Positions 1 through 64,000 are shown, numbered from the stretch's first letter. The stretch: 64,000 bases of DNA from a candidate division WOR-3 bacterium (GCA_965649225.1 CBFGJX010000001.1:41899-105898), one strand, 5' to 3'. The notes: a model not told the origin generated them from the sequence alone. Program-made: numbers and translations.

Positions 1-182
1 AACCATCGTCTCGGATCCAGTAACCTCGTTGGGGTCAAGGGCAGCTGACCACCAAAAAGCAGGGCAGTCAACGAGGCAGCAACCCCGCCCACGATGAGCT
101 CCTGGTAATGAAAGGTCCACACGAGGACCAGCCAGAGTATCATGGCTGCCACCCAGTAGACCAGACGTTGTCCCAGCTTCAT
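1..182 (-). CDS. mnhE: Na+/H+ antiporter subunit E (MrpE/MnhE-like), 5' part only; runs off the window edge
   Basis: Not in the ORF track. Manual translation from ATG 182 gives MKLGQRLVYWVAAMILWLVLVWTFHYQELIVGGVAASLTALLFGG..., a hydrophobic MrpE-like N-terminus 1 nt after the mrpD-like stop. Confidence 0.75.
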   Translation of the reverse strand, partial: MKLGQRLVYWVAAMILWLVLVWTFHYQELIVGGVAASLTALLFGGQLPLTPTRLLDPRRW

Positions 183-183
183 C

Positions 184-1692
184 CTAACCTCCAAGCACGC
201 GACTGGCATAACCGATCCCGTCGAGTAAGGACCGGGTAGCCGGGCCGACCAACCAGTCGATAACTGGCCTCACCCCAAACCCGAAAGCTACACTCAACAG
301 GACCAGGACGACCATCGCCGCTGCCATTGTTGCCGGTGATTCTCTGGCCAGTGTCGCATCGACTCCACCGCGCAGCAGAAATGATTTTGTTGCTACCCGT
401 CCGAGGTAGGCCAGTGTCAAAACCGACAGCACCGCTATCAACAAAGCCAAGGGATACATCCGAACCTGAACTGCACCCAGCAGAATCAGCAGTTTCGAAA
501 AAAAGCCAATAAACGGCGGCAACCCCACGAGCGACAATGCACTAAGAATATATGACCACGTTGTCACTGGCATGGAACGTTCCAAACCCCTGACCACATC
601 AATGTCACGACTGCCGGCCTGTAGTTCCACTGAACCCGAGGTCAAAAAGAGCGTGCCCTTGCTAAGGGCGTGGGCAACGATATGCAGCAATGCACCCGCA
701 ACGCCCCAAAAACTGCCGATACCCAAGCCAACCAGGATGTAGCCGACTTGGCTGACACTTGAGTAAGCCAACATACGCTTCAAATCAGTCTGGACGAGAG
801 CCAGCAGTCCGCCGACAACTATCGACAACAATCCAAGTCCCAGCAACACGTCAAAAAAGACCGGGGCAGCGGCACGGGAAAGCCCGAAAACATTGAACAT
901 AACTCTGACCATCGCATAAATGCCTAGAACCTTGATGAACACTCCCGAGAGCAAAGCCGACACTGGTGCTGGTGCAGATGGATGTGCATCAGGCAACCAG
1001 GCATGGAATGGCACTACCGCCATTTTCACCGCGAAGCCAGTCAAGAAGGTCGCAACCAGAAACCAGTAGAACGGTGTCTTGCCCGCCGCTGCCAAAACCA
1101 AGGATGCATCGGCCATATTCAGAGTGCCGGTCCGGGCATAGAGCAATGCAATGGCGAGAAGTATCGTCAAACCGCCAATCTCGCCGATGACCATATACTT
1201 GAAACCAGCCTCAAGCTCATCGAAGTCAGTCCCGAATGCAACCAGAGCATACGAAGCGACTGCTGCAATCTCGATGAAAACGAACAGATTGAAAATATCG
1301 CCGGATACCACAGCCCCGTTCAAACCAACCAGCACCAGCAAAAAGAGAACATAAAACTTCCAGCGTGCCGTATAGTGATCGAGGTAGCGTATCGAAAAAA
1401 GCAAAGCAGCAGAAGCGACGACGTTGAGAGCCAACAGCATCAACCCGGTCAGTCCGTCGAAGACAAGAACAATGCCCAGCGGTGGTGGCCACCCACCCAT
1501 TCGGTAGACCAGCGTCGGGGAACCGCAGGCCACAAGCGCTACGCCATAGCCAGCCATGCCAAGCAGGACACTGCTGGCGAGGTTGGCGAGGATGTCACCG
1601 AAACCGCGCCACAGGCGACTGAACAGAGGGACGGCAAATGCTGCTGCCAGCGGTACAGCAACAAAGAGCGGCAGAAAACTTGAATCCGTCAT
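184..1692 (-). CDS. mnhD: MrpD/MbhH-like antiporter-like proton-translocating subunit (502 aa)
   Basis: About 14 TM segments with motifs DIFNLFVFIEI, KMAVVPFHAWLPDAHPSAP, DLKRMLAYSS, HALSKG. Confidence 0.9.
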   Translation of the reverse strand: MTDSSFLPLFVAVPLAAAFAVPLFSRLWRGFGDILANLASSVLLGMAGYGVALVACGSPTLVYRMGGWPPPLGIVLVFDGLTGLMLLALNVVASAALLFSIRYLDHYTARWKFYVLFLLVLVGLNGAVVSGDIFNLFVFIEIAAVASYALVAFGTDFDELEAGFKYMVIGEIGGLTILLAIALLYARTGTLNMADASLVLAAAGKTPFYWFLVATFLTGFAVKMAVVPFHAWLPDAHPSAPAPVSALLSGVFIKVLGIYAMVRVMFNVFGLSRAAAPVFFDVLLGLGLLSIVVGGLLALVQTDLKRMLAYSSVSQVGYILVGLGIGSFWGVAGALLHIVAHALSKGTLFLTSGSVELQAGSRDIDVVRGLERSMPVTTWSYILSALSLVGLPPFIGFFSKLLILLGAVQVRMYPLALLIAVLSVLTLAYLGRVATKSFLLRGGVDATLARESPATMAAAMVVLVLLSVAFGFGVRPVIDWLVGPATRSLLDGIGYASRVLGG

Positions 1693-1698
1693 AGCCGG

Positions 1699-2037
1699 CT
1701 ATCCTCTGAGCCTCCTTATTTCAGCGATATCGAAGGTCTTGTAGCGCTCATAAATCCTCATGGCGAGTGCCAGCATCAGTGCGGTAGTGGCAAGACCGAT
1801 GACAATTGACGTCAACACCAGAGCCTGTGGCAGTGGATCGACAAACTTGGTTGCAGTACCAGCCTCGGTAATAATCGGCGGTAGCGCTCCGCGACGATAG
1901 CCGATCACCGCAAAGAGGACATTGATTGCGTACTCCATCAGCGTGAAGCCAATCACAATCCGAATCAGGTTGCCTTTCGCCACTACGGCATAGAGGCCAA
2001 CAACAAAAAGCAGAATGCAAGCCAGGATCGGTACCAC
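1699..2037 (-). CDS. mnhC: MrpC/MbhG-like subunit (NuoK family)
   Basis: 3 TM segments; NLIRIVIG and DPLPQALVLTSIVIG motifs. Confidence 0.9.
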   Translation of the reverse strand: MVPILACILLFVVGLYAVVAKGNLIRIVIGFTLMEYAINVLFAVIGYRRGALPPIITEAGTATKFVDPLPQALVLTSIVIGLATTALMLALAMRIYERYKTFDIAEIRRLRG

Positions 2038-2039
2038 GG

Positions 2040-2480
2040 CTACTCCTTCATCGCAAACCTTGAAGCACCAAGCGCCAGAAAAACCGCCAGCAGTCCCGCG
2101 CCGACCTTGATGCCGATGGCGATATTTGCCGGCATTATCAGTCCGCCGCTAAAGAGATGCAACGGCCGCCCGATGCCGAAGATCGGACCGTTCAAAAAGA
2201 AGTATCGCCCCCCAACATAACCAGCGAGAGCGAGCGCGAGAAAACCGATCCCCCCGAGACTTTCAAATACCGAGGAAAAAGCGTAGGAGCTGCGCTCGGC
2301 GCTCTCTACGGAGCCAAAAGCAAGTGAAAACAGGATGAACGATGCTGCCACCAGGACACCGCCGGCAAATCCCCCTCCCGGGCTGAGGTGCCCATGGACA
2401 ATTATGTAGCAGCCATAAAGGAAAAGCATCCCCCCAAGCAGTCGAGCAATCGTTTGAACAATGAGTGACATGCCACGCAT
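2040..2480 (-). CDS. mnhB: MrpB/MbhF-like subunit
   Basis: HGHLSPGGGFAGG motif. Start moved to ATG 2480, which has a GGAGG RBS. Confidence 0.88.
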   Translation of the reverse strand: MRGMSLIVQTIARLLGGMLFLYGCYIIVHGHLSPGGGFAGGVLVAASFILFSLAFGSVESAERSSYAFSSVFESLGGIGFLALALAGYVGGRYFFLNGPIFGIGRPLHLFSGGLIMPANIAIGIKVGAGLLAVFLALGASRFAMKE

Positions 2481-2481
2481 A

Positions 2482-3042
2482 CTATCCCTCCGAACCTGAA
2501 TGGCCCGTCGTCCGGCGACCGACACGGCGCACAATAACGAGCACGCCGATCACCGCCGCAAACAGAACCGTGGCTTCGCCCAAAGTATCGTAGCCGCGAA
2601 AATCAAGGATTATCGCCGCCACGAGGTTTGCCGCACCGGTTCGCTGCAAACCAGTGCGGACATATTCATCAGCGACACGCATTACCGGATTGCCCCAAAA
2701 AACAGCTATCTCCGGCAATGCCCGAAGAGCCACGCCAAGGAGCAGAATGCTGAAAACGGCAAAAGCCGTCAGAGGCAGGACCGGTATCGAAGCTGGCCCG
2801 CGCGCGACAGTGCTGTCCGTGCTGGTCGTCCGCAAAACCACCGCTGCAAAAAAGACTACCGTGAGCACTTCAACAACTATTTGAACGATCGCCAAATCTG
2901 GAGCCTGCAAAAGCAGGAATACAATAGCAACGCTGAAGCCGACTATCCCCAGCGCCACCGCCGCTGCCAGCAAATCCTTAACATGAATCGCAACCAGTGC
3001 CGCCCCAAGCATCACTGCCAGCAATATGTAAAGCTCTATCAT
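2482..3042 (-). CDS. DUF4040 + MnhB-N domain subunit (MbhD/MbhE-like)
   Basis: APDLAIVQIVVE and NLVAAIILDFRGYDTLGE motifs. ATG 3042 overlaps the upstream TGA (TGATG). Confidence 0.85.
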   Translation of the reverse strand: MIELYILLAVMLGAALVAIHVKDLLAAAVALGIVGFSVAIVFLLLQAPDLAIVQIVVEVLTVVFFAAVVLRTTSTDSTVARGPASIPVLPLTAFAVFSILLLGVALRALPEIAVFWGNPVMRVADEYVRTGLQRTGAANLVAAIILDFRGYDTLGEATVLFAAVIGVLVIVRRVGRRTTGHSGSEG

Positions 3043-4955
3043 CACCGTACCAGGATCAACATTACATAGAAAACGACCGCCCCTAGGAATACCCAAGCGA
3101 CGTACAGCGGCAGGTAACCGGTCTGCACTCTGGACAACAGCTTGCCGCACAGCTGTGCCAATCTGCCAAGAAATGCAAAGATGCTCTCGAGAATCTGACG
3201 ACTAAACTCGCGAGCCAGACTGCCAGCTGATCTCAAGGCAGCATCCAGCCAGTTGTAGAGATCAAAGGCCCCGATTCCGCCGAAATAAATCAACTCGCCC
3301 AGCAAGGGCAGGGTCTTAACCGGACCGTAGAAGGCAGTACCCGGTACCCGGCTCTCGTCCAGCTCGGCAATGCTCTCGCCGCCCACGTAAGCTTTACCGG
3401 CAACCGGTGCAGCGGCAGTGCCCGAAATGTACACCACGATTCCGATACCCAGGGAGAGCAACAACAGTAATGTCGCCGGAAGCGGCTGCCAGATCCCTAT
3501 CGGTTCAAAGTGACCTGACGCCGGAAGCGAGCGCTGAAGCAATGTCTCGAGCCCGAGCTGCTTCTGAAACACTCCAAAGGCAATGCAGGCCAGAGCAAGA
3601 ATGCCGGATGGAAGCCACATCGAAAAACCGGTCTCGCGCACGCCCTCCAGTCGTGACGGTCTCTGCCCCAAAAATACCGCATGGAGCAGCTTGACGAACG
3701 AAGCAAGGGTCAGCACGCTCCCGACCATTGCCGCTACCAGAAAAACCGGAAACAATCTCTGGCCTTCTCCACCTGAAATCACTATACCTTGATAAACCAT
3801 CCACTTGGACAAAAAGCCGTTCAATGGCGGTAGTCCAGCGATGGCCAGCGCTGCAACCAGAAACGAAACAAATGTGGCCGGCATCTGCCCCGCCAGACCT
3901 CCCAGCTCATCGACACGATCCGTCCCCGTTCGCTCCTGAACTGAACCGGCCGCAAGGAACAACCCGGTCTTGTAAAGCGTGTTGTTCAGCATGTGGAGCA
4001 GGCCACCGGCAAGCCCGACCGGGACGCCGCTGCCGATGCCAATAATCATGTACCCAACCTGGGAGACGGCATGAAACGCCAGCAACCGCATCACCCGCTT
4101 CTGGACCAGTGCCATAATCACGGCGGCCAGAACTGTCAGCGAACCAAGAGCCATCAGACCAGTGCGAACGGCCATGTTCGACGCAATATCAAAAACGTAG
4201 ACCGAAAGCCGAAAGAGCAGGTATATGCCGAGCAGTTTGTCCAACGTCGCCGGAATGAGTGCCATCACAGGAGCCGGAGAATTCTCTGAGGCTGCCGGAA
4301 TCCACGAATGGAAGGGCATTGCGCCGGCCTTGGCCAGCGCCCCAACTGCCACAAGAACGAATGCCACCACCATAACCGGCTCAGCAAGTCGCATAGCAAC
4401 CGGAGGGGCAATTTCAAGCCAGCCACCGCTCACTGCCAGCAGCACAATCCCCAGCAGCATCGCGAAATCAGAAAGACCAACCAGGACCAGCATTTTCGTT
4501 GCCGCGACATGGCGGTCTCCCCGCCCGACCAGCAACAACCCGTAAGACAGAGCGAGAAGACAGCCCCAGAAGAAAAGCAGTACCAGCAGGTTGGCCGCAA
4601 GCAGAACACCAAATGAACATGCAAGCGCCAGAAGAGCATACAGGTAGAATCCGCGTTCCCCCGGCGTACTGCGCACGGCGCGAACTGAGTAGAGAATTAT
4701 CAGAGCGCCCAGCCCAGCCGCAAAAAGCAAAAGCAAACCCGAGAGAGCATCAAGCCGGAATGCAACCTCGATGCCAGCCCGTTGCAAAACACTGAACACT
4801 ATAACATCACGACGAGACTGAACGAATAGACAAATGACATAGTAGAGCGGAACGACACTGCCGATGAAACTGAGTTCAGCCCGCAACTTGCCGATGATGT
4901 AGGCAAGCAATGCCGATACCACGGGAATCAACATGATCAGCAGAAACGGGTGCAT
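3042..4955 (-). CDS. MrpA/NuoL/HyfB-like antiporter-like subunit with C-terminal extension (637 aa)
   Basis: KAGAMPFHSWIP, RLLAFHAVSQ, LPPLNGFLSKW, and a C-terminal amphipathic stretch ending QTGYLPLY. TGATG-coupled start at 4955. Confidence 0.88.
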   Translation of the reverse strand: MHPFLLIMLIPVVSALLAYIIGKLRAELSFIGSVVPLYYVICLFVQSRRDVIVFSVLQRAGIEVAFRLDALSGLLLLFAAGLGALIILYSVRAVRSTPGERGFYLYALLALACSFGVLLAANLLVLLFFWGCLLALSYGLLLVGRGDRHVAATKMLVLVGLSDFAMLLGIVLLAVSGGWLEIAPPVAMRLAEPVMVVAFVLVAVGALAKAGAMPFHSWIPAASENSPAPVMALIPATLDKLLGIYLLFRLSVYVFDIASNMAVRTGLMALGSLTVLAAVIMALVQKRVMRLLAFHAVSQVGYMIIGIGSGVPVGLAGGLLHMLNNTLYKTGLFLAAGSVQERTGTDRVDELGGLAGQMPATFVSFLVAALAIAGLPPLNGFLSKWMVYQGIVISGGEGQRLFPVFLVAAMVGSVLTLASFVKLLHAVFLGQRPSRLEGVRETGFSMWLPSGILALACIAFGVFQKQLGLETLLQRSLPASGHFEPIGIWQPLPATLLLLLSLGIGIVVYISGTAAAPVAGKAYVGGESIAELDESRVPGTAFYGPVKTLPLLGELIYFGGIGAFDLYNWLDAALRSAGSLAREFSRQILESIFAFLGRLAQLCGKLLSRVQTGYLPLYVAWVFLGAVVFYVMLILVR

Positions 4956-6190
4956 CAGTGCCCCCCCACACCGAGCCCGACTTCCAGCCAGTTGACTGGC
5001 ACCCCATACAGAAATCCCCCGGCGAAAACGATCAACGCGATAACCGCGATCGCGATTATCGGCATGATCGGCGGGGATTGCCACTCAAAATCAGTCGGAC
5101 CGCCACCGAGAAAAACGGCAGTAAAGAGCCGGGTCATATAGACAAGGGTCAACAGCGCGGCAACAATTGCGCCAACGCCGAACACCAGACCACGGTCGAC
5201 GGCACCAATCAAAATCCCGACCTTGCCAAAGAAACCGAAAGAAGGAGGAATTCCAACCACCGTAAGAGTCAACAGGGCCGTCATCACCGCTAGAACGGGT
5301 GAATGCTGCGCCACGCGCCCCAGTTTGCTTATCTCATTCCTACCAGTGGCCTCCTCAACTAGACCAAATGCGTAAAACAATCCAGATTTTGCCAAAGCAT
5401 GAGTTGCCAGGTAAAGAAGTGCTCCGATCACGCCGTAGTACGAAACAGTCGCTAGTCCTAAAATCACCAGCCCCATTTGCCCCATCGTTGAGTACGCAAG
5501 CGTAGTCCGGATACTCCGAGAAGCCAGTGCCGCACCACCAGCGATAAGACTCGAAATCACCGCCAAAGCGGCAACAAAAGGCAAAAACCCGTCCGCTGCG
5601 CGCATCCCGGTGACGAAAAACTTGAAAAACATCACACCCCCGACGCTTTCGGCAACACCGGAAAGCAAAGCACAGATTGGTGCCGGTGCTGCACGATAGG
5701 CCCGAGGTAGCCAGACGTACAAAGGCAACACGGCCGACTTTGCAATTATCCCCGTAAGCAACAGAACCGCAGGCAACAACTCGATAGTTCGGCCGGCAAG
5801 ACCCGCAAAGCTCAGTGTCCGGTGCTGCTCGAAAACCAAAGCCAACCCAACCAGCATCACTGCCGAGGCGGCAAAATTCATGTACCAGGTCCAGGCCGCA
5901 GCATCGGCACTATCGTCCTGGCGATAAAACAACACCAAACGCCAGATAGCAAAACCGGACAGTTCCCAAAGGACGAAACCAACCAGGAGATTGCCGGCAT
6001 AAGCAATCCCGATGCCGCATGCTGTCAGGAGGACAACGAAAGCATAATATTCAGCAAGCTGACCCGCCGCAGCACGCACTCGGTAGATCGAATAGAGCAG
6101 CACCGTCAGCCCGACTACGCCAAATACAGTTCCCAAAAAGAACTCGACGGCACCGCCGCCAAAGTCAAACCAGTTGACGGGCAAAGTCAT
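4955..6190 (-). CDS. N-terminally shortened antiporter-like subunit (MrpD/NuoM family, 411 aa)
   Basis: VLWELSG, KSAVLPLYVWLPRAY, TLAYSTMGQ, HALAKS. ATGA overlap at 6187-6190. Confidence 0.85.
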   Translation of the reverse strand: MTLPVNWFDFGGGAVEFFLGTVFGVVGLTVLLYSIYRVRAAAGQLAEYYAFVVLLTACGIGIAYAGNLLVGFVLWELSGFAIWRLVLFYRQDDSADAAAWTWYMNFAASAVMLVGLALVFEQHRTLSFAGLAGRTIELLPAVLLLTGIIAKSAVLPLYVWLPRAYRAAPAPICALLSGVAESVGGVMFFKFFVTGMRAADGFLPFVAALAVISSLIAGGAALASRSIRTTLAYSTMGQMGLVILGLATVSYYGVIGALLYLATHALAKSGLFYAFGLVEEATGRNEISKLGRVAQHSPVLAVMTALLTLTVVGIPPSFGFFGKVGILIGAVDRGLVFGVGAIVAALLTLVYMTRLFTAVFLGGGPTDFEWQSPPIMPIIAIAVIALIVFAGGFLYGVPVNWLEVGLGVGGH

Positions 6191-7386
6191 CCCAGCCGCT
6201 CCCGGATCCGCTCGGTCTTCTGCCACGAAAGCCTGAGCAATTCCTGCCAACCGTATTTCAATTTGCCATCTTCGAATGCCGCCATCCGTTCAGTACAGCA
6301 ATAACAGGGGTCAACCGCCGCCAGCGTCAGTGCCGCGTCGGCAATACTGCCCCCCCGCACCGCAACTATGTTGGAAGCAATATTCATGTAGCTGGGTGCC
6401 CTGACCTTGTGCCGCAAAGGCCGGTTGGTGCCGTCGGAACGAATGTAGTGAAAGACCTCGCCCCGCGGTGCCTCCTGGCGTCCGATGCCTTCGCCTGCCG
6501 GTATCTCGTCGATTCGGGTCTCGATCGGTCCGTCGGGCAGATGTTCAAGAGCGTACCGAACGATTTTGACCGACTCGATGGTCTCCAACAGACGGACCTT
6601 CGCCTTGGCAAAAACATCTCCTTCAGCACAGCACACGACATTAAAAGGCATCTCGGCATAAGCGGCACAAGGTTCGTCTCGACGGAGGTCGATGTCGTAG
6701 CCGGAAGCACGGGCAGTGGGGCCGACAACCGAATAGGCCACTGCCTGCTCGCGTGTCAAAACGCCAACTCCCTCCAGCCGGGCCCGCAGGACCGGGTCAT
6801 CGAGGACAGCCTTTGTCAGCATAACCGTCTTCTTCTCCACCAGGTCCAACGCCTTCAGAATATCCGGTATGTACTCCGGTTTGATGTCGCGTCGGACTCC
6901 ACCCGGCTTGTTAGCCGCGTAGTGATTCCGGTTGCCGGTGATCATCTCGAAAATCTGCAACACCGGTTCGCGATACCGCCACGCCCACATCCAGACCGTA
7001 TTGTAGCCGATGAAATGCCCAGCCAGACCTACCCACAACAAATGCGAGTGTATTCGCTCCAATTCCTGAATGATGACCCGGATATACTGTGCGCGCGGCG
7101 GCGGTGTGATACCGGCGCAGTCTTCCACCGCCAGGACACAGGCGAATGGATGGGAATTAGAACAGATGCCACAAATCCTCTCAACGAGGAAAGGGATCTG
7201 GTCATAAGTCAACTCTGGCGAAATGAACTCGTGACCGCGATGGTTGTAGCCGAGATTGATTTCCATATCAACCACGGTCTCACCCTCGACAATCAGCTTG
7301 AAGAATTCCGGCTCTTCCTGCAGCGGATGATACGGGCCGATCGGAACTATCCGTCTATTCTTCGTGCTGCCTAGCTCTGTGCTCAT
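6187..7386 (-). CDS. Group 4 [NiFe]-hydrogenase large subunit (MbhL/NuoD family, 399 aa)
   Basis: PIGPYHP; L1 ERICGIC and L2 DPCYCCTER with all Ni-binding Cys; EAPRGE. GGAG RBS before ATG 7386. Confidence 0.92.
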   Translation of the reverse strand: MSTELGSTKNRRIVPIGPYHPLQEEPEFFKLIVEGETVVDMEINLGYNHRGHEFISPELTYDQIPFLVERICGICSNSHPFACVLAVEDCAGITPPPRAQYIRVIIQELERIHSHLLWVGLAGHFIGYNTVWMWAWRYREPVLQIFEMITGNRNHYAANKPGGVRRDIKPEYIPDILKALDLVEKKTVMLTKAVLDDPVLRARLEGVGVLTREQAVAYSVVGPTARASGYDIDLRRDEPCAAYAEMPFNVVCCAEGDVFAKAKVRLLETIESVKIVRYALEHLPDGPIETRIDEIPAGEGIGRQEAPRGEVFHYIRSDGTNRPLRHKVRAPSYMNIASNIVAVRGGSIADAALTLAAVDPCYCCTERMAAFEDGKLKYGWQELLRLSWQKTERIRERLG

Positions 7387-7807
7387 AGTCTCTCCGCAGG
7401 GGCAGCCGGGAGGAATCCCAGTCGGTGTCCGAAGTGAGCAACGGCACCGGATTGGGATGACCGGCAAACTGGACGCCAAACATCTCGGCAATCTCGCGTT
7501 CAATCCATTCTGCAGCCGGAAACCAGACCGCCTGAGACTCCAAGACGGGATCGTCTTTCGGAACCATGACTTTCAGGGTATACATTACGCCTTGACTGTC
7601 GTCGGAAAAGTGGTACAGCACCTCATAGCCTTCGCGAGTGTCGATTCCCGTACAAATCGACAGCCGACAACCCAGCTCAAGATGCAACAGCCGACAGGCA
7701 GCAGTAAGGCTCTCGCGCCCGATACGAAGATAGTATCGCCGCGGGTTGTAGACCTGAACTTCAGCGTCGGGGAAACGCTCCCGGAAAGCCTGTTCGATTG
7801 CTGTCAT
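7355..7807 (-). CDS. NuoC/MbhK-like subunit
   Basis: AEWIEREIAEMFGVQFAGHP and PLRRD motifs. ATGA overlap at 7804-7807. Confidence 0.88.
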   Translation of the reverse strand: MTAIEQAFRERFPDAEVQVYNPRRYYLRIGRESLTAACRLLHLELGCRLSICTGIDTREGYEVLYHFSDDSQGVMYTLKVMVPKDDPVLESQAVWFPAAEWIEREIAEMFGVQFAGHPNPVPLLTSDTDWDSSRLPLRRDYEHRARQHEE

Positions 7808-8220
7808 AGTCTTGCCAGCGCCCGGACAACGCCGAGTATCATTGCTTCGGGTTTTGGCGGGCAACCCGGCACATAAGCGTGCATCGGCAGATGGCGGTCA
7901 TAGGGCCCAACGGCGTTGTAGGAATTGCGAAACAACTGTTTGCCACAGGCGCACGTGCCAATCCCGATAACCAGACAGGGCTTAGCAGTCTGCCGGTAAG
8001 TCTCGAGTACACGCGGCAACGATTTGCGGTTAATGACGCCGGTCACCAGCAACGCATCGGCGTGACGCGGCGAGCCGACCAGAACAACTCCAAACCTTTC
8101 AACATCGTACCGGGGAGTGAGCAACTCCAGTATCTCGATGTCACAGTTGTTGCATGACGCCGCCGCCAAGTGATACACCCACGGAGCGCGTTTCAGCCCC
8201 CAGAGTCCAACTCTATTCAT
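7804..8220 (-). CDS. Hydrogenase small subunit (NuoB/MbhJ-like)
   Basis: SCNNCDIE, SPRHAD, GTCAC, PGCPP. Confidence 0.92.
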   Translation of the reverse strand: MNRVGLWGLKRAPWVYHLAAASCNNCDIEILELLTPRYDVERFGVVLVGSPRHADALLVTGVINRKSLPRVLETYRQTAKPCLVIGIGTCACGKQLFRNSYNAVGPYDRHLPMHAYVPGCPPKPEAMILGVVRALARL

Positions 8221-9146
8221 AGACCCACCGACGCAAGTATGACCGCGGCGATGCCGACAGCGCCCAGTACAAACCAGAAAAAGCGCAATGCCTGATCAAC
8301 CCGGAGACGTGGATTGGTGTTCTTAACCAGAATCACCGGGACAACAACCGCAAGAATTTTGAGTACTGCCCACCAATCACGGACTCCGCCCCACAACACT
8401 GTCACCAGAAACACCGGCAGGAGCAGCAACATCATCGCCCGGGTTATCCGGAATGCTGCCAGCGTAACCCCGGAGTACTCGACAAAAACCCCGCCCATGA
8501 TTTCCTGTTCAGCCTCGGCCATATCGAACGGCACAAGTCCCAGCTTGGCCTGAATCACCAGCAGAATGATGACTGCTGCCAGCACCCCGGAAATCGAGTA
8601 AAGAAACGGCCCCTGCTCTAACTGTACCCGTACCATCTCACCGAGTCTCAAGGCACCGTTCGCCTTGATGACCGGTACCAGCAGAGCAAGCACAAACGGA
8701 AACTCGTAACCGAGGTACAGGGTCATCTCCCGCGAGGCTCCGACTGCAGCGAGCGGGTTTCGGCTGGCTGATGCACCCAGCAGCACCCCCAGTGGCGGCA
8801 AGGCAAAAAGATAAATCAGCACAAGGATGTCGCCGATAAACGAACCATCGGGCTGGTAATTGACATAGAACAGTAGCGCACCGACTAGACACATTCCCGC
8901 CAGCCCAAGCAAGGGTGCCAGCAGGAAAGTTGCACGATGAGCGCCAGCCGGCACGATCGTCTGCTTTATCGAAAGCTTGAGCAAGTCGGCCCAGGGTTGA
9001 AAGATCGGTGGCCCCTTGCGCATCTGAACACGGGCGCTGACGAAACGGTCTACCCAACTTAGAAGCATGCCGACATTCGCACTGAACAGAAAACTCAGCA
9101 GGACTGCAAGAGCATATTCCAGCCCTCTGGTGTACCCGAGGTTCAC
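8217..9146 (-). CDS. NuoH/MbhM-like membrane subunit
   Basis: ARVQMRKGPP, QPWADLLKL, GASREM, PFDMAEAEQEI, NPRLRVDQ. GTG 9146 has a GGAGG RBS and a GTGA overlap. Confidence 0.9.
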   Translation of the reverse strand: MNLGYTRGLEYALAVLLSFLFSANVGMLLSWVDRFVSARVQMRKGPPIFQPWADLLKLSIKQTIVPAGAHRATFLLAPLLGLAGMCLVGALLFYVNYQPDGSFIGDILVLIYLFALPPLGVLLGASASRNPLAAVGASREMTLYLGYEFPFVLALLVPVIKANGALRLGEMVRVQLEQGPFLYSISGVLAAVIILLVIQAKLGLVPFDMAEAEQEIMGGVFVEYSGVTLAAFRITRAMMLLLLPVFLVTVLWGGVRDWWAVLKILAVVVPVILVKNTNPRLRVDQALRFFWFVLGAVGIAAVILASVGL

Positions 9147-9607
9147 GAGCGCCTCCAATGCGCCGACCGCCCGAGCAACCGAGCTCCAACCCGAACCTCT
9201 CGCGTCGTCTCGACCTCGACAAACTGCAAAGCACCGGTAGGGCAGGTTTGGACACAACGCGGTCCCTCCGGCCGGTCACTGCACAAACTGCACTTCTGCG
9301 CCATATGTCGGACAAGCTCAGGCTGTATCACACCAAACGGGCAGGCCAGAGCGCAGGAACGACATCCGACGCAGTGGAAATCAGACTTGCGAACGACGCC
9401 ACCGGCAGGGTCACGGACAATAACCCCGAACGGACAGGCAGCGGCACATAACGGCTCAGCGCAGTGCCGGCATGCCTGAGGCAGAAGCGTACCGGGGTCA
9501 AGCTCAGCATGCCGGATCCGTGCCTCGCCCTTGAAACGGGACCGGCACGCCGCTTCGCACGACCGGCAGCCGATACAGTAATCCAAACGCAGTACAATGC
9601 TCTTCAC
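9143..9607 (-). CDS. HycB/HyfA/DmsB-like 4x[4Fe-4S] electron-transfer protein
   Basis: CIGCRSCEAAC, CRHCAEPLCAAAC, CVGCRSCALACP, KCSLC..P.CVQTCP. GTGA overlap at 9604-9607. Confidence 0.9.
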   Translation of the reverse strand: MKSIVLRLDYCIGCRSCEAACRSRFKGEARIRHAELDPGTLLPQACRHCAEPLCAAACPFGVIVRDPAGGVVRKSDFHCVGCRSCALACPFGVIQPELVRHMAQKCSLCSDRPEGPRCVQTCPTGALQFVEVETTREVRVGARLLGRSAHWRRS

Positions 9608-11247
9608 TGCCAGACCGACGGGTTTTCGCCGCCCATCACGGCGACACGGTCGAGTTTCTCCACGGAACATCTTGTTGGCAGCACCGAGAGTTCACCATCG
9701 AGCGCGTCCGGCTGCGGCCGCAATAGCGCACGATTGGAATGAACATTAACACCGACGACCACCGCCCCGGCCGGAGCTGCATCGCTGATACGCACACGCA
9801 GATCAACACTCCCCGCATCGGTGGTTACACGCGCAAATCCGCCATCACCAGTTCCAAGCCGAGTGGCGTCAACAGAGTTCAATAACACCCAGTCCTCTTT
9901 GTCGAAGAAGCCGCGCAGGCCGATCGCCTTCTTCTCTCCGACAAACAGCCAATCATCAGAACCTGCCGAACCAACGGTGTCGGCCATCTGCTGTGCCAGC
10001 GCAATCACCGCAGCCGGCTCAACCGACCTGACAGGTGACTCAGCCAGCTCACCAGCCCGGCCAAAGAGTTCGAGAACTCGGCCAAAGGGACGTGAACCGC
10101 TGACCGGACCGGCCAGAGGTTGACGTTCCACATTGCCCCAGTAGGAAGTCCCTGTTGAAGATCGTTCCAGCTCCGCGGCTAGGGGCAGAACCAGTCCCTT
10201 GATCGGAGGGTCGGGCCGGAAGATAGCAGTCGCGACACGATACTCAATGCCATCAAGCTCCGGCAGTAAACCGGCATATGAGTACGGATACAGCCCACCA
10301 GTCCAGAATATCATTCTCACCCCGCCCTCACGGGCAGCCCGACAGAGACCAGCGAAGCTCTCGGTTCCTGCCGGAACAGCGCTCTCCCGGAACCCAACAA
10401 ACGGCTTCTTCCCAGCCAGTGCTACCAGCTGGCAAGCAAGGCTGTGCAAAGCAGGATGACAAACCCGGGCAGGATGCATTGCCGCACCAACGAACCCGGG
10501 TATATCCGGTTTTAGCATCTTGGCCACTTCTACCAGCTCATCCCGGGTCGTACCTGCAAGCGCTGCAAACCGATCAATGTCAACACCAGTTCTGAATTGC
10601 TCGTCCAGCAATGCGGCAAGTGCCACCAGTACCAGTGGTTCAGTACCTACCCGAACCCGAAGAAACCGATTGGCCAGACCACTTTGTCTGGTGCGCACAG
10701 AATCGACCACAACCATCCGGCTGCTTCGATCCGCGTAACGCGCATCAACCAGCCGCCAGGAAGCAACCGGTGACGTATTGAACACATCACCAATCAACAA
10801 CGTTGCCCGCGACCTATCCAGGTCCTCAAGCATCGCATCCCTCACCCCCGCCAGCCGATGGTTGAAAGCATTCTCGGGCTCAATATGCCCGCAAACGAGA
10901 TGAGGTGTTCCAATCGCAGCGGCCAAGCCGCGCAGGCGCCGCACCTCGTCCGCCGAACGCCCCCGGCTGTACACCAAAGCCAGCTCCGCCGGTCGAATTG
11001 CAGCAAGCCAGCCGCGGATCATCGCTTCCGCCTCAGACCACGTAATGTCGCGCCCGTCGAACAGCGGCCGGGATAACCGCTCGGGATGATCAAGCACTAT
11101 GCTGGCCGAATTACCGCGCGGGCAGAGCCGACCACGGTTCACTTCGGCTTCAGTGAAGTAGTGCATTCGATACTGGTAGCCGTTGAAGTCAACGCCTGAG
11201 GTACAACCGTTCAAACAGAAAGGACAGGTCGTCTTGGCGCTAGTCAT
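9604..11247 (-). CDS. Shortened molybdopterin-oxidoreductase-fold protein (FdhA/NuoG C-terminal-like, 547 aa)
   Basis: N-terminal CPFCLNGC...LCPRG Fe-S motif and a C-terminal Molydop_binding-like segment (LNSVDATRLG..GGFARV). Much shorter than FdhF. Confidence 0.75.
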   Translation of the reverse strand: MTSAKTTCPFCLNGCTSGVDFNGYQYRMHYFTEAEVNRGRLCPRGNSASIVLDHPERLSRPLFDGRDITWSEAEAMIRGWLAAIRPAELALVYSRGRSADEVRRLRGLAAAIGTPHLVCGHIEPENAFNHRLAGVRDAMLEDLDRSRATLLIGDVFNTSPVASWRLVDARYADRSSRMVVVDSVRTRQSGLANRFLRVRVGTEPLVLVALAALLDEQFRTGVDIDRFAALAGTTRDELVEVAKMLKPDIPGFVGAAMHPARVCHPALHSLACQLVALAGKKPFVGFRESAVPAGTESFAGLCRAAREGGVRMIFWTGGLYPYSYAGLLPELDGIEYRVATAIFRPDPPIKGLVLPLAAELERSSTGTSYWGNVERQPLAGPVSGSRPFGRVLELFGRAGELAESPVRSVEPAAVIALAQQMADTVGSAGSDDWLFVGEKKAIGLRGFFDKEDWVLLNSVDATRLGTGDGGFARVTTDAGSVDLRVRISDAAPAGAVVVGVNVHSNRALLRPQPDALDGELSVLPTRCSVEKLDRVAVMGGENPSVWQ

Positions 11248-12062
11248 CAAACGAACGGCTCCTCGATATCCTTTATCTGCTCCCAGGTGAGTACCGGCCC
11301 GTCCTTACAGGTGAAATACGGCCCCAGTTTGCAGTGGCCACACTGACCCAGGCCGCAGGACATGTTCATCTCCATCGAAAGATAGATGTTCTGCCCCCGA
11401 AAACCGGCGTCGAGGAGTTTCTTGGTGACAAACTTCATCATCACCGGGGGCCCGCAGACCACTGCGACGCTCTCTTTCTCGTCACAAGGGATCTCGTCCA
11501 TCAAACAGGTCACAACACCTACCTTTTTCATCCACCTTTCGTCCGAAACGTCCACCGAGAGATCGATGTCGACGCCAGGCAGTTTTTCCCATTCAGGCAA
11601 CAGGTACTTGTAGACAATATCGGCCGGCGTCCGCGCCCCGTATCGGAGAAAAATCCGCTTGTACTTCTGTTTTTCGTGTATCAACGCCAGAAACAAGGCC
11701 CGCAATGGCGCCAACCCGACGCCCCCGCCAACAATGTAAATGTCACGTCCTTCGAACTTCTCCAGCGGGTAACGCATCCCGTATGGTCCACGCAATCCGA
11801 CATAATCACCCGGCTGAAGGCCAAACAGCGCCGTAGTTGCCCGTCCAACCCGCATTATTGTCACCTCCAGTGTTTCGCGCTGAAAATGCGACGAAGAAGG
11901 CGTGAAGGGCGCCTCGCCATGGCCAGGTACAGTGAGTTCGACAAACTGACCAGCGAGGAACGGAATCTCCCGCTCCGGCCTGAGTACGAACGTCCTGATA
12001 TTCGGCGTCTCGTCAATCAGCCTCAGAATCTCGGCCCGGACCGGCTGATAGGGGTTGTTCAT
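11247..12062 (-). CDS. FAD/NAD(P)-binding subunit, sulfhydrogenase gamma / AsrB (HydG) family
   Basis: AGQFVEL, APFTPSS, LRGPYG, GGGVGLAP, CGPPVMM, [2Fe-2S] motif MSCGLGQCGHC...C. Confidence 0.9.
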   Translation of the reverse strand: MNNPYQPVRAEILRLIDETPNIRTFVLRPEREIPFLAGQFVELTVPGHGEAPFTPSSSHFQRETLEVTIMRVGRATTALFGLQPGDYVGLRGPYGMRYPLEKFEGRDIYIVGGGVGLAPLRALFLALIHEKQKYKRIFLRYGARTPADIVYKYLLPEWEKLPGVDIDLSVDVSDERWMKKVGVVTCLMDEIPCDEKESVAVVCGPPVMMKFVTKKLLDAGFRGQNIYLSMEMNMSCGLGQCGHCKLGPYFTCKDGPVLTWEQIKDIEEPFV

Positions 12063-13093
12063 ACCGACAACAGCACCCGACGGATGTCGATTTTGCCCAT
12101 ACAAACCCGGAAGCAGCGTCCGCACCCGGAACAGGCATAGAAACCGTTGCTGTTCTTGAAGTGTTGAAATTTGCATTCAAAACGGTTCGCAAACCGTCGT
12201 AGAAACTGACCACGAGGATTCGCACCGCCTCCGACCCGCTGATAGGCCGCCAGATAGCAGGCATCCCATACCTTCAGCCGTTCCATCTGCCTGCCTTGCA
12301 GTTGATCGTAAAGCAGAAAGCAGTAACAGGTGGGACAGCTCAACAGGCAACCATAACACTCAACGCAGTCGGCTGCGTGCTCGGCATAGAACGGCGCGTC
12401 GGTTTCACGCCGGCGCAACCGCGCAGGCAAATCCGCCGGCAATGGTTCAGGGTTGATTTCAGCAAGCTTCGCTTCGGCCCCGGCCCGGATCTCGTCACGT
12501 CGTTGCACCAAGGCTTCATCTGCCTGTCCCGGCAACACATCATCCAGCAACGCCAGCAGTTCCTGCCCCCGCGGCGTCAGTGGCTCAACCAGCCACTGCC
12601 CATCGACTTCCGACACAACCACGTCGGCGCCCTCGCGAACATACGGTCGGCCTCCGACAAGGTTGCAGAAACACGAATCTGCCGGAGCTGGACAATCGGC
12701 CGCTACCAGAATCGTGTTCTCCAGCCGTAGCTGGTAGAAAGGGTCGACGAACTCACCCTCCAGAAACATCTTCCGGTGCACTGCCAAGGCTGCGATATCG
12801 CAACCCTTGACGCCGAAAAGCACCTGCTTGTCAGATGAAGCTGGTTCCGATGGATCAGGAAAACTGGCGACGGTCTCGCGGGATTTGAACAAGAAAGATT
12901 TCACCGGCTCCGCCGCTCTTATTTGGGTCAGCGCCGGAACCGGTGATTGCGTGCCGCCGAGACCCCCCGGCGGGCCAAACTTCTGCCAGTGGATATGGTT
13001 TTCTACCGCCTGGGGCACGAACAAAGTGAACCGCGCGCCAATGCGCTCAAGCCACTGCACCTGTTGCTCACGCGATAGGCAGCTGCTCGCCAC
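12059..13093 (-). CDS. 4Fe-4S subunit, sulfhydrogenase beta / AsrA (HydB) family
   Basis: EPVKSFLF, FGVKGCD, CVECYGCLLSCPTCYC, CSGCGRCFRVC. The track start TTG 13129 is the -35 TTGACA, so GTG 13093 is preferred. Confidence 0.88.
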   Translation of the reverse strand: MASSCLSREQQVQWLERIGARFTLFVPQAVENHIHWQKFGPPGGLGGTQSPVPALTQIRAAEPVKSFLFKSRETVASFPDPSEPASSDKQVLFGVKGCDIAALAVHRKMFLEGEFVDPFYQLRLENTILVAADCPAPADSCFCNLVGGRPYVREGADVVVSEVDGQWLVEPLTPRGQELLALLDDVLPGQADEALVQRRDEIRAGAEAKLAEINPEPLPADLPARLRRRETDAPFYAEHAADCVECYGCLLSCPTCYCFLLYDQLQGRQMERLKVWDACYLAAYQRVGGGANPRGQFLRRFANRFECKFQHFKNSNGFYACSGCGRCFRVCMGKIDIRRVLLSV

Positions 13094-13101
13094 TTGGCGC
13101 A

Positions 13102-13129
13102 AAAATACCGACTGCCATCGGCATGTCAA
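13102..13129 (-). promoter_or_regulatory. sigma70-type promoter of the hydrogenase operon (TTGACA-N16-TATTTT)
   Basis: Read directly on the minus strand; 8 nt upstream of GTG 13093 with no SD. Confidence 0.55.
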
Positions 13130-13182
13130 GAAAAAAGTCAGACTTGATAACGGAACCTTTATCGTTCATCATTCCGGCGGTA

Positions 13183-13545
13183 ATGATGCCAAGGCTGACA
13201 CTGCTGCTCATCGCAACCACTGTGCTGCTGCAGGCTGCGCCCGCCTTTTCTCCACCAGATTCCGTACCCCGCGAACCAGACCGGTGGCTGGGGATGGACA
13301 AGTTCTGGCACTTTTCGGCCTCCTTTGTTTCGGTCGGTGCCGGCTATCACCTTTTTGCCAACCGAATCGGCTTCAATCACGAAAACGCTGCTGCTGCGGC
13401 CAGCGCCGGGACAATCACCCTCGGCATCAGCAAGGAATTCTACGATCTTCTTGGCCGTGAACGGCACTTTTCCTGGAAAGACATCGTCGCCGACTTGTGC
13501 GGCATCGGCGCCGGTTATCTCGTGTTCGTCCACCAATGGCGGTAG
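13183..13545 (+). CDS. YfiM/DUF2279-like small exported membrane protein
   Basis: Signal-like MMPRLTLLLIA; DKFWHF, GISKEFYD, FSWKDIVADLCG motifs. Confidence 0.7.
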   Translation: MMPRLTLLLIATTVLLQAAPAFSPPDSVPREPDRWLGMDKFWHFSASFVSVGAGYHLFANRIGFNHENAAAAASAGTITLGISKEFYDLLGRERHFSWKDIVADLCGIGAGYLVFVHQWR

Positions 13546-13976
13546 CCGAAGAGCTGCTGAACCAACTGCAAACCGAAAACCTGTCCCTGCTCGTCATCAC
13601 TCCGTCCGGCCGAGACTACCGGTTCACCAAACCCGGTGTTCAGCCCTTGCTCGAACTCCTTGAACTTGATCCCAGTGACCTGCACGGGGCAAACGTCGCC
13701 GATCGTGTCGTTGGCTCCTGCGCCGCCCGGATTTTTGTCCACATCGGTGCTGCAAACGTTGTCGGAATAGAAGGTTCGCTCGCCGCTTCAACAGTACTGC
13801 AAGAGGCCGCTATCGCCTGGTACTTCCGCCTCACCGTCCCGGAAATCCGCAATCGCAGCGGCGACGGAATGTGTCCGTTCGAACAACTGAGCCTCCAGCA
13901 CCCGGAGATGGACTCTTTCCTAGCCGCCATCCGCGACCGATTCAATTTCTCGTCCCCCTCCAAGCGGGTTCCCTGA
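13536..13976 (+). CDS. DUF1893 (TM1506-like) protein
   Basis: GVQPLL, ADRVVGSCAA, IRNRSGDGMCPFE motifs. Confidence 0.8.
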   Translation: MAVAEELLNQLQTENLSLLVITPSGRDYRFTKPGVQPLLELLELDPSDLHGANVADRVVGSCAARIFVHIGAANVVGIEGSLAASTVLQEAAIAWYFRLTVPEIRNRSGDGMCPFEQLSLQHPEMDSFLAAIRDRFNFSSPSKRVP

Positions 13977-14325
13977 AGTTGTACCCGGTTATACCCAGCC
14001 TCACCGCGCTGTCACCGTTCCGGCCCAATCAGGCTCAGCGGCGCTGGAACATCCGGTCTGTCAATATCAAACAGGCATCGGACCGTCCGACAACGCCAGT
14101 CGCCCTCAGACTGACATGGGAGTCGTTCCCCCCATTGCCCTGCCGGCTTCTTGTGGGACACCCCAATCGCCCTGCAGGGCCGAAGTTGCTAGCGCCAGAA
14201 TCGCTCAACAACATATGCAACATTATGTTACGACACACTGAATGTAAGAATATGGACCCCAAGGGGCTCAGGCAGCAAACCACGGTTTTGACTGTATACC
14301 GCTCGGAGCCTGGAATCACCAGAAC

Positions 14326-16188
14326 TTGAAGCCAGAACGCTGGGATGTTATTGTTGTTGGAGCCGGCCACGCTGGCTGTGAAGCCGCCTTGGCGGCAGCC
14401 CGACTGGGTTGTTCGGTTTTGTTGCTGACCCAGAATCTCGATACGATCGCCCAGATGTCCTGCAACCCGGCGGTCGGCGGCGTCGGCAAGGGACAGCTTG
14501 TCCGCGAAATCGATGCTCTTGGCGGCGCCATGCCCCGGGTAACCGATCAGGCCGGCATTCACTTTCGCCAGCTGAACACGTCAAAAGGCCGGGCAGTGCA
14601 GTCCTCCCGTGTTCAGGTTGACCGTTCACTCTACCGGCGGCTGATGAAATCGCTGATTGAATCGACCCGGAACATCGCAGTTCGACAAGCTTCTGTTGCG
14701 CGCGTCCTGCGGCGAAACCGTACCTGTGTCGGGGTCCAGACCATCACCGGCGAAAAACTGACCGGCCAGACTGTGGTGCTTGCTCCCGGCACTTTCCTTT
14801 CTGGCCTTGTTCATATTGGCCTGACAAGTTTTCCCGCCGGCCGGCTGGGCGAAGCACCGGCCAATGAACTGGCCCAAAACCTGCGCGAATTTGGATTCAG
14901 GATTGGACGGTTCAAGACCGGCACTCCCCCGCGCATTGACCTACGCTCAATTGCTACTGAAAAGCTCACAGCCCAGCCGGGCGACAAGGAACCGCTGGCT
15001 TTCTCGATTCACACGACTGCACCGGTCCAAAACCTTGTTGAATGCTGGATCACCTACACGACCCCTGCCACACATCACATCGTCCGGACCGGGCTAAAGC
15101 AGTCCCCATTGTACAGCGGGATTATCAAGGGCACCGGCGTCCGTTACTGCCCTTCGCTTGAAGACAAGGTCGTAAAGTTTCCCGAACGCACAAGCCACCA
15201 TATCTTCATCGAGCCCGAAGGCACTGACACGGTCGAATGTTACCCTAACGGCATCTCAACGAGCCTGCCGGTCGAACTACAACTTCGGGTTCTACACTCG
15301 ATTCCCGGACTTGAACATTGCTGGATGATGCGCCCTGGCTATGCGATCGAGCACGACTACTCCGACCCGACCCAGCTGTTGCCGACGCTCGAAACCAAGC
15401 TGCTGCGTAATCTGTTCTTCGCCGGCCAGATCAATGGCACAACTGGTTACGAAGAAGCGGCGGCGCAGGGACTGGTCGCCGGCGTCAACGCCGCGCTGCG
15501 GGCACTTGGCCGTCCCGCCTTCACCCTCGGTCGCGGCGACGGATACATCGGCGTCATGATCGACGACCTGACGATGCGCGGCACCGACGAACCTTATCGG
15601 ATGTTCACCGCCCGTGTCGAGCACCGCCTCCTCCTGCGTGAGGACAACGCCGATCTGCGCCTGGCGCCACGGGCATACAGTATCGGTCTGCTCGATACCG
15701 CCACCTACCGGCGTGCAAAAGCAAAACTTGCTGCCTGCGCTGAAGCGTTCCGCTGGCTCAAAGACAACCGCATCAAACCAACTCCGGCGGTAAACCGTGT
15801 CCTGCGGCGTCTGAAAACCACAACGCTGCGCGAGCCGGTGACGGCATACGAACTGCTCAAACGGCCCGAAATCGGCTGGTCAGACATTGTCCGCCTCGCT
15901 CCGGGCGCACCCAGACTGACAGCCATGGCCCAGAATCATGTTGAGGTTGAGGTAAAGTACGCCGGCTACATCCGGCGGGCCGAACGACAGCTCGCTGCTC
16001 TCAATCAATTGGAGAAGATCCGGATTCCTCCCCGGTTCGACTTCTCCGTCGTTCCCGGTCTTTCCCATGAGATTCGCGAAAAACTGCAGAAAGCCAGACC
16101 CGGGAATCTGGCTCAGGCTCAAAACGTGCCTGGCGTGACGCCGGCGGCCCTGTTTGCGCTGAACGTTTTTCTCTGTTCAAAGAGATGA
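14326..16188 (+). CDS. mnmG: tRNA uridine-5-carboxymethylaminomethyl(34) synthesis enzyme
   Basis: [52 protein letters not shown]. Confidence 0.97.
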
Positions 16189-16853
16189 CGAGCGGCCTTC
16201 GCAACACGCTGGAATCGACCGCCCGGACCCGTGGCGCCGTCGCCTTCGGTGTCTGTCAAATTGCCGACATCCGAACTGATGACTTCCAGCTTCCGGCCGA
16301 ACTCCTCGCCCAGATGCCTGTCGCCATCAGCGTCGGACTGCCGGTGGCAGCTGAAGTGCTTGCAACCATCAAGGGCTGTCCCAACCGGCTTTACGAACAT
16401 CACTACCGGCAGATCAACTTTGCGCTCGATCGCCTCGGGCTGGAGCTTGTCAATCTGATTCACAACCTCGGCGGCAAAGCTCTGGCAATTCCTGCCTCAC
16501 AGATTGTCGACTGGGACCGGCAGCTCGCCCACGTCTCGCACAAACGCGTGGCTGTTGCGGCCGGCGTCGGCTGGCTTGGCCGCAACAATCTTGTCGTTTC
16601 GCCCGACCACGGTGCCCGCATCCGATTGCTCACCGTGATCACAGATCTTGACCTGAAACCGGACCAGCCCCTGGCCGCTGACTGTGGTGAGTGTCACGCC
16701 TGCGTTACCGTCTGTCCGGCCGGTGCAATCAAAGACCATCCTGCGGACTTTGACCATACCGCCTGTTTCGCCCGATTGAAAGAATTTCAGCGCCAGCGAC
16801 TGGTGAGCCAGTACATCTGTGGCGTCTGCGTTCAGGCCTGCGGTCCGCGCTAG
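16185..16853 (+). CDS. QueG-like (epoxyqueuosine reductase / cobalamin-binding Fe-S) protein
   Basis: [43 protein letters not shown]-coupled to mnmG. Confidence 0.7.
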
Positions 16854-19042
16854 CGCTCGTAGCGAAAATCGCGCCCCACCGACAGCACAAACTCAAACCG
16901 CAGGCTCCGGCCGGGACGGGGGAAATCCCCGGCGCCTACCAGAAACTGCAGTGGGCCGGCCGGTGTGTTGGTACGCAATCCGAATCCCGCTCCCCAGTGC
17001 AAAGCAGCATACGCCGGCGCTTCCAGTCGGGCCAGATCCGGCCGTTCGAAGATGCCGGCATCGATCACGGTCTGGATATAGACCGGGTAATCCTCACGCT
17101 CAAAAAGATTCAGCAGCCGATAATCGAAGCCACCACGAACCGCTGCTTGGAAATCGCCTGCCAGTTCACCGTCAGCAAAACCAACAAAACGCTCGCCGCC
17201 AGTTCGCAACAGCTCATTCGAAGCCGGCCTGCCGACAATGAGGCCAAGACTGAAGCCTCCGCGCCACAGCAACCGCCTGCCCAAGGCGACACCATTCTGC
17301 CCTGCTGCCAGCAGTTTGAGGAATCGCCGTCCACCACCCGTCGTCGGTAACGAGTACAGTGCCCTGATTCGCAACTCCCGCCCCGGACCCGGAAAATCAA
17401 TATCACGATAGGTATTGACATCCAGTCGGCCGGTCAGCCCGGCAACAATGTCTACGCCAGCTGAATCCGGCAGACTGCCGACCAATGCCCGATGACGCGC
17501 TCGGTATAGAACCAACCCAGCGCCCCAGAAATGTTCCTGTCCCAGCGACCACCCGGTCTCAGTTTCGATGCCGGTCAACGCCGTACGCCCGTAGGCTACT
17601 GGCACGCGCTCCCACCACCAGATTCTTCCTGCCTCTGAACACATGCCGTCGAAACGATAGGCCAGCGGCAAACCGAAGAGCCGCGTCGCCTCCAGTCCGG
17701 CCCGGACCTCGGTCGGATTGCCCAGCGTGAATGCACCGCGGGCCAGCATTCCTGAACCAAATAGGTTTCCCTGTCCAACAGCCAACCCAACGCCGACGCC
17801 GTCGCTGTTGTCATACCGCACTCCAAGGCCATAAAAGCCATGCGGCGGCTCTGAGAGCTCAATGACAATATCGGTGGACTCACCGACAACCGGCTCCAGT
17901 CGATATCGGACGCTCTCGAAAAGACCGGTCGCATAGATACGCTCGAGATCGTCGACCAGCTCTGAGAAACTCAATAAGCCACCTGCCCGCGTCCGGACAT
18001 TACGCATGACCACCGACGGCCTGGTTGCGCGCAACCCCTCCAGCCGAACTGACCGCACTACCGGTCGAGGCCGCTGTGCCGGAGTTCTGCCCTTTCCGTA
18101 TTTCACCTTGCCGGCCAGCCGACGTTTGAGTTCGGGTAACGCCTTCTGCGCGGCACTTTCACCAACGGCGATAAGCTCCGCCGCCCGGGCAAAATCCGAA
18201 CTGCGAAAGCGGTCCAAATCCGGTTCAATGACGAAATCGGCCAGCGCCTTCTGCGCCTCGGTTTCAGCCGCACCGACAAGATCTACCGACCGGGCCGCAA
18301 TGTCGACCACAGAAGCGCCAGAATCGGCATGACGACGACGAGTCAGCACCGCGATCACAAAGTCAGGCCCGAACTCTGCCAGCGGCTCGACCGGCAACCG
18401 TTGCTGTACACCGCCATCCACCAGCTGCATGGAGTCAATCTGTTCGGGAGCAAACACTCCGGGGATGGCAATACTGGCCCGAATCGCGCGCTGCAGTCGT
18501 CCTGCACGCAGAACGACACGCCGGCCAGTCAAAAGGTCAACTGCCACTGCCCGAAACGGCACCGGCAGACTGTCGAAGTCATAGTACGTCGAATACTCAA
18601 TATCAGAAAGCAGCCGCATCAGCAGAAAATCAACATTCTGCAGCGGTATGACTCCGCCGGGCAACTGTGGTACAAACCGACGATGGCGCAACTGGATGAT
18701 GTAACGGTTCGCCCGCTGTCTCTCAGCCAGATAGCCGGAACCAATACTGATTTTCGTCGAGAACAGCCGGCTCCATTCTACGTTCAAGGCAATGCTCTCG
18801 ATCTGCTTGGCACTGAAACCGGCCGCCCAGACCCCGCCGACCATCGCCCCCATGCTCGTGCCGGCAACCGCAGCAACCGGTATGCTTTCCTTCTCCAGTA
18901 CCTTCAACACCCCGACGTGGGCAAACCCCAGCGCTCCGCCACCAGACAATGCCAGTCCGACCCGAATGCCATCTCCCGTCACTGCGGCTGAAGCCACCGA
19001 CAGCGCCAATACCATCCACAGCCCGAATGCGACAGCTCTCAT
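16850..19042 (-). CDS. Patatin-like phospholipase with POTRA and Omp85-type barrel (PlpD-like)
   Basis: Signal peptide; SGGGALG, GTSMG, DGG; POTRA-like middle region; C-terminal GLRTNTPAGPL. Confidence 0.85.
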   Translation of the reverse strand: MRAVAFGLWMVLALSVASAAVTGDGIRVGLALSGGGALGFAHVGVLKVLEKESIPVAAVAGTSMGAMVGGVWAAGFSAKQIESIALNVEWSRLFSTKISIGSGYLAERQRANRYIIQLRHRRFVPQLPGGVIPLQNVDFLLMRLLSDIEYSTYYDFDSLPVPFRAVAVDLLTGRRVVLRAGRLQRAIRASIAIPGVFAPEQIDSMQLVDGGVQQRLPVEPLAEFGPDFVIAVLTRRRHADSGASVVDIAARSVDLVGAAETEAQKALADFVIEPDLDRFRSSDFARAAELIAVGESAAQKALPELKRRLAGKVKYGKGRTPAQRPRPVVRSVRLEGLRATRPSVVMRNVRTRAGGLLSFSELVDDLERIYATGLFESVRYRLEPVVGESTDIVIELSEPPHGFYGLGVRYDNSDGVGVGLAVGQGNLFGSGMLARGAFTLGNPTEVRAGLEATRLFGLPLAYRFDGMCSEAGRIWWWERVPVAYGRTALTGIETETGWSLGQEHFWGAGLVLYRARHRALVGSLPDSAGVDIVAGLTGRLDVNTYRDIDFPGPGRELRIRALYSLPTTGGGRRFLKLLAAGQNGVALGRRLLWRGGFSLGLIVGRPASNELLRTGGERFVGFADGELAGDFQAAVRGGFDYRLLNLFEREDYPVYIQTVIDAGIFERPDLARLEAPAYAALHWGAGFGLRTNTPAGPLQFLVGAGDFPRPGRSLRFEFVLSVGRDFRYER

Positions 19043-19743
19043 TCTTCCTTGAAAAGAGCCGCTATCTCGCCGCTATCCAGTCGTCGCCAGCCGCCAGGCC
19101 GCAAGCCGGCCAGCGACACCCCTCCGATCCTCACCCGGCAAAGCCGGCGAACTCCATACCCCAGCACTCCGAGCATCCGCCGGATCTCGCGCTTGCGTCC
19201 CTCACTCAGAACTACCCGTATCCGATCCGAACCAACCCGGCGGAGCGCCACAGCCCGGGCCGGGCCATCCGCCAATCGGACGCCGCGCCGCAAAGCTTCC
19301 AGAAGAGCTTCATCTGCTGGCCGGTCGAGTTCGACTTCGTACTCTTTCTGAACCCGGTAGCGGGGATGAGTCAATCGCAAGGCAAGCTCGCCGTCATTGG
19401 TCAGCAACAGTAAGCCTTCAGACTCACGATCCAGCCTGCCCACTGGAAACAACCGTTCCCCAAGCGGCACCAGTTCGGTGACCAGCGGCCCGGTTTCGCG
19501 ACCGCGGCGACAGCTTGACAGATAGCCCGCTGGCTTGTAAACAGCAACCACAGTCCGCCGTAGTTTGGCAATGACCAACTTACCTTCAGCAGTCACCCGG
19601 TCCACAGTCGGGTCAATTGACTGTCCAACTAGTGCCACCTTGCCGTTTACGCTAATTCTTCCGGCGCGTATCAGCTCCTCGCAATGCCGGCGGGAAGCGA
19701 TACCGGCATCAGCCAGAAACTTCTGCAGTCGCACTCGCACCAC
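19039..19743 (-). CDS. rRNA pseudouridine synthase (RsuA/RluB family)
   Basis: S4 domain RLQKFLA.AGIASRR and GRLD..SEGLLLLTNDG. Start uncertain (19743/19755/19779). Confidence 0.92.
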   Translation of the reverse strand: MVRVRLQKFLADAGIASRRHCEELIRAGRISVNGKVALVGQSIDPTVDRVTAEGKLVIAKLRRTVVAVYKPAGYLSSCRRGRETGPLVTELVPLGERLFPVGRLDRESEGLLLLTNDGELALRLTHPRYRVQKEYEVELDRPADEALLEALRRGVRLADGPARAVALRRVGSDRIRVVLSEGRKREIRRMLGVLGYGVRRLCRVRIGGVSLAGLRPGGWRRLDSGEIAALFKEE

Positions 19744-19804
19744 AGCTGCAAGCATCTGCAGTTCTGCCTCTTCTGTCAACCGGGAAATCGGTTAGAATGT
19801 CCTG

Positions 19805-20680
19805 ATGGAATGTCGCTGTTGTCCGTTTGCATGTGGTATTGACCGAAAAGTGCAACGCGGTGTCTGTCACGCCGGAACTGACATTGAGATCGCCCTCGCT
19901 CAGCTTCACTTCTGGGAAGAACCGCCGATCTCGGGCACGCGTGGTTCCGGAACGATCTTCTTCACTCACTGCAATCTACGCTGCCGGTTCTGCCAGAATC
20001 ACGATATCTCACAGGGCGGCCGAGGCAGAAAGGTCTCTCCCCAGCGCCTTGAAGAAATAATGCTCGAACTTCAAGCTGCCGGCGCTCACAATATCAACCT
20101 TGTTACCCCGACTCACTATTCCGAGCAACTCCTGCCGGTAATCCAGTCAGCTTCACGCCGTCTCCGAATCCCTTTCGTCTGGAACTCAAACGGCTACGAG
20201 GAACCCGAGACTCTGTCGCGGTTCGAGGGCCTGATACCGATCTGGCTGCCCGATTTCAAGTACTGGGATGACTCAGCTGCCGCCAACTGCAGCTCGGCTC
20301 CGGAATATTCCCGCCACGCCCGGGCCGCAATCTCCGAGATGTTTCGTCAAGCCGGTCCGTTTCGAAGCGACGAAAATGGCATCGCCCGGCGCGGGGTCAT
20401 TGTCCGGCACCTGGTACTGCCTGGCCTCGCCCATGACAGCATTCGAATCCTTGAATGGCTGGCGGACACGTTCGGTGACGAGATTCTCGTCAGCCTGATG
20501 GCCCAGTATTACCCAACCCACCGGGCAAGCGAACTGCCCGGCTTCAACCGCCGGCTGCTGCCGGCCGAATATGAACAGGTGCGCGAGCGATTCATCAGTC
20601 TCGGTCTGGAAGGATTCACCCAGGAATTGGCATCGGCCAGCTCAGACTTTACCCCGGAGTTCGATGGCCGTGGCACTTGA
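19805..20680 (+). CDS. PflX-like radical SAM protein
   Basis: EEPPISGTRGSGTIFF, CNLRCRFCQN, NINLVTPTH, RHLVLPG. Confidence 0.88.
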   Translation: MECRCCPFACGIDRKVQRGVCHAGTDIEIALAQLHFWEEPPISGTRGSGTIFFTHCNLRCRFCQNHDISQGGRGRKVSPQRLEEIMLELQAAGAHNINLVTPTHYSEQLLPVIQSASRRLRIPFVWNSNGYEEPETLSRFEGLIPIWLPDFKYWDDSAAANCSSAPEYSRHARAAISEMFRQAGPFRSDENGIARRGVIVRHLVLPGLAHDSIRILEWLADTFGDEILVSLMAQYYPTHRASELPGFNRRLLPAEYEQVRERFISLGLEGFTQELASASSDFTPEFDGRGT

Positions 20681-20716
20681 GTTGTCCGACAGTGGTCATG
20701 CAAGACTGAGACGGCT

Positions 20717-20744
20717 TTGACTTGATTTCTTCCGACGATAGACT
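20717..20744 (+). promoter_or_regulatory. sigma70-type promoter of purF (TTGACT-N16-TAGACT), leaderless geometry
   Basis: The -10 ends 6 nt before GTG 20751; no SD. Confidence 0.6.
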
Positions 20745-20750
20745 GCTACG

Positions 20751-22187
20751 GTGTGTGGCGTAATCGGTATTACGAATCGCCGACGCCCTGCTGGCGCTGA
20801 GCTGGTCGAAGGTTTGCTGGCGCTACAGCACCGCGGACAGGACTCAGCGGGAGTGCTGACTTCCGATGAAACTATCCATCTCAAGAAGGGCAATGGCACC
20901 GTCAGCCGGGTATTCAACGATCGCAATCTCGCCCGACTGACTGGCTGCCAGGGCATTGGTCACGTCCGCTATCCGACTATCGGCCCTGGATCGGCTGAAG
21001 ACGCCCAGCCATTCTACGTGAACCATCCGTACGGCATCGCGATGGTGCACAACGGCAACGTCACCAACTACCTGTCGCTGCGCCGTGAACTTACCAGCCG
21101 CTACCGCCGTCAGCTCACCAGTTGTTCCGACCTCGAACCAATCCTCAATATCTTTGCCCAGCGTCTTGAGTCGTCGAAACGTCGCTTTGGCGCTGATGCG
21201 GTGTTCGCTGCCGTCGACGAGGTCTTCACCCGGGTCCGGGGCTCCTACTCGGTCATTTCTCTAATCCAGAGTCACGGCTTGCTTGCTTTCCGCGACCCGT
21301 GGGGGATAAAACCGCTGGTATTCGGCCGTCGTGGCCACGATTATGCTTTCAGTTCGGAAAGTGTCGCGTTCGATCGCCTCGGTTTCCAATTGATTCGTGA
21401 CGTCAACCCGGGCGAAGCGATACTGATTGATGCCGCGGGACGTGTCCATTGCCGCCAGCTTCGCCCGGCACACCCTCGAACCTGCATTTTCGAATACGTC
21501 TACTTCGCCCGACCCGACTCGATTATCGACGGCATCGAAGTATACGAAGCACGTCTGCGGCTGGGTGAACGGCTCGCCCGTGAAATACAGAAGCACCAAC
21601 CCGAAGTCGATGTCGTCATCGCCGTTCCCGACACAGCCCGCACCGCCGCCGGCTCACTGGCCGAATCGCTCGGACTGCCCCTGCGGGAAGGGCTGATCAA
21701 GAACCGCTATATTGCGCGTACCTTCATCATGCACGGCCAAGACCGCCGGGCACTGTCCGTCCGCCAGAAACTGAATACCGTCCGGTCCCAGATTGCGGGT
21801 CGCCGGATACTCTTGGTTGACGACTCGATTGTCCGCGGCACCACTTCTCGGGAAATAGTCCAGATGGTACGCGACGCGGGTGCCCGCTTTGTCGCGCTGG
21901 CGGTCACTGCCCCTCCTCTTCGCTTCCCCTGTGTCTATGGCATCGACATGATGACTCGAGGCGAGTTCATCGCCAAAGACCGCTCTCTCGCCGCAATCCG
22001 TCGCGCGATTTCCGCCGATGCGTTGTTTTATCAGAGTTATCAAGGACTGGTGGCTGCGGTTGCCGGCAACCACCCTGATCGCCGATTCTGCACCGCCTGC
22101 TTCAACGGCAGTTACCCGACTCCAATTACCCGTCGCGAGCTTCTTCAGATGGAATCGGAACGAACCCGCTGGACTGCTGGCCCGTGA
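20751..22187 (+). CDS. purF: Amidophosphoribosyltransferase
   Basis: N-terminal Cys nucleophile, QHRGQ, GHVRY, HNGN, VDDSIVRGTTS, PC.YGID, C.AC. Confidence 0.96.
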   Translation: MCGVIGITNRRRPAGAELVEGLLALQHRGQDSAGVLTSDETIHLKKGNGTVSRVFNDRNLARLTGCQGIGHVRYPTIGPGSAEDAQPFYVNHPYGIAMVHNGNVTNYLSLRRELTSRYRRQLTSCSDLEPILNIFAQRLESSKRRFGADAVFAAVDEVFTRVRGSYSVISLIQSHGLLAFRDPWGIKPLVFGRRGHDYAFSSESVAFDRLGFQLIRDVNPGEAILIDAAGRVHCRQLRPAHPRTCIFEYVYFARPDSIIDGIEVYEARLRLGERLAREIQKHQPEVDVVIAVPDTARTAAGSLAESLGLPLREGLIKNRYIARTFIMHGQDRRALSVRQKLNTVRSQIAGRRILLVDDSIVRGTTSREIVQMVRDAGARFVALAVTAPPLRFPCVYGIDMMTRGEFIAKDRSLAAIRRAISADALFYQSYQGLVAAVAGNHPDRRFCTACFNGSYPTPITRRELLQMESERTRWTAGP

Positions 22188-23266
22188 CCACTGCAGCGAC
22201 CCTGATTCTTGCCCTCTTTGGCACAATAACTCTCCAAGCCCATGACCGGCCCGGTGACGGCGGTGGTGCCTTAATCGTCAGCTGGTCGGTGACAGGTGAT
22301 TCTCTTCCCGAAGGCTGGCACATCCTGCGCCAGGCGGAAGGCGATACCTGGCAGCAGATTGTATTCCTCGGCCCGGTGGCACGAAGCTACCTCGACGAGG
22401 ACGTCTCCGACACCATCCGGTACCGGTATGCTATTGCCGGCTCACACGATCCAAGTCACATCCTGGCCGGACCGACCAACTGGACGAGGAGTTCACCGCA
22501 ATGGTTCGACCCACGCACACTCGGTGCGCTCGTCGGCACCATCATCGCCGCATTCCTGATTCTGCTGTATCTGCGCCGCGCCCGGCGTGGAACAAAACTA
22601 TTTGTCCGCCGCATCGCCGGCCTGGACGCAGTCGAAGAAGCGCTCGGTCGAGCCACCGAGATGGGGCGTCCGACCCTCTTCGTGCCTGGACTGTCAACAG
22701 TTTCCGATGTTGCCACCATCGCCGCGCTGAACATACTGGGCGAGGTCGCCAAGCGAACAGCACAATTTGGAACACCGCTGATCGTTCCAGTGGCCGACCC
22801 GGTGGTATATACAGTTGCGCTGGAGACCGCCAAACAGAGCTACACGGCTGCCGGTCGACCCGATGGGTTTGATCCGGGTTCAGTCTATTTCGTAACTGAC
22901 GAGCAATTCGCATTTGCGGCAGCAATCGACGGCATCATGGTGCGCGAAAAACCTGCCACCAACTTTCTGATCGGCATGTTCTGGGCTGAATCGCTGATCA
23001 TTGCCGAGACCGGCGCCCAGACCGGCGCTATCCAGATCGCCGGCACTGATGCTGTCAACCAGCTACCTTTCTTCATCACTGCCTGCGACTACACCCTGCT
23101 TGGCGAGGAAGTCTACGCAGCGTCGGCCTATCTTTCCCGTGAGCCCCTGCTGCTCGGCGCCATCGCGGGGCAGGACCGTACCAAGTTGCTGATACTGGCG
23201 GTGCTCATACTTCTCAGCCTGCTCAGTATCATCACCGGCCTTGAGCCTGCCCTGATCCTCGGTTGA
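22184..23266 (+). CDS. FN3 + DUF6754-type membrane protein (paralogue 1)
   Basis: Signal peptide, FN3-like domain (HDRPGDGGGALIVSW...Y.Y.I), TM, IRRIAGLDAVEEA-type domain, C-terminal TM. Confidence 0.8.
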   Translation: MTTAATLILALFGTITLQAHDRPGDGGGALIVSWSVTGDSLPEGWHILRQAEGDTWQQIVFLGPVARSYLDEDVSDTIRYRYAIAGSHDPSHILAGPTNWTRSSPQWFDPRTLGALVGTIIAAFLILLYLRRARRGTKLFVRRIAGLDAVEEALGRATEMGRPTLFVPGLSTVSDVATIAALNILGEVAKRTAQFGTPLIVPVADPVVYTVALETAKQSYTAAGRPDGFDPGSVYFVTDEQFAFAAAIDGIMVREKPATNFLIGMFWAESLIIAETGAQTGAIQIAGTDAVNQLPFFITACDYTLLGEEVYAASAYLSREPLLLGAIAGQDRTKLLILAVLILLSLLSIITGLEPALILG

Positions 23267-23341
23267 CCGCGCTATTTGACTGGGCGACACCCGGGAATAT
23301 ACTGCCCATCGTTTCATCAATCCGGCTACGGAGGACATAGA

Positions 23342-24427
23342 ATGTTGTTCAGTCTAGCTACCGCTGTCATGTTCTCTCTTACACCGCCGGGTGCGGTCAC
23401 TGCCAAAGACCGCCCCAATGACGGCGGCAGAGCGATAATCGTCACTTGGAACCGGGCTTCCGGTCCGGTAACCGGCTACCGTATCCTGCGCCAGCCCGAA
23501 AATTCACTCGGCTGGGACACCGTCGGTTTTGCCGGTCCCCGAATCGGCCGCTACGTCGACGAAGGTGTGCCGGACAATATTCCCCACCGCTACAAGGTTG
23601 TTGCATTCGCTGATTCGCTGACCGTGGAATCTGAGCCATCGGCCTTGGCCAGTAGCCGCCCGCAATGGTTCAATACCGGCTACATTCCGGCGCTGGTTCT
23701 CGTCTTCATCTTCAGTTTCCTTGTGCTCTGGTTCCTGCAGACTGCAAAACGAGGCAGGAAACTGTTCATACGCCGCATCGCCGGGCTGGACGCAGTTGAA
23801 GAGGCACTCGGCAGAGCAACAGAGATGGGCCGGGCAATTCTCTACGTGCCCGGACTGTCGTCAATCGACGATGTCGCAACGATCGCATCGATCAACATCC
23901 TTGGCGAAGTTGCCAAGAAAACCGCCCGGTTCGGCACTCCGCTGATCGTTCCCAATCGTGACCCGATCGTCTATACCGTTGCGCGCGAGGTGGTCAAAGA
24001 ATCCTACACCGCCGAAGGCCGCCCCGACGCCTTTAACCAGGACATGGTATTCTATGTCACTGATTCGCAGTTTGCGTACGCTGCGGCGGTCGACGGCATC
24101 ATGACCCGGGAAAAACCAGCGACCAACTTCCTCGTCGGCATGTTCTGGGCCGAATCGCTGATACTCGCCGAAACCGGTGCTCTGTCCGGCGCAGTCCAGA
24201 TTGCCGGCACCGACGCCATCTCCCAGTTGCCGTTTTTCATTACTGCCTGCGACTACACCCTTATTGGCGAAGAACTTTATGCCGCCTCGGCCTATCTCTC
24301 GCGTGAACCGATGCTGCTGGGAGCAGTTAAAGGTCAGGACTATTCCAAAGCCATAATCCTCGGTCTGATCCTGCTCGGTACACTGCTTGCCACTGTGCTG
24401 AGGATACCGGTCATGCGTATTCTTTAG
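23342..24427 (+). CDS. FN3 + DUF6754-type membrane protein (paralogue 2)
   Basis: Same architecture as paralogue 1. GGAGG RBS before ATG 23342. Confidence 0.8.
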   Translation: MLFSLATAVMFSLTPPGAVTAKDRPNDGGRAIIVTWNRASGPVTGYRILRQPENSLGWDTVGFAGPRIGRYVDEGVPDNIPHRYKVVAFADSLTVESEPSALASSRPQWFNTGYIPALVLVFIFSFLVLWFLQTAKRGRKLFIRRIAGLDAVEEALGRATEMGRAILYVPGLSSIDDVATIASINILGEVAKKTARFGTPLIVPNRDPIVYTVAREVVKESYTAEGRPDAFNQDMVFYVTDSQFAYAAAVDGIMTREKPATNFLVGMFWAESLILAETGALSGAVQIAGTDAISQLPFFITACDYTLIGEELYAASAYLSREPMLLGAVKGQDYSKAIILGLILLGTLLATVLRIPVMRIL

Positions 24428-24436
24428 GAGGACAAA

Positions 24437-25105
24437 TTGAAGCGCAGGTTGCCGCTCTTGATAGTTCTTCTCTCTGGCATCTTCGCTGCCTTGGCCTTCG
24501 TGATACCCCATCCGACAGTGCGGAGTGTCGACGAAGTGTTCCGTAACGACGTATTGCGCATCATCACCGCCTTCAGTCTTGTGCTTGGGATTGGTTCAAT
24601 TCTCCGTCATCACCTCATCAAAATAAAGCGCAAAGCCGAGCACTGGCCATTTTCCTGGGTGACGGTGATTTCACTTTTCGTCTCCGCAATCATCGGGTTG
24701 CTGGGTGGTATCGACCCCAACCGTCCGGGAATTCTCCCCACCAGTATCGGCGGTTTCAGTTTTCACATCCAGAATCTCTTTACCAACATCATGGTGCCGC
24801 TGGGCGCCACCATGTTTGCCCTGCTCGCCTTCTTTATGGCCTCTGCCGCCTACCGGGCTTTTCGGGCGCGGAATTTCGAAGCCACCCTGCTGCTGATAGC
24901 GGCTTTCGTCCTGATGATCGGAGCCGTCCCACTTACCCGGGTTATCGCCCGGCCCTTGCCTGCCTTCGCCGAATGGATTCTCGCTGTACCCAACACCGCC
25001 GCTAAACGCGGTATCGGCTTTGGAGTCAGTCTGGGCATCTTCGCGACATCGCTCAAGATACTCTTAGGAATAGAGCGCGGCTGGCTTGGTGGAGGCGGCT
25101 CATGA
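24437..25105 (+). CDS. Polytopic membrane protein of unknown function (222 aa)
   Basis: AGGAGG RBS; about 6 hydrophobic segments; SAAYRAFRARN and ILLGIER motifs. Confidence 0.8.
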   Translation: MKRRLPLLIVLLSGIFAALAFVIPHPTVRSVDEVFRNDVLRIITAFSLVLGIGSILRHHLIKIKRKAEHWPFSWVTVISLFVSAIIGLLGGIDPNRPGILPTSIGGFSFHIQNLFTNIMVPLGATMFALLAFFMASAAYRAFRARNFEATLLLIAAFVLMIGAVPLTRVIARPLPAFAEWILAVPNTAAKRGIGFGVSLGIFATSLKILLGIERGWLGGGGS

Positions 25106-26007
25106 ACCAATCCCCCAGCCCTGCATCTGGATTCTGGAATCGACTCCAGCGTATCGACCGCCGTTGGATATATGCGGTCATCTGGCTGGTGGTGATGTTA
25201 CCGCTCATCTTCCCTTTCAAAATCAAACCCGAAGCCATGCCGCCGGTTTCCCGGCTCTTCTCCTACATCGACACCATGCCCGACGATAAAGCGCTGGTCA
25301 TCTCTGTCGACTACACGCCTGACACACAGGCCGAGCTTCACCCGATGACCATCGCCCTTCTGCGACACGCCTTTGCCAGCGGGCGGCGAGTCGGCATGCT
25401 GGCCACATCTGTTTACGGACTTGGGCTCGGCGAGGACGCCCTGCGGCAGGTCTCAGCCGAGTTCAACGCGAAAGCAACAACTCACGACGACTCGATAATC
25501 AGCGGTGAGGATTACGTCTTCTGGGGATGGTCAACACCGTTCGTCACAGTGATGCTCGGCATGGGAGAACGTATCACCAACGTATTCCCCGTCGACTACT
25601 ATGGCGTGAAAACCGAATCGCTGCCTATCACCGGTTTCATCAAGAACTACAATGACATCGGCATAGTGGTATCGATTGCCGGCTCCTCGGTACCCCTGTC
25701 GTGGGTTGCCTACGCCCAGACACAGTTTGGCGTGCGGATTGGCTGCGGGACTACCGCCGTGTCTGCTGCTGATTACTACACCTATCTGAACTCAGGTCAG
25801 TTCACTGGCATGCTCGCCGGCATGCGCGGCGCCGCCGAGTATGAACAGCTCCTGGAAGACAAAATGGCGATGGCCGGAGCTAACCTTTCGTTCCGCCGCA
25901 AGGCCACCGAGGCAATGTCGTCACAAACCGCAGCTCACCTGGCAATCATCATCTTCATAATTGTCGGTAACATTGGTTACTTTCTTTCCCGCCGGAGGCA
26001 GAAGTGA
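25102..26007 (+). CDS. Divergent DUF6754-like protein with two TM anchors (301 aa)
   Basis: ATGA-coupled. C-terminal half aligns by eye with the paralogues (GT.AV...; G....AA.Y; Q...L.I). Confidence 0.75.
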   Translation: MNQSPSPASGFWNRLQRIDRRWIYAVIWLVVMLPLIFPFKIKPEAMPPVSRLFSYIDTMPDDKALVISVDYTPDTQAELHPMTIALLRHAFASGRRVGMLATSVYGLGLGEDALRQVSAEFNAKATTHDDSIISGEDYVFWGWSTPFVTVMLGMGERITNVFPVDYYGVKTESLPITGFIKNYNDIGIVVSIAGSSVPLSWVAYAQTQFGVRIGCGTTAVSAADYYTYLNSGQFTGMLAGMRGAAEYEQLLEDKMAMAGANLSFRRKATEAMSSQTAAHLAIIIFIIVGNIGYFLSRRRQK

Positions 26008-26633
26008 ATATTTCAACTGACCCCTGGGTCTGGATTGCCGCCATCCTGACCCTCGCCGTTTTCTCTTTTCTGTATCGGGAAAACCCGTTCTACCGTTTCG
26101 CAGAACATCTGTTCGTCGGTGTGTCAAACGGCTACGCAATCACATTTTACTGGCACCGGATACTGGTGCCCTACCTGTTTACTCCACTCAGCCGCGGCGA
26201 GAAACTCTGGCTGATACCAATCGCTATTGTCGGAGCTTTCTACTTTGCCCGTTTTATCCCACGAGTATCATGGCTGGTCCGATTTCCGATCGCCATCGCG
26301 CTCGGCTACAGTGCCGGGGCCTCGATTCCGCGCAGCATTCACGCCAACATCCTCGAACAGATCAAAGCGACAATTGTCACCAGGGCCACGTTCGCAAACT
26401 GGCAACAAGGACTGTGGGCAGTGATAATCCTAATCGGCGTCGTCTGCACCATTTCCTACTTCTTCTTCTCCTCAGAACGAAAAGGGATTCTGAAACCCGC
26501 CAGCTATCTGGGTATCGTCTTCATCATGGTCGGATTTGGAGCATCCTTTGGCTACACTGTGATGGCACGCATTTCGCTCTTCATTGGCCGCCTGCAGTTT
26601 CTACTTGGTGACTGGCTGGGAATCGTGCGCTAG
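26004..26633 (+). CDS. Polytopic membrane protein of unknown function (209 aa)
   Basis: GTGA-coupled; about 6 TM segments; apparent internal repeat. Confidence 0.8.
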   Translation: MNISTDPWVWIAAILTLAVFSFLYRENPFYRFAEHLFVGVSNGYAITFYWHRILVPYLFTPLSRGEKLWLIPIAIVGAFYFARFIPRVSWLVRFPIAIALGYSAGASIPRSIHANILEQIKATIVTRATFANWQQGLWAVIILIGVVCTISYFFFSSERKGILKPASYLGIVFIMVGFGASFGYTVMARISLFIGRLQFLLGDWLGIVR

Positions 26634-26651
26634 TTGAGCCTTGAAACGCCG

Positions 26652-27146
26652 CTAGTAGGCACGCGCATCCGCACGCTGTCGCCAGCGCCGAAACAGCTCA
26701 CGGCACTCATCACCGCTGACACCGGAAACGATCTCGACCTTCAGCTGCGCCAGCTGGCGCAGCTGAAGGTTTGATATCCTTAATTCTCGAAAACCGGCAT
26801 CGGCAGCATCGTTGATGGTCGCGCCGAAAACAATCCTGGGTATTTGGGCCCAATGTGCAGCCGCGAAACACATCGGGCACGGTTCGCACGTCGAATAGAG
26901 GGTACAACCCGAAAGACTGATTGTCCCCAGCTTCTGGCAGGCAATACGGATTGCGTTAACTTCCGCATGTGCCGTAGGATCGCTGTCACGCCAGACGGTG
27001 TTTCCAGCACAGGCAATCTGTTGCCCCTCCCAAAAAACCGCCGCCCCGAAAGGCGACTGACCAGTCTCAAGGGCAACTTTGGCAGCAGCAATTGCTGCCG
27101 CCATTCCCTGTCCATCAACGGGAGTTCTCGTTGTCACCGGTCGCAC
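26652..27146 (-). CDS. Zn-dependent nucleoside/guanine deaminase
   Basis: SPFGA, DPTAHAEVNAIR, LYSTCEPCPMC. Confidence 0.88.
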   Translation of the reverse strand: MRPVTTRTPVDGQGMAAAIAAAKVALETGQSPFGAAVFWEGQQIACAGNTVWRDSDPTAHAEVNAIRIACQKLGTISLSGCTLYSTCEPCPMCFAAAHWAQIPRIVFGATINDAADAGFRELRISNLQLRQLAQLKVEIVSGVSGDECRELFRRWRQRADARAY

Positions 27147-27235
27147 GTTGCACTACTAAATTGACTTCTTGCCGAAGTCAAGATTGACTTTGCACTGTTT
27201 GACAGCACTCCGATCAGCGGTAGCCTTGACAACAC

Positions 27236-27988
27236 ATGAGCAAACCCAGACTCAAACCCCGCCAGCAGCCGCAACGAAGCCGTCTACGGATTTCGACAAA
27301 GCTTACAACCTGGCTTGCCGCAGCGGTCGTCGGCGGAGCCGTACTCTGGCTGCTGGGTTCCTCACTGCTGCGGCCGCCGACCGACTCAACCCCTGTTCCA
27401 TTGCTTGTGACGGCCGATCGCGACATCGCGGCCATAACCCGCATGCTGGGCGACATCAGGATCGACAACAGTTTCCCGGCGGCCAAGACCGAATCGCTTG
27501 ACCCGCGCTTGATTGCGGTTGAAAGCCTGATCCGTGAACGTCGCCTCGAGCAGGTCCGACAATCTCTGAATTCGCTGCGTCGGCGCTGCCCGACGGGGAT
27601 GACCGGTCGGCTCCACGCAGTCAGCGGACTTGCCTGGTACGAAAGTGGCCAACCCGATCGTGCTCTTGCTGAATTACGCCGGGCCGCAGACTCTTCAACC
27701 GGCCACCTTGCCGCCTGGAGCGCCTTTGCCGTTGCCTGGCTCTTCCAAAGCCGTGGCTTTGCTGACAGCGCCCTTGTCTGGTATCAGCGAACCCTGACCA
27801 CCGCCGATTCAACTTCATTCATAGCTGCCGCCGCCCACAACAACATCGCAGTAGTCCTTGAAAAACGTCGAGAACTCGTCGAGGCTGCAAAGCACTTCGC
27901 TGCTGCGGCCACTGTGATCGATACCGCCGACACGACCACCGATGCTCGAACCCTCCGCGACAATCTGCGCCGACTGTCCCCGTTCTAG
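27236..27988 (+). CDS. Membrane-anchored tetratricopeptide-repeat protein
   Basis: Basic N-terminus, one TM, TPR-like helices (GLAWYESGQPDRA; AAHNNIAVVLEK). Confidence 0.65.
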   Translation: MSKPRLKPRQQPQRSRLRISTKLTTWLAAAVVGGAVLWLLGSSLLRPPTDSTPVPLLVTADRDIAAITRMLGDIRIDNSFPAAKTESLDPRLIAVESLIRERRLEQVRQSLNSLRRRCPTGMTGRLHAVSGLAWYESGQPDRALAELRRAADSSTGHLAAWSAFAVAWLFQSRGFADSALVWYQRTLTTADSTSFIAAAAHNNIAVVLEKRRELVEAAKHFAAAATVIDTADTTTDARTLRDNLRRLSPF

Positions 27989-29799
27989 ATGACTGACTGC
28001 GGGTCGATATCGATTCGCACCTCACGAGCCAGCTGTTCAATCTCCGTTCGCCCGACCAGACGCTCGAGCCGAGCCGTCCTTGCCAGCCGCACGAGCAAAC
28101 GTCGCGTCGGCTTCCGCCCGGTGGCCGCTATCGGACCAAACACCTCGATACCTTTGTTACGGTTCAAGAACCGTGCTGTCGCCAGTGCACCACGATCAGC
28201 AAGTTCTTCACTTGAATCACTGATTTCAATCACCACCAGCCGCGCGAAGGGCGGGAAACCCGCCTGACGGCGACTTTCAAGCTCACGGCTACAGAACTCG
28301 GCAACCGCCATATCAGCTGCCGCCGCAATGCAGTTTTCCTCGGGTCGTCTCGCCTGGATCAGAAACTCAGCACCACTGTTCTGTGCCCGCCAACCCAGTC
28401 GCCACAGCACAGCAAACAAGCGCTCACTGGCGCGAAAATCCGGCAACAACAGCTCGTCGTCGGCACGCACTGCTGCCACGAGTCCAACTGAAGCCGGCCA
28501 TTCCCTTCCCAAGACTGCCCGGGTGCCGACGACAACATCCGTTTCGGGAAACTCAGTCTGTTCCCCGGTCATAGTCGCTACCGTCAGCTTCGGCCGTAAC
28601 CGCCGAACCTCGCGGGCAATCATCTCGACTCCGGGCACCCGGTAGACATAGTCACCACTTCCACATTCCGGACACAGCGACGGCGCCGGTTCGACCCGGC
28701 CACAGAAGCGACATTGAAGACTTCCGTCGCCAGTCAGTGCCATCGCCGTCCTGCAGCTGGCGCAGTTCAGGACCCGGCCGCAGTCCCGACAGACGACGCT
28801 ACGCGATGCCCCAAGACGGTTGACATAAAGCACCGCGCTCTTTCCCGCTGCCCGGGCCTGATCCAGTGCGCAAAGCAGCCGGGGCGACAGCAGTTCGCGG
28901 CGATGCAAACGCATGTCAACAATCGTCGCTCGGATTGCTACCGCTGGCAGCGGGTCCAGCAGTGACCACCTTCCTCTCGCCACTTCATACCAGGTCTCCA
29001 TCGACGGCGTCGGGTCACAGAGCAGGACCGGGCAACTGGCCATGCGTGCGCGAACGATTGCCGCATCACGGGCATTGAACCGTGGTCGCCGCTCCTCTTT
29101 ATAGACTTGGTCATGCTCATCGAGCACCACAACTCCAGCCAGATCGACAACCGGCGCAAAGACCGCAGACCGGCAGCCCACCACAAGTGATCGGCCAGCC
29201 CGGCTTCTTCGCCACGCTGTTCGCAGCGCCTTCGCCCTCAGACGGGAGCTGATAATCACGGCATCAACGGATTCATCGATTAGAGACAAGGCGGCATGTG
29301 GATCAGGGGCAAGCAACAAAACCGACCCCTGCGTCAGGCCGTTGGCACAGAAACTCGCCAATCGCCGCGTCGCTTGAACTGGGTCAGCACAAACCCCGAC
29401 GCCGAAGCGGCCACCCTCGCGGGCTGGTGCTGATCCGATCGCACGTGCACGATCGACACCGCTGAACGACTTCGCGCGACCCGACGACCGACTTAACACC
29501 GGCTGCGGTATGGCAAGATGCATTGTCTCGCCCAGCCGGCCGAAGTAGTGCCCGGCAACCCGGCGTACAAAGTCAACCAGTTCTGCAGGAACCATTCTCG
29601 GCTCTATCAGCCCTTCGATCGACCGTGTTTCTTCCACCGGGCTGCTACTGCGCAGTCCGACTACAATCCCTGCCGCTTCTCTTCCCCGCAACCGTACTGA
29701 CACACAATCACCGGGAGCCAGCTCCGGCAGCTGTGTTTCATCAAAACGATAGGTAAGTTCGTCAAGCCGGGTGCCCGGCACGACAATGTCGCAGTACAC
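27985..29799 (-). CDS. priA: Primosomal protein N' (PriA) with degenerate helicase motif I
   Basis: N-terminal 3'-binding domain, VVLDEHD..YK, NARDAA, YVNRLG, 8-Cys zinc region, PPF.RL; no GxTGSGKT. Confidence 0.85.
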   Translation of the reverse strand: MYCDIVVPGTRLDELTYRFDETQLPELAPGDCVSVRLRGREAAGIVVGLRSSSPVEETRSIEGLIEPRMVPAELVDFVRRVAGHYFGRLGETMHLAIPQPVLSRSSGRAKSFSGVDRARAIGSAPAREGGRFGVGVCADPVQATRRLASFCANGLTQGSVLLLAPDPHAALSLIDESVDAVIISSRLRAKALRTAWRRSRAGRSLVVGCRSAVFAPVVDLAGVVVLDEHDQVYKEERRPRFNARDAAIVRARMASCPVLLCDPTPSMETWYEVARGRWSLLDPLPAVAIRATIVDMRLHRRELLSPRLLCALDQARAAGKSAVLYVNRLGASRSVVCRDCGRVLNCASCRTAMALTGDGSLQCRFCGRVEPAPSLCPECGSGDYVYRVPGVEMIAREVRRLRPKLTVATMTGEQTEFPETDVVVGTRAVLGREWPASVGLVAAVRADDELLLPDFRASERLFAVLWRLGWRAQNSGAEFLIQARRPEENCIAAAADMAVAEFCSRELESRRQAGFPPFARLVVIEISDSSEELADRGALATARFLNRNKGIEVFGPIAATGRKPTRRLLVRLARTARLERLVGRTEIEQLAREVRIDIDPQSVI

Positions 29800-29801
29800 G
29801 G

Positions 29802-32800
29802 CTAGTAGCGCAGCCGGAAGCGGTAACGCAGGGAAAGTCGCCCGTTCTCATCCCGGGCCGCTACCAGCTCGTTGCGGCGGTCGAGGTAATACTCAACCCG
29901 GAATGCAGGATCAAAACCCTCGTCAAAAAACTGCGTGTAGGATATGTAGAGCCTGCGACCGATATATTTGCCCACTGTCAGACGGGTTCGAGCGTCAGAA
30001 GTCAGGCCGGTTTCAAAGTCCAGATAATCCAACCCGGTGAATCCGCGTGCCCGCTGAGCAACGCGGGTCTGGAAGAAACCCAGCAGTCGATCAGAAAGCA
30101 TCCTTGTCACTGCGGCCCGACTGTCAATCTCACGCAGCTGTTCCGGTGTTGCGTTGAGACTAAGGTAAGATACGATTTGCAGGTTATCCCAGCCAGGCGG
30201 CTCGGACCGGAACTCCAGCTGTGGTGTTTCGATAGTCCCGGTTACGGTCAGCACGATCTTCTCGGGTGTATCGCCGCTGCCGCCATTGCCGTGTAACAAC
30301 ATTTCGGCGGTAATGTCCAGTTCCGGATTAAGGCGATCGAGATTGGCGAACCGAACCGTTCCACTTGTCACGCGCAGAGTTCGGTCGAAATAGTAAACAT
30401 TGCCCTGCCGGGAAACGAGCTCACCATTGTAGAACTCTTCCTGCATGGTCCGCCGGATACTCATGTCAACGCCGAGCTCGATGTCAGCAAGACTGCTTCG
30501 CCACCAGATACCCCTTTCGCCGCGAATACGAAGGTCATACACCAGTGTAGTATCGGGAGTACCGCCGGTGACTGCCGGCTGTCCCGGATCGATTGTTATC
30601 AGCGCCTCTTCGACATCAATCCGACCGGAAAGCGCGATCGGTTGCGGCTGCCGCCAATCAAGCATAATCTCGCCACCGGCGATGCCGTAGACATCTCTGA
30701 GTGGACTGGCCTCGATTCCGCTGAACGCCGCCTCAAGATGAAGCGTATCAACAACCCAGCCAGGCCCGAGTTCGACAAAACCACCCGCCGACACCGTTCC
30801 GCGCCGGGAACGGCCCGTAAGCTTCTGAATGTTAACCCGATTACCGGCGAAGGTTAGTTCACCGTTGACCCGCTGAAGCGAAGCCTTGATCGGCTCGACA
30901 GACAAATCGGCTCTAGCCAGCCTCAGTCGTCCGTATAGTTCCGGTTCAATCAAATTCCCGCCAACTCGTAGGCTGCCGTAGATCGACGCGCGTTGCGCCA
31001 CCAGAGTCGGCCTGAGAAACACAAGCACCCAAGGGCCCACGTTGACCAACTCGGCCATGAGATCAACTTTCTGCACCGGCCACGGGGCGCGGGGCATCAG
31101 CACCAGCCGACCTGTAATGCGCGATGTGTCAACACTCCCGGCACTGTCTATGCGCACCAGCCACAGTCGATCGACACTGAGTGTATCACCATCCAGCCCG
31201 AGTCGTCCTTCTACGCTTCTCAGAACCAGACCATATTCAGGCACTGCCAGATCCCGCATCGCGATGTCACACCGCAGCAACGAATCAAAATGTAACGACG
31301 CATCGAGTTTGCCGCGAACCTCAAAGCCGATACCACCGAGCTTTGCCACACTGGCCAAATCCAAGCCACGGGCAGTCACTTCGAAATCCGGCTCCGGCAC
31401 GTCTGTCAGTTTGATCTTCCCCTGCGCGGTCAACTGCCCACCGCCCAGTTCAAACTGCAGCCCGGTCAACTCTAAGCCGGTAGCCGCGCTGTAATTGAGC
31501 CGGAAAGGCCGGGCCGTCATCAACGTTTCGTCGTCAGAAACAAAATCAAAATTGGCGAAATCGGCAGCAAAGCCGTTGCGCTCGACGGCAAGGTCACCCG
31601 TGGCGAACAGTCGGCTGCGGTCTAAGTCGACCCTCAGCTCGAAGACCGGCTCATCCCACACAAGCTGAGCCGCAGCCACCGTTTGGCCGCCGAATCTGAC
31701 GACCTCTCCCCCCACCGCAACCCGCCCGGCCAACTGCTTGCCCAGCGCAATGTTGACGTCTATCACCGCTGCATTCGCTGTTACGTCCTGAAACGATAGT
31801 TGCGAAGCATAAAGGCTCGCGAGCAAATGCAGACTGTCATTTTCGATCGTCAAGGTCAGCAAGCCGTTGAGTCGACCGCTCACCGGTGCATTGCCAACGA
31901 CTGCGGCGACGCCCAGATCGAAATTGTCGGCGATAATCTCAAAAAAACCCGACCCAGTGCGGTATCTGCCTTGTCCGGAGAGCCTTCCGCTCGCTCCCCG
32001 AGCCGTCAGCCGTTCGATGACTACGCCGCCGCGCACCAGACCACCGGTTGCCGTCAACGAATCGAACCCGAGCGCCGGCACCGTGACCCGCAGCGTGCCC
32101 CAAATTGAATCAGTACTCTTTCCACCGACATCGCAAGATCCGGTGATACGAACCTCGGGCAGGGTCGGCTCAAGCCGGCGAATTGCAAGATCACGTACAA
32201 CCAATCGGCCCGCAAAAGCCTGCGTGCCGATGTGCACGTATCCGTCAAACTCAACTCCGCCCAGCTCTGGATTCCTGCCCATCATCGTGAGACTCGCCAG
32301 CGAATCGGCCAAGGTGAGTCTGCCGAACAACTCAGGCAGTGCCAGCCCGCGCCAGCGCAGACCAGACGCGCTCCAACCGACCCGCGCCGAGGGATCACCG
32401 CCTGTCACCCCTCCTTGCCCGCTGGCTTTGAACCGACCTGGAACTCCCGCAAAACGGGCGAGGTCCACCTCCAGATCCATGAAGGCAGCAGTGAAGCCAC
32501 CGTCTGCAAGTCCTACCCTCGCCGTGCCTGCGAAGCTGAATCCGTCGGCCGCAAGACGCATTCCCTCAAGTAATGCCGAATCGGCCGTTACACGCATTTG
32601 GGCGCTCAGCTGGGAAATACGAACACTCTCCGGCACCACGAGCAGACTGGCCTGATGGAGAAATGCCCGAACCTGCTCCGAACGGGACTCCGCGCTCATC
32701 AGCACGGCAACCGAGTCGACTATTGGCCTGCCATCAACGCTCACCGTTCCCGCTTCCAGCACCAGTCGACGCACGCCAATTCGCGGGAAACGCCCCGCAG

Positions 32801-33167
32801 GCTGCGTCTGAACCTTCGTTGCCTGTCCCGGCCGTCGTCCGGCCAGGAAAACCTGCGGACGCTCGATTCTCAGGACCCTCAACCCCACTCGCCCCCGAAG
32901 ATTGCCCAGCAGGTCATAGTCAAAGGAAACCCGTTCGATGGTCACCGAATCGCTTTGGAAGACAATTCGAACCCGACTGAGTTCGGGCCGCGACAACAGA
33001 TTGCCACCAATGCGTTCAACCTCAATTCTGCCGCCGATGACCCGGCCGAGAAGACCGAGCCCGAGTCGGATTGTCAACCGCATCAAAGGCCGTCCACCAA
33101 GCAGCAGCCCAGTGACAGACGCGACCAGCATTAATGGCAGAACCAGTCGCCGCAGCCTAAAACGCAT
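29802..33167 (-). CDS. tamB: Translocation and assembly module TamB-like protein
   Basis: N-terminal anchor, long beta-rich body, C-terminal LTVGKYIGRRLYISY...VEYYL. Confidence 0.85.
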   Translation of the reverse strand: MRFRLRRLVLPLMLVASVTGLLLGGRPLMRLTIRLGLGLLGRVIGGRIEVERIGGNLLSRPELSRVRIVFQSDSVTIERVSFDYDLLGNLRGRVGLRVLRIERPQVFLAGRRPGQATKVQTQPAGRFPRIGVRRLVLEAGTVSVDGRPIVDSVAVLMSAESRSEQVRAFLHQASLLVVPESVRISQLSAQMRVTADSALLEGMRLAADGFSFAGTARVGLADGGFTAAFMDLEVDLARFAGVPGRFKASGQGGVTGGDPSARVGWSASGLRWRGLALPELFGRLTLADSLASLTMMGRNPELGGVEFDGYVHIGTQAFAGRLVVRDLAIRRLEPTLPEVRITGSCDVGGKSTDSIWGTLRVTVPALGFDSLTATGGLVRGGVVIERLTARGASGRLSGQGRYRTGSGFFEIIADNFDLGVAAVVGNAPVSGRLNGLLTLTIENDSLHLLASLYASQLSFQDVTANAAVIDVNIALGKQLAGRVAVGGEVVRFGGQTVAAAQLVWDEPVFELRVDLDRSRLFATGDLAVERNGFAADFANFDFVSDDETLMTARPFRLNYSAATGLELTGLQFELGGGQLTAQGKIKLTDVPEPDFEVTARGLDLASVAKLGGIGFEVRGKLDASLHFDSLLRCDIAMRDLAVPEYGLVLRSVEGRLGLDGDTLSVDRLWLVRIDSAGSVDTSRITGRLVLMPRAPWPVQKVDLMAELVNVGPWVLVFLRPTLVAQRASIYGSLRVGGNLIEPELYGRLRLARADLSVEPIKASLQRVNGELTFAGNRVNIQKLTGRSRRGTVSAGGFVELGPGWVVDTLHLEAAFSGIEASPLRDVYGIAGGEIMLDWRQPQPIALSGRIDVEEALITIDPGQPAVTGGTPDTTLVYDLRIRGERGIWWRSSLADIELGVDMSIRRTMQEEFYNGELVSRQGNVYYFDRTLRVTSGTVRFANLDRLNPELDITAEMLLHGNGGSGDTPEKIVLTVTGTIETPQLEFRSEPPGWDNLQIVSYLSLNATPEQLREIDSRAAVTRMLSDRLLGFFQTRVAQRARGFTGLDYLDFETGLTSDARTRLTVGKYIGRRLYISYTQFFDEGFDPAFRVEYYLDRRNELVAARDENGRLSLRYRFRLRY

Positions 33168-34890
33168 GCATCAACCCGTAGGTAATCCCATAACCCGGAC
33201 CGGCAGCACCCGCCGACATCGCTCGGGCTACATCAATCCGCACTGGTCCAATTGGCGTCCGGACGCGCAGCCCAACTCCAGCCCCAAACAGGAAGTTGCG
33301 CGGGGGAAAGTAACGGGCAAGATTGCCGCCATCAACAAACGCTACGAGACCGACCAGTCGAAACAGATACGGCGAACGTAGTTCAATGCTCCCGTAGAGC
33401 ATGGCGAATCCGTACCGAGCGGTGGAATCGCCGAACGGTCCAATTGAACGATCAGGATAGCCGCGCAGATTAGCAGCACCACCCATCGTGAAAGACTCGT
33501 AGTAAGCAACTAAATCACCGGGCCGGTACGGATAAACCCGGCCGGCACCCAGTCGACCCGCGACCACGAAACTCCCGCCGGGGTCGGCAGGGGAACGGCT
33601 GAGGCTGCGAAAGGCACGGATGTCGACCGCCAGACGGTAAAAGTCATTGCTGCCGCCAAGTATCCCGCCAGCCAGTTCGGCTGTGCCCCTGGCCCACATA
33701 CCCCTCCCCGGCTCGAAGACATCGTTGCGGCTGTCGTGTTGACCCGAGAGAGCAAGCGAGCTGGTTGCACCGGGAGAAGTATCGGCCACCAGTCTGAGGC
33801 GATTAGCAAGGCTGAAGACAAGCGACGGCAAGACACTACGGCTGAGGCCAGTCTCCACACCGTATTCGCGGACCAGAATACTGTCGCGCCGCTCAACATA
33901 TCCGAACGGACGGGTCTGAAAGTCCACCCGACTTCTGCCGATGTACGGGATTCGCCAGGCGGCCCAGGAACCAAATCGAAAGGAAGGGCCGATCAACTGC
34001 TGCGCATACTCGGCGCTGGCGAGCAGACTGTGGTTGGCACCGAAAAGATTAACATACTCCCAGTCGACCGCGAGCAGCAACCGAAGCGGTGAACGACCGG
34101 GATTCAACTCGCCTCCGCCGCCAAGTCCCAGACTACCGAATGGCTGCTCGACCACGTCGAACCTCACGACAACTCTGCCAAGCAGGGAATCGTCACCGAC
34201 GACGCGAAACGACACTCGGCTGAATAACTTCGAACCGTACAGCCGGCGCTGAGCCTCAAGCAGCCGGCGCCGCGAGTAGCGGTCGCCAGCGCGCAATTCG
34301 GCAATAGTTCGGCAAATGGCAGCCCGGACACGCCTGTTACCAACGAAAATGACCGAATCAATAACGCAAAGGGGACCCTCCGCGAGCAGGACATTGAGTG
34401 TTGCTGCACTTTCGGCTCGACTTATCTCGGTGCGCACACGAACGAACGCATAACCGGAGTTCTGATAGAACACGCGGACGGCGTTCTCGACGGCCGGTCC
34501 GACGCCGCCAGTCGCAGGGGTTTTAGGTTTGAGGCCGATCACAGCTGCCAACTGGGACGAGTCAAATGCTGTATTGCCCTGAAAAATCAGTCGCTGTACA
34601 CGGGCACGCGGCCCCTCATCGACGACAAAAGTCAGCACCGGTCTACGCCTGCCCCGCGCCAGCGTCCACTCGATCGCGACCGCATAGAACCCCTGGTCAT
34701 GATAGAAGTTCTCCAGGTCCGCCGCATCACGCACAATACGAACCTCATCGACCGGCTGACCCCTCGCCAGTTGCACCCTTGTTGCCAGAACCTTTGAACT
34801 GAAACTGGAGTTCCCCCGGAATCTGACCGCTTCCAGTGTATCGCCGACAACGGCCACGACGCGAAGTGCCAGCAACGCGGCAACAAGCAT
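33157..34890 (-). CDS. tamA: TamA/BamA-family outer-membrane protein (POTRA + Omp85 barrel)
   Basis: POTRA repeats; F..GGAANLRGY, GAGVGLRVRTPIGPVRID, C-terminal F. Confidence 0.85.
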   Translation of the reverse strand: MLVAALLALRVVAVVGDTLEAVRFRGNSSFSSKVLATRVQLARGQPVDEVRIVRDAADLENFYHDQGFYAVAIEWTLARGRRRPVLTFVVDEGPRARVQRLIFQGNTAFDSSQLAAVIGLKPKTPATGGVGPAVENAVRVFYQNSGYAFVRVRTEISRAESAATLNVLLAEGPLCVIDSVIFVGNRRVRAAICRTIAELRAGDRYSRRRLLEAQRRLYGSKLFSRVSFRVVGDDSLLGRVVVRFDVVEQPFGSLGLGGGGELNPGRSPLRLLLAVDWEYVNLFGANHSLLASAEYAQQLIGPSFRFGSWAAWRIPYIGRSRVDFQTRPFGYVERRDSILVREYGVETGLSRSVLPSLVFSLANRLRLVADTSPGATSSLALSGQHDSRNDVFEPGRGMWARGTAELAGGILGGSNDFYRLAVDIRAFRSLSRSPADPGGSFVVAGRLGAGRVYPYRPGDLVAYYESFTMGGAANLRGYPDRSIGPFGDSTARYGFAMLYGSIELRSPYLFRLVGLVAFVDGGNLARYFPPRNFLFGAGVGLRVRTPIGPVRIDVARAMSAGAAGPGYGITYGLMHAF

Positions 34891-35067
34891 CAGTGTCTGC
34901 TCTCGTTCCTGCACAAACCCATGGGTCGCCTTGGACAACGCTGCAGAGTCAGCAGCTCACGGCAGATATCGGTCACGTCCGGATATTACCTGTTCTGTTT
35001 GACGGCTGTCAATCAGAAGTCTGGTGGCTCTCGACAGGACGCAGGACGACGATGAGCGGATAGTTCG

Positions 35068-37788
35068 TCAACCGGCATCAGGCAGTTTGCGCCAGTCAGA
35101 TGGCCTTATGCCATACTTCGCCAGCAAACGATAGAATTGTGCACGACTGCAGCCCGACTGCCTGATCGCCTCCTTGATACTGCCCTTCGCGGAACGCAGA
35201 CATTGCAGCAGACGTTCGCGTTCTTCCGCTTCTGATTTCTGCGACCGCCGCCGCCGAAGTTCACGCAGAGTGCCGCCGCCACTTTCCGGCTGCAAACACG
35301 CGCTGTCGACGAGAACCGGCAGATCGGTCGATTGCAGTACGTTGCCGCTGGCCAGAACAACCGCCCGCTCGATGACATGGCTCAGTTCTCGAACATTCCC
35401 GGGCCAGTCGTATTCCATCAGCCGTGCCAGAGCCTCTGGAGCAATACCGGTCACATTACGGTCATATTCCCGGGCCGCGGCGGCAACGAGACTATCCACC
35501 AACGCCGGAATGTCATCGCGACGTTCTCGCAATGGCGGCAGTACCAGCTCCGCACCGGCAATCCGGTAGTACAGGTCGGCCCGAAAGTCGCCCCGCGCGA
35601 TCGCCGCTTCAATGTCCTGATTGGTGGCGGTTACCAGCCGGAAATCGACCGCAATCAGTCGACGACCTCCCACCCGTTCGAACTGTTTGTCCTGCAGCAC
35701 CCGCAGTAGTTTCGCCTGCAGTCTCGGGCTCATGTCGCCAATCTCATCCAACAACAGTGTACCACCGGCAGCACCTTCAAGTTTTCCCGGCCGTGCTTGT
35801 ACCCCGGTTGCAACTCCTCTTTCCACTCCGAAAAGTTCGGCCTCAAGCAAGTCTGCCGGCACCGCCGCACAGTTTATTGCCACAAAAGGACCGCCCGACC
35901 GGGGTCCGGAATCGTGCAATGCCCGGGCAACGAGCTCCTTGCCGGTACCGCTTTCCCCGCGCACGAGCACCGGCACTCCTGCCTGCGCCAGCCGCAACAC
36001 CTGCCTGAGAATATCGCGCATCTTACCATTCGGGCCCACCACGCCGCGATAGCGGAGACCGACCAGCTCGTCAGGTCGCGCCGGTTCACGTTCCACAAGT
36101 TCGGCGGCCGCAGATACGATTGGAGCAAGCAAGGCAACCAGTGATTCCAGCAGCAGCCGCAGGTGAGCCGGCTCGGCAGAAGTGCGTTGACCCAGATACA
36201 ACTGACCGCGCGTTCGATCGCTGCCGTACAACGCTATCCTGGTCTCAGTTTCATTGGAACAGAAATCACCGCCTTCGATCGGTCGTCGCACTGCAGCTCC
36301 GTCCGGCCCGCCATAGGCAGCGAGAATCCGCCGACCCAGCACTATTGCGCCTGTCCGGTATCCCAGCCCCTCACAAATCAGGCGCAACACCCGACTCAGC
36401 GCCGACGCGGGTGGCAATGCCATGCCAACGACCCCCCCCACCGCCCGCACCAGCGCCGCTCCAGCCTCAGCCGGTCGCTCACATGCCACCAGCAATCGGC
36501 TCGCTTCGTCTGCCTCCTGCACCACACCCAGACGACGAAATATCTGAGCAGCCGCTGCCAACTGTTCCATCGCCCATTGCCGTTCACCAGTTTCAAGCAA
36601 AAACCGCCCATAACTGAAACACGCCATCGCGTGGTCATAGCTGTCAGCAATCTGTTCCAGAACCGCGACGGCACGCTCGAAGCACTCGCGTGCTCCGGCC
36701 GGATTGCGCAATGCAGCCATTAATCGCCCCTTGGTGTAGAGCGCCCGACAAAGCACGGTCCAGCTTTCCATCGCTTCCGCAATGGCGGTTGCTGCCTCAG
36801 CGTGATGCAAACCGGCCTCCAGTTGCCCACGATTCAGTTCCAATACGGCAATCAGCTGATTCAGCAGTGCTACGTGGTACTGATCAACATGAAGCTTGGC
36901 AAGCTCCAGACCAACAGCAAAGTCTCTCTCGGCACTGGCATAGTCGCCGGTCTTGAGCCGTGCCTGACCGAGCAGCTGACAAGTCTCAATCAATACCTCA
37001 TCCATTGCGACCGGCTGGCCAGCAATCGCCGCCCGGACCTGTTCCAGCAATCCGATTGCCCGCTCCGGGCTGTCACGGTGCAAAGCAATCTCGCTCAATC
37101 CCAGATTCGCAAAAGCCCACGGGTAAATACCCGGCCCGTCGCGACCAACTCTGTCAACACCGGCAAGCGCTCGATAAAACTGACCGGCCGCCTCTTCCCA
37201 TTCGCCGACACCCAGATATGCCATACCGATGTTGACAATGTCAGTCAGCCGTTCTGCTTCATCAGCTCCCGGATCATCAACCTGTTGAGCCCGTTGATAG
37301 AACTCAAGCGCCTTGTCAGGGTTTCCGGACAGCAGCTTCACATTGCCAAGCTGCACCAGCCCGCGGTGAACGGCTTCTGGATGCTTGGCCTCAAGCCCGA
37401 CAGCAACGCACTGCTCATAACAACGACTGGCGTCACTATACTGCCCCGTGCACTCGGCAATCCGTCCCAGCAGAAAATGGTACGAGCATTCGTACTGGAG
37501 CAGACCTGCACGGCGGGCACACACCAAGAGCCGCTCAGCCCGCTCCCGGGCAGTCGTGTAATCGGCACGGCCCAGGGCGATTTCGGCCAAACGGATGTAG
37601 GCAACACAGAGAGCTCTATCATGGCCGGTTTCCGTTGCCCGGTGGGCGATGACGGTTGTCCACCGCTCAGCCTCATCCGGGCTCAGTCGCAGCATTTCCG
37701 ATACAAACCGGAACATCAGCCGGAAATCATCAGTGCTTGGAGCAGGTAGTCGAGTCAGGCGCTCAAGTTCCCTTGTTCTATCCTCCAT
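35068..37788 (-). CDS. TPR-domain sigma54-interaction-type AAA+ / Fis-HTH transcriptional regulator
   Basis: About 430 aa of TPRs; GESGTGKE, FVAINCAA, LLLDEIG, FRADLYYR, WPGNVREL, HTH. GAFTGA is replaced by GVATGV. Confidence 0.88.
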   Translation of the reverse strand: MEDRTRELERLTRLPAPSTDDFRLMFRFVSEMLRLSPDEAERWTTVIAHRATETGHDRALCVAYIRLAEIALGRADYTTARERAERLLVCARRAGLLQYECSYHFLLGRIAECTGQYSDASRCYEQCVAVGLEAKHPEAVHRGLVQLGNVKLLSGNPDKALEFYQRAQQVDDPGADEAERLTDIVNIGMAYLGVGEWEEAAGQFYRALAGVDRVGRDGPGIYPWAFANLGLSEIALHRDSPERAIGLLEQVRAAIAGQPVAMDEVLIETCQLLGQARLKTGDYASAERDFAVGLELAKLHVDQYHVALLNQLIAVLELNRGQLEAGLHHAEAATAIAEAMESWTVLCRALYTKGRLMAALRNPAGARECFERAVAVLEQIADSYDHAMACFSYGRFLLETGERQWAMEQLAAAAQIFRRLGVVQEADEASRLLVACERPAEAGAALVRAVGGVVGMALPPASALSRVLRLICEGLGYRTGAIVLGRRILAAYGGPDGAAVRRPIEGGDFCSNETETRIALYGSDRTRGQLYLGQRTSAEPAHLRLLLESLVALLAPIVSAAAELVEREPARPDELVGLRYRGVVGPNGKMRDILRQVLRLAQAGVPVLVRGESGTGKELVARALHDSGPRSGGPFVAINCAAVPADLLEAELFGVERGVATGVQARPGKLEGAAGGTLLLDEIGDMSPRLQAKLLRVLQDKQFERVGGRRLIAVDFRLVTATNQDIEAAIARGDFRADLYYRIAGAELVLPPLRERRDDIPALVDSLVAAAAREYDRNVTGIAPEALARLMEYDWPGNVRELSHVIERAVVLASGNVLQSTDLPVLVDSACLQPESGGGTLRELRRRRSQKSEAEERERLLQCLRSAKGSIKEAIRQSGCSRAQFYRLLAKYGIRPSDWRKLPDAG

Positions 37789-37812
37789 TCCTCTCGTGCT
37801 CATTGCATTTTG

Positions 37813-37878
37813 ATGTTACGAACCGGGCAAAAAATTGTCAACTTGACCTTGACAATCGAGGCAACCAGACGTTAGACT
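37813..37878. promoter_or_regulatory. Back-to-back divergent sigma70-type promoters
   Basis: Minus: TTGACA(37841-37836)-N17-TAACAT(37818-37813). Plus: TTGACA(37849-37854)-N18-TAGACT(37873-37878). Together they form TTGTCAA-N7-TTGACAA. Confidence 0.7.
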
Positions 37879-37957
37879 GACCTGCGGACGTCGGGCTGGT
37901 CCTGCCGCTGACTCACTGACGTTCTCAACTTCAAGAAACAGCAAGAAGGAGGAGCCT

Positions 37958-38203
37958 GTGCCCTGGAAGTGCCCCAGCTGCAGTCAACAAGAAACGAATG
38001 TCTTCTACCTCTGCGCCGTATGCGGGCTGGAATGGGCCGAACCCAACCCGGAGTGTGATCCGGTCACTGGTCTGCCCGGCTCAAGAGCCTGCCCGGACTC
38101 ACTGTTGAATGACGATGGCGCCCCGGCTGAAGGCTGCGGCAACGAAGCGCAGCCAAGCTACGGGGTGTGCCTGAAATGCCGGGCATTGACCAGTTTTGCC
38201 TGA
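37958..38203 (+). CDS. Small Cys-rich zinc-ribbon protein (81 aa, 9 Cys)
   Basis: AGGAGG RBS; W.CxxC-x10-CxxC plus a second C-x10-CxxC. Confidence 0.75.
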   Translation: MPWKCPSCSQQETNVFYLCAVCGLEWAEPNPECDPVTGLPGSRACPDSLLNDDGAPAEGCGNEAQPSYGVCLKCRALTSFA

Positions 38204-38227
38204 TCGACATAGCCAAATGGAGGAGAA

Positions 38228-38557
38228 ATGGCCCAGCCCAGAAATGTCCGTACCCGACTGCGCGTTCAGTCCCATTCCGATGCCGAAAAAGCGCGAGCAC
38301 TGACAAACGACTCGTCCGCAACCACTCCCCGTGCAACCCGTGGTGAACAGCGCATCGAAAAGCGCTGCCCGAAATGTCGATCTTTCACTCTTTCCCGGCA
38401 TTATTTCACACACCGATGCGGTATGCCCGGCCCCATCCCACCCGGGGTATCCGTACCTGCTCCCGGCCGCTGCCCGACCTGTGGCAAGCCGATTGTCTTC
38501 TACCGGCTGTTCATCTGCCACAATTGCTGCTATGTGCTAGCACAGACTATGACATAG
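38228..38557 (+). CDS. Small zinc-ribbon protein (109 aa)
   Basis: GGAGG RBS; CPKC...HRC, CPTC...CHNCC. Confidence 0.65.
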   Translation: MAQPRNVRTRLRVQSHSDAEKARALTNDSSATTPRATRGEQRIEKRCPKCRSFTLSRHYFTHRCGMPGPIPPGVSVPAPGRCPTCGKPIVFYRLFICHNCCYVLAQTMT

Positions 38558-38605
38558 CACAAATCGGGGCTCGCAAGCGAAAGGTCTTGCTCTGGCGCCG
38601 CAGTC

Positions 38606-38633
38606 TTGACAGCTGCGGCTGCGGCAATATACT
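38606..38633 (+). promoter_or_regulatory. sigma70-type promoter of acs (TTGACA-N16-TATACT)
   Basis: Near-consensus hexamers about 120 nt upstream of the acs start. Confidence 0.65.
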
Positions 38634-38756
38634 AGCCATCCGGCTGGGCAAAGCCGCTCTCAGCTGACTACCGCACGGCCGGAATCGCACGTAGACAATT
38701 GATGCCGCAGCCGCGGCGAAAGAGTTTGCCAGCGCCCGTCAAAAGGAGGACTACAG

Positions 38757-40658
38757 ATGGCAGAAGAGAAATTCTTCCCGCCCAAAGACTTGGTCGAGAA
38801 CGCCAACATCACGGCATTCATGAAAAGGCATGGGATTGCCGATCTCCACGCGCTTCTGAAGCGAGCGGAGGACCACGACTGGTACTGGGGTGAAGTCGCC
38901 AAGGAGCTTGAATGGTACAAGCCTTTTGATAAGGTGCTCGACGACTCCAATGCCCCGTTTTTCAAATGGTTCACCGGCGGGAGCTTCAACATCGTCCACA
39001 ACTGCCTCGACCGGCACATGAAGACCGATGTCAAAGACCGGGTCGCTTTCATTTACGAGCCTGAACCCACTGACCAGAAGATTGAACGTTGGACCTACGC
39101 GATGCTGTACCGGGAAGTGAACAAGCTCGCCAATGCGATGAAGAAACTCGGCATCAAGAAGGGCGACCGGGTCACAATCTTTATGCCCATGATTCCACAG
39201 TTGCCGGTGGCGATGCTCGCCTGTGCCAAGCTCGGCGCCATCCACTCGGTGGTATTCTCAGGATTCTCTTCTACTTCGCTGCGCGACCGTATCAATGACG
39301 CCGAGGCCAAACTGCTCATCACCAGCGACGGCGGTTACCGGCGCGGCAAGATTGTCACGCTGAAGGCCAACGCCGATCCCGGTATTGCCGACTGCCCGTC
39401 CCTCCAGCATGTCATCGTCTTCAAGCGGGCCGGCAACCCGGTCGAGATGAAACCGGGTCGCGACCTGTGGTGGCATGACATCACCGCCGGTGAGTCCGAG
39501 GAATGCCCGACCGAGCACCTCGACCCCGAAGACCCGCTCTACATCCTCTACACCTCTGGCACAACCGGCAAGCCCAAGGGCATCGTCCACGTCCACGGCG
39601 GCTACGCGGTCGGTACGTATTCAACCCTGAAGTTCGTATTCGACATCAAACCCAGCGACATCTACTGGTGTGCAGCTGACGTCGGCTGGGTAACCGGCCA
39701 CTCCTACATTGTCTATGCACCGCTGATGAACGGGGCCACGTCAATCCTCTATGAAGGCGCACCTGACTTTCCAGCACCGGACCGCTGGTGGTCAATTATC
39801 GCCCGGGAAAAGGTCACGATCCTCTACACTTCACCCACTGCGATCCGGATGTTCATGCGCTTCGGCGAGGAATTCCCGAAAAAGCACGACCTTTCCAGCC
39901 TCCGTTTACTCGGCTCGGTCGGCGAACCAATCAACCCCGAAGCCTGGCGCTGGTACCGTACGAACATCGGCGGTGACAAACTGCCGATCATGGACACTTG
40001 GTGGCAGACCGAGACGGGCAACTTTATGATTTCACCGCTGCCAATCACTCCGCTGAAACCCGGTTCGGCCACCCTGCCGCTTCCGGGCATCATGGCCGAT
40101 GTCGTCGACAATGAAGGCAAGCCGATCAAGCCGGGCGAAAATGGATTCGCGGTGCTGCTCAAACCTTGGCCCGCCATGCTGCGCACCCTCTACAAGGACC
40201 CCGAACGTTACAAGGAAGCTTACTGGTCGCGTTTTCCGGGCAAGTATCTTACCGGCGACTCCTGCTCCCGAGACGCAGAGGGGTATTTCTGGTTCCGCGG
40301 CCGCGCCGATGAGGTGCTCAACGTCGCCGGCCACCGGCTTGGCACAGCCGAGATTGAATCTGCACTTGTCGCTCACCCGGCTGTTGCTGAGGCGGCGGTC
40401 ATCGGTGTTCCCGACCCAATCAAGGGTGACGTACCCAAGGCTTACGTCACGCTCAAGGTCGGATTCGAGAAAACCGATGCACTCAAGGACGAGCTGAAAA
40501 AGTGGGTCTCGACCGAAATCGGCCCGATCGCCCGGCCGGAATCGATCGAGTTCCGTGACAAACTCCCCAAGACCCGTTCGGGCAAGATCATGCGCCGTCT
40601 GCTCAAGGCCGAGGCCCTAGGCAAGGAAGTCGGCGACATCTCGACGCTCGACGAATAA
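38757..40658 (+). CDS. acs: Acetyl-CoA synthetase (AMP-forming)
   Basis: [52 protein letters not shown]. Confidence 0.97.
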
Positions 40659-40700
40659 GTGGCAGACGCGGAACCGCCCGCAGCCGAAGGCATCACTCAT

Positions 40701-40732
40701 GACAGGGGCACGCGCTCACGCGTGCCCCTGTC
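40701..40732 (+). terminator. 14-bp perfect hairpin after acs (no U-tract)
   Basis: GACAGGGGCACGCG-CTCA-CGCGTGCCCCTGTC. Confidence 0.55.
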
Positions 40733-40771
40733 GGCTGGCATGCAACTGCGTCGTCATCGAGGAGAACTTTC

Positions 40772-42043
40772 ATGACTGAAACCAAAACTTACAACCGCTG
40801 GCTGATAGTCGTTGGAGCATTGCTGGTACAAATCTGTCTTGGCGCCATCTACGCCTGGAGTGTATTCCGCAAACCGCTGGAGACCGAACTCAACATCACT
40901 CCGACACAGGCATCGCTGCCTTTCTCGGTCGTGTTGATTTCGTTTGCGCTGGCGACCGTTGTCGGCGGCCGCCTGCAGGACAGGCTCGGACCGAAGATCG
41001 TCGCCATCATCGGTGGCATCCTCTTGGCGACCGGAATGATTCTGGCCAGCTTCGCCCGTGGTATCGGTCTGCTTGTTATCAGCTACGGCATCGTCTCCGG
41101 CATTGGTATCGGCTTTGCCTACGTCTGCCCGATCGCTGCCGGGGTCAAATGGTTCCCGGACAAGCGCGGACTCATCACCGGCCTTGCCGTTGCCGGCTTT
41201 GGGGCGGGTGCCTTTTTTGCCGCCCCGCTCGCTCAGGGCTTGATATCGGGCACGCCCTACAAACTGATGGGTGCCGACCTGTTCAACCTACCGAAACTCG
41301 GCGTCTGGCAAACGTTCCTGTGGCTGGGCGTCGGCTATCTTGTCCTGGTCGTCCTGGGCGGCCTGCTTTTGCGCAACCCGCCTGCCGGGTACAAACCGGC
41401 CGGCTGGAATCCACCTCAGCCCCTGGCCGGCGCCGCTGCCAGGACTGACTACAGCTCGGCCCAGATGCTCGGCACTTGGCAGTTCTGGGTCATCTGGCTG
41501 ATGTATTTTGCCGGCTGCGCTGCCGGGCTGATGATGATCGGCCAAACCTCGCCGATTGCCCAGGAACTGGCCCGCTTCAACAGTGCCACTGCCGCTGTCG
41601 GCGTATCAGTACTGGCCATATTCAACACGCTCGGCCGCATCTTCTGGGGCCGGGTATCTGACTCTATCGGTCGCGCACGCACTCTGTTCCTGATGTATCT
41701 AATTAACGCCGCTGCCGTTTTCGGTTACTTTCTGATTCCTGCCGCACCGGTAATATTCTGGTTCGGCATCGCTCTGGTTGGAGCAACCTTCGGTGGCTAC
41801 CTCGCCATTTACCCCGCCATCAATGCCGACTACTACGGCACCCGCCATGCCGGGGTCAATTACGGCTTCATTTTCACCGCCTACGGCGTCGGCGGGCTGC
41901 TGTCCAACATCTTTGCTCCACGCGTGAAAGAGCTGACCGGCAGCTACAACTTTGCCTTCATTCTCACCGGCGTGCTCTGCATCGCCGCCGCCGCGGCAAG
42001 TTTCTTTCTCAGGGCACCAGAAGCCCGGAAGTCCGCGGCCTGA
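40772..42043 (+). CDS. OFA-family MFS transporter (oxalate/formate or monocarboxylate type)
   Basis: 12 TM segments; GAIYAWSVF, GRLQDRLGP, KWFPDKRGLITGLAVAGFGAG, YGTRHAGVNYG. Confidence 0.9.
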   Translation: MTETKTYNRWLIVVGALLVQICLGAIYAWSVFRKPLETELNITPTQASLPFSVVLISFALATVVGGRLQDRLGPKIVAIIGGILLATGMILASFARGIGLLVISYGIVSGIGIGFAYVCPIAAGVKWFPDKRGLITGLAVAGFGAGAFFAAPLAQGLISGTPYKLMGADLFNLPKLGVWQTFLWLGVGYLVLVVLGGLLLRNPPAGYKPAGWNPPQPLAGAAARTDYSSAQMLGTWQFWVIWLMYFAGCAAGLMMIGQTSPIAQELARFNSATAAVGVSVLAIFNTLGRIFWGRVSDSIGRARTLFLMYLINAAAVFGYFLIPAAPVIFWFGIALVGATFGGYLAIYPAINADYYGTRHAGVNYGFIFTAYGVGGLLSNIFAPRVKELTGSYNFAFILTGVLCIAAAAASFFLRAPEARKSAA

Positions 42044-42065
42044 CACAAAGAACCAAGGAGTAACC

Positions 42066-43418
42066 GTGAAGAAACTCTCACCGGCCGAAATCGAACAGCT
42101 CGTCGCCAAGGCCAAAAAGCCGGCGGCCGACGCGATGAAGCTCCACCCGTTCTACAAGGGCAAGTACCAGACCGTACCCAAATGTTGTATCCGCGACTTC
42201 AACGACTTTGCCATCTGGTATACCCCGGGTGTCGCTGCGCCCTGCAAGGACATTCAGGCCAATCCCGAAATGTCCTTCGTCCACACCAATCGTGCCAACA
42301 CCATCTGCGTACTCACCGACGGAACCCGTGTACTGGGTCTTGGCGACATCGGCCCCGAAGCCTCGATGCCAGTCATGGAAGGTAAGGCCCTGCTCTTCAA
42401 GTACCTCGGTGGTGTCGACTGCGTGCCCATCGCACTGCGCACCAAGGACCCGGACGAATTCATCCGTACCGCCAAGCTGCTCGAACCATCATTCGGCGGC
42501 TTCAACCTCGAAGACATCGCCCAGCCGAAGTGCTTCCGCATCCTCGACACACTCCGCGCCGAAATGAACGTACCGGTCTGGCACGACGACCAGCAGGGTA
42601 CCGCCGCGGTAACCTACGCCGGCCTGGTCAATGCGCTCAAGTTCGTCGGCAAGGACATCGCCAAAGTGAAGGTCGTCTTCCTTGGTGCCGGCGCCTCAAA
42701 CATTGCCATTGCCCGCGTCTGCATCAAGGGTGGAGTCACTGCCGAAAACTGCATCATGTGTGACTCAAAGGGCACACTCCACCGGGGACGTACCGAACTG
42801 CAGCACGAATTCAAAGAGAAGTGGCACATGGCCCAGATTTCCAACAAGTGGGACATCCGCGGCACCATCGCTGACGCCATCAAGGATGCCGACGTGCTCA
42901 TCGCCCTTTCCACCCCCGGCCCCGGGGTCGTCAAACCGGAGTGGATCAGTTCAATGGCCAAAGATGCAGTCGTGTTCGTCTGCGCGAACCCGATACCGGA
43001 AATCTGGCCCTGGGAAGCACTTGAAGCTGGCGCTGCGGTCGTTGCCACCGGCCGTAGCGATTTCCCCAATCAGGTCAACAACTCGCTCGGGTTTCCCGGT
43101 ATCTTTCGCGGAGCGCTTGACGTCAACGCCCGGACCATCACTGATGAGATGTGCATCGCTGCCGCACTGGAACTCGCCAAAGTCGCTGAAGACCGTGGCC
43201 TGCGGCAGGACTACCTCGTGCCGACCATGGACGACTGGGAAGTCTTCCCGCGCGAAGCGGTGGCGGTCGGGATGAAGGCAATCGAGCAGGGCGTCGCCCG
43301 GATCAAGCTCACCCGTGATGAACTGATGCAAAAGGCCACGGCGACGATCAAACAGGCACGTGAGCTGACCCAGTGGATGATGAAGGAAGGGTTCATCCCC
43401 GCCCCGCCCGCAGACTGA
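42066..43418 (+). CDS. NAD(P)-dependent malic enzyme
   Basis: YTPGVA, TDGTRVLGLGDIG, NLEDI, HDDQQGTA, GAGAS, NQVNNSLGFPG. GTG 42066 with AAGGAG RBS. Confidence 0.94.
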   Translation: MKKLSPAEIEQLVAKAKKPAADAMKLHPFYKGKYQTVPKCCIRDFNDFAIWYTPGVAAPCKDIQANPEMSFVHTNRANTICVLTDGTRVLGLGDIGPEASMPVMEGKALLFKYLGGVDCVPIALRTKDPDEFIRTAKLLEPSFGGFNLEDIAQPKCFRILDTLRAEMNVPVWHDDQQGTAAVTYAGLVNALKFVGKDIAKVKVVFLGAGASNIAIARVCIKGGVTAENCIMCDSKGTLHRGRTELQHEFKEKWHMAQISNKWDIRGTIADAIKDADVLIALSTPGPGVVKPEWISSMAKDAVVFVCANPIPEIWPWEALEAGAAVVATGRSDFPNQVNNSLGFPGIFRGALDVNARTITDEMCIAAALELAKVAEDRGLRQDYLVPTMDDWEVFPREAVAVGMKAIEQGVARIKLTRDELMQKATATIKQARELTQWMMKEGFIPAPPAD

Positions 43419-43435
43419 GCGAGTCCCGTATCACA

Positions 43436-43507
43436 GCGGGGCGGCATCTGCCGCCCCGCCTTGTCCGCTCCAAAGATGACCCGGCGCCCCACCGGGTGGG
43501 GCGCCGG
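43436..43507. terminator. Two GC-rich hairpins between convergent operons
   Basis: GCGGGGCGGCA-TC-TGCCGCCCCGC (43436-43459) and CCGGCGCCCCACC-G-GGTGGGGCGCCGG (43481-43507). Confidence 0.6.
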
Positions 43508-43537
43508 GAAAACCGGAAGGTACGACCCTGTTAGCTC

Positions 43538-44680
43538 TCAGCCCAGCAGGTTACGGGCAATAACGATCCGCTGCACCTCAGAAGTACCCTCATATATCTC
43601 CATACACTTGGCATCACGGTAATAGCGCTCAACCGGATAGTCCTTGGTATAGCCGTAGCCGCCGTAGATCTGGACAGCATCACGGGTAACCTCTACCGCC
43701 GTTTCAGCGGCAAAGAGCTTGCACATCGCCGACTCCTGGCTGAAGCGCGGCTTGCCCTGATCCTTCTGGTGTGCGGCGTAATACACCAGCATTCGTGACG
43801 CCAGAACGCGGGTAGCCATATTCGCCAGCTTGGCCTGAATCATCTCGAAATCGGCAATCGGACGCCCGAACTGCTTACGTTCCTTGGCGTAGGCGATGGC
43901 CTTATCCAGCGCCGACTGGGCAATGCCTACCGCCTGAGCGCCAATATCAATACGGGAAACATCGAGGGTACCCAAGGCCACCTTGAAGCCCTGGCCGACT
44001 TCGCCCAGCACATTGCTTTTCGGCACTCTGCAATCATCAAACATCAGCTCGCAGTTGGCGGTCGCTCGCAACCCAAGCAGGTCCTCGTGCTTGCCCAGAC
44101 TGAATCCCGGAAAGTCCCGCTCGACAATAAACGCAGTTATGCCGCGATGACCAGCCGCCGGGTCGGTCTTCGCAAAAACAATGAAAACGCCGGCAACGCC
44201 ACCGTTGGTAATGAACCGCTTGCATCCGTTCAGGACAAAATGGTCGCCCCTGTCAACTGCGGTTGTCTCCATCGCCGCCGGGTCGCTGCCGGCATTGGGC
44301 TCGGTCAAGCCGAACGCCCCCAGCAGCTCGCCCGAGGCCATGCGCGGTAGATACCGCTGTTTCTGCTCTTCAGTTCCCCAGTTCACGATCGGCCAGCATG
44401 CCAGCGAATTGTGGACCGCGGTTATGACCCCGGTTGAACCGCAGCCCCGGCTGATTTCCTCAACCGCAATCGCCAGCGAAAGAAAGTCAAAACCGGCACC
44501 ACCGTACTGCTCCGGCACCGTCATGCCCAGCATGCCCAGCTCGGCCATCTTCTTGATCGCCTCGTGCGGAAACTCACCCGAAGCATCGCGGGCGGCCGCC
44601 TGCGGCTCCAGCTCTTTCAGCGCAAACTCGCGGGCCATGTTGCGAATCATTATCTGGTCATTGGTATAACTGAGATCCAC
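43538..44680 (-). CDS. Acyl-CoA dehydrogenase (canonical, butyryl-CoA dehydrogenase-like)
   Basis: GLTEPNAGSD, ERKQFGRPI, QIYGGYGY, IYEGTSEVQ. Confidence 0.94.
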   Translation of the reverse strand: MDLSYTNDQIMIRNMAREFALKELEPQAAARDASGEFPHEAIKKMAELGMLGMTVPEQYGGAGFDFLSLAIAVEEISRGCGSTGVITAVHNSLACWPIVNWGTEEQKQRYLPRMASGELLGAFGLTEPNAGSDPAAMETTAVDRGDHFVLNGCKRFITNGGVAGVFIVFAKTDPAAGHRGITAFIVERDFPGFSLGKHEDLLGLRATANCELMFDDCRVPKSNVLGEVGQGFKVALGTLDVSRIDIGAQAVGIAQSALDKAIAYAKERKQFGRPIADFEMIQAKLANMATRVLASRMLVYYAAHQKDQGKPRFSQESAMCKLFAAETAVEVTRDAVQIYGGYGYTKDYPVERYYRDAKCMEIYEGTSEVQRIVIARNLLG

Positions 44681-44688
44681 TATTCCTC

Positions 44689-45819
44689 CTAAATCGAATT
44701 GGCGGCGTCTTTCAATACTTCCTTGGCAATAATCAGCCGCATTACTTCCGAGGTACCCTCGCCGATTTCACCCAGCTTGGCATCACGGTAGATGCGGCCG
44801 ACCGGAAAGTCGGCCGTGACGGCAAGCGGCCCGATGGTCCCGATCGCGGTACCAGCGGCCCAAACGGCAGTTTCCGAAGCAAACAGCTTGGCGAAAGCAC
44901 ACTCCTTGTCAGCCCGGATGCCGGCATCCTTCAACGCCGCCGCGTGATAAACCAGCTGCCGCGCCGCTTCAACCTGAGTGGCAACATCAGCGAGATTCTT
45001 CATCTCGCCCTGCGTCATCGAACGGTTACTGAACCAGCGGATCATCGTGTCCAGCGCACCCTGAGCCATCCCCAGACAGAACGCCCCGATTGAAATCCGA
45101 CCGCCGTCAAGGGTCTCCATGAAAATCCGGTAACCGTCGTACTCGCTGCCCAGCAGGTTTTCCGCCGGCACAAATACGTCCTCAAAAACAAGTTCGACCG
45201 TGTTTGACCCGCGCAGACCAAGCTTGTTTTCCTCAGCAGCGACCTTGAAACCAGGCGACGAGGTCTCGACGATAAAACAGGTAATCCCCTTCCGCCCGAG
45301 ACTGCGATCAAGTGTTGCCGCCACAATCACCGTTCCGGCGTAGGCTGCCGATGTGATGAAACGTTTCGTGCCGTTGATGACATACCCGCCGGGGACCTTT
45401 TTGGCTGTCGTTTCAATGGCGGCAGCATCAGAACCGGCATTAGGTTCGGTCAGACCGAATGCGCCGAGATAAACCCCGCGGGCGAGGCGGGGAATGTACT
45501 TCTCTTTCTGTTCCTTGGTACCGAATTTCTCGATCGGGTATGTGCCGAGCGAAGTGTGAGCAGCCAGCGTCAAACCGGTTGAACCGCAGACCCGCGACAC
45601 CTCCTCCACCGCCAGAGCGTAGGAAATGTAATCGAGACCGGCACCGCCCAGTTCCCGCGGCCAAGGTATACCCAGCCAGCCGCGGGCTGCCAGTGCCTCG
45701 ACATTTTTCTTGACGAACTCGCCGGTCGCATCACAGGCACAGGCCGACGGCTCAATCACATCCAGTGCCAGCCGGCGCACTTCCCGACGGAAACACTGCT
45801 GGGTCTCAGAAAGAATCAC
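44689..45819 (-). CDS. Acyl-CoA dehydrogenase family protein, divergent C-terminal domain
   Basis: GLTEPNAGSD and IGEGTSEV are present; the RxQFG loop and GGxG motif are absent. Confidence 0.88.
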   Translation of the reverse strand: MILSETQQCFRREVRRLALDVIEPSACACDATGEFVKKNVEALAARGWLGIPWPRELGGAGLDYISYALAVEEVSRVCGSTGLTLAAHTSLGTYPIEKFGTKEQKEKYIPRLARGVYLGAFGLTEPNAGSDAAAIETTAKKVPGGYVINGTKRFITSAAYAGTVIVAATLDRSLGRKGITCFIVETSSPGFKVAAEENKLGLRGSNTVELVFEDVFVPAENLLGSEYDGYRIFMETLDGGRISIGAFCLGMAQGALDTMIRWFSNRSMTQGEMKNLADVATQVEAARQLVYHAAALKDAGIRADKECAFAKLFASETAVWAAGTAIGTIGPLAVTADFPVGRIYRDAKLGEIGEGTSEVMRLIIAKEVLKDAANSI

Positions 45820-45828
45820 CGCATCCCC

Positions 45829-46593
45829 CTAGATATAGTAACGGTCGGGGTCGATTTGCTCACGCAGCAGCCTCAGTTCTTCTGCCGTCGGCTCAGGGTT
45901 GACGGCGACGTTGTCAGCCACCAGCAGCTCAAAACCGGTGCTGGCAAGAACCTTCTCAACCGAGACACCGGGATGGGTAGCAATCAACCGCATCCGTTTT
46001 GACTGCGGCTCAAAATCCATCAAAGCCAGATTGGTGACAACCCGGTAGGGGCCGGTATTCGGCGGCAGTCCGGCCGCCTCACGGGCGCCTGGACCGGACA
46101 GATAGCCCGGGGTCGTGATGAAATCGACCTTCGGAACAAAAGAACGCGGTTCGTGCTTGCGCATGATAACGATCGTCTTCCAGCAAAAAGAACCGACATC
46201 ATTTGCCCCGCCCGAACCGGGCAGCCGGACTTTCGGTGGCCAGTAAGGACCGATGACCGTGGTATTGAGATTGCCGTAGGCATCAATCTGGGCACCGCCC
46301 AGAAAACCGTACTCGACAAATCCGCGCGCCGCGGTTTCCATGATGTCGCAAATCCCCGAAGCGGCAACTGCCCGGTGAAACGTCCGCGAGTCGGCAACGC
46401 CCAGCGGCAGTCTTTCCAGCGAAGCACCAGTACCGCCGAACTCAAAAATCGAGACCAGATTCGGCGCATGGGTCCGCTTGGCCAGTGCCGCAGCCAGCAT
46501 CGGAATGCCGGTACCGACAAAGGCGGTGGTACCATCAGCCATCTGCTTGGCGGCCAGACAGATCAGAAACTCAGTCTCATTGTACGCTGCCAT
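45829..46593 (-). CDS. Family I CoA-transferase beta subunit (GctB-like)
   Basis: FVGTGIP, SIFEFG (catalytic Glu), GFLGGAQIDAYGNLN, RLPGSGGAND. Confidence 0.9.
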   Translation of the reverse strand: MAAYNETEFLICLAAKQMADGTTAFVGTGIPMLAAALAKRTHAPNLVSIFEFGGTGASLERLPLGVADSRTFHRAVAASGICDIMETAARGFVEYGFLGGAQIDAYGNLNTTVIGPYWPPKVRLPGSGGANDVGSFCWKTIVIMRKHEPRSFVPKVDFITTPGYLSGPGAREAAGLPPNTGPYRVVTNLALMDFEPQSKRMRLIATHPGVSVEKVLASTGFELLVADNVAVNPEPTAEELRLLREQIDPDRYYI

Positions 46594-47565
46594 CTAGCGA
46601 CCCCCGATTTCTGCTTCAAGCCGTGCCAGTCGCTCCCGACCGACCAGTTCGACATACTCGGCGTGATTCTTCACCCCATATACCCACTTGTCCAGATAAG
46701 CCTGCGTTTTGGCCGGGTCGGCCGAATCACGCAGGAAAGACTGCAGATGCTCGCCGTCGCGCCAGTAGCGATAGCACATCTCTCCGGGGTGGGAGCCATA
46801 CTTTGCCTCCACGACCGCATCGACGAGGTAATAGGGAATCACGGTCTTTTCTGGTTCGCGCCGGATCACTTCGGTCGGCACGATTTCTTCGGTCGAGACG
46901 ATCAGTTTCCGACAGGCGCGCGCCATCTCGAAAACAAATCCCGACACACCCTCGACCTGACAGTTGCCGTAGCAATCGGCCTTGTGGACATGAATCAAGC
47001 CGACATCAAGGAACAGTGCCGGCACCAGACAGACCGGCCGGCCGGTAAACGGGTCCTTCACTACCACCGCGCCCGAGTACCTGAATGTATCGGTCCCCAG
47101 CATCGACCGAATCGGTAAAAATGGCACCCCCATCGCGGCGGCCTTGAAGCGCCAGGTGATTCCACCGTTGGACCAGTCGGTCGTCTTCACCCGGCCCGAC
47201 TCTACTGCCCGGCGCAGGCATGAGGAAATGCCATAGACCTCCCAGGCGACATAGGTCACATCCAGCGCGTCAACCAGATCAGCGGCCAGCAGCAGGTCGA
47301 TATCGTGCACGCCCTGGCCGGCCACCCGTAGGTGCTTCTTTCCCTGCCGGATGACCTCGCGCACCAGCGACATCGGTGCGCGGACAGTACCATAAAGCTC
47401 GGTGCCGAGATAGTCGCCGTCGGCGACAAACCGGCTTACCGCCTCGGCTTCGGTCATTACCTTGTCAACCATCCGGGTGTTCTTCTTCGTATGCACCCAG
47501 TCGCGGAAAGCATCCGGATCGGGCGGCTGAAACAGCTCACCCAGACCTCTGTCAACAATATCCAT
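46594..47565 (-). CDS. Family I CoA-transferase alpha subunit (GctA-like)
   Basis: RAPMSLVREVIRQ, DVGLIHVHKAD.YGN, IPYYLVDAVVE. GGAGG RBS. Confidence 0.9.
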   Translation of the reverse strand: MDIVDRGLGELFQPPDPDAFRDWVHTKKNTRMVDKVMTEAEAVSRFVADGDYLGTELYGTVRAPMSLVREVIRQGKKHLRVAGQGVHDIDLLLAADLVDALDVTYVAWEVYGISSCLRRAVESGRVKTTDWSNGGITWRFKAAAMGVPFLPIRSMLGTDTFRYSGAVVVKDPFTGRPVCLVPALFLDVGLIHVHKADCYGNCQVEGVSGFVFEMARACRKLIVSTEEIVPTEVIRREPEKTVIPYYLVDAVVEAKYGSHPGEMCYRYWRDGEHLQSFLRDSADPAKTQAYLDKWVYGVKNHAEYVELVGRERLARLEAEIGGR

Positions 47566-47621
47566 GATTACTGCCTCCTCGGGCGGAATCGACGATGGCG
47601 GCTTCTCTCCGCCAGTTGGGA

Positions 47622-47650
47622 ATACTAATCTGCACCCCCTGCGAAGTCAA
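47622..47650 (-). promoter_or_regulatory. sigma70-type promoter of the CoA-transferase/ACAD operon (TTGACT-N17-TAGTAT)
   Basis: Read directly on the minus strand about 55 nt upstream of ATG 47565. Confidence 0.6.
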
Positions 47651-47718
47651 TTGCGGACAGGGCGACGAGCGCTGGTGTTCTCGGCATTGACAAACCTGCC
47701 GGGCGAACAACAATCCTG

Positions 47719-49065
47719 GTGGTGCCCAAGCCACCTGCTGTGCCGTACCGGCCTCTGCCCTGGCGCACACTCGTACTGCTGGCCGTTACTGCCACGCTGC
47801 TACGACTGGGATTGGCGCTGAGTTACCGGACTCACACTTTTCACTATCCTGACCTGCCTCGCTGTCCCGAAGAACTGACCCTGCTCACGACCGGTACTGC
47901 CTGCATCGACCCCGACCAGTATCTGCGACTTGGCCAAAGCATTGCCTGCGGACACCGGTTCTGGCTCGACAACCGGCCTCACACCTTCCGCACCCCGGGC
48001 TATCCCCTGCTGATTGCTGCAGTTGGGAGCAATATCCCGCTGCTGGTGGTACTGCAGAGCATCTTTGGCGGTATCGCCGTACTGTTGCTGGGTATTACCG
48101 GTTGTCGGCTGGCCGGTCGGCTCGCCGGTACAACCGCTGCCGCCCTGCTGACATTTGACATTTCTGGACTCCTCCACGCCGGGATGGTGATGAGCGAACC
48201 GCTTTTCTCCCTGCTACTCGTCGTCGGTCTGGGGTTGTATCTAAGTCGTCACCGGTCTGCCGCCGCACTGCTTTTCGGCGCCGCAGTGCTGGTCCGACCA
48301 GTCGGGGCAATACTGCTTCTTCCTTTTTCTCTTCACCTTATCGCCGAGCGCCGCTGGAAAACACTGGCAATATTTGTCCTGTTCTTTTCGCTGGTGCCGG
48401 CGGGCTGGATTGCAAGGAACTTCTGGCACTATCGGCATTTCGGGCTGGCGACAGCCAGCAGCTACAACAACTTCAACAGCGCCATCCGGCTTGTCGCCAG
48501 CGCCAGCAACAAGGACTATCAAAATCTCCGTGACTCAATTGCTGCGCAAGCAGTTACCGCAGTGCCACCCGACAACCCGCTGGCGTTGGCCGCCGAACTT
48601 GACCGTCGCGCACTGGCAATCACCATCAACCAGCCGTTCCGGTCGGTATCCCGCTGGGCCCTCGCAATCCCGCGGCTGCTGTTCTCGCTCAAGTCCGACG
48701 ACATCTTTCTCCGTCTGACCAGCGACCGGGCAGCTACCAGCCGGATCCGCAACCGGTTGCCGCCAGCTCTCACGAGCGGCTCTGACCTGCTTTTCTGGCT
48801 TACGGCTGGATGGGAACTGCTGTCCCTGACCGGATCGCTGCTGCTGGCTGGCATCGCCCTGCTGCGTGCCCGCGAACGGCGAGTCGCCCTGCTGCTCGCC
48901 GGGACCGGCTTTGCTCTCATCGCCACTGCTTCACCACTGATTGACGGCCGCTACCGCGACCCGGCGCTGCCAGCGCTGTATCTGCTGGCCGGCATCGGGC
49001 TGGCGACCCTGTCCCGGCCCGCCGCAACGACCGGCACAACCCAGCCACGCTCTCCTGCAGCTTGA
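47719..49065 (+). CDS. GT-C fold membrane glycosyltransferase (ArnT/PMT-like)
   Basis: Multiple TM segments; D..QY, RTPGYP, MSEPLF, LVRP, GRY motifs. Confidence 0.65.
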   Translation: MVPKPPAVPYRPLPWRTLVLLAVTATLLRLGLALSYRTHTFHYPDLPRCPEELTLLTTGTACIDPDQYLRLGQSIACGHRFWLDNRPHTFRTPGYPLLIAAVGSNIPLLVVLQSIFGGIAVLLLGITGCRLAGRLAGTTAAALLTFDISGLLHAGMVMSEPLFSLLLVVGLGLYLSRHRSAAALLFGAAVLVRPVGAILLLPFSLHLIAERRWKTLAIFVLFFSLVPAGWIARNFWHYRHFGLATASSYNNFNSAIRLVASASNKDYQNLRDSIAAQAVTAVPPDNPLALAAELDRRALAITINQPFRSVSRWALAIPRLLFSLKSDDIFLRLTSDRAATSRIRNRLPPALTSGSDLLFWLTAGWELLSLTGSLLLAGIALLRARERRVALLLAGTGFALIATASPLIDGRYRDPALPALYLLAGIGLATLSRPAATTGTTQPRSPAA

Positions 49066-49113
49066 CTTCGCACCGCCGGTGGCTATCTTTTGCCCTAAAC
49101 TCCGGGAGCTGAG

Positions 49114-50091
49114 TTGCCAGATAAATACCGAATCGGCTTTTACTGGGCCGCCTCCTGTGGCGGCTGTGAGATTGCCGTCCTTGATACCAACGAGAAGATT
49201 CTGGATGTCCTGTCGAAGGCCGAAATCATACTCTGGCCGGTGGCAGTTGACACCAAGTATGCCGACGTGCGGGCATTGCCGGACGGTGCCATCGACGCCT
49301 GTTTCTTCAACGGCTCCATCCGTAACTCCGAACAGCAGGAGATTGCCGAGCTGCTGCGTCGCAAGTCCAAGCTGCTGTTCGCATTCGGCTCCTGCGCCCA
49401 GCACGGCTGCATTCCCGGACTGGCCAACCTGCACAGCCGGGCCGAGATCTTCAAAACTGCCTACCACAACGAACCTTCGGTCACCAACCCCGAGAAGGTC
49501 GAACCGGCAACGCGGGTAACAGTACCGGAGGGCGAACTGACCCTGCCCGAGTTCTACGACCGCGTCTATCCTCTTGACCGCGTTGTGACGGTCGATTATT
49601 ACCTGCCCGGGTGCCCACCACCGGTAGCGCTGATCAGCGAAGCCTGGGACATGCTCTTCTCTGGACGCCTGCCGGCCCGGGGCAGCGTCCTGGCGCCAGC
49701 CAAAGCGCTCTGCGAGGAATGTCAGCGCAACAAGCACACCGCCAAACGGATGCCCGACATCAAACGAACCTGGGAGGTCGCTGCCGACCCCCAGACCTGC
49801 TTTCTTGAGCAGGGCATCGTCTGCATGGGACCGGCAACCCGCGGCGGCTGCGGTCAGCGCTGCATCAACGGCAACTGGCCCTGCACCGGCTGCATGGGAC
49901 CGATGCCCGACGTGGAAGACCAGGGTAGCAAGATGGTATCAGCGCTGAGTGCCATCCTGAAGCTCGACGAGGAAAAAGACCTTGGTGACGCCGGCACCGA
50001 GCAACTGATGGCCAAGGTCAAAGACCCGGTCGGCACCTTCTACATGTATGGGCTGGCCGGTTCAACACTCAATCAGGGAAGAAAACAGTAA
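49114..50091 (+). CDS. mvhG: Group 3c-type [NiFe]-hydrogenase small subunit (MvhG-like)
   Basis: ASCGGCE, FGSCA..GCIPGLAN, PGCPP, LCEEC, CFLEQG..CMGPAT..GC. Upstream promoter TTGACT-N16-TATCTT (49062-49089). Confidence 0.88.
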   Translation: MPDKYRIGFYWAASCGGCEIAVLDTNEKILDVLSKAEIILWPVAVDTKYADVRALPDGAIDACFFNGSIRNSEQQEIAELLRRKSKLLFAFGSCAQHGCIPGLANLHSRAEIFKTAYHNEPSVTNPEKVEPATRVTVPEGELTLPEFYDRVYPLDRVVTVDYYLPGCPPPVALISEAWDMLFSGRLPARGSVLAPAKALCEECQRNKHTAKRMPDIKRTWEVAADPQTCFLEQGIVCMGPATRGGCGQRCINGNWPCTGCMGPMPDVEDQGSKMVSALSAILKLDEEKDLGDAGTEQLMAKVKDPVGTFYMYGLAGSTLNQGRKQ

Positions 50092-51554
50092 TGCCCCGCC
50101 GTATAACGATTGACCCGATTACCCGGCTCGAAGGCCACGGCAAGATCGAGATTTTTTTGAACGAGCAGGGCGAGGTTGAAAACGCCTATCTTCAGGTACC
50201 GGAACTGCGCGGGTTTGAGCAGTTCTGCGTCGGCCGCAAGGCCGAGGACATGCCCCAGCTCACTTCCCGCATCTGCGGCGTCTGTCCGGTCGCCCATCAC
50301 TACGCCTCGGTCAAGGCGCTTGACGCCGCTTTTGGCGTAGAGCCAACGCCGCTTGCCCGCAAGCTGCGTGAACTGATTTACTGCGGCTACGTCATCTACG
50401 ACCATATTCTCCATTTCTATTTCCTGGGCGGGCCGGATTTCGTCGTCGGCCCCGACGCCCCGAAAGACAAGCGCAACATCATCGGCGTGATCGAGAAGGT
50501 CGGGCTGGATACCGCCAAAGAAGTGATCAAGCACCGGGCCTTCGGGCAGAAGATCACCGAAATCCTCGGCGGCAAGCCAACCCACCCGGTATCGGGCGTC
50601 CCCGGCGGCCAGACCAAGGGCCTGACCGAGGCCGAACGCAGCGAAATCGAGGCAATGGCCCGGTCTTGCGTCAATTTCGCCGAATTCTCGCTTGGACTGT
50701 TCAACGACATCGTACTCAAGAACCCGGCCTACATGAACCTGGTTACCGACCCCCGCTACAGCCATCCAACCTACAATATGGGCTTGGTCGACGATGCCAA
50801 TCGAGTCAGTTTCTATGACGGCCGGATCCGTGTTACGGCTCCCGACGGCCGCGAGTTTGTCAAATTCAGCGCCAGTGAGTACCTTGACCATATCGCCGAA
50901 CAGGTCCTTGACTGGAGCTATGTCAAAGTACCCTATCTGAAGGCGATCGGTTACCGGGGATTTGTCGCCGGCGCCGACTCCGGCCTCTATCGCGTCGGGC
51001 CGCTTGGCCGGCTCAACGCCGCCGACGGCATGGCAACACCGAAAGCCGATGCCGAGTATCGCCGGTTCTACGGCACCTTCGGGACTAAACCGGTAAACTC
51101 GACCCTGGCGTTCCACTGGGCCCGGCTGATTGAGCTGCTCTATGTCGCCGAGCGGGCGGTTGAACTGGCCTCCGATGCCGAAATCACCGGCACCGCACTC
51201 CGCAACCTGAACTACCGGATGCAGGAACAGGGCGTCGGTGTGGTCGAGGCTGCCCGCGGTACGCTCTACCATCACTACTGGCTGACCGAAGACCGACTGA
51301 TCAGCAAGGTCAACCTCATCGTTGCTTCGACCAACAACATTGGGCCGATGAACATGTCGGTCCGCGACGCCGCCCGCGGCCTGATCCACAACGGCAACCC
51401 CGACGAAGGACTGGTCAACACGGTGGAAATGTTCTATCGTGCCTACGATCCTTGTCTGGCCTGCGCCAGTCACGTCGCCGGTCGCACACCGTTGGAAATC
51501 TGCATTCACAGCGCTGATGGCCGCCCGACCCACCGGCTCGGCAACGGCGGCTAA
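50091..51554 (+). CDS. mvhA: Group 3c-type [NiFe]-hydrogenase large subunit (MvhA-like)
   Basis: [35 protein letters not shown] followed by a cleavable C-terminal tail. Confidence 0.9.
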
Positions 51555-51576
51555 AAAATTAGGGGGCCACGCGGCA

Positions 51577-52488
51577 GTGACCGCGGGCAGACACCAGCCG
51601 GTCTCGGTTATCTTTGTCAACCACAACTCCACCGGGCTGTTACAACGGGCCCTCGACTCGCTGCGGACGGCCGAACCGGAACTCCGGCCCGAAATTATCG
51701 TCGTCGATAACGCTTCGCGCGACCGGCTTGAGCTCCGGCGTGTCTGCCAGCGCTTCGGCGCCCGGCTGGTCCTGCGTTCATTCAACTCCGGCTACGGCGC
51801 CGCCGCCAACCGCGGCTTCGCCCTGGCCCGCGGCCAGTTCGTCGCCATCGCCAACCCGGACATCGTGTTTCACGGCGGCGAAATCACCCGGTTGGTACGC
51901 TGTCTTGCCGAAACTGACCAGACCGGTGCGGTTGCGCCGCAGCTGGTCTGGCCGGACGGCCGACCGCAACCCACTGCCCGCCGCTACCCCAGTCTCCGCT
52001 ACGCCCTGGGTGGTCGTCGCTCGCCGCTGGCCCGGCTCCTGCCTGGATTCGGCCATCGTCGGGAATTCCTCTATTGCGGTGTCCACCGCCAGGCCGAGCC
52101 GGTCAGTGTCGAAGCGGTCATCGGCGCCTTTGTCCTTTTCCGACGCACGGCTTTCAGCGCGGTCGGCGGTTTCGATGAGTCCTATCACATGTTCGCTGAA
52201 GACATGGACATCTGCCGCCGGCTCCGCTCTGCCGGCTGGGACGTGCTGCTCGACCCACGTGTCCGGCTCGAACACTTCTACGGTGGCGTCCGCCGCCGTC
52301 GTGCCCGCTACGCCGACCATCAGCGCATCCGTTCGCTGCACCGTTTCATGAGCGAAGGCTACGGTCGCTGCGCTCGACTGGGACTGTTGCTGCTGTTCGG
52401 CTGGTATCTGAGCCTGACCGAAGCAGGCCGGCTGATTGGCATCGGCGAGTTCGAGTATTCCTGGCACCGACCGGAGGCATGCCGGTGA
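51577..52488 (+). CDS. GT2 family glycosyltransferase (WbbL-like)
   Basis: VIFVNHN, IIVVDNAS, N.GYGAAAN, ANPD, FAEDMDICRR. Confidence 0.88.
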   Translation: MTAGRHQPVSVIFVNHNSTGLLQRALDSLRTAEPELRPEIIVVDNASRDRLELRRVCQRFGARLVLRSFNSGYGAAANRGFALARGQFVAIANPDIVFHGGEITRLVRCLAETDQTGAVAPQLVWPDGRPQPTARRYPSLRYALGGRRSPLARLLPGFGHRREFLYCGVHRQAEPVSVEAVIGAFVLFRRTAFSAVGGFDESYHMFAEDMDICRRLRSAGWDVLLDPRVRLEHFYGGVRRRRARYADHQRIRSLHRFMSEGYGRCARLGLLLLFGWYLSLTEAGRLIGIGEFEYSWHRPEACR

Positions 52489-53870
52489 ACCGGTTGCGCC
52501 AGATTCTGTCGGTGGCAACGATGATTGCCGGTGACATTCTCGCGCTGCTGGTCAGTTACGCCGTCGCCTATCTCATCCGCAACCACGTCCTCAGCGGGCT
52601 TTTTGCCATTCTCCCCGAACCGTTGTCAATCGCCACCCTGACCAGCCGCCTGTACCTGCTGGCAATCTACCCGCTCGTATTCGCCTACGAGGGACTGTAC
52701 ACCAAGCGGCTGACTGCCTGGGAAGAAGCCCGGCGCTGTCTGCGCGGAGTCGTTGTCGCCACCGCCTTCGTTTTGATACTGCTGTTCCTCTGGCGCTTCT
52801 GGGTCGTGTCGCGGTTTGTGCTGTTCCTGTCAATGCTGCTGGGCATGGTGCTGATTCCAATCACCCGCGCCGTTGTCCGCCGCCTGCTGGTACGCTCCGG
52901 CCTTGCCCTGCGGCCACTGGTGATTCTGGGCAACGGGTCGATGCCCTCCCGACTGGAAACGGAACTCAATCGTCACTGGACCCAGGGCTACCGCGTAGTT
53001 GAACGCATTTCCGCCATCCCGCCGGGCACCAGCGCGGCTTCAGTGCTGGACTCGATTCGCCATCGCGACGCAACCGTCGTGATTGTCGCCGGTTCTTTTC
53101 CGCCCGAAAAGCTCAAAGAACTGTTCACCGCCGCCGAAAGCCGGTTCGGCGAGGTACTGGCCATTCCCGATGAATCGCTGCTGCACAACACTGCCGCCGA
53201 AGTTGAAAACCTGGGCACGCTGGTCGTCATCAAGTACCGCCATAACCTGCTCCGACCAGTCAACCGCTGGACCAAACGCATCATCGAACTGGTGCTGTGT
53301 CTGCTCCTGATCATCCTGTTGGCACCGCTGCTGTTACTCATCGCCGTTCTGGTGCGGTTGACGTCACCGGGTCCGGCGCTGTTTCAGCAGGTGCGGGTCG
53401 GGCGCTGGCGCCGGCCATTCCGCTGTCTGAAGTTCCGCACCATGTACACCGACGCCGAACAACGGCTGCCGGAAATCCTCTCCCGCGACCCGGCAGCGCG
53501 CGCCGAATGGGAACGCTATGCCCGCATCACCGCTGACCCGCGGGTGACCGGCATTGGCCGCATCCTGCGCCGCTTCAGCCTCGACGAACTGCCCCAGCTG
53601 TTCAACGTTCTCCGGGGCGAAATGGCGCTGGTTGGCCCCCGGCCCTATCTTCCCAGTGAACTCGACCGGGTCGGGCCCGGTATCGACACCATTACTCGGG
53701 TTCGACCGGGCATGACCGGTCTCTGGCAGGTATCGGGCCGGGCTGAACTGCCTTTCACTGAACGGGTGCTGCTCGACGAGTACTACATCCGTAACTGGTC
53801 GCTTTGGATGGATTTTTCCATCCTGCTGCGCACGGTTCGCGCCGTACTTGGCGCCCGGGGCGCCTACTGA
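52479..53870 (+). CDS. Undecaprenyl-phosphate sugar phosphotransferase (WbaP/WcaJ family)
   Basis: [56 protein letters not shown]. Confidence 0.92.
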
Positions 53871-53943
53871 GGTGTTTTTGACTTTCGCTTTCGGAATCAG
53901 TAGCATGACAGGTGGCCGACAAGCAGCCGGTTGAGAACAGCCA

Positions 53944-56064
53944 ATGATGACACTGCCACTGCTCCTGGTCGCAGGTCTTGGCGCCTGGCAGTCCTACACC
54001 AACACCAACTTTGTAACCGGCCTGGCCGGCCGCGACTCGGCAATCTGGTGCGCAACACTGGGCGGTGTTGCCCAGCTCGTCAGCCAGCCGGAACCGCGAA
54101 CAGTCCGAACCATTACCAACACCGAGGGATTGAGTGCCAACCGCTGCCTGTGCATCGCCCTTGACCGCGACGGCAACGGCTGGGTCGGCACCCAGAGTGG
54201 CGGACTGGCCGTAGTCATTGCCGACAGCGGCCGAGCCCGGCCCTGGCGACCAAATGACCTGGCGACAACCGTCCGGGCACTGGCCTGGCACGGCGACCGC
54301 CTGCTTGTTGCCACACCCCAGGGGCTTTATGTCATTGACACTCGCGGCACGCTGCTTGACTTCAGTGACGACGACATCCGCCGCTTCTCGGTCACCCGCG
54401 TACCGGAACTGCTGAGCGACATGGTCCTGTCACTTGCCGTCCACGACGGCTATTGGATCGGTACCAACCGCGGCCTGACCCGGGTGGACACAACGCTGTC
54501 AGTCTGGCGCTCCTGGCGGGCGCCGCTGGGCGACTCAGTCAGCGCAATCGCCGCCTGGCGTGACAGTCTGCTGGTCGGCACCGAACTGGGCGTTGTCCTG
54601 CTGGACTCAACCGGATTTCGTACCGTGCTCAGTTTCAACCGCGCCACTCGGCTTTTCTCAATCGTCACCTCCCTCTCGTCAATCTATGTCGCAACCGAAG
54701 CCGGTCTTTATGAAGCCGACCGGCCGGTGAGCTGGCGGTTTCAGCGTGTACTTGAACTCGATGTCCGTTCGGTCTACATTGGCCGGGAAATCTGGGTCGG
54801 TTGTGGCGGCAACGAACGCTCGGGCAACGGCCTGCGCTATCTGGTCTCCGGCCAGTCCTGGTCTCCGTACAGCCACCCGGCAATCCAGAGCGGTGAGATT
54901 TCCGACTGCGCGGTCGGACCGCGCGGCGACATCCTGCTTACCCACACCAGCCAGGCCATCAGCTGGATAACCCCGGACCGCAACTTCTGGGCTCTGTTCA
55001 GCATCCTGCCGGTGCCGCGTCAGGTCAGAGTGGATTCCCGCGGCCGCTTCTGGTTCGCCCACTTTGCTTTTGACGGCGGGCTGGCCTGGTACGACCCGGC
55101 AACCGGCGAGTGGGAAAGCTATCAGTGGGGACCGACATCAGCACGCAATATCATCACCGCTTTTGGCATTGACCGCCACGACACGAAATGGATGTTCAAC
55201 GGCGGCACCGTAATCATCGCACTTGACTCGGCCGGCGAACAGGAAGTTTTCGAAATCCCCGGCCTCGCCAACACCCCTGGCGGCGGTTATGAGTTTGCCT
55301 TTGACGATTCCGGTCGGGCGTGGGTTGGGCTGACCGTTGGACTGGTGATGGTTGACTACAACAACACCCTGCACGACCGTTCCGACGACCGCTTCGCAAT
55401 CTATTCGGCCGGCCTGCCGACGGCCGAGGTACGTTCGGTCGCGGTTGACCAGGGTGGCGGCGTCTGGTGCGCAACCGGCCAGTGTGTCGCCCGCTGGGAC
55501 GGCCGGCAGTTCCGGGTGTTCACCACTGCCAACAGCGGCCTGCTCTCCGATAACAACTACCGGGTCCGGGTCGATGCCTCCAACCGGGTCTGGATACTGA
55601 GTGATGCCGGGCTGTCAATCTTCGACCAGATCCGCAACACCTGGCAGAACTACACTCCTCAGAACAGTGGCCTGATTGCCAATATCCTCGCCACCCGCGG
55701 CTTCTATTCCAGCATCGCGCTCCAGGACAGCATCGGCACCGCACTGGTTGGCACCGGTGCCGGCCTGTCAGTATTCAGCTTCGCCCTGCCGCCGCTCAGC
55801 GAAGCCTCCGGTATGCGAGTCTATCCCAATCCCTGCATCCTCGGCCGTCACGGCGGCATCGTCATCGACAGCCTCCCGGACGACGCAGTTCGGCTGGAAA
55901 TCCGAACACTCACCGGTCGAGCGATTGGCCGGCTGAAAATCAACCACGCCCTGCATCAGGCGGCGTGGAATCCGCCCGAAAACACACCGAGCGGCATCTA
56001 CCTTGTAATGCTGGAAACCCCGCGCGGCATCAGGGTCGAACGCGTGGCGCTGGTCAGGCCCTAG
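53944..56064 (+). CDS. Secreted beta-propeller protein with T9SS-type C-terminal domain (PorZ-like)
   Basis: Signal peptide, Reg_prop-like repeats (D..G..W.GT..GL), C-terminal VYPNP...SGIYLVML..RVALVRP. Confidence 0.75.
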   Translation: MMTLPLLLVAGLGAWQSYTNTNFVTGLAGRDSAIWCATLGGVAQLVSQPEPRTVRTITNTEGLSANRCLCIALDRDGNGWVGTQSGGLAVVIADSGRARPWRPNDLATTVRALAWHGDRLLVATPQGLYVIDTRGTLLDFSDDDIRRFSVTRVPELLSDMVLSLAVHDGYWIGTNRGLTRVDTTLSVWRSWRAPLGDSVSAIAAWRDSLLVGTELGVVLLDSTGFRTVLSFNRATRLFSIVTSLSSIYVATEAGLYEADRPVSWRFQRVLELDVRSVYIGREIWVGCGGNERSGNGLRYLVSGQSWSPYSHPAIQSGEISDCAVGPRGDILLTHTSQAISWITPDRNFWALFSILPVPRQVRVDSRGRFWFAHFAFDGGLAWYDPATGEWESYQWGPTSARNIITAFGIDRHDTKWMFNGGTVIIALDSAGEQEVFEIPGLANTPGGGYEFAFDDSGRAWVGLTVGLVMVDYNNTLHDRSDDRFAIYSAGLPTAEVRSVAVDQGGGVWCATGQCVARWDGRQFRVFTTANSGLLSDNNYRVRVDASNRVWILSDAGLSIFDQIRNTWQNYTPQNSGLIANILATRGFYSSIALQDSIGTALVGTGAGLSVFSFALPPLSEASGMRVYPNPCILGRHGGIVIDSLPDDAVRLEIRTLTGRAIGRLKINHALHQAAWNPPENTPSGIYLVMLETPRGIRVERVALVRP

Positions 56065-56072
56065 CAGGCCAA

Positions 56073-56234
56073 TCAGCGCTTGCGGCGCGGCTGGTGGCCG
56101 GCCGGTCGCACGTCGTCTTCCTCAGTTTCCTCCATGCACGACTCAAAGTAACGGCACTCCGGACAGCAGTCATCATCGCGGACTTTGCCCTTGGCCAGAC
56201 AGTGATCGTAGCCAGAGCAAGCACGACAGCACAT
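56073..56234 (-). CDS. 53-aa Cys-rich metallothionein-like peptide
   Basis: Below the track cutoff. AGGAGG RBS 9 nt before ATG; MCCRACSGYDHCLAKGKVRDDDCCPECRYFESCMEETEEDDVRPAGHQPRRKR. Confidence 0.75.
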   Translation of the reverse strand: MCCRACSGYDHCLAKGKVRDDDCCPECRYFESCMEETEEDDVRPAGHQPRRKR

Positions 56235-56279
56235 TGACGCAGACCTCCTTTTGATTGCTATTGAACACCATTGTCGGTA

Positions 56280-57119
56280 TCAGCCTGCCGACCGGCGCGC
56301 CAGCAGCAGCACCAGCTCGCGCACCAGCTCAGCGGTCACTACTGCACCCACTCCGGGTTGGTGACCACGCGGACAAAACTCGACGATGTCGGCACCGACG
56401 ACCGTGGCACTGCCGAACAGCGCCAGTGCCTCCGCCAGCTCCCGGAAACTGCAGCCACCCGGCTGCGGCGTCTGTACCTCGGGCATGAACGCCGGGTCAA
56501 TCACATCCAAATCCAGCGTTAGATAAACCGGCCGCGCGCCCAGTTGCCGGACGACCGTCTGCACCGGCTTCAGGACGTCGAAAGGATAGAGATTTGGCGC
56601 AGTCAGCTCGTCCGCGCCGGCAAACGAACGAATCCCAAGCTGGAAAAGCCGCTCACGTGGAACAACATCCAGTACCCGCCGCATCGCCGTGGCATGGCAT
56701 TCCCGTTCGCCCAGAAACTCATCGCGCAGATCGGAATGAGCATCGAACTGGACCACACACAGTTCGGGACAGGCGCTGAGCATCGCCCGGACAATCGGCG
56801 GCGTGATGCTGTGTTCGCCACCGATGGCCAGAAGCCGCCGTCCCTGCTCCAGCCAGCTCTGGGCCGTTTGCTCGATCAGCTCCAGTGGCGCCCGCGGAGC
56901 AGCAAACTCGAACGTCAGATTGCCGGCATCAAATACCGGTACGGTACTGACGTCCCGGCGCTGATACGGACTGAAACTTTCAATATTGTCGGCACCGATC
57001 CGGGCAAAATCCGGACCGAAACGGGTGCCGGGAGAAAAAGAACTGGTGCGGTCTAACGGCATGCCCAGCAGCACGACATCCGCCGACCGCTCATCGGCAG
57101 TTGCGTAGTAAAACGCCAT
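56280..57119 (-). CDS. speB: Agmatinase (ureohydrolase family)
   Basis: G.P.D.TSSF.PGTRFGP, GGEHS, DAHSD, DLDVIDP, TPQPGG. Start at ATG 57119 follows TTGACT-N16-TATGCT. Confidence 0.9.
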   Translation of the reverse strand: MAFYYATADERSADVVLLGMPLDRTSSFSPGTRFGPDFARIGADNIESFSPYQRRDVSTVPVFDAGNLTFEFAAPRAPLELIEQTAQSWLEQGRRLLAIGGEHSITPPIVRAMLSACPELCVVQFDAHSDLRDEFLGERECHATAMRRVLDVVPRERLFQLGIRSFAGADELTAPNLYPFDVLKPVQTVVRQLGARPVYLTLDLDVIDPAFMPEVQTPQPGGCSFRELAEALALFGSATVVGADIVEFCPRGHQPGVGAVVTAELVRELVLLLARRSAG

Positions 57120-57210
57120 CGGCCGTACCAGCATAGCCGGCGGTTGTGGCCAGTCAAGCGCCCGTGGCCGGAAAGTTGACAAGCCCCGGACAGCGACTAC
57201 CGTCAGGCAA

Positions 57211-58347
57211 TTGCGGATTCTGATATCGGCGGCAGAACCTTCGGCTGAGCTCCTCGGCCAACTGCTCAGTCGTGCGATTACTGACCGTATCGCCACGGCC
57301 CGGTTCGAAAGACCGTTGCTCACCCGACCGAACGTAATTGGATTCATTGAAGGCGCTGCCGCCGCGCTCAATCTGCGCCGAGACCTGATTCGCACCGGTC
57401 GGGCAATTCGCCACGCCAGACCCGACCTGGTCATTCTGATTGCCTATCCCGGGTTCAATCTCCCCCTCGGTCGCCACTGTCGCCGGCTTGGCATTCCTGT
57501 CCTTTGGCTTGCCCCACCGCAAATCTGGGCTTGGGGCCGCCGCCGCGCCATGCTGCTGCGCCGCGCCGCCGATGAAGTTGTCTGCCTGTTCGGTTTCGAA
57601 CTGCCGCTGCTTCGTGCTGCCGGTGTTTCAGCCCACTATTTCGGCTGGCCGCTGCTGGACTATGTCAGCGCCCGGCTGAAAACCGACCCGGCCGCCGATC
57701 CGCCCGGCGGCATCGCCTTTCTGCCCGGTTCACGGCCTGCCGAACAACGCTGGCACATACCGTTTTTTGAGCAAGTGATGGCCCAGATTCGTACCCGGCG
57801 GCCTGACATCACCGGCACCATCTCACTGCCTGCCGGCTGCCAATGTTCAGCATCGCTACGGCCGGCCGCCGGCAGCCAGTACGCCCTGATGCGCGACGCC
57901 GATTGCGTCGCCCTCGCATCAGGAACCGCAACTCTTGAAGCAACTGTTGCCGGCACGCCGATGGTGGTCAGCTATCACCTGCCCCGACTTTCGCATCTTA
58001 TTGCGCACCGCCTTGTCCACACCCGCTGGTTTGCCCTCCCCAACATCATTGCCCGTGCGCCAGTTGTGCCGGAAATGCTCAACCCGAAGCCGCAGGACAC
58101 CGCTGCGGCAATTCTGCGGCTCCTCGCCGACCGTGCGGCAGCAAAAGCCAGGCTGAAAAAAGTGACAGCGCTGCTCGGCCCGAGCCGGGCAATCGATTCA
58201 ATCGCCGATCTGGCAGTGCAGCTGGCGCGCCGGCCGAAGGTCAGCGCACCGGTGCCGGCTTCAGGCTCACGAACCGGGCGGAGACCTCCGCCCCGAGCCA
58301 CAGCCCTCAACAGGCCGAACTGCCCGAACCGAACGACTCCAGCGTAA
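57211..58347 (+). CDS. lpxB: Lipid-A-disaccharide synthase (compact form)
   Basis: MRILISAAEPS, AYPGFN, PPQIWAW, FLPGSR, ASGTATLE, LPNII. Confidence 0.85.
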   Translation: MRILISAAEPSAELLGQLLSRAITDRIATARFERPLLTRPNVIGFIEGAAAALNLRRDLIRTGRAIRHARPDLVILIAYPGFNLPLGRHCRRLGIPVLWLAPPQIWAWGRRRAMLLRRAADEVVCLFGFELPLLRAAGVSAHYFGWPLLDYVSARLKTDPAADPPGGIAFLPGSRPAEQRWHIPFFEQVMAQIRTRRPDITGTISLPAGCQCSASLRPAAGSQYALMRDADCVALASGTATLEATVAGTPMVVSYHLPRLSHLIAHRLVHTRWFALPNIIARAPVVPEMLNPKPQDTAAAILRLLADRAAAKARLKKVTALLGPSRAIDSIADLAVQLARRPKVSAPVPASGSRTGRRPPPRATALNRPNCPNRTTPA

Positions 58348-58867
58348 CCCGAACCCGGGCCACCTGCCCCGGCACGACACCCTTCAGATTCTGGCGCAGC
58401 TCTTGTTTGAGATTGATTCGCAGGTCACTGAAAGTATCGCCGGCAACGGCAATCAGATGAACCTTAGGCCCGGCCTGCCAGGGTTTCGCTCCCGAAAGCC
58501 GATACCAGCGCGTCTCACCCAGTCGCTGGCCCGATTTGTCCAGATAGCTCAGCACCAGCGCAGCATAGGCATGATAGGACGGATTGTTGGTTTCCGCCTT
58601 GAACTTGGCCCGAGCCGAGAAATCAAAATCCAATCCGGTCAGTGCCACTTCCTGCTCCAGCCGGGCGTGGCCGCACATCGTCTTGCGCACCCGCACTCCG
58701 CCATCCCGGTCCAGACCAACGAAACTGGAGCCGACGATATCGCGCACCGAGCGCTGCCAGCCCGAGTCGAGCGGCAAACGAAAATCACCGTTCACCAGCG
58801 GTGAAACCGGCAACGCCGCAGCCGGAACCATCGCAGCAAACAGCAGAAGAAAACAAAAACCCTTCAT
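58307..58867 (-). CDS. Secreted hypothetical protein (beta-sandwich-like)
   Basis: Signal peptide MKGFCFLLLFAAMVPAAA; NGDF...W and alternating beta-strand pattern. Confidence 0.65.
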   Translation of the reverse strand: MKGFCFLLLFAAMVPAAALPVSPLVNGDFRLPLDSGWQRSVRDIVGSSFVGLDRDGGVRVRKTMCGHARLEQEVALTGLDFDFSARAKFKAETNNPSYHAYAALVLSYLDKSGQRLGETRWYRLSGAKPWQAGPKVHLIAVAGDTFSDLRINLKQELRQNLKGVVPGQVARVRVTLESFGSGSSAC

Positions 58868-58987
58868 GATAAATCCATCATAGCCGCCGGATCGGGTCGA
58901 GTCAAAAGCCGATTCGGTGCAAACATCGCCGGTTGAACAACTCTCTGCCGCTTTGGCCGCTGCAGTCATGGCGCTGCATCGGCCGGC

Positions 58988-60082
58988 TCAACTGCCGAAG
59001 CGGCAGTCGTTGCGCTGAAGCCACCTCTGCACGAGCTCACCGATGCGCAGAAACACCTCTGAATCAAGCCCGCGGGCGCGAAACTTCTCGCCCTGCTCAT
59101 CCACCAGCTTCTGCCGGGCTGATGTTGCCTCAGCCGTATGGCCCAGGATATGCCACCAGGTTGCAACGGCAGCGCGGGAACACCGGCGCACCCTCTCAGC
59201 CACTCCCGCTGCCGCCAGCAGCCGGTCTGCAACCCCCGCCAGCTCCTCGATTGCCTTCCAGCGCCGCAAGCTTTCAGCATCAGCCTGCCCAGCAGCCTCA
59301 CGGACGCACCGACGCTCAGCCCTTTCCACCTGTTTTCGGTCAAGCAGCTCTGCGGCTTCCGCCGCGCCGGGCAGACGGTCAAGCTCACCCGACTGTTCGA
59401 GACCGGCGAAGAGCTCCCATACTGCTGCTCGCACCGCGGCCCGCTGTTCGTCGGTCCCCACGGCCCCATATCGGCGTTCGACCGCTTCAAGCCCTCCAGC
59501 ACGAACGCCTCGTCGCCGGTTCCGCGCCCGGTTCAGTGCTCCCCAAACCGCCCGGCCATAAGCGCACAACTGGCCAAACTCGACCAGCCCCAGCCCGAAC
59601 CGGCTTACCGTATCGTGCAGGCAGGTCTCCAGCCGTTCACACAGGATCAGCGAACGGGCAGTACGGCGCAGCCGCTCGAACCGCTCGTCGGCCGATGTCT
59701 TTTCGTCATCGGCAACCCGGCTCTTTGCCGCATAACGCATGAACTTCAACCCCGCTTCCGGCGGCAGGGTCTCGGCCAGCTTCGCGGCAGCGGCCCTGAC
59801 CCGCTCGCTCGCGATTGTCGGCTGCGAAGTGTAAGCGTCCAGAACCGGTGCAAGGTCGGCGAAACTCGCTCCGCAGGCACGCAGGTAGTCGGCGACAAAA
59901 CCAAAAGTCGGCTGCGTCGCCCGGCCGGTCTCCAGCCGGCTGACTGCAACGTGGCCGGTGCTGCCCCGGCCACCCATTGCCTCGGCAACCTGTGCCTGTG
60001 TCAGCCCGGCCCGACGGCGCAACTCCCGCAGTGCCGCCCCCATCTCCCGGCTCCAGCGAAAAGTACCCTGATGTCGGCTCAT
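58988..60082 (-). CDS. XRE-family HTH protein with long helical C-terminal region
   Basis: LRELRRRAGLTQAQVAEAM...VSRLETG. Confidence 0.75.
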   Translation of the reverse strand: MSRHQGTFRWSREMGAALRELRRRAGLTQAQVAEAMGGRGSTGHVAVSRLETGRATQPTFGFVADYLRACGASFADLAPVLDAYTSQPTIASERVRAAAAKLAETLPPEAGLKFMRYAAKSRVADDEKTSADERFERLRRTARSLILCERLETCLHDTVSRFGLGLVEFGQLCAYGRAVWGALNRARNRRRGVRAGGLEAVERRYGAVGTDEQRAAVRAAVWELFAGLEQSGELDRLPGAAEAAELLDRKQVERAERRCVREAAGQADAESLRRWKAIEELAGVADRLLAAAGVAERVRRCSRAAVATWWHILGHTAEATSARQKLVDEQGEKFRARGLDSEVFLRIGELVQRWLQRNDCRFGS

Positions 60083-60591
60083 TTGAAGGTTCTGACCTTT
60101 TGACTTTAGCCTACCAGACTAAATCGGGCAGCGCAATGGTGGCAAGAATAACTTTTCATTGGAATCGAAGTTATACCGCTGAACCGAAAATCACCCCGGT
60201 CGCCTCCCCCGCGGTCAGGTACGAACTTTTGCAGAACGACACCCCGGCCACACGAGCCGAACCCGGCAACAGCATCCGAAATGACCTTCTGACGACTCTT
60301 GTGTCGGATAACTTTGCCGGTGTCTGTGTCAGTCTGTTGTCAGGCACCGATTCCAATCCAGCGACCAGACCGGTATCCAGTCGGCCGGTTGACCCCAGGC
60401 CCAAACTCATTACAGTTGACACAGTGAGAAATCCCATCGCACCGCCAAGTCGGGAAATCGCTTGACCGGGTTCTGCCACCGGGCTGAACGGAGACAAGCT
60501 GCGCCCGACACTTCTGGGCCCTGAACCGAACCGCCCGCCCCTGGTCGGACCGGTAGCCAAGTTCCTGCTGCGCTGGCTTGTCGGCACGCTC

Positions 60592-60942
60592 GTGACACTC
60601 GGGGCTTGGCGACTGGGTATGGTGATAGTCCCGCCCCACTCAGTACCGGCGTTCATCGCCGCGGCCACTATCTTCGGGTTGGCGAACGCGCTGATGCGGC
60701 CCATCGCCAACATCATCGTCGAACGGACCTGGCTGCCGCTGGTTGTCATCGCCCAGATTGCCGTCGGGTCCTTGCTGATGCAGGGCCTGGCCTGGCTTGC
60801 CCGCACGGTCGCGCACGCCGGCTTCAGTTTCCCGGCCGGGTTCTACAACGGGTCGCGCTCGCTGTTCCTGCTCTGCACCGCTGTCGTGTTCGCGAACTAC
60901 ATCCTTGCCGGCCTGCTGCGGGACCCGGACCCGCTGAGCTGA
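60592..60942 (+). CDS. Phage-holin-like (YvlD / holin superfamily IV) membrane protein; true start uncertain
   Basis: 4 TM segments, GLANALMRP. The in-frame upstream KFLLRWLVG suggests the coding region extends to about 60553. Confidence 0.6.
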   Translation: MTLGAWRLGMVIVPPHSVPAFIAAATIFGLANALMRPIANIIVERTWLPLVVIAQIAVGSLLMQGLAWLARTVAHAGFSFPAGFYNGSRSLFLLCTAVVFANYILAGLLRDPDPLS

Positions 60943-60977
60943 GCGCCGCGGTCCAGCGCGGCCCGACCTTTCCCCGT

Positions 60978-62315
60978 TTACCGCACCACAATTAACCTGT
61001 CAAGCCGGCCCTTGGCCTCCGGTTCCGGGCTGCTGACGAAGTACACGCCCGGCGCCAGCCCGCTCACGTTATTCGCACCCGGCTGCAACTCAAGCACGTG
61101 CCGGCCGCAGGCGTCAAGCAGCTCCCGTCGCAGGCCATCGGCCGTCTGCGTGAGACGCAGGACGCCACGCGCGACCGTCGGGGTTGGCGTGACAAGTCCG
61201 GCGCGCGATGCGCCACGTCGCTCCCGAACAGCCACTGCATTCGTGTCACGGATGACCGACACGCTCGAATCGCCACTGTTGGCGACGTAGACACGGTTCC
61301 ATGTCGGGTTGTGGGCCAGAGCACACGGCCGCTCACCGACCCCGACCGTCGCGACGACGCCGGCAGACGCACAGTCGATAACCGTGACGTCGTCGCTGCC
61401 GTAGTTGGCGCAGTAGATTCGGTGGTTGACGGCGTCGTGACAGACCGCCCAGGGCTTGATACCCGCCGGCACGGTCGCAAGCACCGAATCCCCGGCACCG
61501 TCGATGACCGCCACGTTTCCGTCGTACTCGTTGGCACAGAATACACGGTTCAGGTCCGGACAGCAGCAGGCGGCGATTGCGTAATCACCGACGGTGAGAT
61601 TGCTGATCAGGCCATTTGTCGCAGCGTCGATTATGGTGACGTTCTTGCCCAAATGGTTCACGCAGTACACCTTGTTCGCGGTCGGGTTGTAGCAAACGTC
61701 CCATGGATGGTCGCCGGCGCGCAGGGTGGCGACGACCGAATCCCCGGTGCCGTCGATGACCGTGATGTCGTCGCTTTCCATGTTTGCGGCGTAGATACGG
61801 TTATCGCGCGAGTCGAAGCAGAAGGCCCAAGGGTTAACACCCGTGCTGATCGTGGCGACGGCAGTGTCGGTCGCACCATCAATTACCGTGACGTTATCGG
61901 TGACGAAATTAGCACAGTAGACCTTGTCTTCCAGCCGGTTGTAGGCCAGCGCGTACGGATACTGCCCGCACTGTACCTGCGCAACGACCGCTCCCGTCGC
62001 CCCGTTGGCCACAACTACCAGGTCACCGAAGTAATCGGCGCAGTACACCTTGTCCCGCTGCGGGTTGTGACAGATGTCATACACGGTCGAACCGGCCGGG
62101 ATGCGACCGACGATGCGGTTCGACGCTCCGTCGATGACCAGCACACCATTACCTTCCTCACCCCCGACATACACCAGGTTGTCGGTCTCGTTCCAGACCA
62201 GGCACCGAGGTACCGCCACCCGGCCTAGCGAATTGGACAAGCCGATGGTCGCTTCGAGGAACTGCCCCGCGGCCAGACCCGCGAGAACTGCCACCGCCAG
62301 CACTCTGTGCCCCAT
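60978..62315 (-). CDS. YncE/YVTN-repeat beta-propeller protein with T9SS-type C-terminal domain
   Basis: About 8 repeats of KVYCAN..SD.VTVIDGA.D.VVAT...G..P; CTD ELLDACGRHVLELQPGANNVSGLAPGVYFV. Confidence 0.85.
   Translation of the reverse strand: MGHRVLAVAVLAGLAAGQFLEATIGLSNSLGRVAVPRCLVWNETDNLVYVGGEEGNGVLVIDGASNRIVGRIPAGSTVYDICHNPQRDKVYCADYFGDLVVVANGATGAVVAQVQCGQYPYALAYNRLEDKVYCANFVTDNVTVIDGATDTAVATISTGVNPWAFCFDSRDNRIYAANMESDDITVIDGTGDSVVATLRAGDHPWDVCYNPTANKVYCVNHLGKNVTIIDAATNGLISNLTVGDYAIAACCCPDLNRVFCANEYDGNVAVIDGAGDSVLATVPAGIKPWAVCHDAVNHRIYCANYGSDDVTVIDCASAGVVATVGVGERPCALAHNPTWNRVYVANSGDSSVSVIRDTNAVAVRERRGASRAGLVTPTPTVARGVLRLTQTADGLRRELLDACGRHVLELQPGANNVSGLAPGVYFVSSPEPEAKGRLDRLIVVR
61039..61136. 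repeat. 98-bp direct repeat copy 1 (CTD-coding); copy 2 at 63256-63353
   Basis: Manual alignment shows 95/98 identical. Confidence 0.9.
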
Positions 62316-62324
62316 CGTCAGCTC

Positions 62325-63161
62325 CTATCGCGAGATGACCACCCGGGCGATGTGCGGTTGTCGATTGTCTATTGTCGATTCGACGAAGTAGACGCCACTG
62401 GGCAGCCCCGAGACATCGTTCTCGCCCACGCGCAGTGTCATCACCTCTCGGCCCGCGGCGTCGAGCAGCGCCGCTCGGTGTTCGGGATCGGAAACCAGTG
62501 ACCGAGGCAGGTCAAGAACCCCGCGGACAACGGTTACGCGCGGCAGAGTTCTGACCGGCACGACCGGGCAGAGTTCTTCTTCGATACCCGTCAACGAGAA
62601 CACGATTGCCCGCTGGTTCCAGTTCCGGTTCTCGTAAAACGGCGAGTCCGAGAGCTGGTACCAGGTTTCGCCCATCAGCGGCACCTTGATGAACCCGCCC
62701 CGGTTGCGCACCAGTGGCCCGCGGTCCACGGCCAGCGGGTGGTCTCCGGTGTAGTATGTAGTTGTAACGCAGGTCCAGAAATCGACCCCGGAATCCACCG
62801 GCACCGGCTGGGCGAGATTGACTCGTTTCCAGCGCATTGCACCGGACCCGGGATAGGTGGCCTGAGCCAGACGCGGGCCCGGCCGGGTGCTGGTATTCGC
62901 TCCGTAGATATAGACGCGGCCGTCCTCGGCCGAGGCGTCGTACTGGTAGAAGATCACCGCGACGACGCTGCACGGCTTCTCGGGCGTAAAACGCACCGCG
63001 GCGTGGTACTCGTACTGACCGGTCACCGCGAAACCGCCGAACACCCCCGAATCGAACTTCAGCGTCTCCTCAGCCGCGTCCGGCGACGTCAACTCGCCCG
63101 GAGCTGCAAGAGCGAGACAGGCGAGCGTCGCAACCGCGAGGAGTCCGCAAACTCTCTTCAT
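62325..63161 (-). CDS. Secreted protein with T9SS-type C-terminal domain
   Basis: Signal peptide; CTD RGVLDL...LLDAAGREVMTLRVGENDVSGLPSGVYFV. Confidence 0.75.
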   Translation of the reverse strand: MKRVCGLLAVATLACLALAAPGELTSPDAAEETLKFDSGVFGGFAVTGQYEYHAAVRFTPEKPCSVVAVIFYQYDASAEDGRVYIYGANTSTRPGPRLAQATYPGSGAMRWKRVNLAQPVPVDSGVDFWTCVTTTYYTGDHPLAVDRGPLVRNRGGFIKVPLMGETWYQLSDSPFYENRNWNQRAIVFSLTGIEEELCPVVPVRTLPRVTVVRGVLDLPRSLVSDPEHRAALLDAAGREVMTLRVGENDVSGLPSGVYFVESTIDNRQPHIARVVISR

Positions 63162-63170
63162 TCGGTTTTC

Positions 63171-64000
63171 CTATCGCGTGAAGATGACCTTGAACACGAT
63201 TGACGGCGGTTGTCTCTCCCCCTGCGAAAAGGCATCAAGGTGGGGGGCGACCACAAAGTACACGCCCGGCGCCAGCCCGCTCACGTCATTCGCACCCGGC
63301 CGCAACTCAAGCACGTGCCGGCCGCAGGCGTCAAGCAGCTCCCATCGCAGGCCGTCAGTCGCCGGCTGCGGGAGGTCCAGCACGTCGCGCACGATAGCGG
63401 CTCCTGAGGCAACTCTCCTTACCCCGGCCATCGGACTCGTCTCCATCCCGACCACGCCGAATGCGCGAGCCAGCATCAGTTCCCCGGCCGCCGCGTAGGC
63501 GATGACCGGCTCACCGAGACTGTCCAGCATGATGTCACAGACCTTCGCCCTTATCACGCCCGGCACCGACACCGGCCTCCACCCGGTCCCGCCCCAGTAA
63601 GCGAAACGCAGGGTCGTATCCCGCGGCACGTAGGCCACGCCCCGTCGGGATTGGCGGTCGGCCGCGACCGCAAGCGACAGGAAACGCACTCCCTCGACCA
63701 GATAGTCGTCACAGTATGGATAGCGCGGTACGAGCGAATCGACGCCCATTTCGAAGCAACAGCTCACCCCGGTGTCGGCGCGTATGGCGATGTCCCAGCC
63801 CGCGACCTGGAGGTCCATCCCGCCGTTCAGCCGCTCGGTACGCCAGCCATCGGGTCTGCGCACTCTGCATTGGAAGCTCCAGTTCCAGTTCGGGTTCGGG
63901 GCGTAACGACCGGAGCCCTCGTGCATCCCAACGTGCGGCACGTTCCGGGCATCGAACTCGAGCCCGCAACAGCCGTAACGCGCGCGGTACCCCGGCTGCG
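63171..64000 (-). CDS. Secreted protein with T9SS-type C-terminal domain, 3' part only
   Basis: The frame stays open to the window edge (QPGYRARYGCCGLEFDARNVPHVG...); same CTD motif. Confidence 0.75.
   Translation of the reverse strand, partial: QPGYRARYGCCGLEFDARNVPHVGMHEGSGRYAPNPNWNWSFQCRVRRPDGWRTERLNGGMDLQVAGWDIAIRADTGVSCCFEMGVDSLVPRYPYCDDYLVEGVRFLSLAVAADRQSRRGVAYVPRDTTLRFAYWGGTGWRPVSVPGVIRAKVCDIMLDSLGEPVIAYAAAGELMLARAFGVVGMETSPMAGVRRVASGAAIVRDVLDLPQPATDGLRWELLDACGRHVLELRPGANDVSGLAPGVYFVVAPHLDAFSQGERQPPSIVFKVIFTR
63256..63353. repeat. 98-bp direct repeat copy 2 (CTD-coding)
   Basis: Manual alignment with 61039-61136 shows 3 mismatches. Confidence 0.9.

What the first reader, a model, noticed from the sequence alone, without database searches (positions are those of the whole stretch)
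1..13093. Mrp-coupled group 4 [NiFe]-hydrogenase operon carrying its own NAD(P)-interacting module
Seen: at least 14 co-oriented genes, most joined by 1-4 nt stop/start overlaps, under one promoter. Order is AsrA/HydB-like, AsrB/HydG-like (FAD, NAD(P), 2Fe-2S), NuoG/FdhA-like, HycB-like, NuoH, NuoB, NuoC, large subunit with intact RICGIC/DPCYCC, three antiporter-like subunits, MrpB/C/E. Known: Mbh/Ech-type enzymes use ferredoxin, whereas HydB/HydG is the NAD(P)H module of soluble group 3b sulfhydrogenases; E0' is -414 mV for H+/H2 and -320 mV for NAD+/NADH. Inference: a single ion-translocating H2:NAD(P)+ oxidoreductase, either conserving energy from H2 oxidation or using ion-motive force to evolve H2 from NAD(P)H. 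It would be a hydrogenase analogue of complex I with a non-NuoEF input. Similar clusters may already be noted in MAG surveys, so novelty needs checking.
Basis: partly seen in the sequence, partly recalled or inferred. Interest (0 to 1): 0.82.

Follow-up and report, generated by a model that had tools for sequence, protein, structure and literature searches.

The report
Membrane hydrogenase with built-in NAD(P)H module
A candidate-division WOR-3 bacterium carries one long operon for a membrane-bound, ion-pumping nickel-iron hydrogenase fused to a flavoprotein module that probably links hydrogen directly to NAD(P)H. This gene layout is widespread in uncultured anaerobes and has been noticed in genome surveys, but nobody has tested it biochemically.

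Summary
It lies on the minus strand, and the operon runs off the window's left end. Fifteen co-oriented genes (14 complete) are mostly joined by 1-4 nt overlaps. They encode HydB-like, HydG-like, a divergent molybdopterin-fold (MopB-like) protein, a HycB-like polyferredoxin, NuoH/B/C, a group 4 [NiFe] large subunit, three antiporter-like subunits and Mrp small subunits. Complete homologous operons add MrpF, MrpG and a HycF-like subunit.

The organism is a candidate division WOR-3 bacterium. All cofactor-binding residues of HydB, HydG, HycB, NuoB and the large subunit are invariant across relatives. In an unbiased search starting from the large subunit, 30 of 30 informative loci carry HydB and HydG upstream. 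These loci span Omnitrophota, Elusimicrobiota and Fermentibacteria.

The MopB-like gene is absent from most of that wider clade. It evolves fastest, lacks the Cys/Sec-His catalytic pair, and keeps only its [4Fe-4S] site. It is therefore probably a connector and not a formate dehydrogenase.

Best reading: a reversible, ion-coupled NAD(P)H:H+ (H2:NAD(P)+) oxidoreductase. The function is untested. The layout was already noted for Saganbacteria (2019) and Elusimicrobia (2020) as an "Mbh-Mrp-oxidoreductase type" of unknown function.

The parts
13102..13129 (-). Sigma-70-like promoter candidate (TTGACA-16 nt-TATTTT) in the only intergenic gap upstream of the operon. It ends 8 nt before the GTG start of the first gene, so the mRNA may be leaderless.
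   Evidence: best match in the region, 10 of 12; sequence read. This is a consensus match only.
12059..13093 (-). HydB/AsrA-like iron-sulfur subunit (344 aa), homolog of the beta subunit of P. furiosus sulfhydrogenase I. Sixteen Cys are invariant.
   Evidence: Pfam Fer4_22; NCBIfam ShyB 8e-39 and HydB 2e-36, both below cut-off; PDB 9nez_B 2.7e-30; Cys conservation in 46 homologs.
11247..12062 (-). HydG/AsrB-like flavoprotein (271 aa) with an FNR-type FAD domain, an NAD(P)-binding GGGVGLAPLR motif and a C-terminal [2Fe-2S] site. This is the proposed NAD(P)(H) site.
   Evidence: Pfam FAD_binding_6, NAD_binding_1 and DHODB_Fe-S_bind; PDB 9nez_C (sulfhydrogenase gamma) 1.1e-49; motifs and C236/C241/C244/C252 invariant in 49 homologs.
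9604..11247 (-). Compact, divergent molybdopterin-oxidoreductase-fold protein (547 aa). It keeps an N-terminal [4Fe-4S] site but lacks the Cys/Sec-His catalytic pair. It is probably a non-catalytic connector or scaffold.
   Evidence: Weak Pfam matches; AF2 model pLDDT 87.8; Foldseek hits to Fdh, Nap, FdhH and NuoG at TM 0.69-0.80 with 14-18% identity; E123-P124 aligns to Sec/Cys-His; only the four FeS Cys stay invariant in wider alignments; absent from 34 of 48 related loci.
9143..9607 (-). HycB/CooF-like polyferredoxin (154 aa). Four CxxCxxCxxxC-type motifs give 16 invariant Cys, consistent with four [4Fe-4S] clusters.
   Evidence: Pfam Fer4_11; PDB HycB 7z0s_B 1e-19 and 9mqx_E 1.2e-20; conservation.
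8217..9146 (-). NuoH/MbhM/HycD-like membrane subunit that links the peripheral and membrane arms.
   Evidence: Pfam NADHdh 1e-58.
7804..8220 (-). NuoB-like hydrogenase small subunit (138 aa). C23, C26, C90 and C120 are invariant, consistent with one proximal [4Fe-4S] cluster.
   Evidence: Pfam Oxidored_q6; conservation.
7355..7807 (-). NuoC-like subunit (150 aa). It overlaps the next gene by 32 nt.
   Evidence: Pfam Complex1_30kDa; junctions.
6187..7386 (-). Group 4 [NiFe]-hydrogenase large subunit (399 aa). The L1 motif (RICGICSNSH) and L2 motif (DPCYCCTER) are intact. About 32 aa follow the L2 Arg, which implies endopeptidase maturation.
   Evidence: Pfam NiFeSe_Hases plus Complex1_49kDa; PDB MbhL 6cfw_L 9e-82, HycE 7z0s_E 4.5e-78, MbsL 1.4e-44; C72/C75/C361/C364 invariant.
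4955..6190 (-). Antiporter-like subunit 1 (411 aa, MrpD/NuoN-like).
   Evidence: Pfam Proton_antipo_M; PDB MrpD 7d3u_D 8e-30.
3042..4955 (-). Antiporter-like subunit 2 (637 aa, NuoL/MrpA-like). Its closest solved relative is the 618-aa 'NADH dehydrogenase subunit M' chain of the membrane-bound sulfane reductase MBS.
   Evidence: Pfam Proton_antipo_M plus a weak Proton_antipo_N match; PDB 6u8y_X 4.5e-49 and MbhH 2.6e-47.
2482..3045 (-). MbhD/MbhE-like fused small membrane subunit.
   Evidence: Pfam MbhD and MbhE.
2040..2480 (-). MnhB/MrpB-like membrane subunit.
   Evidence: Pfam MnhB.
1699..2037 (-). MnhC/NuoK-like membrane subunit.
   Evidence: Pfam Oxidored_q2.
184..1692 (-). Antiporter-like subunit 3 (502 aa), full-length ortholog of MbhH/MrpD.
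   Evidence: Pfam Proton_antipo_M; PDB MbhH 6cfw_H 3e-85 over the full length.
1..181 (-). N-terminal 60 aa of an MrpE-like subunit, cut off by the window end. In complete homologous operons MrpF, MrpG and a roughly 205-aa HycF/NuoI-like 2x[4Fe-4S] subunit follow.
   Evidence: Translation. No Pfam hit for the 60-aa fragment on its own. The identification rests on visible similarity to the MNHE protein at the same position in L001 (sequence printed) and on operon position. Homologous operon L001.

Best explanation
The operon encodes one multisubunit, membrane-bound, ion-translocating group 4 [NiFe]-hydrogenase whose electron partner is NAD(P)(H) instead of free ferredoxin or formate.

Proposed path (inferred): NAD(P)H binds the FNR-type flavoprotein HydG. 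Electrons pass from FAD to the HydG [2Fe-2S] cluster, then through the [4Fe-4S] clusters of HydB. From there they reach the four-cluster HycB-like polyferredoxin, with the [4Fe-4S] of the degenerate MopB-like subunit as a side or bridging station. They continue to the HycF/NuoI-like subunit (encoded just beyond the window), then the NuoB cluster, then the NiFe site, where H+ is reduced to H2.

The NuoH-like subunit, three antiporter-like subunits and the Mrp small subunits couple this reaction to H+/Na+ movement. The redox span is small (E0' -320 against -414 mV, about 18 kJ/mol per H2), so the enzyme should work close to equilibrium. At low H2 it would vent NAD(P)H electrons as H2. At higher H2 that reaction would have to be driven by the ion gradient, or the enzyme would run backwards as an energy-conserving H2:NAD(P)+ oxidoreductase.

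Shown: gene content, cofactor-ligand conservation, strict co-inheritance of HydB/HydG with this large-subunit clade, and degeneracy and dispensability of the MopB-like subunit.

Inferred: physical assembly into one complex, NAD(P)H as substrate, ion coupling, and direction of catalysis.
For: 1. Tight translational coupling of all 15 genes.
2. HydB and HydG are homologs of the beta and gamma subunits of the solved NADPH-dependent sulfhydrogenase I (9nez; 2.7e-30 and 1.1e-49).
3. The HydG FAD motif (APFTPSS), the NAD(P) motif (GGGVGLAPLR), the CGPP motif and the four [2Fe-2S] Cys are invariant in 49 homologs. So are 16 Cys in HydB, 16 Cys in HycB, 4 Cys in NuoB and the 4 NiFe Cys.
4. HydG is as conserved as the catalytic core (63-89% identity, against 67-91% for the large subunit) across 46 species-level loci, with fixed gene order and three different membrane-arm layouts.
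5. Unbiased reverse test: 30 of 30 large-subunit-anchored metagenome loci with at least 6.3 kb upstream carry HydB and HydG. These include lineages named Omnitrophota, Endomicrobiia and Fermentibacteria/Aegiribacteria.
6. The MopB-like gene is absent in 34 of 48 loci. It is the fastest-evolving subunit (24-71% identity), has no Pfam hit in some lineages and lacks Cys/Sec-His. Formate or another MopB substrate is therefore not the conserved partner.
7. The HycB-like and HycF-like subunits match the formate hydrogenlyase wire better than MbhN. This is a buried, dedicated input path.
8. The large subunit is nearest to MbhL and HycE and much farther from the non-hydrogenase MbsL.
Against: - No biochemical or structural evidence exists for any member of this clade.
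- The NCBIfam equivalog models for HydB, HydG and AsrA/B are matched only far below their cut-offs, so these proteins are relatives and not orthologs of characterised enzymes.
- AsrAB/HydBG-type modules also serve sulfite and sulfur reduction, so the physiological partner of HydG/HydB could differ.
- NAD against NADP specificity could not be assigned.
- Three antiporter-like subunits look generous for an 18 kJ/mol reaction.
- Interfaces and cluster distances were not modelled.
- Ferredoxin access to the HycB-like or HycF-like subunits cannot be excluded.
- Authors of MAG studies assumed Mbh-like ferredoxin coupling (PMC6349859; PMC8542988).
Confidence: 0.5

Rival explanations
1. Three-way hub resembling formate hydrogenlyase. 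The MopB-like subunit would still bind a Mo/W-pterin with an unusual ligand (the Glu of the invariant E-P pair in the WOR-3 subclade) and oxidise or reduce an unknown small substrate. Electrons would be shared between H+/H2 and NAD(P)+ through HydBG.
For: - The MopB fold is fully retained (TM 0.75-0.80 to Fdh/Nap).
- Motifs resembling pterin-binding motifs (GDVF..SP, DS.RT, PGTE) and the E123-P124 pair are invariant within the WOR-3 subclade.
- The gene position (before HycB) is that of FdhF in formate hydrogenlyases.
- Formylmethanofuran dehydrogenase B plus D subunits show that a MopB unit of about 560 aa can be catalytic (PDB hits 8rja_B and 9sfi_S).
Against: - The Cys/Sec-His dyad is replaced. 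None of roughly 100 compact family representatives has it.
- E-P itself is lost in more distant operons, while only the four FeS Cys stay invariant.
- It is the fastest-evolving subunit, and Pfam cannot detect it in some lineages.
- The gene is absent from 34 of 48 related operons that keep everything else.
Confidence: 0.15
2. Ferredoxin-coupled Mrp-Mbh, as usually annotated. The HydBG module would add a second donor, so that the complex confurcates electrons (NAD(P)H plus reduced ferredoxin giving 2 H2) or acts as a membrane-bound ferredoxin:NAD(P)+ oxidoreductase with a hydrogenase vent.
For: - The nearest solved relative of the large subunit and of the MbhH-like subunit is ferredoxin-dependent Mbh.
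- HydDB lists group 4g, the class assigned to Mrp-linked hydrogenases of Omnitrophota MAGs (not shown to be the loci found here), as putatively ferredoxin-coupled (PMC5037454; PMC8542988).
- HycB-type polyferredoxins act as multi-partner connectors in other enzymes (PMC12318220).
Against: - No recognisable bifurcating flavin site is present. HydG is a simple FNR/PyrK-type one-flavin protein, and HydB has only Fe-S domains.
- The NuoI-like subunit resembles HycF, which is capped by HycB in formate hydrogenlyase, more than MbhN.
- The universal retention of HydBG argues that it is the main partner and not an add-on.
Confidence: 0.2
3. Sulfur-linked enzyme. As in 'sulfhydrogenase' or AsrABC, HydB/HydG would deliver electrons to polysulfide/S0 or sulfite, making the complex an H2:sulfur oxidoreductase or an analogue of MBS.
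For: - HydB and HydG match the ShyB/HydB/AsrA and HydG/AsrB models.
- Antiporter-like subunit 2 is closest to the 618-aa 'NADH dehydrogenase subunit M' chain of the membrane-bound sulfane reductase MBS (6u8y_X).
Against: - The large subunit keeps all four NiFe Cys and is far closer to MbhL and HycE than to MbsL (278 and 266 bits against 156 bits).
- No AsrC/siroheme subunit is found in the operon or in the Pfam-annotated ORFs of the window.
- In vivo S0 reduction by sulfhydrogenase is itself regarded as non-physiological (own knowledge).
Confidence: 0.05
4. Two independent enzymes that merely share an operon: a soluble HydBG-(MopB)-HycB oxidoreductase and a separate ferredoxin-dependent Mrp-Mbh.
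For: Saganbacteria also carry fdh plus asrAB-like clusters without a hydrogenase (PMC6349859, Supplementary Fig. 3c legend). The module can therefore exist on its own.
Against: - There are 4-nt overlaps across the supposed boundary (HycB/NuoH).
- The order is fixed in all loci seen, across at least five phylum-level lineages and three membrane-arm types.
- The terminal HycF-like subunit needs a HycB-like partner by analogy with formate hydrogenlyase.
Confidence: 0.07

Closest known systems
'Mbh-Mrp-oxidoreductase type' group 4 [NiFe]-hydrogenase clusters noted in MAG surveys (Saganbacteria RX5A, Matheus Carnevali et al. 2019, PMC6349859; groundwater Elusimicrobia, Meheust et al. 2020, bioRxiv 10.1101/765248)
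   Same: The gene content is the same: asrA-like, asrB-like, an unclassifiable molybdopterin protein with one Fe-S domain, a cooF/hycB-like protein, NuoB/C/D/H/I homologs and Mrp antiporter subunits. The authors also suggested that the asrA/asrB/cooF-like genes 'may play similar roles' to nuoE/nuoF.
   Different: Those reports are descriptive, call the enzyme 'enigmatic' or of unknown function, and assume Mbh-like behaviour. Results added here:
- the WOR-3 instance
- strict HydBG co-inheritance (30 of 30 loci)
- degeneracy of the MopB-like subunit and its absence from most of the clade
- three membrane-arm variants

Direct orthology to the Saganbacteria proteins was not tested, because no sequences were available.
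Pyrococcus furiosus membrane-bound hydrogenase Mbh (group 4d; PDB 6CFW)
   Same: Nearest solved large subunit (9e-82) and MbhH ortholog (3e-85). It shares MbhD/E, MnhB, MnhC and MrpE-G-like small subunits and a NuoH-like anchor.
   Different: Mbh takes electrons from free ferredoxin at MbhN and has one antiporter-like subunit. This enzyme has four extra redox subunits (HydB, HydG, MopB-like, HycB-like), a HycF-like rather than MbhN-like terminal ferredoxin subunit, and three antiporter-like subunits.
Formate hydrogenlyase (E. coli FHL-1, PDB 7Z0S; Thermococcus Fdh-Mfh-Mnh, group 4b)
   Same: The wire architecture is the same: MopB protein, HycB-like four-cluster ferredoxin, HycF-like subunit, NuoB-like subunit, NiFe. 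Thermococcales FHL also has three Pfam00361 subunits plus Mnh genes (PMC2678158, Table 4).
   Different: The MopB-like subunit lacks the Sec/Cys-His catalytic pair and is dispensable in relatives. A HydBG flavoprotein module is present, which no characterised FHL has.
Group 3b NAD(P)-dependent sulfhydrogenase (P. furiosus SHI, PDB 9NEZ), beta and gamma subunits
   Same: HydB-like and HydG-like are clear homologs with the same Cys patterns and the same FAD/NAD(P) motifs.
   Different: In SHI the beta-gamma pair docks onto a soluble group 3 alpha-delta hydrogenase. Here the pair is encoded with a membrane-bound group 4 enzyme. Scores are far below the NCBIfam equivalog cut-offs (133 bits against 690; 177 bits against 650).
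Respiratory complex I (NuoA-N)
   Same: It shares homologous NuoB/C/D/H/I/K/L/M/N modules and NADH as (proposed) substrate. It also has a catalytically dead MopB-fold domain (the NuoG C-terminus) acting as a scaffold, which Foldseek hits at TM 0.69.
   Different: There is no NuoE/NuoF FMN module; the input is an FNR-type FAD protein. The acceptor site is a NiFe centre reducing H+ and not a quinone pocket.

Membership tests
Group 4 (energy-converting) [NiFe]-hydrogenase | Large subunit of the NuoD family with two CxxC NiFe-binding motifs (L1 RxCGxCxxxH, L2 DPCxxCxxR) | tested here: met
   RICGICSNSH and DPCYCCTER are present. C72/C75/C361/C364 are invariant in 40 homologs. Pfam NiFeSe_Hases plus Complex1_49kDa.
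Group 4 (energy-converting) [NiFe]-hydrogenase | NuoB-like small subunit with a single [4Fe-4S] site, plus NuoC-, NuoH-, NuoI-like and at least one antiporter-like subunit | tested here: met
   The NuoI/HycF-like gene lies beyond the window end but is present in all complete homologous operons.
Group 4 (energy-converting) [NiFe]-hydrogenase | H2 evolution or uptake coupled to ion translocation | not testable with these tools
   Needs membrane-vesicle assays.
Mrp-linked ferredoxin-dependent Mbh (group 4d) | Mrp-type small subunits (MrpB/C/E/F/G homologs) plus an MbhH ortholog | tested here: met
   Pfam MbhD/E, MnhB and Oxidored_q2. MbhH 3e-85. MNHE, MrpF and PhaG are present in the homologous operon.
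Mrp-linked ferredoxin-dependent Mbh (group 4d) | Fourteen-subunit composition with no extra redox subunits; free ferredoxin as donor at MbhN | tested here: not met
   Four additional redox subunits are encoded in the operon. The terminal ferredoxin-like subunit is closer to HycF (62.5 bits) than to MbhN (41.3 bits). The donor itself cannot be tested.
Formate hydrogenlyase (groups 4a/4b) | Catalytic formate dehydrogenase with a Sec/Cys Mo/W ligand followed by His | tested here: not met
   Profile alignments put invariant E123-P124 on Sec/Cys-His. The motif is absent from all compact family members. The gene is absent in 34 of 48 related operons.
Formate hydrogenlyase (groups 4a/4b) | HycB-like four-cluster and HycF-like two-cluster ferredoxin subunits bridging to the small subunit | tested here: met
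   7z0s_B 1e-19. 7z0s_F 4e-16. 16 invariant Cys in HycB.
Group 3b sulfhydrogenase (HydABDG / ShyABCD) | Beta (HydB) and gamma (HydG) subunits with Fe-S, FAD and NAD(P) sites | tested here: inconclusive
   Clear homology and intact motifs, but scores are far below the NCBIfam equivalog cut-offs. These are paralogous relatives and not orthologs.
Group 3b sulfhydrogenase (HydABDG / ShyABCD) | Soluble group 3 alpha/delta catalytic dimer encoded together with beta/gamma | tested here: not met
   The catalytic subunits in the operon are group 4 (NuoD/NuoB-type) with membrane subunits.
Anaerobic sulfite reductase AsrABC | AsrC siroheme catalytic subunit next to AsrA/AsrB | tested here: not met
   No sulfite-reductase domain in the operon or in the Pfam-annotated ORFs of the window. 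The AsrA and AsrB models are matched below cut-off.
Respiratory complex I | NuoE/NuoF FMN-containing NADH dehydrogenase module and a quinone-reducing NuoD | tested here: not met
   No NuoE or NuoF homolog in the operon. NuoD carries NiFe ligands.
'Mbh-Mrp-oxidoreductase type' cluster (MAG literature) | asrA-like, asrB-like, unclassifiable MopB and cooF-like genes adjacent to Mbh and Mrp genes | tested here: met
   Gene content matches the published description (searches compared). Sequence-level orthology to the Saganbacteria and Elusimicrobia genes was not tested.
HydDB subgroup assignment (4b/4d/4g) | Placement of the large subunit by the HydDB classifier or by phylogeny | not tested
   HydDB is not available here and no reference sequences were on hand. 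Only relative PDB scores are available.

The most novel reading that the evidence does not exclude
The large-subunit clade that includes this operon, found here in WOR-3, Latescibacterota, Omnitrophota, Elusimicrobiota and Fermentibacterota, is a distinct and so far unrecognised functional subgroup of group 4 [NiFe]-hydrogenases. It would be an ion-motive NAD(P)H:H+ oxidoreductase: a 'hydrogen-evolving complex I' with an FNR-type (HydG) NAD(P)H input in place of a NuoF-type one. Such an enzyme would let fermenters dispose of NAD(P)H as H2 using the membrane potential, or conserve energy from H2-dependent NAD(P)+ reduction. In current annotation these operons can be read as separate 'sulfite reductase/sulfhydrogenase' and 'ferredoxin-dependent Mbh' parts.
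Probability: 0.45. Interest if true: 0.75.

Novelty: new variant of a known kind. Interest (0 to 1): 0.55.

Why it matters
Oxidising NADH to H2 is the thermodynamic bottleneck of anaerobic fermentation and syntrophy. The known solutions are electron-confurcating [FeFe]-hydrogenases and very low H2 pressure.

A membrane complex that couples NAD(P)H/H2 interconversion directly to the ion gradient would be a third solution. It would also be a missing functional intermediate between Mbh-type hydrogenases and NADH-oxidising complex I.

Its correct assignment would therefore change the metabolic models of several candidate phyla, which at present assume ferredoxin coupling.

The finding is not wholly new, because the layout has been reported twice in MAG papers. 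The added value here is evidence about which parts are essential (HydBG and the polyferredoxin) and which part is vestigial (the MopB-like subunit).

Tried and rejected
1. Formate dehydrogenase role for the MopB-like protein: rejected. The catalytic Sec/Cys-His pair is missing, and the gene is dispensable in relatives.
2. MBS/Mbx-type non-hydrogenase: rejected. The NiFe Cys are intact and invariant, and MbsL scores much lower.
3. AsrABC sulfite reductase: rejected. No AsrC was found.
4. WorABC/Bfu-type bifurcating 'plug': the HycB-like top PDB hit (9mqx_E) prompted a look at PMC12318220. The link between that PDB entry and that paper is my own guess. The module described there is NuoEFG-like and unrelated to HydBG.
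5. Searching for hyp genes or a HycI maturation protease in the window found none. A HycI gene sits directly upstream of the operon in one relative (L074).
6. HydDB classification, multimer modelling and a check for molybdenum-cofactor biosynthesis genes in the WOR-3 genome could not be done with the available tools or remaining caps.
7. NAD against NADP specificity of HydG could not be decided from sequence.
8. The Staphylothermus, Caldithrix and Hyd24-12 papers were checked for an earlier functional description and gave none.
9. A mis-framed translation of the upstream DUF2279 gene was discarded. The ORF 13123-13545 is the valid one.

Full report
**What is there**

The first 13.1 kb of the window carry one tightly packed gene string on the minus strand. 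Domain searches identify these products, in transcription order:

- a HydB/AsrA-like Fe-S protein (12059-13093)
- a HydG/AsrB-like FAD/NAD(P)/[2Fe-2S] flavoprotein (11247-12062)
- a 547-aa protein with only weak molybdopterin-oxidoreductase signatures (9604-11247)
- a HycB/CooF-like polyferredoxin (9143-9607)
- NuoH, NuoB and NuoC homologs
- a [NiFe] large subunit (6187-7386) with RICGICSNSH and DPCYCCTER
- two antiporter-like proteins
- an MbhD/E fusion, MnhB and MnhC
- an MbhH/MrpD ortholog
- the first 60 residues of an MrpE-like protein, which run off the window end

Junctions are -4, -1, -4, -4, -4, -4, -32, -4, -1, -4, +1, +2, +6, +2 nt. The only intergenic gap upstream holds the best sigma-70-like match of the region, at 13129-13102. 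That match is a consensus hit and no proof of a single transcript.

A divergent gene pair lies upstream on the plus strand: a DUF2279 lipoprotein and a TM1506/DUF1893 protein.

**Organism and full extent**

The large subunit has 75-85% identical homologs in many MAGs named candidate division WOR-3. In the complete WOR-3 chromosome CP070680.1 the same operon has 18 genes. After the MbhH-like gene it continues with MrpE, MrpF, MrpG and a 205-aa 2x[4Fe-4S] protein. The window therefore lacks the last three and a half genes.

**Nearest characterised proteins**

| Subunit | Nearest solved relatives |
|---|---|
| Large subunit | P. furiosus MbhL (9e-82), E. coli HycE (4.5e-78); the non-hydrogenase MbsL is much weaker (1.4e-44) |
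| HydB-like, HydG-like | beta and gamma subunits of the solved P. furiosus sulfhydrogenase I (9nez; 2.7e-30 and 1.1e-49) |
| HycB-like | HycB of formate hydrogenlyase (FHL) (1e-19) |
| Terminal ferredoxin-like subunit | HycF (62.5 bits), better than MbhN (41.3 bits) |
| 502-aa antiporter-like protein | full-length MbhH ortholog |
| 637-aa antiporter-like protein | the 618-aa 'NADH dehydrogenase subunit M' chain of MBS (6u8y_X) |

HydB-like and HydG-like score far below the NCBIfam equivalog cut-offs. In outline, the peripheral arm is FHL-like, the membrane arm is Mbh/MBS/Mrp-like, and a sulfhydrogenase-type beta-gamma module is added.

**Is the soluble module part of the enzyme?**

Two comparative tests address this.

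The first test scanned one genome per GTDB species with a profile of the MopB-like protein. It gave 46 loci with a full-length or contig-truncated relative (L007-L052). Almost all are WOR-3, one is labelled Latescibacterota, and several are labelled only 'bacterium' or 'uncultured bacterium'. Wherever the contig allows, the order HydB-HydG-MopB-HycB-NuoH-NuoB-NuoC-large subunit is kept. It is combined with three different membrane arms:

- the window's type, with three antiporter-like subunits
- a type with one antiporter-like subunit plus Mrp small subunits
- a minimal type with one antiporter-like subunit and no Mrp genes

The second test ran in the reverse, unbiased direction. A large-subunit profile scan of metagenome contigs returned 80 loci with 59-84% identity. 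Thirty of them have at least 6.3 kb upstream of the large subunit, and all 30 carry HydB and HydG in the same position. NCBI names the HydG proteins of the more distant loci as Omnitrophota, Endomicrobiia (Elusimicrobiota) and Fermentibacteria/Aegiribacteria.

**Cofactor sites**

All of the following are invariant across 40-56 non-identical homologs:

- 16 Cys of HydB
- the APFTPSS (FAD), GGGVGLAPLR (NAD(P)) and CGPP motifs of HydG, and its four [2Fe-2S] Cys
- 16 Cys of HycB
- four Cys of NuoB
- the four NiFe Cys

HydG is as conserved as the catalytic core: 63-89% identity, against 67-91% for the large subunit. This argues for a working flavoprotein under strong selection.

**The MopB-like subunit**

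An AlphaFold model (pLDDT 87.8) confirms a compact molybdopterin-oxidoreductase fold. It is closest to Fdh, Nap and FdhH and also matches the cofactor-less NuoG domain, at 14-18% identity. Several results indicate that it is not a catalytic dehydrogenase:

- Profile alignments to solved formate dehydrogenases put an invariant Glu-Pro (E123-P124) where the Sec/Cys Mo/W ligand and the catalytic His lie.
- A search of 1.84 billion representative proteins finds a large, very divergent family of such compact proteins (102 at E<=1e-30). In a 122-sequence alignment, none of the 450-620 aa members has the CxRxCH motif that the canonical 650-900 aa hits carry.
- In operons where HydG is still 61-62% identical, the third gene has little or no Pfam signal. 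Only the four [4Fe-4S] Cys and a few structural residues remain invariant.
- It is the fastest-evolving subunit, at 24-71% identity.
- In 34 of 48 large-subunit-anchored loci HydG directly abuts the HycB-like gene, so the MopB-like gene is absent while everything else is retained.

The simplest reading is a vestigial dehydrogenase retained, in the WOR-3-centred subclade, as an Fe-S-bearing connector. This parallels the C-terminal domain of NuoG. A catalytic role with a novel ligand is not excluded for the WOR-3 subclade, but it cannot be the conserved function of the enzyme family.

**Mechanism proposed**

NAD(P)H would reduce FAD in HydG. Electrons would then pass through these stations in order:

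1. the HydG [2Fe-2S] cluster
2. the HydB clusters
3. the HycB-like four-cluster wire, with the MopB-like [4Fe-4S] nearby
4. the HycF-like subunit
5. the NuoB cluster
6. the NiFe site

The NuoH-like and antiporter-like/Mrp subunits would couple the reaction to H+/Na+ movement.

With E0' of -320 mV for NAD(P)+/NAD(P)H and -414 mV for H+/H2 (textbook values), the reaction carries about 18 kJ/mol. It reverses sign at roughly 10-100 Pa H2 (my estimate from the Nernst equation). The complex is therefore best viewed as a near-equilibrium, reversible coupling device. It would act as a redox valve for fermentative NAD(P)H at low H2. At higher H2 it would be a gradient-driven H2 producer or an energy-conserving H2:NAD(P)+ oxidoreductase.

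Reading the three antiporter-like proteins by eye shows the Lys-containing motifs that I recall as typical of transmembrane helices 7 and 12 of complex I antiporter-like subunits (from memory). This was not mapped by alignment. The 637-aa subunit appears to lack the helix-5 Glu (FFWGCLL).

All steps beyond gene content and conservation are inference.

**Rivals**

- A hub-type FHL-like enzyme with an unknown MopB substrate (0.15).
- A ferredoxin-coupled or confurcating Mbh (0.20).
- A sulfur-linked enzyme (0.05).
- Two unrelated enzymes sharing an operon (0.07).

The evidence for and against each is listed in the rival section of this report.

**Prior knowledge**

The layout is not new to the literature.

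- Matheus Carnevali et al. 2019 (PMC6349859) described an 'enigmatic' Saganbacteria group 4 hydrogenase. [quoted passage not shown] They suggested an oxidoreductase module with a role like nuoE/nuoF and hypothesised Mbh-like function.
- Meheust et al. 2020 (bioRxiv 10.1101/765248) named an 'Mbh-Mrp-oxidoreductase type' in Elusimicrobia and stated that the function of the oxidoreductase is unknown.
- A Lost City study noted a divergent, unplaceable FDH-like sequence in a WOR-3 MAG (PMC9469722).
- Studies of Omnitrophota and Hyd24-12 genomes annotate Mrp-linked or membrane-embedded hydrogenases as ferredoxin-dependent (PMC8542988, PMC5030696). Whether those are the operons found here was not checked.
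- HydDB lists group 4g as 'undetermined role' (PMC5037454).

The library searches used here turned up no biochemical or structural work on this type.

**Verdict**

Integration of the HydBG module is strongly supported by comparative genomics, but function is untested.
- On novelty, this is a variant of known group 4 hydrogenases that has been seen before but not explained.

The additions from this analysis are the universality of HydBG in the clade, the vestigial nature and patchy presence of the MopB-like subunit, and the FHL-like wiring.

Noticed in passing
window 49114-51554 (+): A second [NiFe]-hydrogenase. The small subunit (325 aa) is VhuG-like (2.6e-57) and the large subunit (487 aa) is VhuA-like (6e-123). 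It resembles group 3c/Mvh-type enzymes, but no MvhD or Hdr genes lie beside it. It is flanked by an unknown 448-aa ORF and glycosyltransferases. A 63%-identical large subunit lies about 9 kb upstream of the HydBG-hydrogenase operon in L072.
   Followed up: partly
window 13123-13976 (+): A divergent gene pair directly upstream of the operon: a DUF2279 lipoprotein-like ORF and a TM1506/DUF1893 protein. The TM1506 gene is found close upstream of the operon, on the opposite strand, in 17 related loci. No functional link is known.
   Followed up: partly
window 6187-6282 (-), and L074:8533-8982: The large subunit carries about 32 residues after the DPCxxCxxR Arg, implying cleavage by a HycI-type protease. 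No hyp or hycI genes are in the window. One relative (L074) has a HycI gene immediately upstream of hydB.
   Followed up: partly
window 9604-11247 (-) and proteins P0338-P0485: The MopB-like protein belongs to a large, highly divergent family of compact (450-620 aa) molybdopterin-fold proteins. They keep the N-terminal [4Fe-4S] Cys (sometimes as a Cys-Cys-Asp-Cys variant) and an acidic residue near the former active site, but none has the Cys/Sec-His pair. The genomic contexts of the distant members are unknown.
   Followed up: partly
window 3042-4955 (-): The 637-aa antiporter-like subunit seems to have Gly in place of the conserved transmembrane-helix-5 Glu (FFWGCLL). The other two subunits keep it (LWELSG, FIEIAA). 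This was read by eye and not checked by alignment or for conservation.
   Followed up: no
window 22184-26633 (+): Two tandem paralogs with DUF6754 (360 and 383 aa; 1e-108 and 4e-119) are followed by three co-oriented ORFs (222, 301 and 209 aa) with no Pfam match.
   Followed up: no
window 38757-47565: A cluster related to fermentation and fatty-acid metabolism: acetyl-CoA synthetase-like AMP-binding enzyme, MFS transporter, malic enzyme, two acyl-CoA dehydrogenases and a two-subunit CoA transferase. This fits an NAD(P)H-generating heterotrophic lifestyle.
   Followed up: no
window 29802-37803 (-): A TamB-like protein (1121 aa) and an Omp85/POTRA protein (593 aa) form a pair, indicating a diderm envelope. 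Next to them lies a 911-aa TPR-containing sigma-54 activator.
   Followed up: no
window 1-6000: Strong positive AT skew on the plus strand (0.30-0.40) over the membrane-subunit genes, falling to about 0.03-0.1 beyond the operon. The likely cause is T-rich codons of hydrophobic proteins encoded on the minus strand.
   Followed up: no
L004, L005, L047; L040, L043, L048-L050: The same HydBG-MopB-HycB-hydrogenase core occurs with reduced membrane arms. One form has a single antiporter-like subunit and no Mrp genes. Another has one antiporter-like subunit plus Mrp small subunits. The ion-translocating part therefore appears to be swapped modularly.
   Followed up: partly

Follow-up and report, generated by a model that had tools for sequence, protein, structure and literature searches.

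A conserved DUF6754 gene cassette predicted to encode an uncharacterised four-subunit membrane complex in candidate division WOR-3 and related phyla

The five-gene locus at positions 22184-26633 of the window, the 64,000-nucleotide stretch of a candidate division WOR-3 genome that was analysed, encodes a predicted, uncharacterised four-subunit complex of the cytoplasmic membrane (subunits A, B, C and D) and a second A-type gene. In subunit A, an extremely conserved alpha/beta domain, predicted to be cytoplasmic, is clamped by two poorly conserved transmembrane segments (TMs), and the periplasmic part is a variable FN3/Ig stalk. In subunit C, two TM anchors hold a different alpha/beta domain, predicted on the periplasmic face. 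The cassette is conserved as one unit in WOR-3 and in candidate phyla related to it within the FCB group. A preliminary description of this DNA had proposed a five-gene system; the conserved unit held up, but it comprises four genes, with the first gene (G1) as an extra.

All five open reading frames run in the same direction, on the plus strand: G1 (22184..23266, 360 aa), an extra DUF6754 paralogue; G2 (23342..24427, 361 aa), the canonical DUF6754 subunit A; G3 (24437..25105, 222 aa), subunit B; G4 (25102..26007, 301 aa), subunit C; and G5 (26004..26633, 209 aa), subunit D. Tight spacing and strong ribosome-binding sites had been reported for these genes. We found 4-nt overlaps at G3/G4 and G4/G5 and GGAGG sites upstream of G2, G3, G4 and G5, but no Shine-Dalgarno sequence for G1, whose start codon, GTG, shares bases with the stop codon of purF (GTGA). 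The most probable start of G2 is ATG 23342, which gives the 361-aa length of a database protein of 100% identity and has a GGAGG 7 nt upstream; TTG 23276 is probably the wrong start. Between G1 and G2, a promoter-like element (23276..23303, plus strand) consists of TTGACT, a 16-nt spacer and TATACT, a match to consensus only, at 10 of 12 positions. The window also holds purF, priA and tamB, a housekeeping neighbourhood.

We compared the gene order across genomes and found that DUF6754-G3-G4-G5 (A-B-C-D) was kept in 79 of the 79 loci examined, in WOR-3, Stahlbacteria, TA06, Eisenbacteria, Fermentibacteria, CSSED10-310 and others. The order was intact even in distant cassettes with a G4 identity of 26-30%. 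In a collection with one genome per species, the cassette matched at least 500 stretches, and the G4 family comprises about 2,570 clusters at 50% identity. Tandem repetition of the whole cassette was frequent, with arrays in L031, L036, L039, L043, L045 and L072; tandem arrays of cassettes are common among transport systems. No further neighbour was conserved across phyla beside A-B-C-D, and no conserved kinase, GGDEF, HTH or ATPase gene lay next to the cassette. A sigma-70/ECF-like gene pair was found downstream in 11 WOR-3 loci, on the opposite strand and lineage-specific. Co-conservation, on which the preliminary description had made its reading depend, and translational coupling fit the hetero-oligomeric complex that it proposed. 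That the genes are mere neighbours with no joint function is extremely improbable, given an order that is invariant even at very low sequence identity, overlapping gene starts and stops, and duplication of the whole unit in tandem.

Subunit A was identified by Pfam PF20539 (DUF6754; gathering threshold 27 bits), which matched G1 with 362 bits (E 1e-108) and G2 with 397 bits (E 4e-119) and is carried by all A homologues listed. The layout described earlier for G1 and G2, a signal peptide, FN3, TM, basic cluster, alpha/beta domain and TM, was found in both, as was the DRPxDGG motif said to be common to them. In G1, the signal peptide spans aa 1-19, FN3 about aa 20-105, TM1 aa 112-130 and TM2 aa 335-353, with the DUF6754 domain, predicted to be cytoplasmic, between the two TMs. 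In G2, the signal peptide is followed by FN3 (aa 17-96), TM1 (aa 112-136), a flavodoxin/Rossmann-like domain predicted to be cytoplasmic (aa 137-322) and TM2 (about aa 337-355). Identity between the two proteins is 61% overall, falling to 34% over FN3 and rising to 78% over the DUF6754 domain. G1 is a lineage-specific extra A copy, confined to the nearest relatives L001 and L002; doubled first genes were also seen in L004 and L068.

The most conserved segment of the whole system lies in the cytoplasmic part of A, at 24152..24337 on the plus strand (G2 aa 271-332: AESLILAETGA...QIAGTD...QLPFFITACDYTLIGEELYAASAYLSREP). These 62 residues have a mean pairwise identity of 82% across phyla, compared with 37% in FN3 and 33-36% in the TMs, the least conserved part. 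AlphaFold2 modelled the G2 monomer with low confidence at aa 279-309. The cytoplasmic domain is rich in invariant Asp, Glu, Cys, Arg, Lys and Gln, and in the family alignment neither Asp nor Glu was invariant within the TMs. PF20539 is catalogued only as a domain of unknown function, in line with the earlier remark that DUF6754 has no assigned function. The literature searched does not mention DUF6754, and the cassette, its partners and its topology are described neither in the PF20539 entry nor in the papers found.

The N-terminal domain of A is a true FN3: the family profile matches titin FN3 (E 2e-20), and Foldseek aligned its model to FN3 structures with probability 1.0 and a target-normalised TM-score of 0.6-0.7, while the single-sequence Pfam score was below threshold (16.5 vs 25 bits). 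Across phyla, an alignment of 38 sequences shows D, P, D, G and W of the DRPxDGG region to be invariant. We place this domain in the periplasm because the organism is a diderm, TamB being encoded in the window. The ectodomain varies, with one to about five FN3 domains, an Ig-like domain or an OmpA insert. Some ectodomains have an Ala/Pro-rich linker and a domain that is Ig-like by eye, and in L024 an OmpA-family peptidoglycan-binding domain (PF00691, E 3e-16) is inserted in FN3, the only such case among about 86 A subunits examined. G1 and G2 had been regarded as alternative FN3 receptor subunits. They are indeed two FN3 paralogues, but FN3 is a variable periplasmic stalk and not an obvious receptor for an external ligand.

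G4 has the layout attributed to it, with a basic N-tail carrying an invariant DRRW motif, TM1 (aa 23-41), an alpha/beta domain (aa 42-266), TM2 (aa 277-295) with conserved Gln, His and Asn, and a basic C-tail. Its most conserved segment (25702..25866, plus strand, aa 201-255) follows the pattern WxxYAQTQFG..GCGxTAVSAADxYxYLNSGQFTGMLAGMxGAAEYE, and AlphaFold2 confidence falls below 50 at aa 216-237. Foldseek of the G4 fold against PDB gave a best E of 0.026 with TM-scores of at most 0.25. The polytopic subunits, described before as proteins of about six TMs, have six (G3, N-in/C-in) and about seven (G5, probably N-out). G3 keeps the motifs FFMASAAYRAFRAR, VPNTAxKRGI and GIERxWLGG, and G5 keeps AEHLFVGxxNGY, SWLVRxPI, GFGAsFGYTVMAR and GRxQFLLGxWLG; the cross-phylum identity of B and D is about 60%. 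G3, G4 and G5 had no match in Pfam, NCBIfam, PADLOC or PDB.

We then assessed membrane topology from the distribution of Lys and Arg. Family-wide K+R counts on the two sides of TM1 of A were 0.59 vs 5.06, and those of C were 3.45 vs 1.73 for TM1 and 1.65 vs 3.90 for TM2. Basic clusters lie after TM1 of G1/G2 and on the terminal side of both G4 TMs, again family-wide, and B shows an alternating K+R pattern across its family. One relative of C carries a lipoprotein signal peptide and a PD40 propeller fusion and lacks TMs, and in an otherwise normal cassette the C subunit contains an inserted repeat that faintly matches CARDB. The charge counts, the lipoprotein/PD40 fusion and the faint CARDB-like insertion indicate that the alpha/beta domains of A and C most likely face opposite sides of the membrane, in agreement with the preliminary description.

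That description had also aligned the C-terminal halves of G1/G2 and G4 by eye and taken the domains as homologous. Smith-Waterman comparison placed this alignment at chance level (z = 1.3), with 108 of 1000 shuffles scoring equally high, and BLASTP of G1/G2 against G4 gave no significant match (E >= 2.8). With shallow and deep profiles (184 and 203 sequences, Neff up to 5.8) of whole proteins, domains and tails, hhalign returned probabilities of 0.2-1.3% for A against C and for B against D. No relation was detectable between G3 and G5 by BLASTP (E >= 2), hhalign or the shuffle test; the shuffle tests overall gave z = 1.3, -0.5 and 1.0. Homology of G4 and DUF6754, which the preliminary description had itself made answerable to profile comparison, finds no support from hhalign, BLASTP or shuffling, and the proposed inverted-topology pseudo-symmetry is therefore unsupported. 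The AlphaFold2 models of A and C both show beta-alpha repeats held between two TMs and are alike in the order of secondary-structure elements.

The domains of DUF6754 and G4, and perhaps G3 and G5 as well, could still be inverted homologues diverged within a pseudo-symmetric (A+B)/(C+D) transporter, which we consider quite unlikely. This reading draws on the opposite faces of the A and C domains, on the N-in G3 and probably N-out G5, on a gene order of bitopic, polytopic, bitopic, polytopic, and on the element order common to both models (TM, alpha-beta-alpha-beta-alpha-beta-alpha-beta-alpha, a low-confidence ultra-conserved Gly/Ala-rich segment, helix, TM). However, the hhalign, BLASTP and shuffle results above stand against it, and convergence repeatedly yields beta-alpha repeat folds. 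A version in which (A+B) and (C+D) arose by an ancient duplication with opposite insertion and form a new class of split translocase, a Gly/Ala/Thr-rich loop of each bitopic subunit entering the membrane core from its own side, is improbable. If true, the cassette would represent an inverted-repeat transporter whose halves have stayed on separate genes, their sequences diverged past detection but their architecture and secondary-structure order preserved.

We tentatively propose, at low confidence and with function read from architecture alone, that the complex is a capped translocase. B and D would form a membrane core whose two faces are capped by A and C, and the near-invariant Gly/Ala/Ser/Thr-rich segments beside the final TM in each of A and C, which the AlphaFold2 monomers do not place, would dock onto or into this core. 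The complex would transport something through the inner membrane: the cytoplasmic A domain would catalyse, energise or gate this step, and the periplasmic C domain would receive the substrate or hand it on. The A ectodomain may tether the machine toward the cell wall or act as a spacer. As substrate, an envelope precursor is slightly the likelier candidate, the alternative being a solute or an ion. G1 and G2 may be interchangeable A subunits with a common cytoplasmic module (78%) and differing periplasmic FN3 domains (34%). The proposal is favoured by the constraint pattern of A (82% at aa 271-332 of the cytoplasmic part vs 33-37% in FN3 and TMs) and by the Gln, His and Asn retained in TM2 of C. 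Against it, searches of Pfam, NCBIfam, PADLOC and PDB profiles and of PDB by Foldseek showed no similarity to transporter, translocase or enzyme families, and the conservation and housekeeping neighbourhood equally suit a structural or regulatory role. Nor is an energy source apparent, as the cassette has neither Walker motifs nor a conserved acidic TM residue. A cell-wall link is favoured by the OmpA insert of L024, the ectodomains of about five FN3 domains and the diderm envelope; the confinement of that insert to one of about 86 A subunits speaks against a tether.

Known systems resemble the cassette in part. RnfA/RnfE, NqrD/NqrE and dual-topology small transporters likewise have partners of comparable architecture on opposite faces, and they recall G3 and G5, two polytopic subunits of about 200 aa with opposite predicted N-terminal orientation. 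Partners in those systems are recognisably homologous, whereas the cassette partners have no detectable homology and no Rnf/Nqr Pfam match; G3 and G5 gave no Rnf-Nqr HMM match at E <= 1, nor did any of the 31 and 33 family members scanned. MlaFEDB, LptB2FGC, FtsEX and LolCDE, envelope ABC machines whose periplasmic subunit is bitopic, share a polytopic core, an anchored periplasmic domain, a cytoplasmic alpha/beta module and a possible cell-wall link. An ABC-type envelope transporter was rejected, as the cassette has no ABC ATPase gene, Walker motifs or family match. G4 resembles Wzz/PCP proteins in its N-in, TM, periplasmic alpha/beta domain with long helices, TM, C-in layout; a polysaccharide co-polymerase was rejected for want of a Wzz/GNVR Pfam match or a PDB structural match. 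PADLOC gave no anti-phage defence hit for the five proteins at E <= 0.1.

Other functions were weighed against the translocase. A signalling or sensing complex, in which periplasmic FN3 and G4 sense the state of the envelope or a ligand and DUF6754 is the output, is unlikely. It would explain why the periplasmic modules vary around a constant cytoplasmic one and why G1 and G2 differ mainly in FN3, and the sigma-70/ECF-like pair of the 11 WOR-3 loci would suit it; but that pair is a lineage-specific neighbour encoded on the opposite strand, nothing recognisable as an output domain or partner accompanies the cassette across phyla, and two polytopic subunits at about 60% cross-phylum identity are unexpected in a simple sensor. 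We also think it unlikely that the complex is a membrane biosynthetic or modifying enzyme, acting for instance on an envelope lipid or glycan, with DUF6754 as the catalytic part and no transport as such. The extreme conservation of the cytoplasmic domain, its abundance of invariant residues (Asp, Glu, Cys, Arg, Lys and Gln) and the neighbours purF, priA and tamB point that way, yet no enzyme family or solved fold was matched, and the periplasmic cap and stalk would be left unexplained.

The OmpA-family domain in the periplasmic part of the L024 subunit A recalls MotB, Pal/TolR and OmpA-like proteins, and with the long FN3 stalks of some lineages and the several paralogous cassettes per genome, as in ExbBD and MotAB sets, it would suit a peptidoglycan-anchored ion-driven motor/stator or envelope tether like MotAB, TolQR-Pal or ExbBD. 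This is improbable: the insert is a single case in a single lineage, no MotA/ExbB/TolQ or ExbD/TolR/MotB match was found in Pfam or NCBIfam, and the A TMs are only 33-36% conserved, without an invariant acidic residue. The capped translocase is the reading that we tentatively retain.

Three of the four subunits matched no described family, and the fourth is only a DUF. An identity of 82% across phyla is the level usual in core bioenergetic or secretion machinery. Because it occurs widely, contains this segment and has three subunits without a family match, the cassette is a strong candidate for a housekeeping membrane machine, hitherto undescribed, shared by a large block of uncultivated bacteria of the FCB group. 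Its interest lies in this conservation and the absence of known relatives, since opposite-face homology is unsupported. Solving the function could uncover a new transport or envelope-biogenesis mechanism and give a role to several thousand "hypothetical" proteins.

G3 was also compared with DUF3623/PuhE (threshold 27 bits). The G3 of the window gave no hit, the orthologue in L015 scored 27.4 bits, and three other orthologues scored 18-23 bits, below the threshold; the alignments of these orthologues place TM3-5 on profile positions 125-251.

The preliminary description had placed five genes at 22184-26633, and all five were present as same-direction ORFs on the plus strand: G1 (22184-23266, 360 aa), G2 (361 aa), G3 (24437-25105, 222 aa), G4 (25102-26007, 301 aa) and G5 (26004-26633, 209 aa). 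The frame of G2 is open from 23276, and its start is likely ATG 23342, because the resulting 361 aa equal the length of a 100%-identical database protein and GGAGG sits 7 nt upstream. GGAGG was also found upstream of G3, G4 and G5, and 4-nt overlaps join G3 to G4 and G4 to G5. The strong ribosome-binding sites described for the whole array thus hold for G2 to G5 but not for G1, which has no Shine-Dalgarno sequence before it. G1 starts with a GTG that shares bases with the stop codon of the gene directly upstream, purF (20751-22187), in a GTGA at 22184-22187. The two genes may be translationally coupled, G1 may be co-transcribed with purine biosynthesis, or the arrangement may reflect synteny and nothing more. 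The spacer between G1 and G2 contains a sigma-70-like element at 23276-23303 (TTGACT, 16-nt spacer, TATACT; 10/12 matches), suggesting that G2-G5 may be transcribed separately from purF-G1 by this putative promoter.

We then assessed whether the genes are inherited together. Scanning a single genome for each species, we found over 560 stretches that encode relatives of G4. We analyzed the best 79 of these, all from metagenome-assembled genomes, with named sources in WOR-3, Stahlbacteria, TA06, Eisenbacteria, Fermentibacteria, Latescibacterota, Gemmatimonadota and CSSED10-310. The order DUF6754, G3, G4, G5 was found in every one of these 79 loci that was long enough to show it, which bears out the proposed co-conservation. 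The order was kept even around the very distant G4 relatives P0361 (26% identity, L084), P0314 (L086), P0323 (L089) and P0246 (L083). At the family level, clustering at 50% left 2,570 representatives of G4, which has no Pfam model, and the DUF6754 homologue search gave at least 8,000 candidates.

A doubled DUF6754 gene, as in the window, occurred only in L001, L002, L004 and L068 among the loci analyzed, indicating a four-gene system in which G1 is a lineage-specific extra copy of the DUF6754 subunit (subunit A). The membrane gene set proposed earlier as a five-gene system is therefore real, but its unit is four genes. The idea of a hetero-oligomeric membrane system has good support and can be made more specific, as a four-gene unit spanning several phyla. 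The entire unit was repeated in tandem, in two to three copies, at L031 (4244-12754), L036, L039, L043, L045 and L072, and cassette paralogues shared 58-82% identity. On the WOR-3 chromosome CP070686.1, a further cassette copy lies about 22 kb away (L068). When all flanking ORFs were clustered, no other neighbor proved to be conserved across phyla, the upstream purF being a WOR-3-only synteny. Around a dozen WOR-3 loci (L008, L016, L018, L020, L021, L023-L027 and L057) have that gene directly 5' of the cassette, a position from which it is absent in other phyla. At L089, from a distant lineage, three genes (2042-5509) precede the cassette, encoding a PF13941 'MutL' ATPase-like protein, a 373 aa protein with weak, sub-threshold biotinyl/RnfC-barrel matches and a 158 aa protein without a match; CstA lies downstream.

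G1 and G2 matched DUF6754 (PF20539; Pfam E values of 1e-108 and 4e-119) and were 61% identical overall. The FN3 domain at their N-terminus is real: the family profile matched titin FN3 (E = 2e-20), and the AlphaFold2 model matched FN3 structures with probability 1.0. The D-x-P-x-D-G-G...W motif, noticed earlier in the two paralogues, was invariant across a 38-sequence cross-phylum alignment. In the G2 AlphaFold2 model (mean pLDDT 80), FN3 (aa 17-96) and a TM helix (112-136) are followed by a five-unit beta-alpha domain, a poorly modelled stretch (279-309), a helix (305-320) and a terminal TM helix (323-353). The best 50 Foldseek matches of this model were mostly to FN3 and were thus uninformative about the DUF6754 domain. 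The periplasmic N-terminus of subunit A was modular, one FN3 being the usual form. By eye, the subunit carries about five tandem FN3 domains in the second cassette of L035 (4972-7119; one FN3 family match in Pfam, 37.6 bits), two FN3-like domains in L089 (5526-7244), and an Ala/Pro-rich linker with an Ig-like domain in L084 (577-1968). In L024 (3839-5293), the FN3 is interrupted by an OmpA-family peptidoglycan-binding domain (PF00691, E = 3e-16).

Apart from DUF6754, none of the five products matched a family in Pfam, NCBIfam or PADLOC. Pfam searches with diverse family members (31 of G3, 33 of G5, 47 of G4) likewise found no consistent family, except a borderline DUF3623 match for G3. This similarity lies between TM3-5 of G3 and the C-terminal half of DUF3623/PuhE: the L015 orthologue (4277-4942), at 27.4 bits, just passed the 27-bit cut-off, and three other WOR-3 orthologues stayed below it at 18-23 bits in the same register. 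As PuhE has, to our knowledge, no defined function, we treat this signal as no more than a lead. PDB sequence profiles matched nothing but FN3, and Foldseek of the G4 model against the PDB returned only generic Rossmann-like noise (E ≥ 0.026, TM-score ≤ 0.25). A literature search found no paper naming DUF6754 or PF20539, and the cassette is without a detectable relative among characterized systems.

G3 and G5 had each been described as having about six TM helices; G3 does have six hydrophobic segments, but G5 has about seven. Neither showed internal repeats (best hhalign probability 4.5%), and BLASTP, hhalign and shuffle tests gave no sign of homology between G3 and G5. We also rejected the G5 motif GFGASFG as rhomboid-like, its Ser being replaced by Ala in many orthologues. 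In the CSSED10-310 orthologues of G3 (L059 5051-5980; L077 5054-5983; L078 5051-5977), the loop between TM3 and TM4 contains about 90 additional aa, with weak YHS-domain matches in two members. The G4 AlphaFold2 model (mean pLDDT 73) contains a TM helix (aa 20-36), a beta-alpha domain, a poorly modelled stretch (216-237), a helix (232-257) and a long helix (267-300) that includes the second TM. Large insertions occur at two sites in G4 relatives, comprising faint CARDB-like repeats, HEAT repeats (P0335) and charged or coiled segments; in P0307 the G4 domain itself occurs twice in tandem.

To assess topology, we averaged positive-inside K+R counts over whole families. Across TM1 of the DUF6754 proteins, K+R rose from 0.59 on the FN3 side to 5.06 next to the domain, indicating that the latter is cytoplasmic. 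For G4, the counts were 3.45 versus 1.73 at TM1 and 1.65 versus 3.90 at TM2, which places both termini in the cytoplasm and the domain in the periplasm. Two natural variants of G4 independently support the periplasmic assignment. P0390, found outside any cassette, has a lipoprotein signal peptide and a PD40 beta-propeller fused straight to the G4 alpha/beta domain and lacks both TMs. In P0246, which lies within a normal cassette (L083), the domain is interrupted by some 550 aa of repeats that match CARDB no more than faintly. On the basis of the counts and these variants, the DUF6754 and G4 globular domains are predicted, as proposed earlier, most likely to face opposite sides of the membrane. 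G3 showed the clean alternation of an N-in, C-in protein with six TMs; G5 was compatible with N-out and about seven TMs, less clearly than G3.

Constraint, measured as mean pairwise identity per region, was unevenly distributed. In subunit A it was 37% for FN3, 33-36% for the two TM helices, 67% for cytoplasmic aa 136-270 and 82% for aa 271-332. Invariant residues of its cytoplasmic domain include Arg144, Glu161, Cys303, Asp304 and Glu310/311. The G1-G2 pair shows the same contrast, sharing 34% of residues in FN3 and 78% in the cytoplasmic domain. In G4 the bulk of the periplasmic domain reached 50% and aa 201-255 reached 61%, and Gln275, His279 and Asn290 were retained in the second TM; G3 and G5 stood at 57% and 60%. 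In both bitopic subunits, the stretch left unplaced by the AlphaFold2 monomer was the most conserved one, as would be expected of segments that fold against partner subunits.

The headline reading of the preliminary description, that the two domains are homologous, was not supported by sequence comparison, although its observation of the locus was otherwise largely right. The C-terminal halves of G1/G2 and G4, previously aligned by eye, could not be aligned by BLASTP (E ≥ 2.8). Smith-Waterman alignment of the tails gave z = 1.3 against 1000 shuffles, 108 of which scored as well, and the domains alone gave z = -0.5, compared with z = 138 for the G1/G2 positive control. Profile comparison by hhalign was run in local, global, low-mact, domain-only and tail-only modes on shallow and deep profiles (24-27 sequences; about 80 cross-phylum; 184 versus 203 sequences, with Neff 5.8 for G4; domain-only and tail-only slices). 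The probabilities were 0.1-1.3%, and TM helices were the sole aligned stretches.

These results show four inner-membrane proteins whose genes are inherited together and translationally coupled, with one alpha/beta domain predicted per membrane face, two polytopic subunits and a variable periplasmic stalk. The four proteins very probably form a complex. As a tentative proposal, which as a whole falls somewhat short of an even chance, this complex would be a capped translocase. G3 and G5 would form the membrane core, capped by the DUF6754 domain in the cytoplasm and by the G4 domain in the periplasm, with a TM at both ends holding each cap down. The near-invariant Gly/Ala/Ser/Thr-rich segment of each cap would contact or enter the core, and the FN3/Ig/OmpA stalk would set the position of the machine relative to peptidoglycan. 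The translocase might move an envelope precursor, a solute or an ion, and the cytoplasmic domain would be the catalytic, energizing or gating module.

The same gene set, in which no ATPase, kinase or DNA-binding partner was found, might instead be a sensor complex or a membrane-bound enzyme complex, each of which we consider unlikely. That the caps are diverged inverted homologues has a low probability, given that BLASTP, hhalign and shuffle tests were all negative, but the idea is interesting and is kept alive by the similar order of secondary-structure elements in the two AlphaFold2 models. Least credible to us is a peptidoglycan-anchored motor or tether.

The genes flanking the cassette in the window are housekeeping genes, encoding a patatin-domain protein, a pseudouridine synthase, a radical-SAM protein, PurF, a deaminase, PriA and TamB, the last of which indicates a diderm host envelope. 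The names of homologues assign the window to candidate division WOR-3. No Rfam element (riboswitch or regulatory RNA) was detected upstream of the cassettes in the window or in six loci. GC skew was negative in all 2-kb bins of 1-64000 (cumulative -3.5), with no switch point within. The minus strand of 184-7503 carries several large, very hydrophobic ORFs resembling, by eye, NuoL/M/N- or Mrp-type antiporter-like subunits, and the region is a possible Mrp, Mbx or complex-I-like cluster. Its strong AT skew (+0.3 to +0.4) is plausibly tied to the composition of these ORFs.
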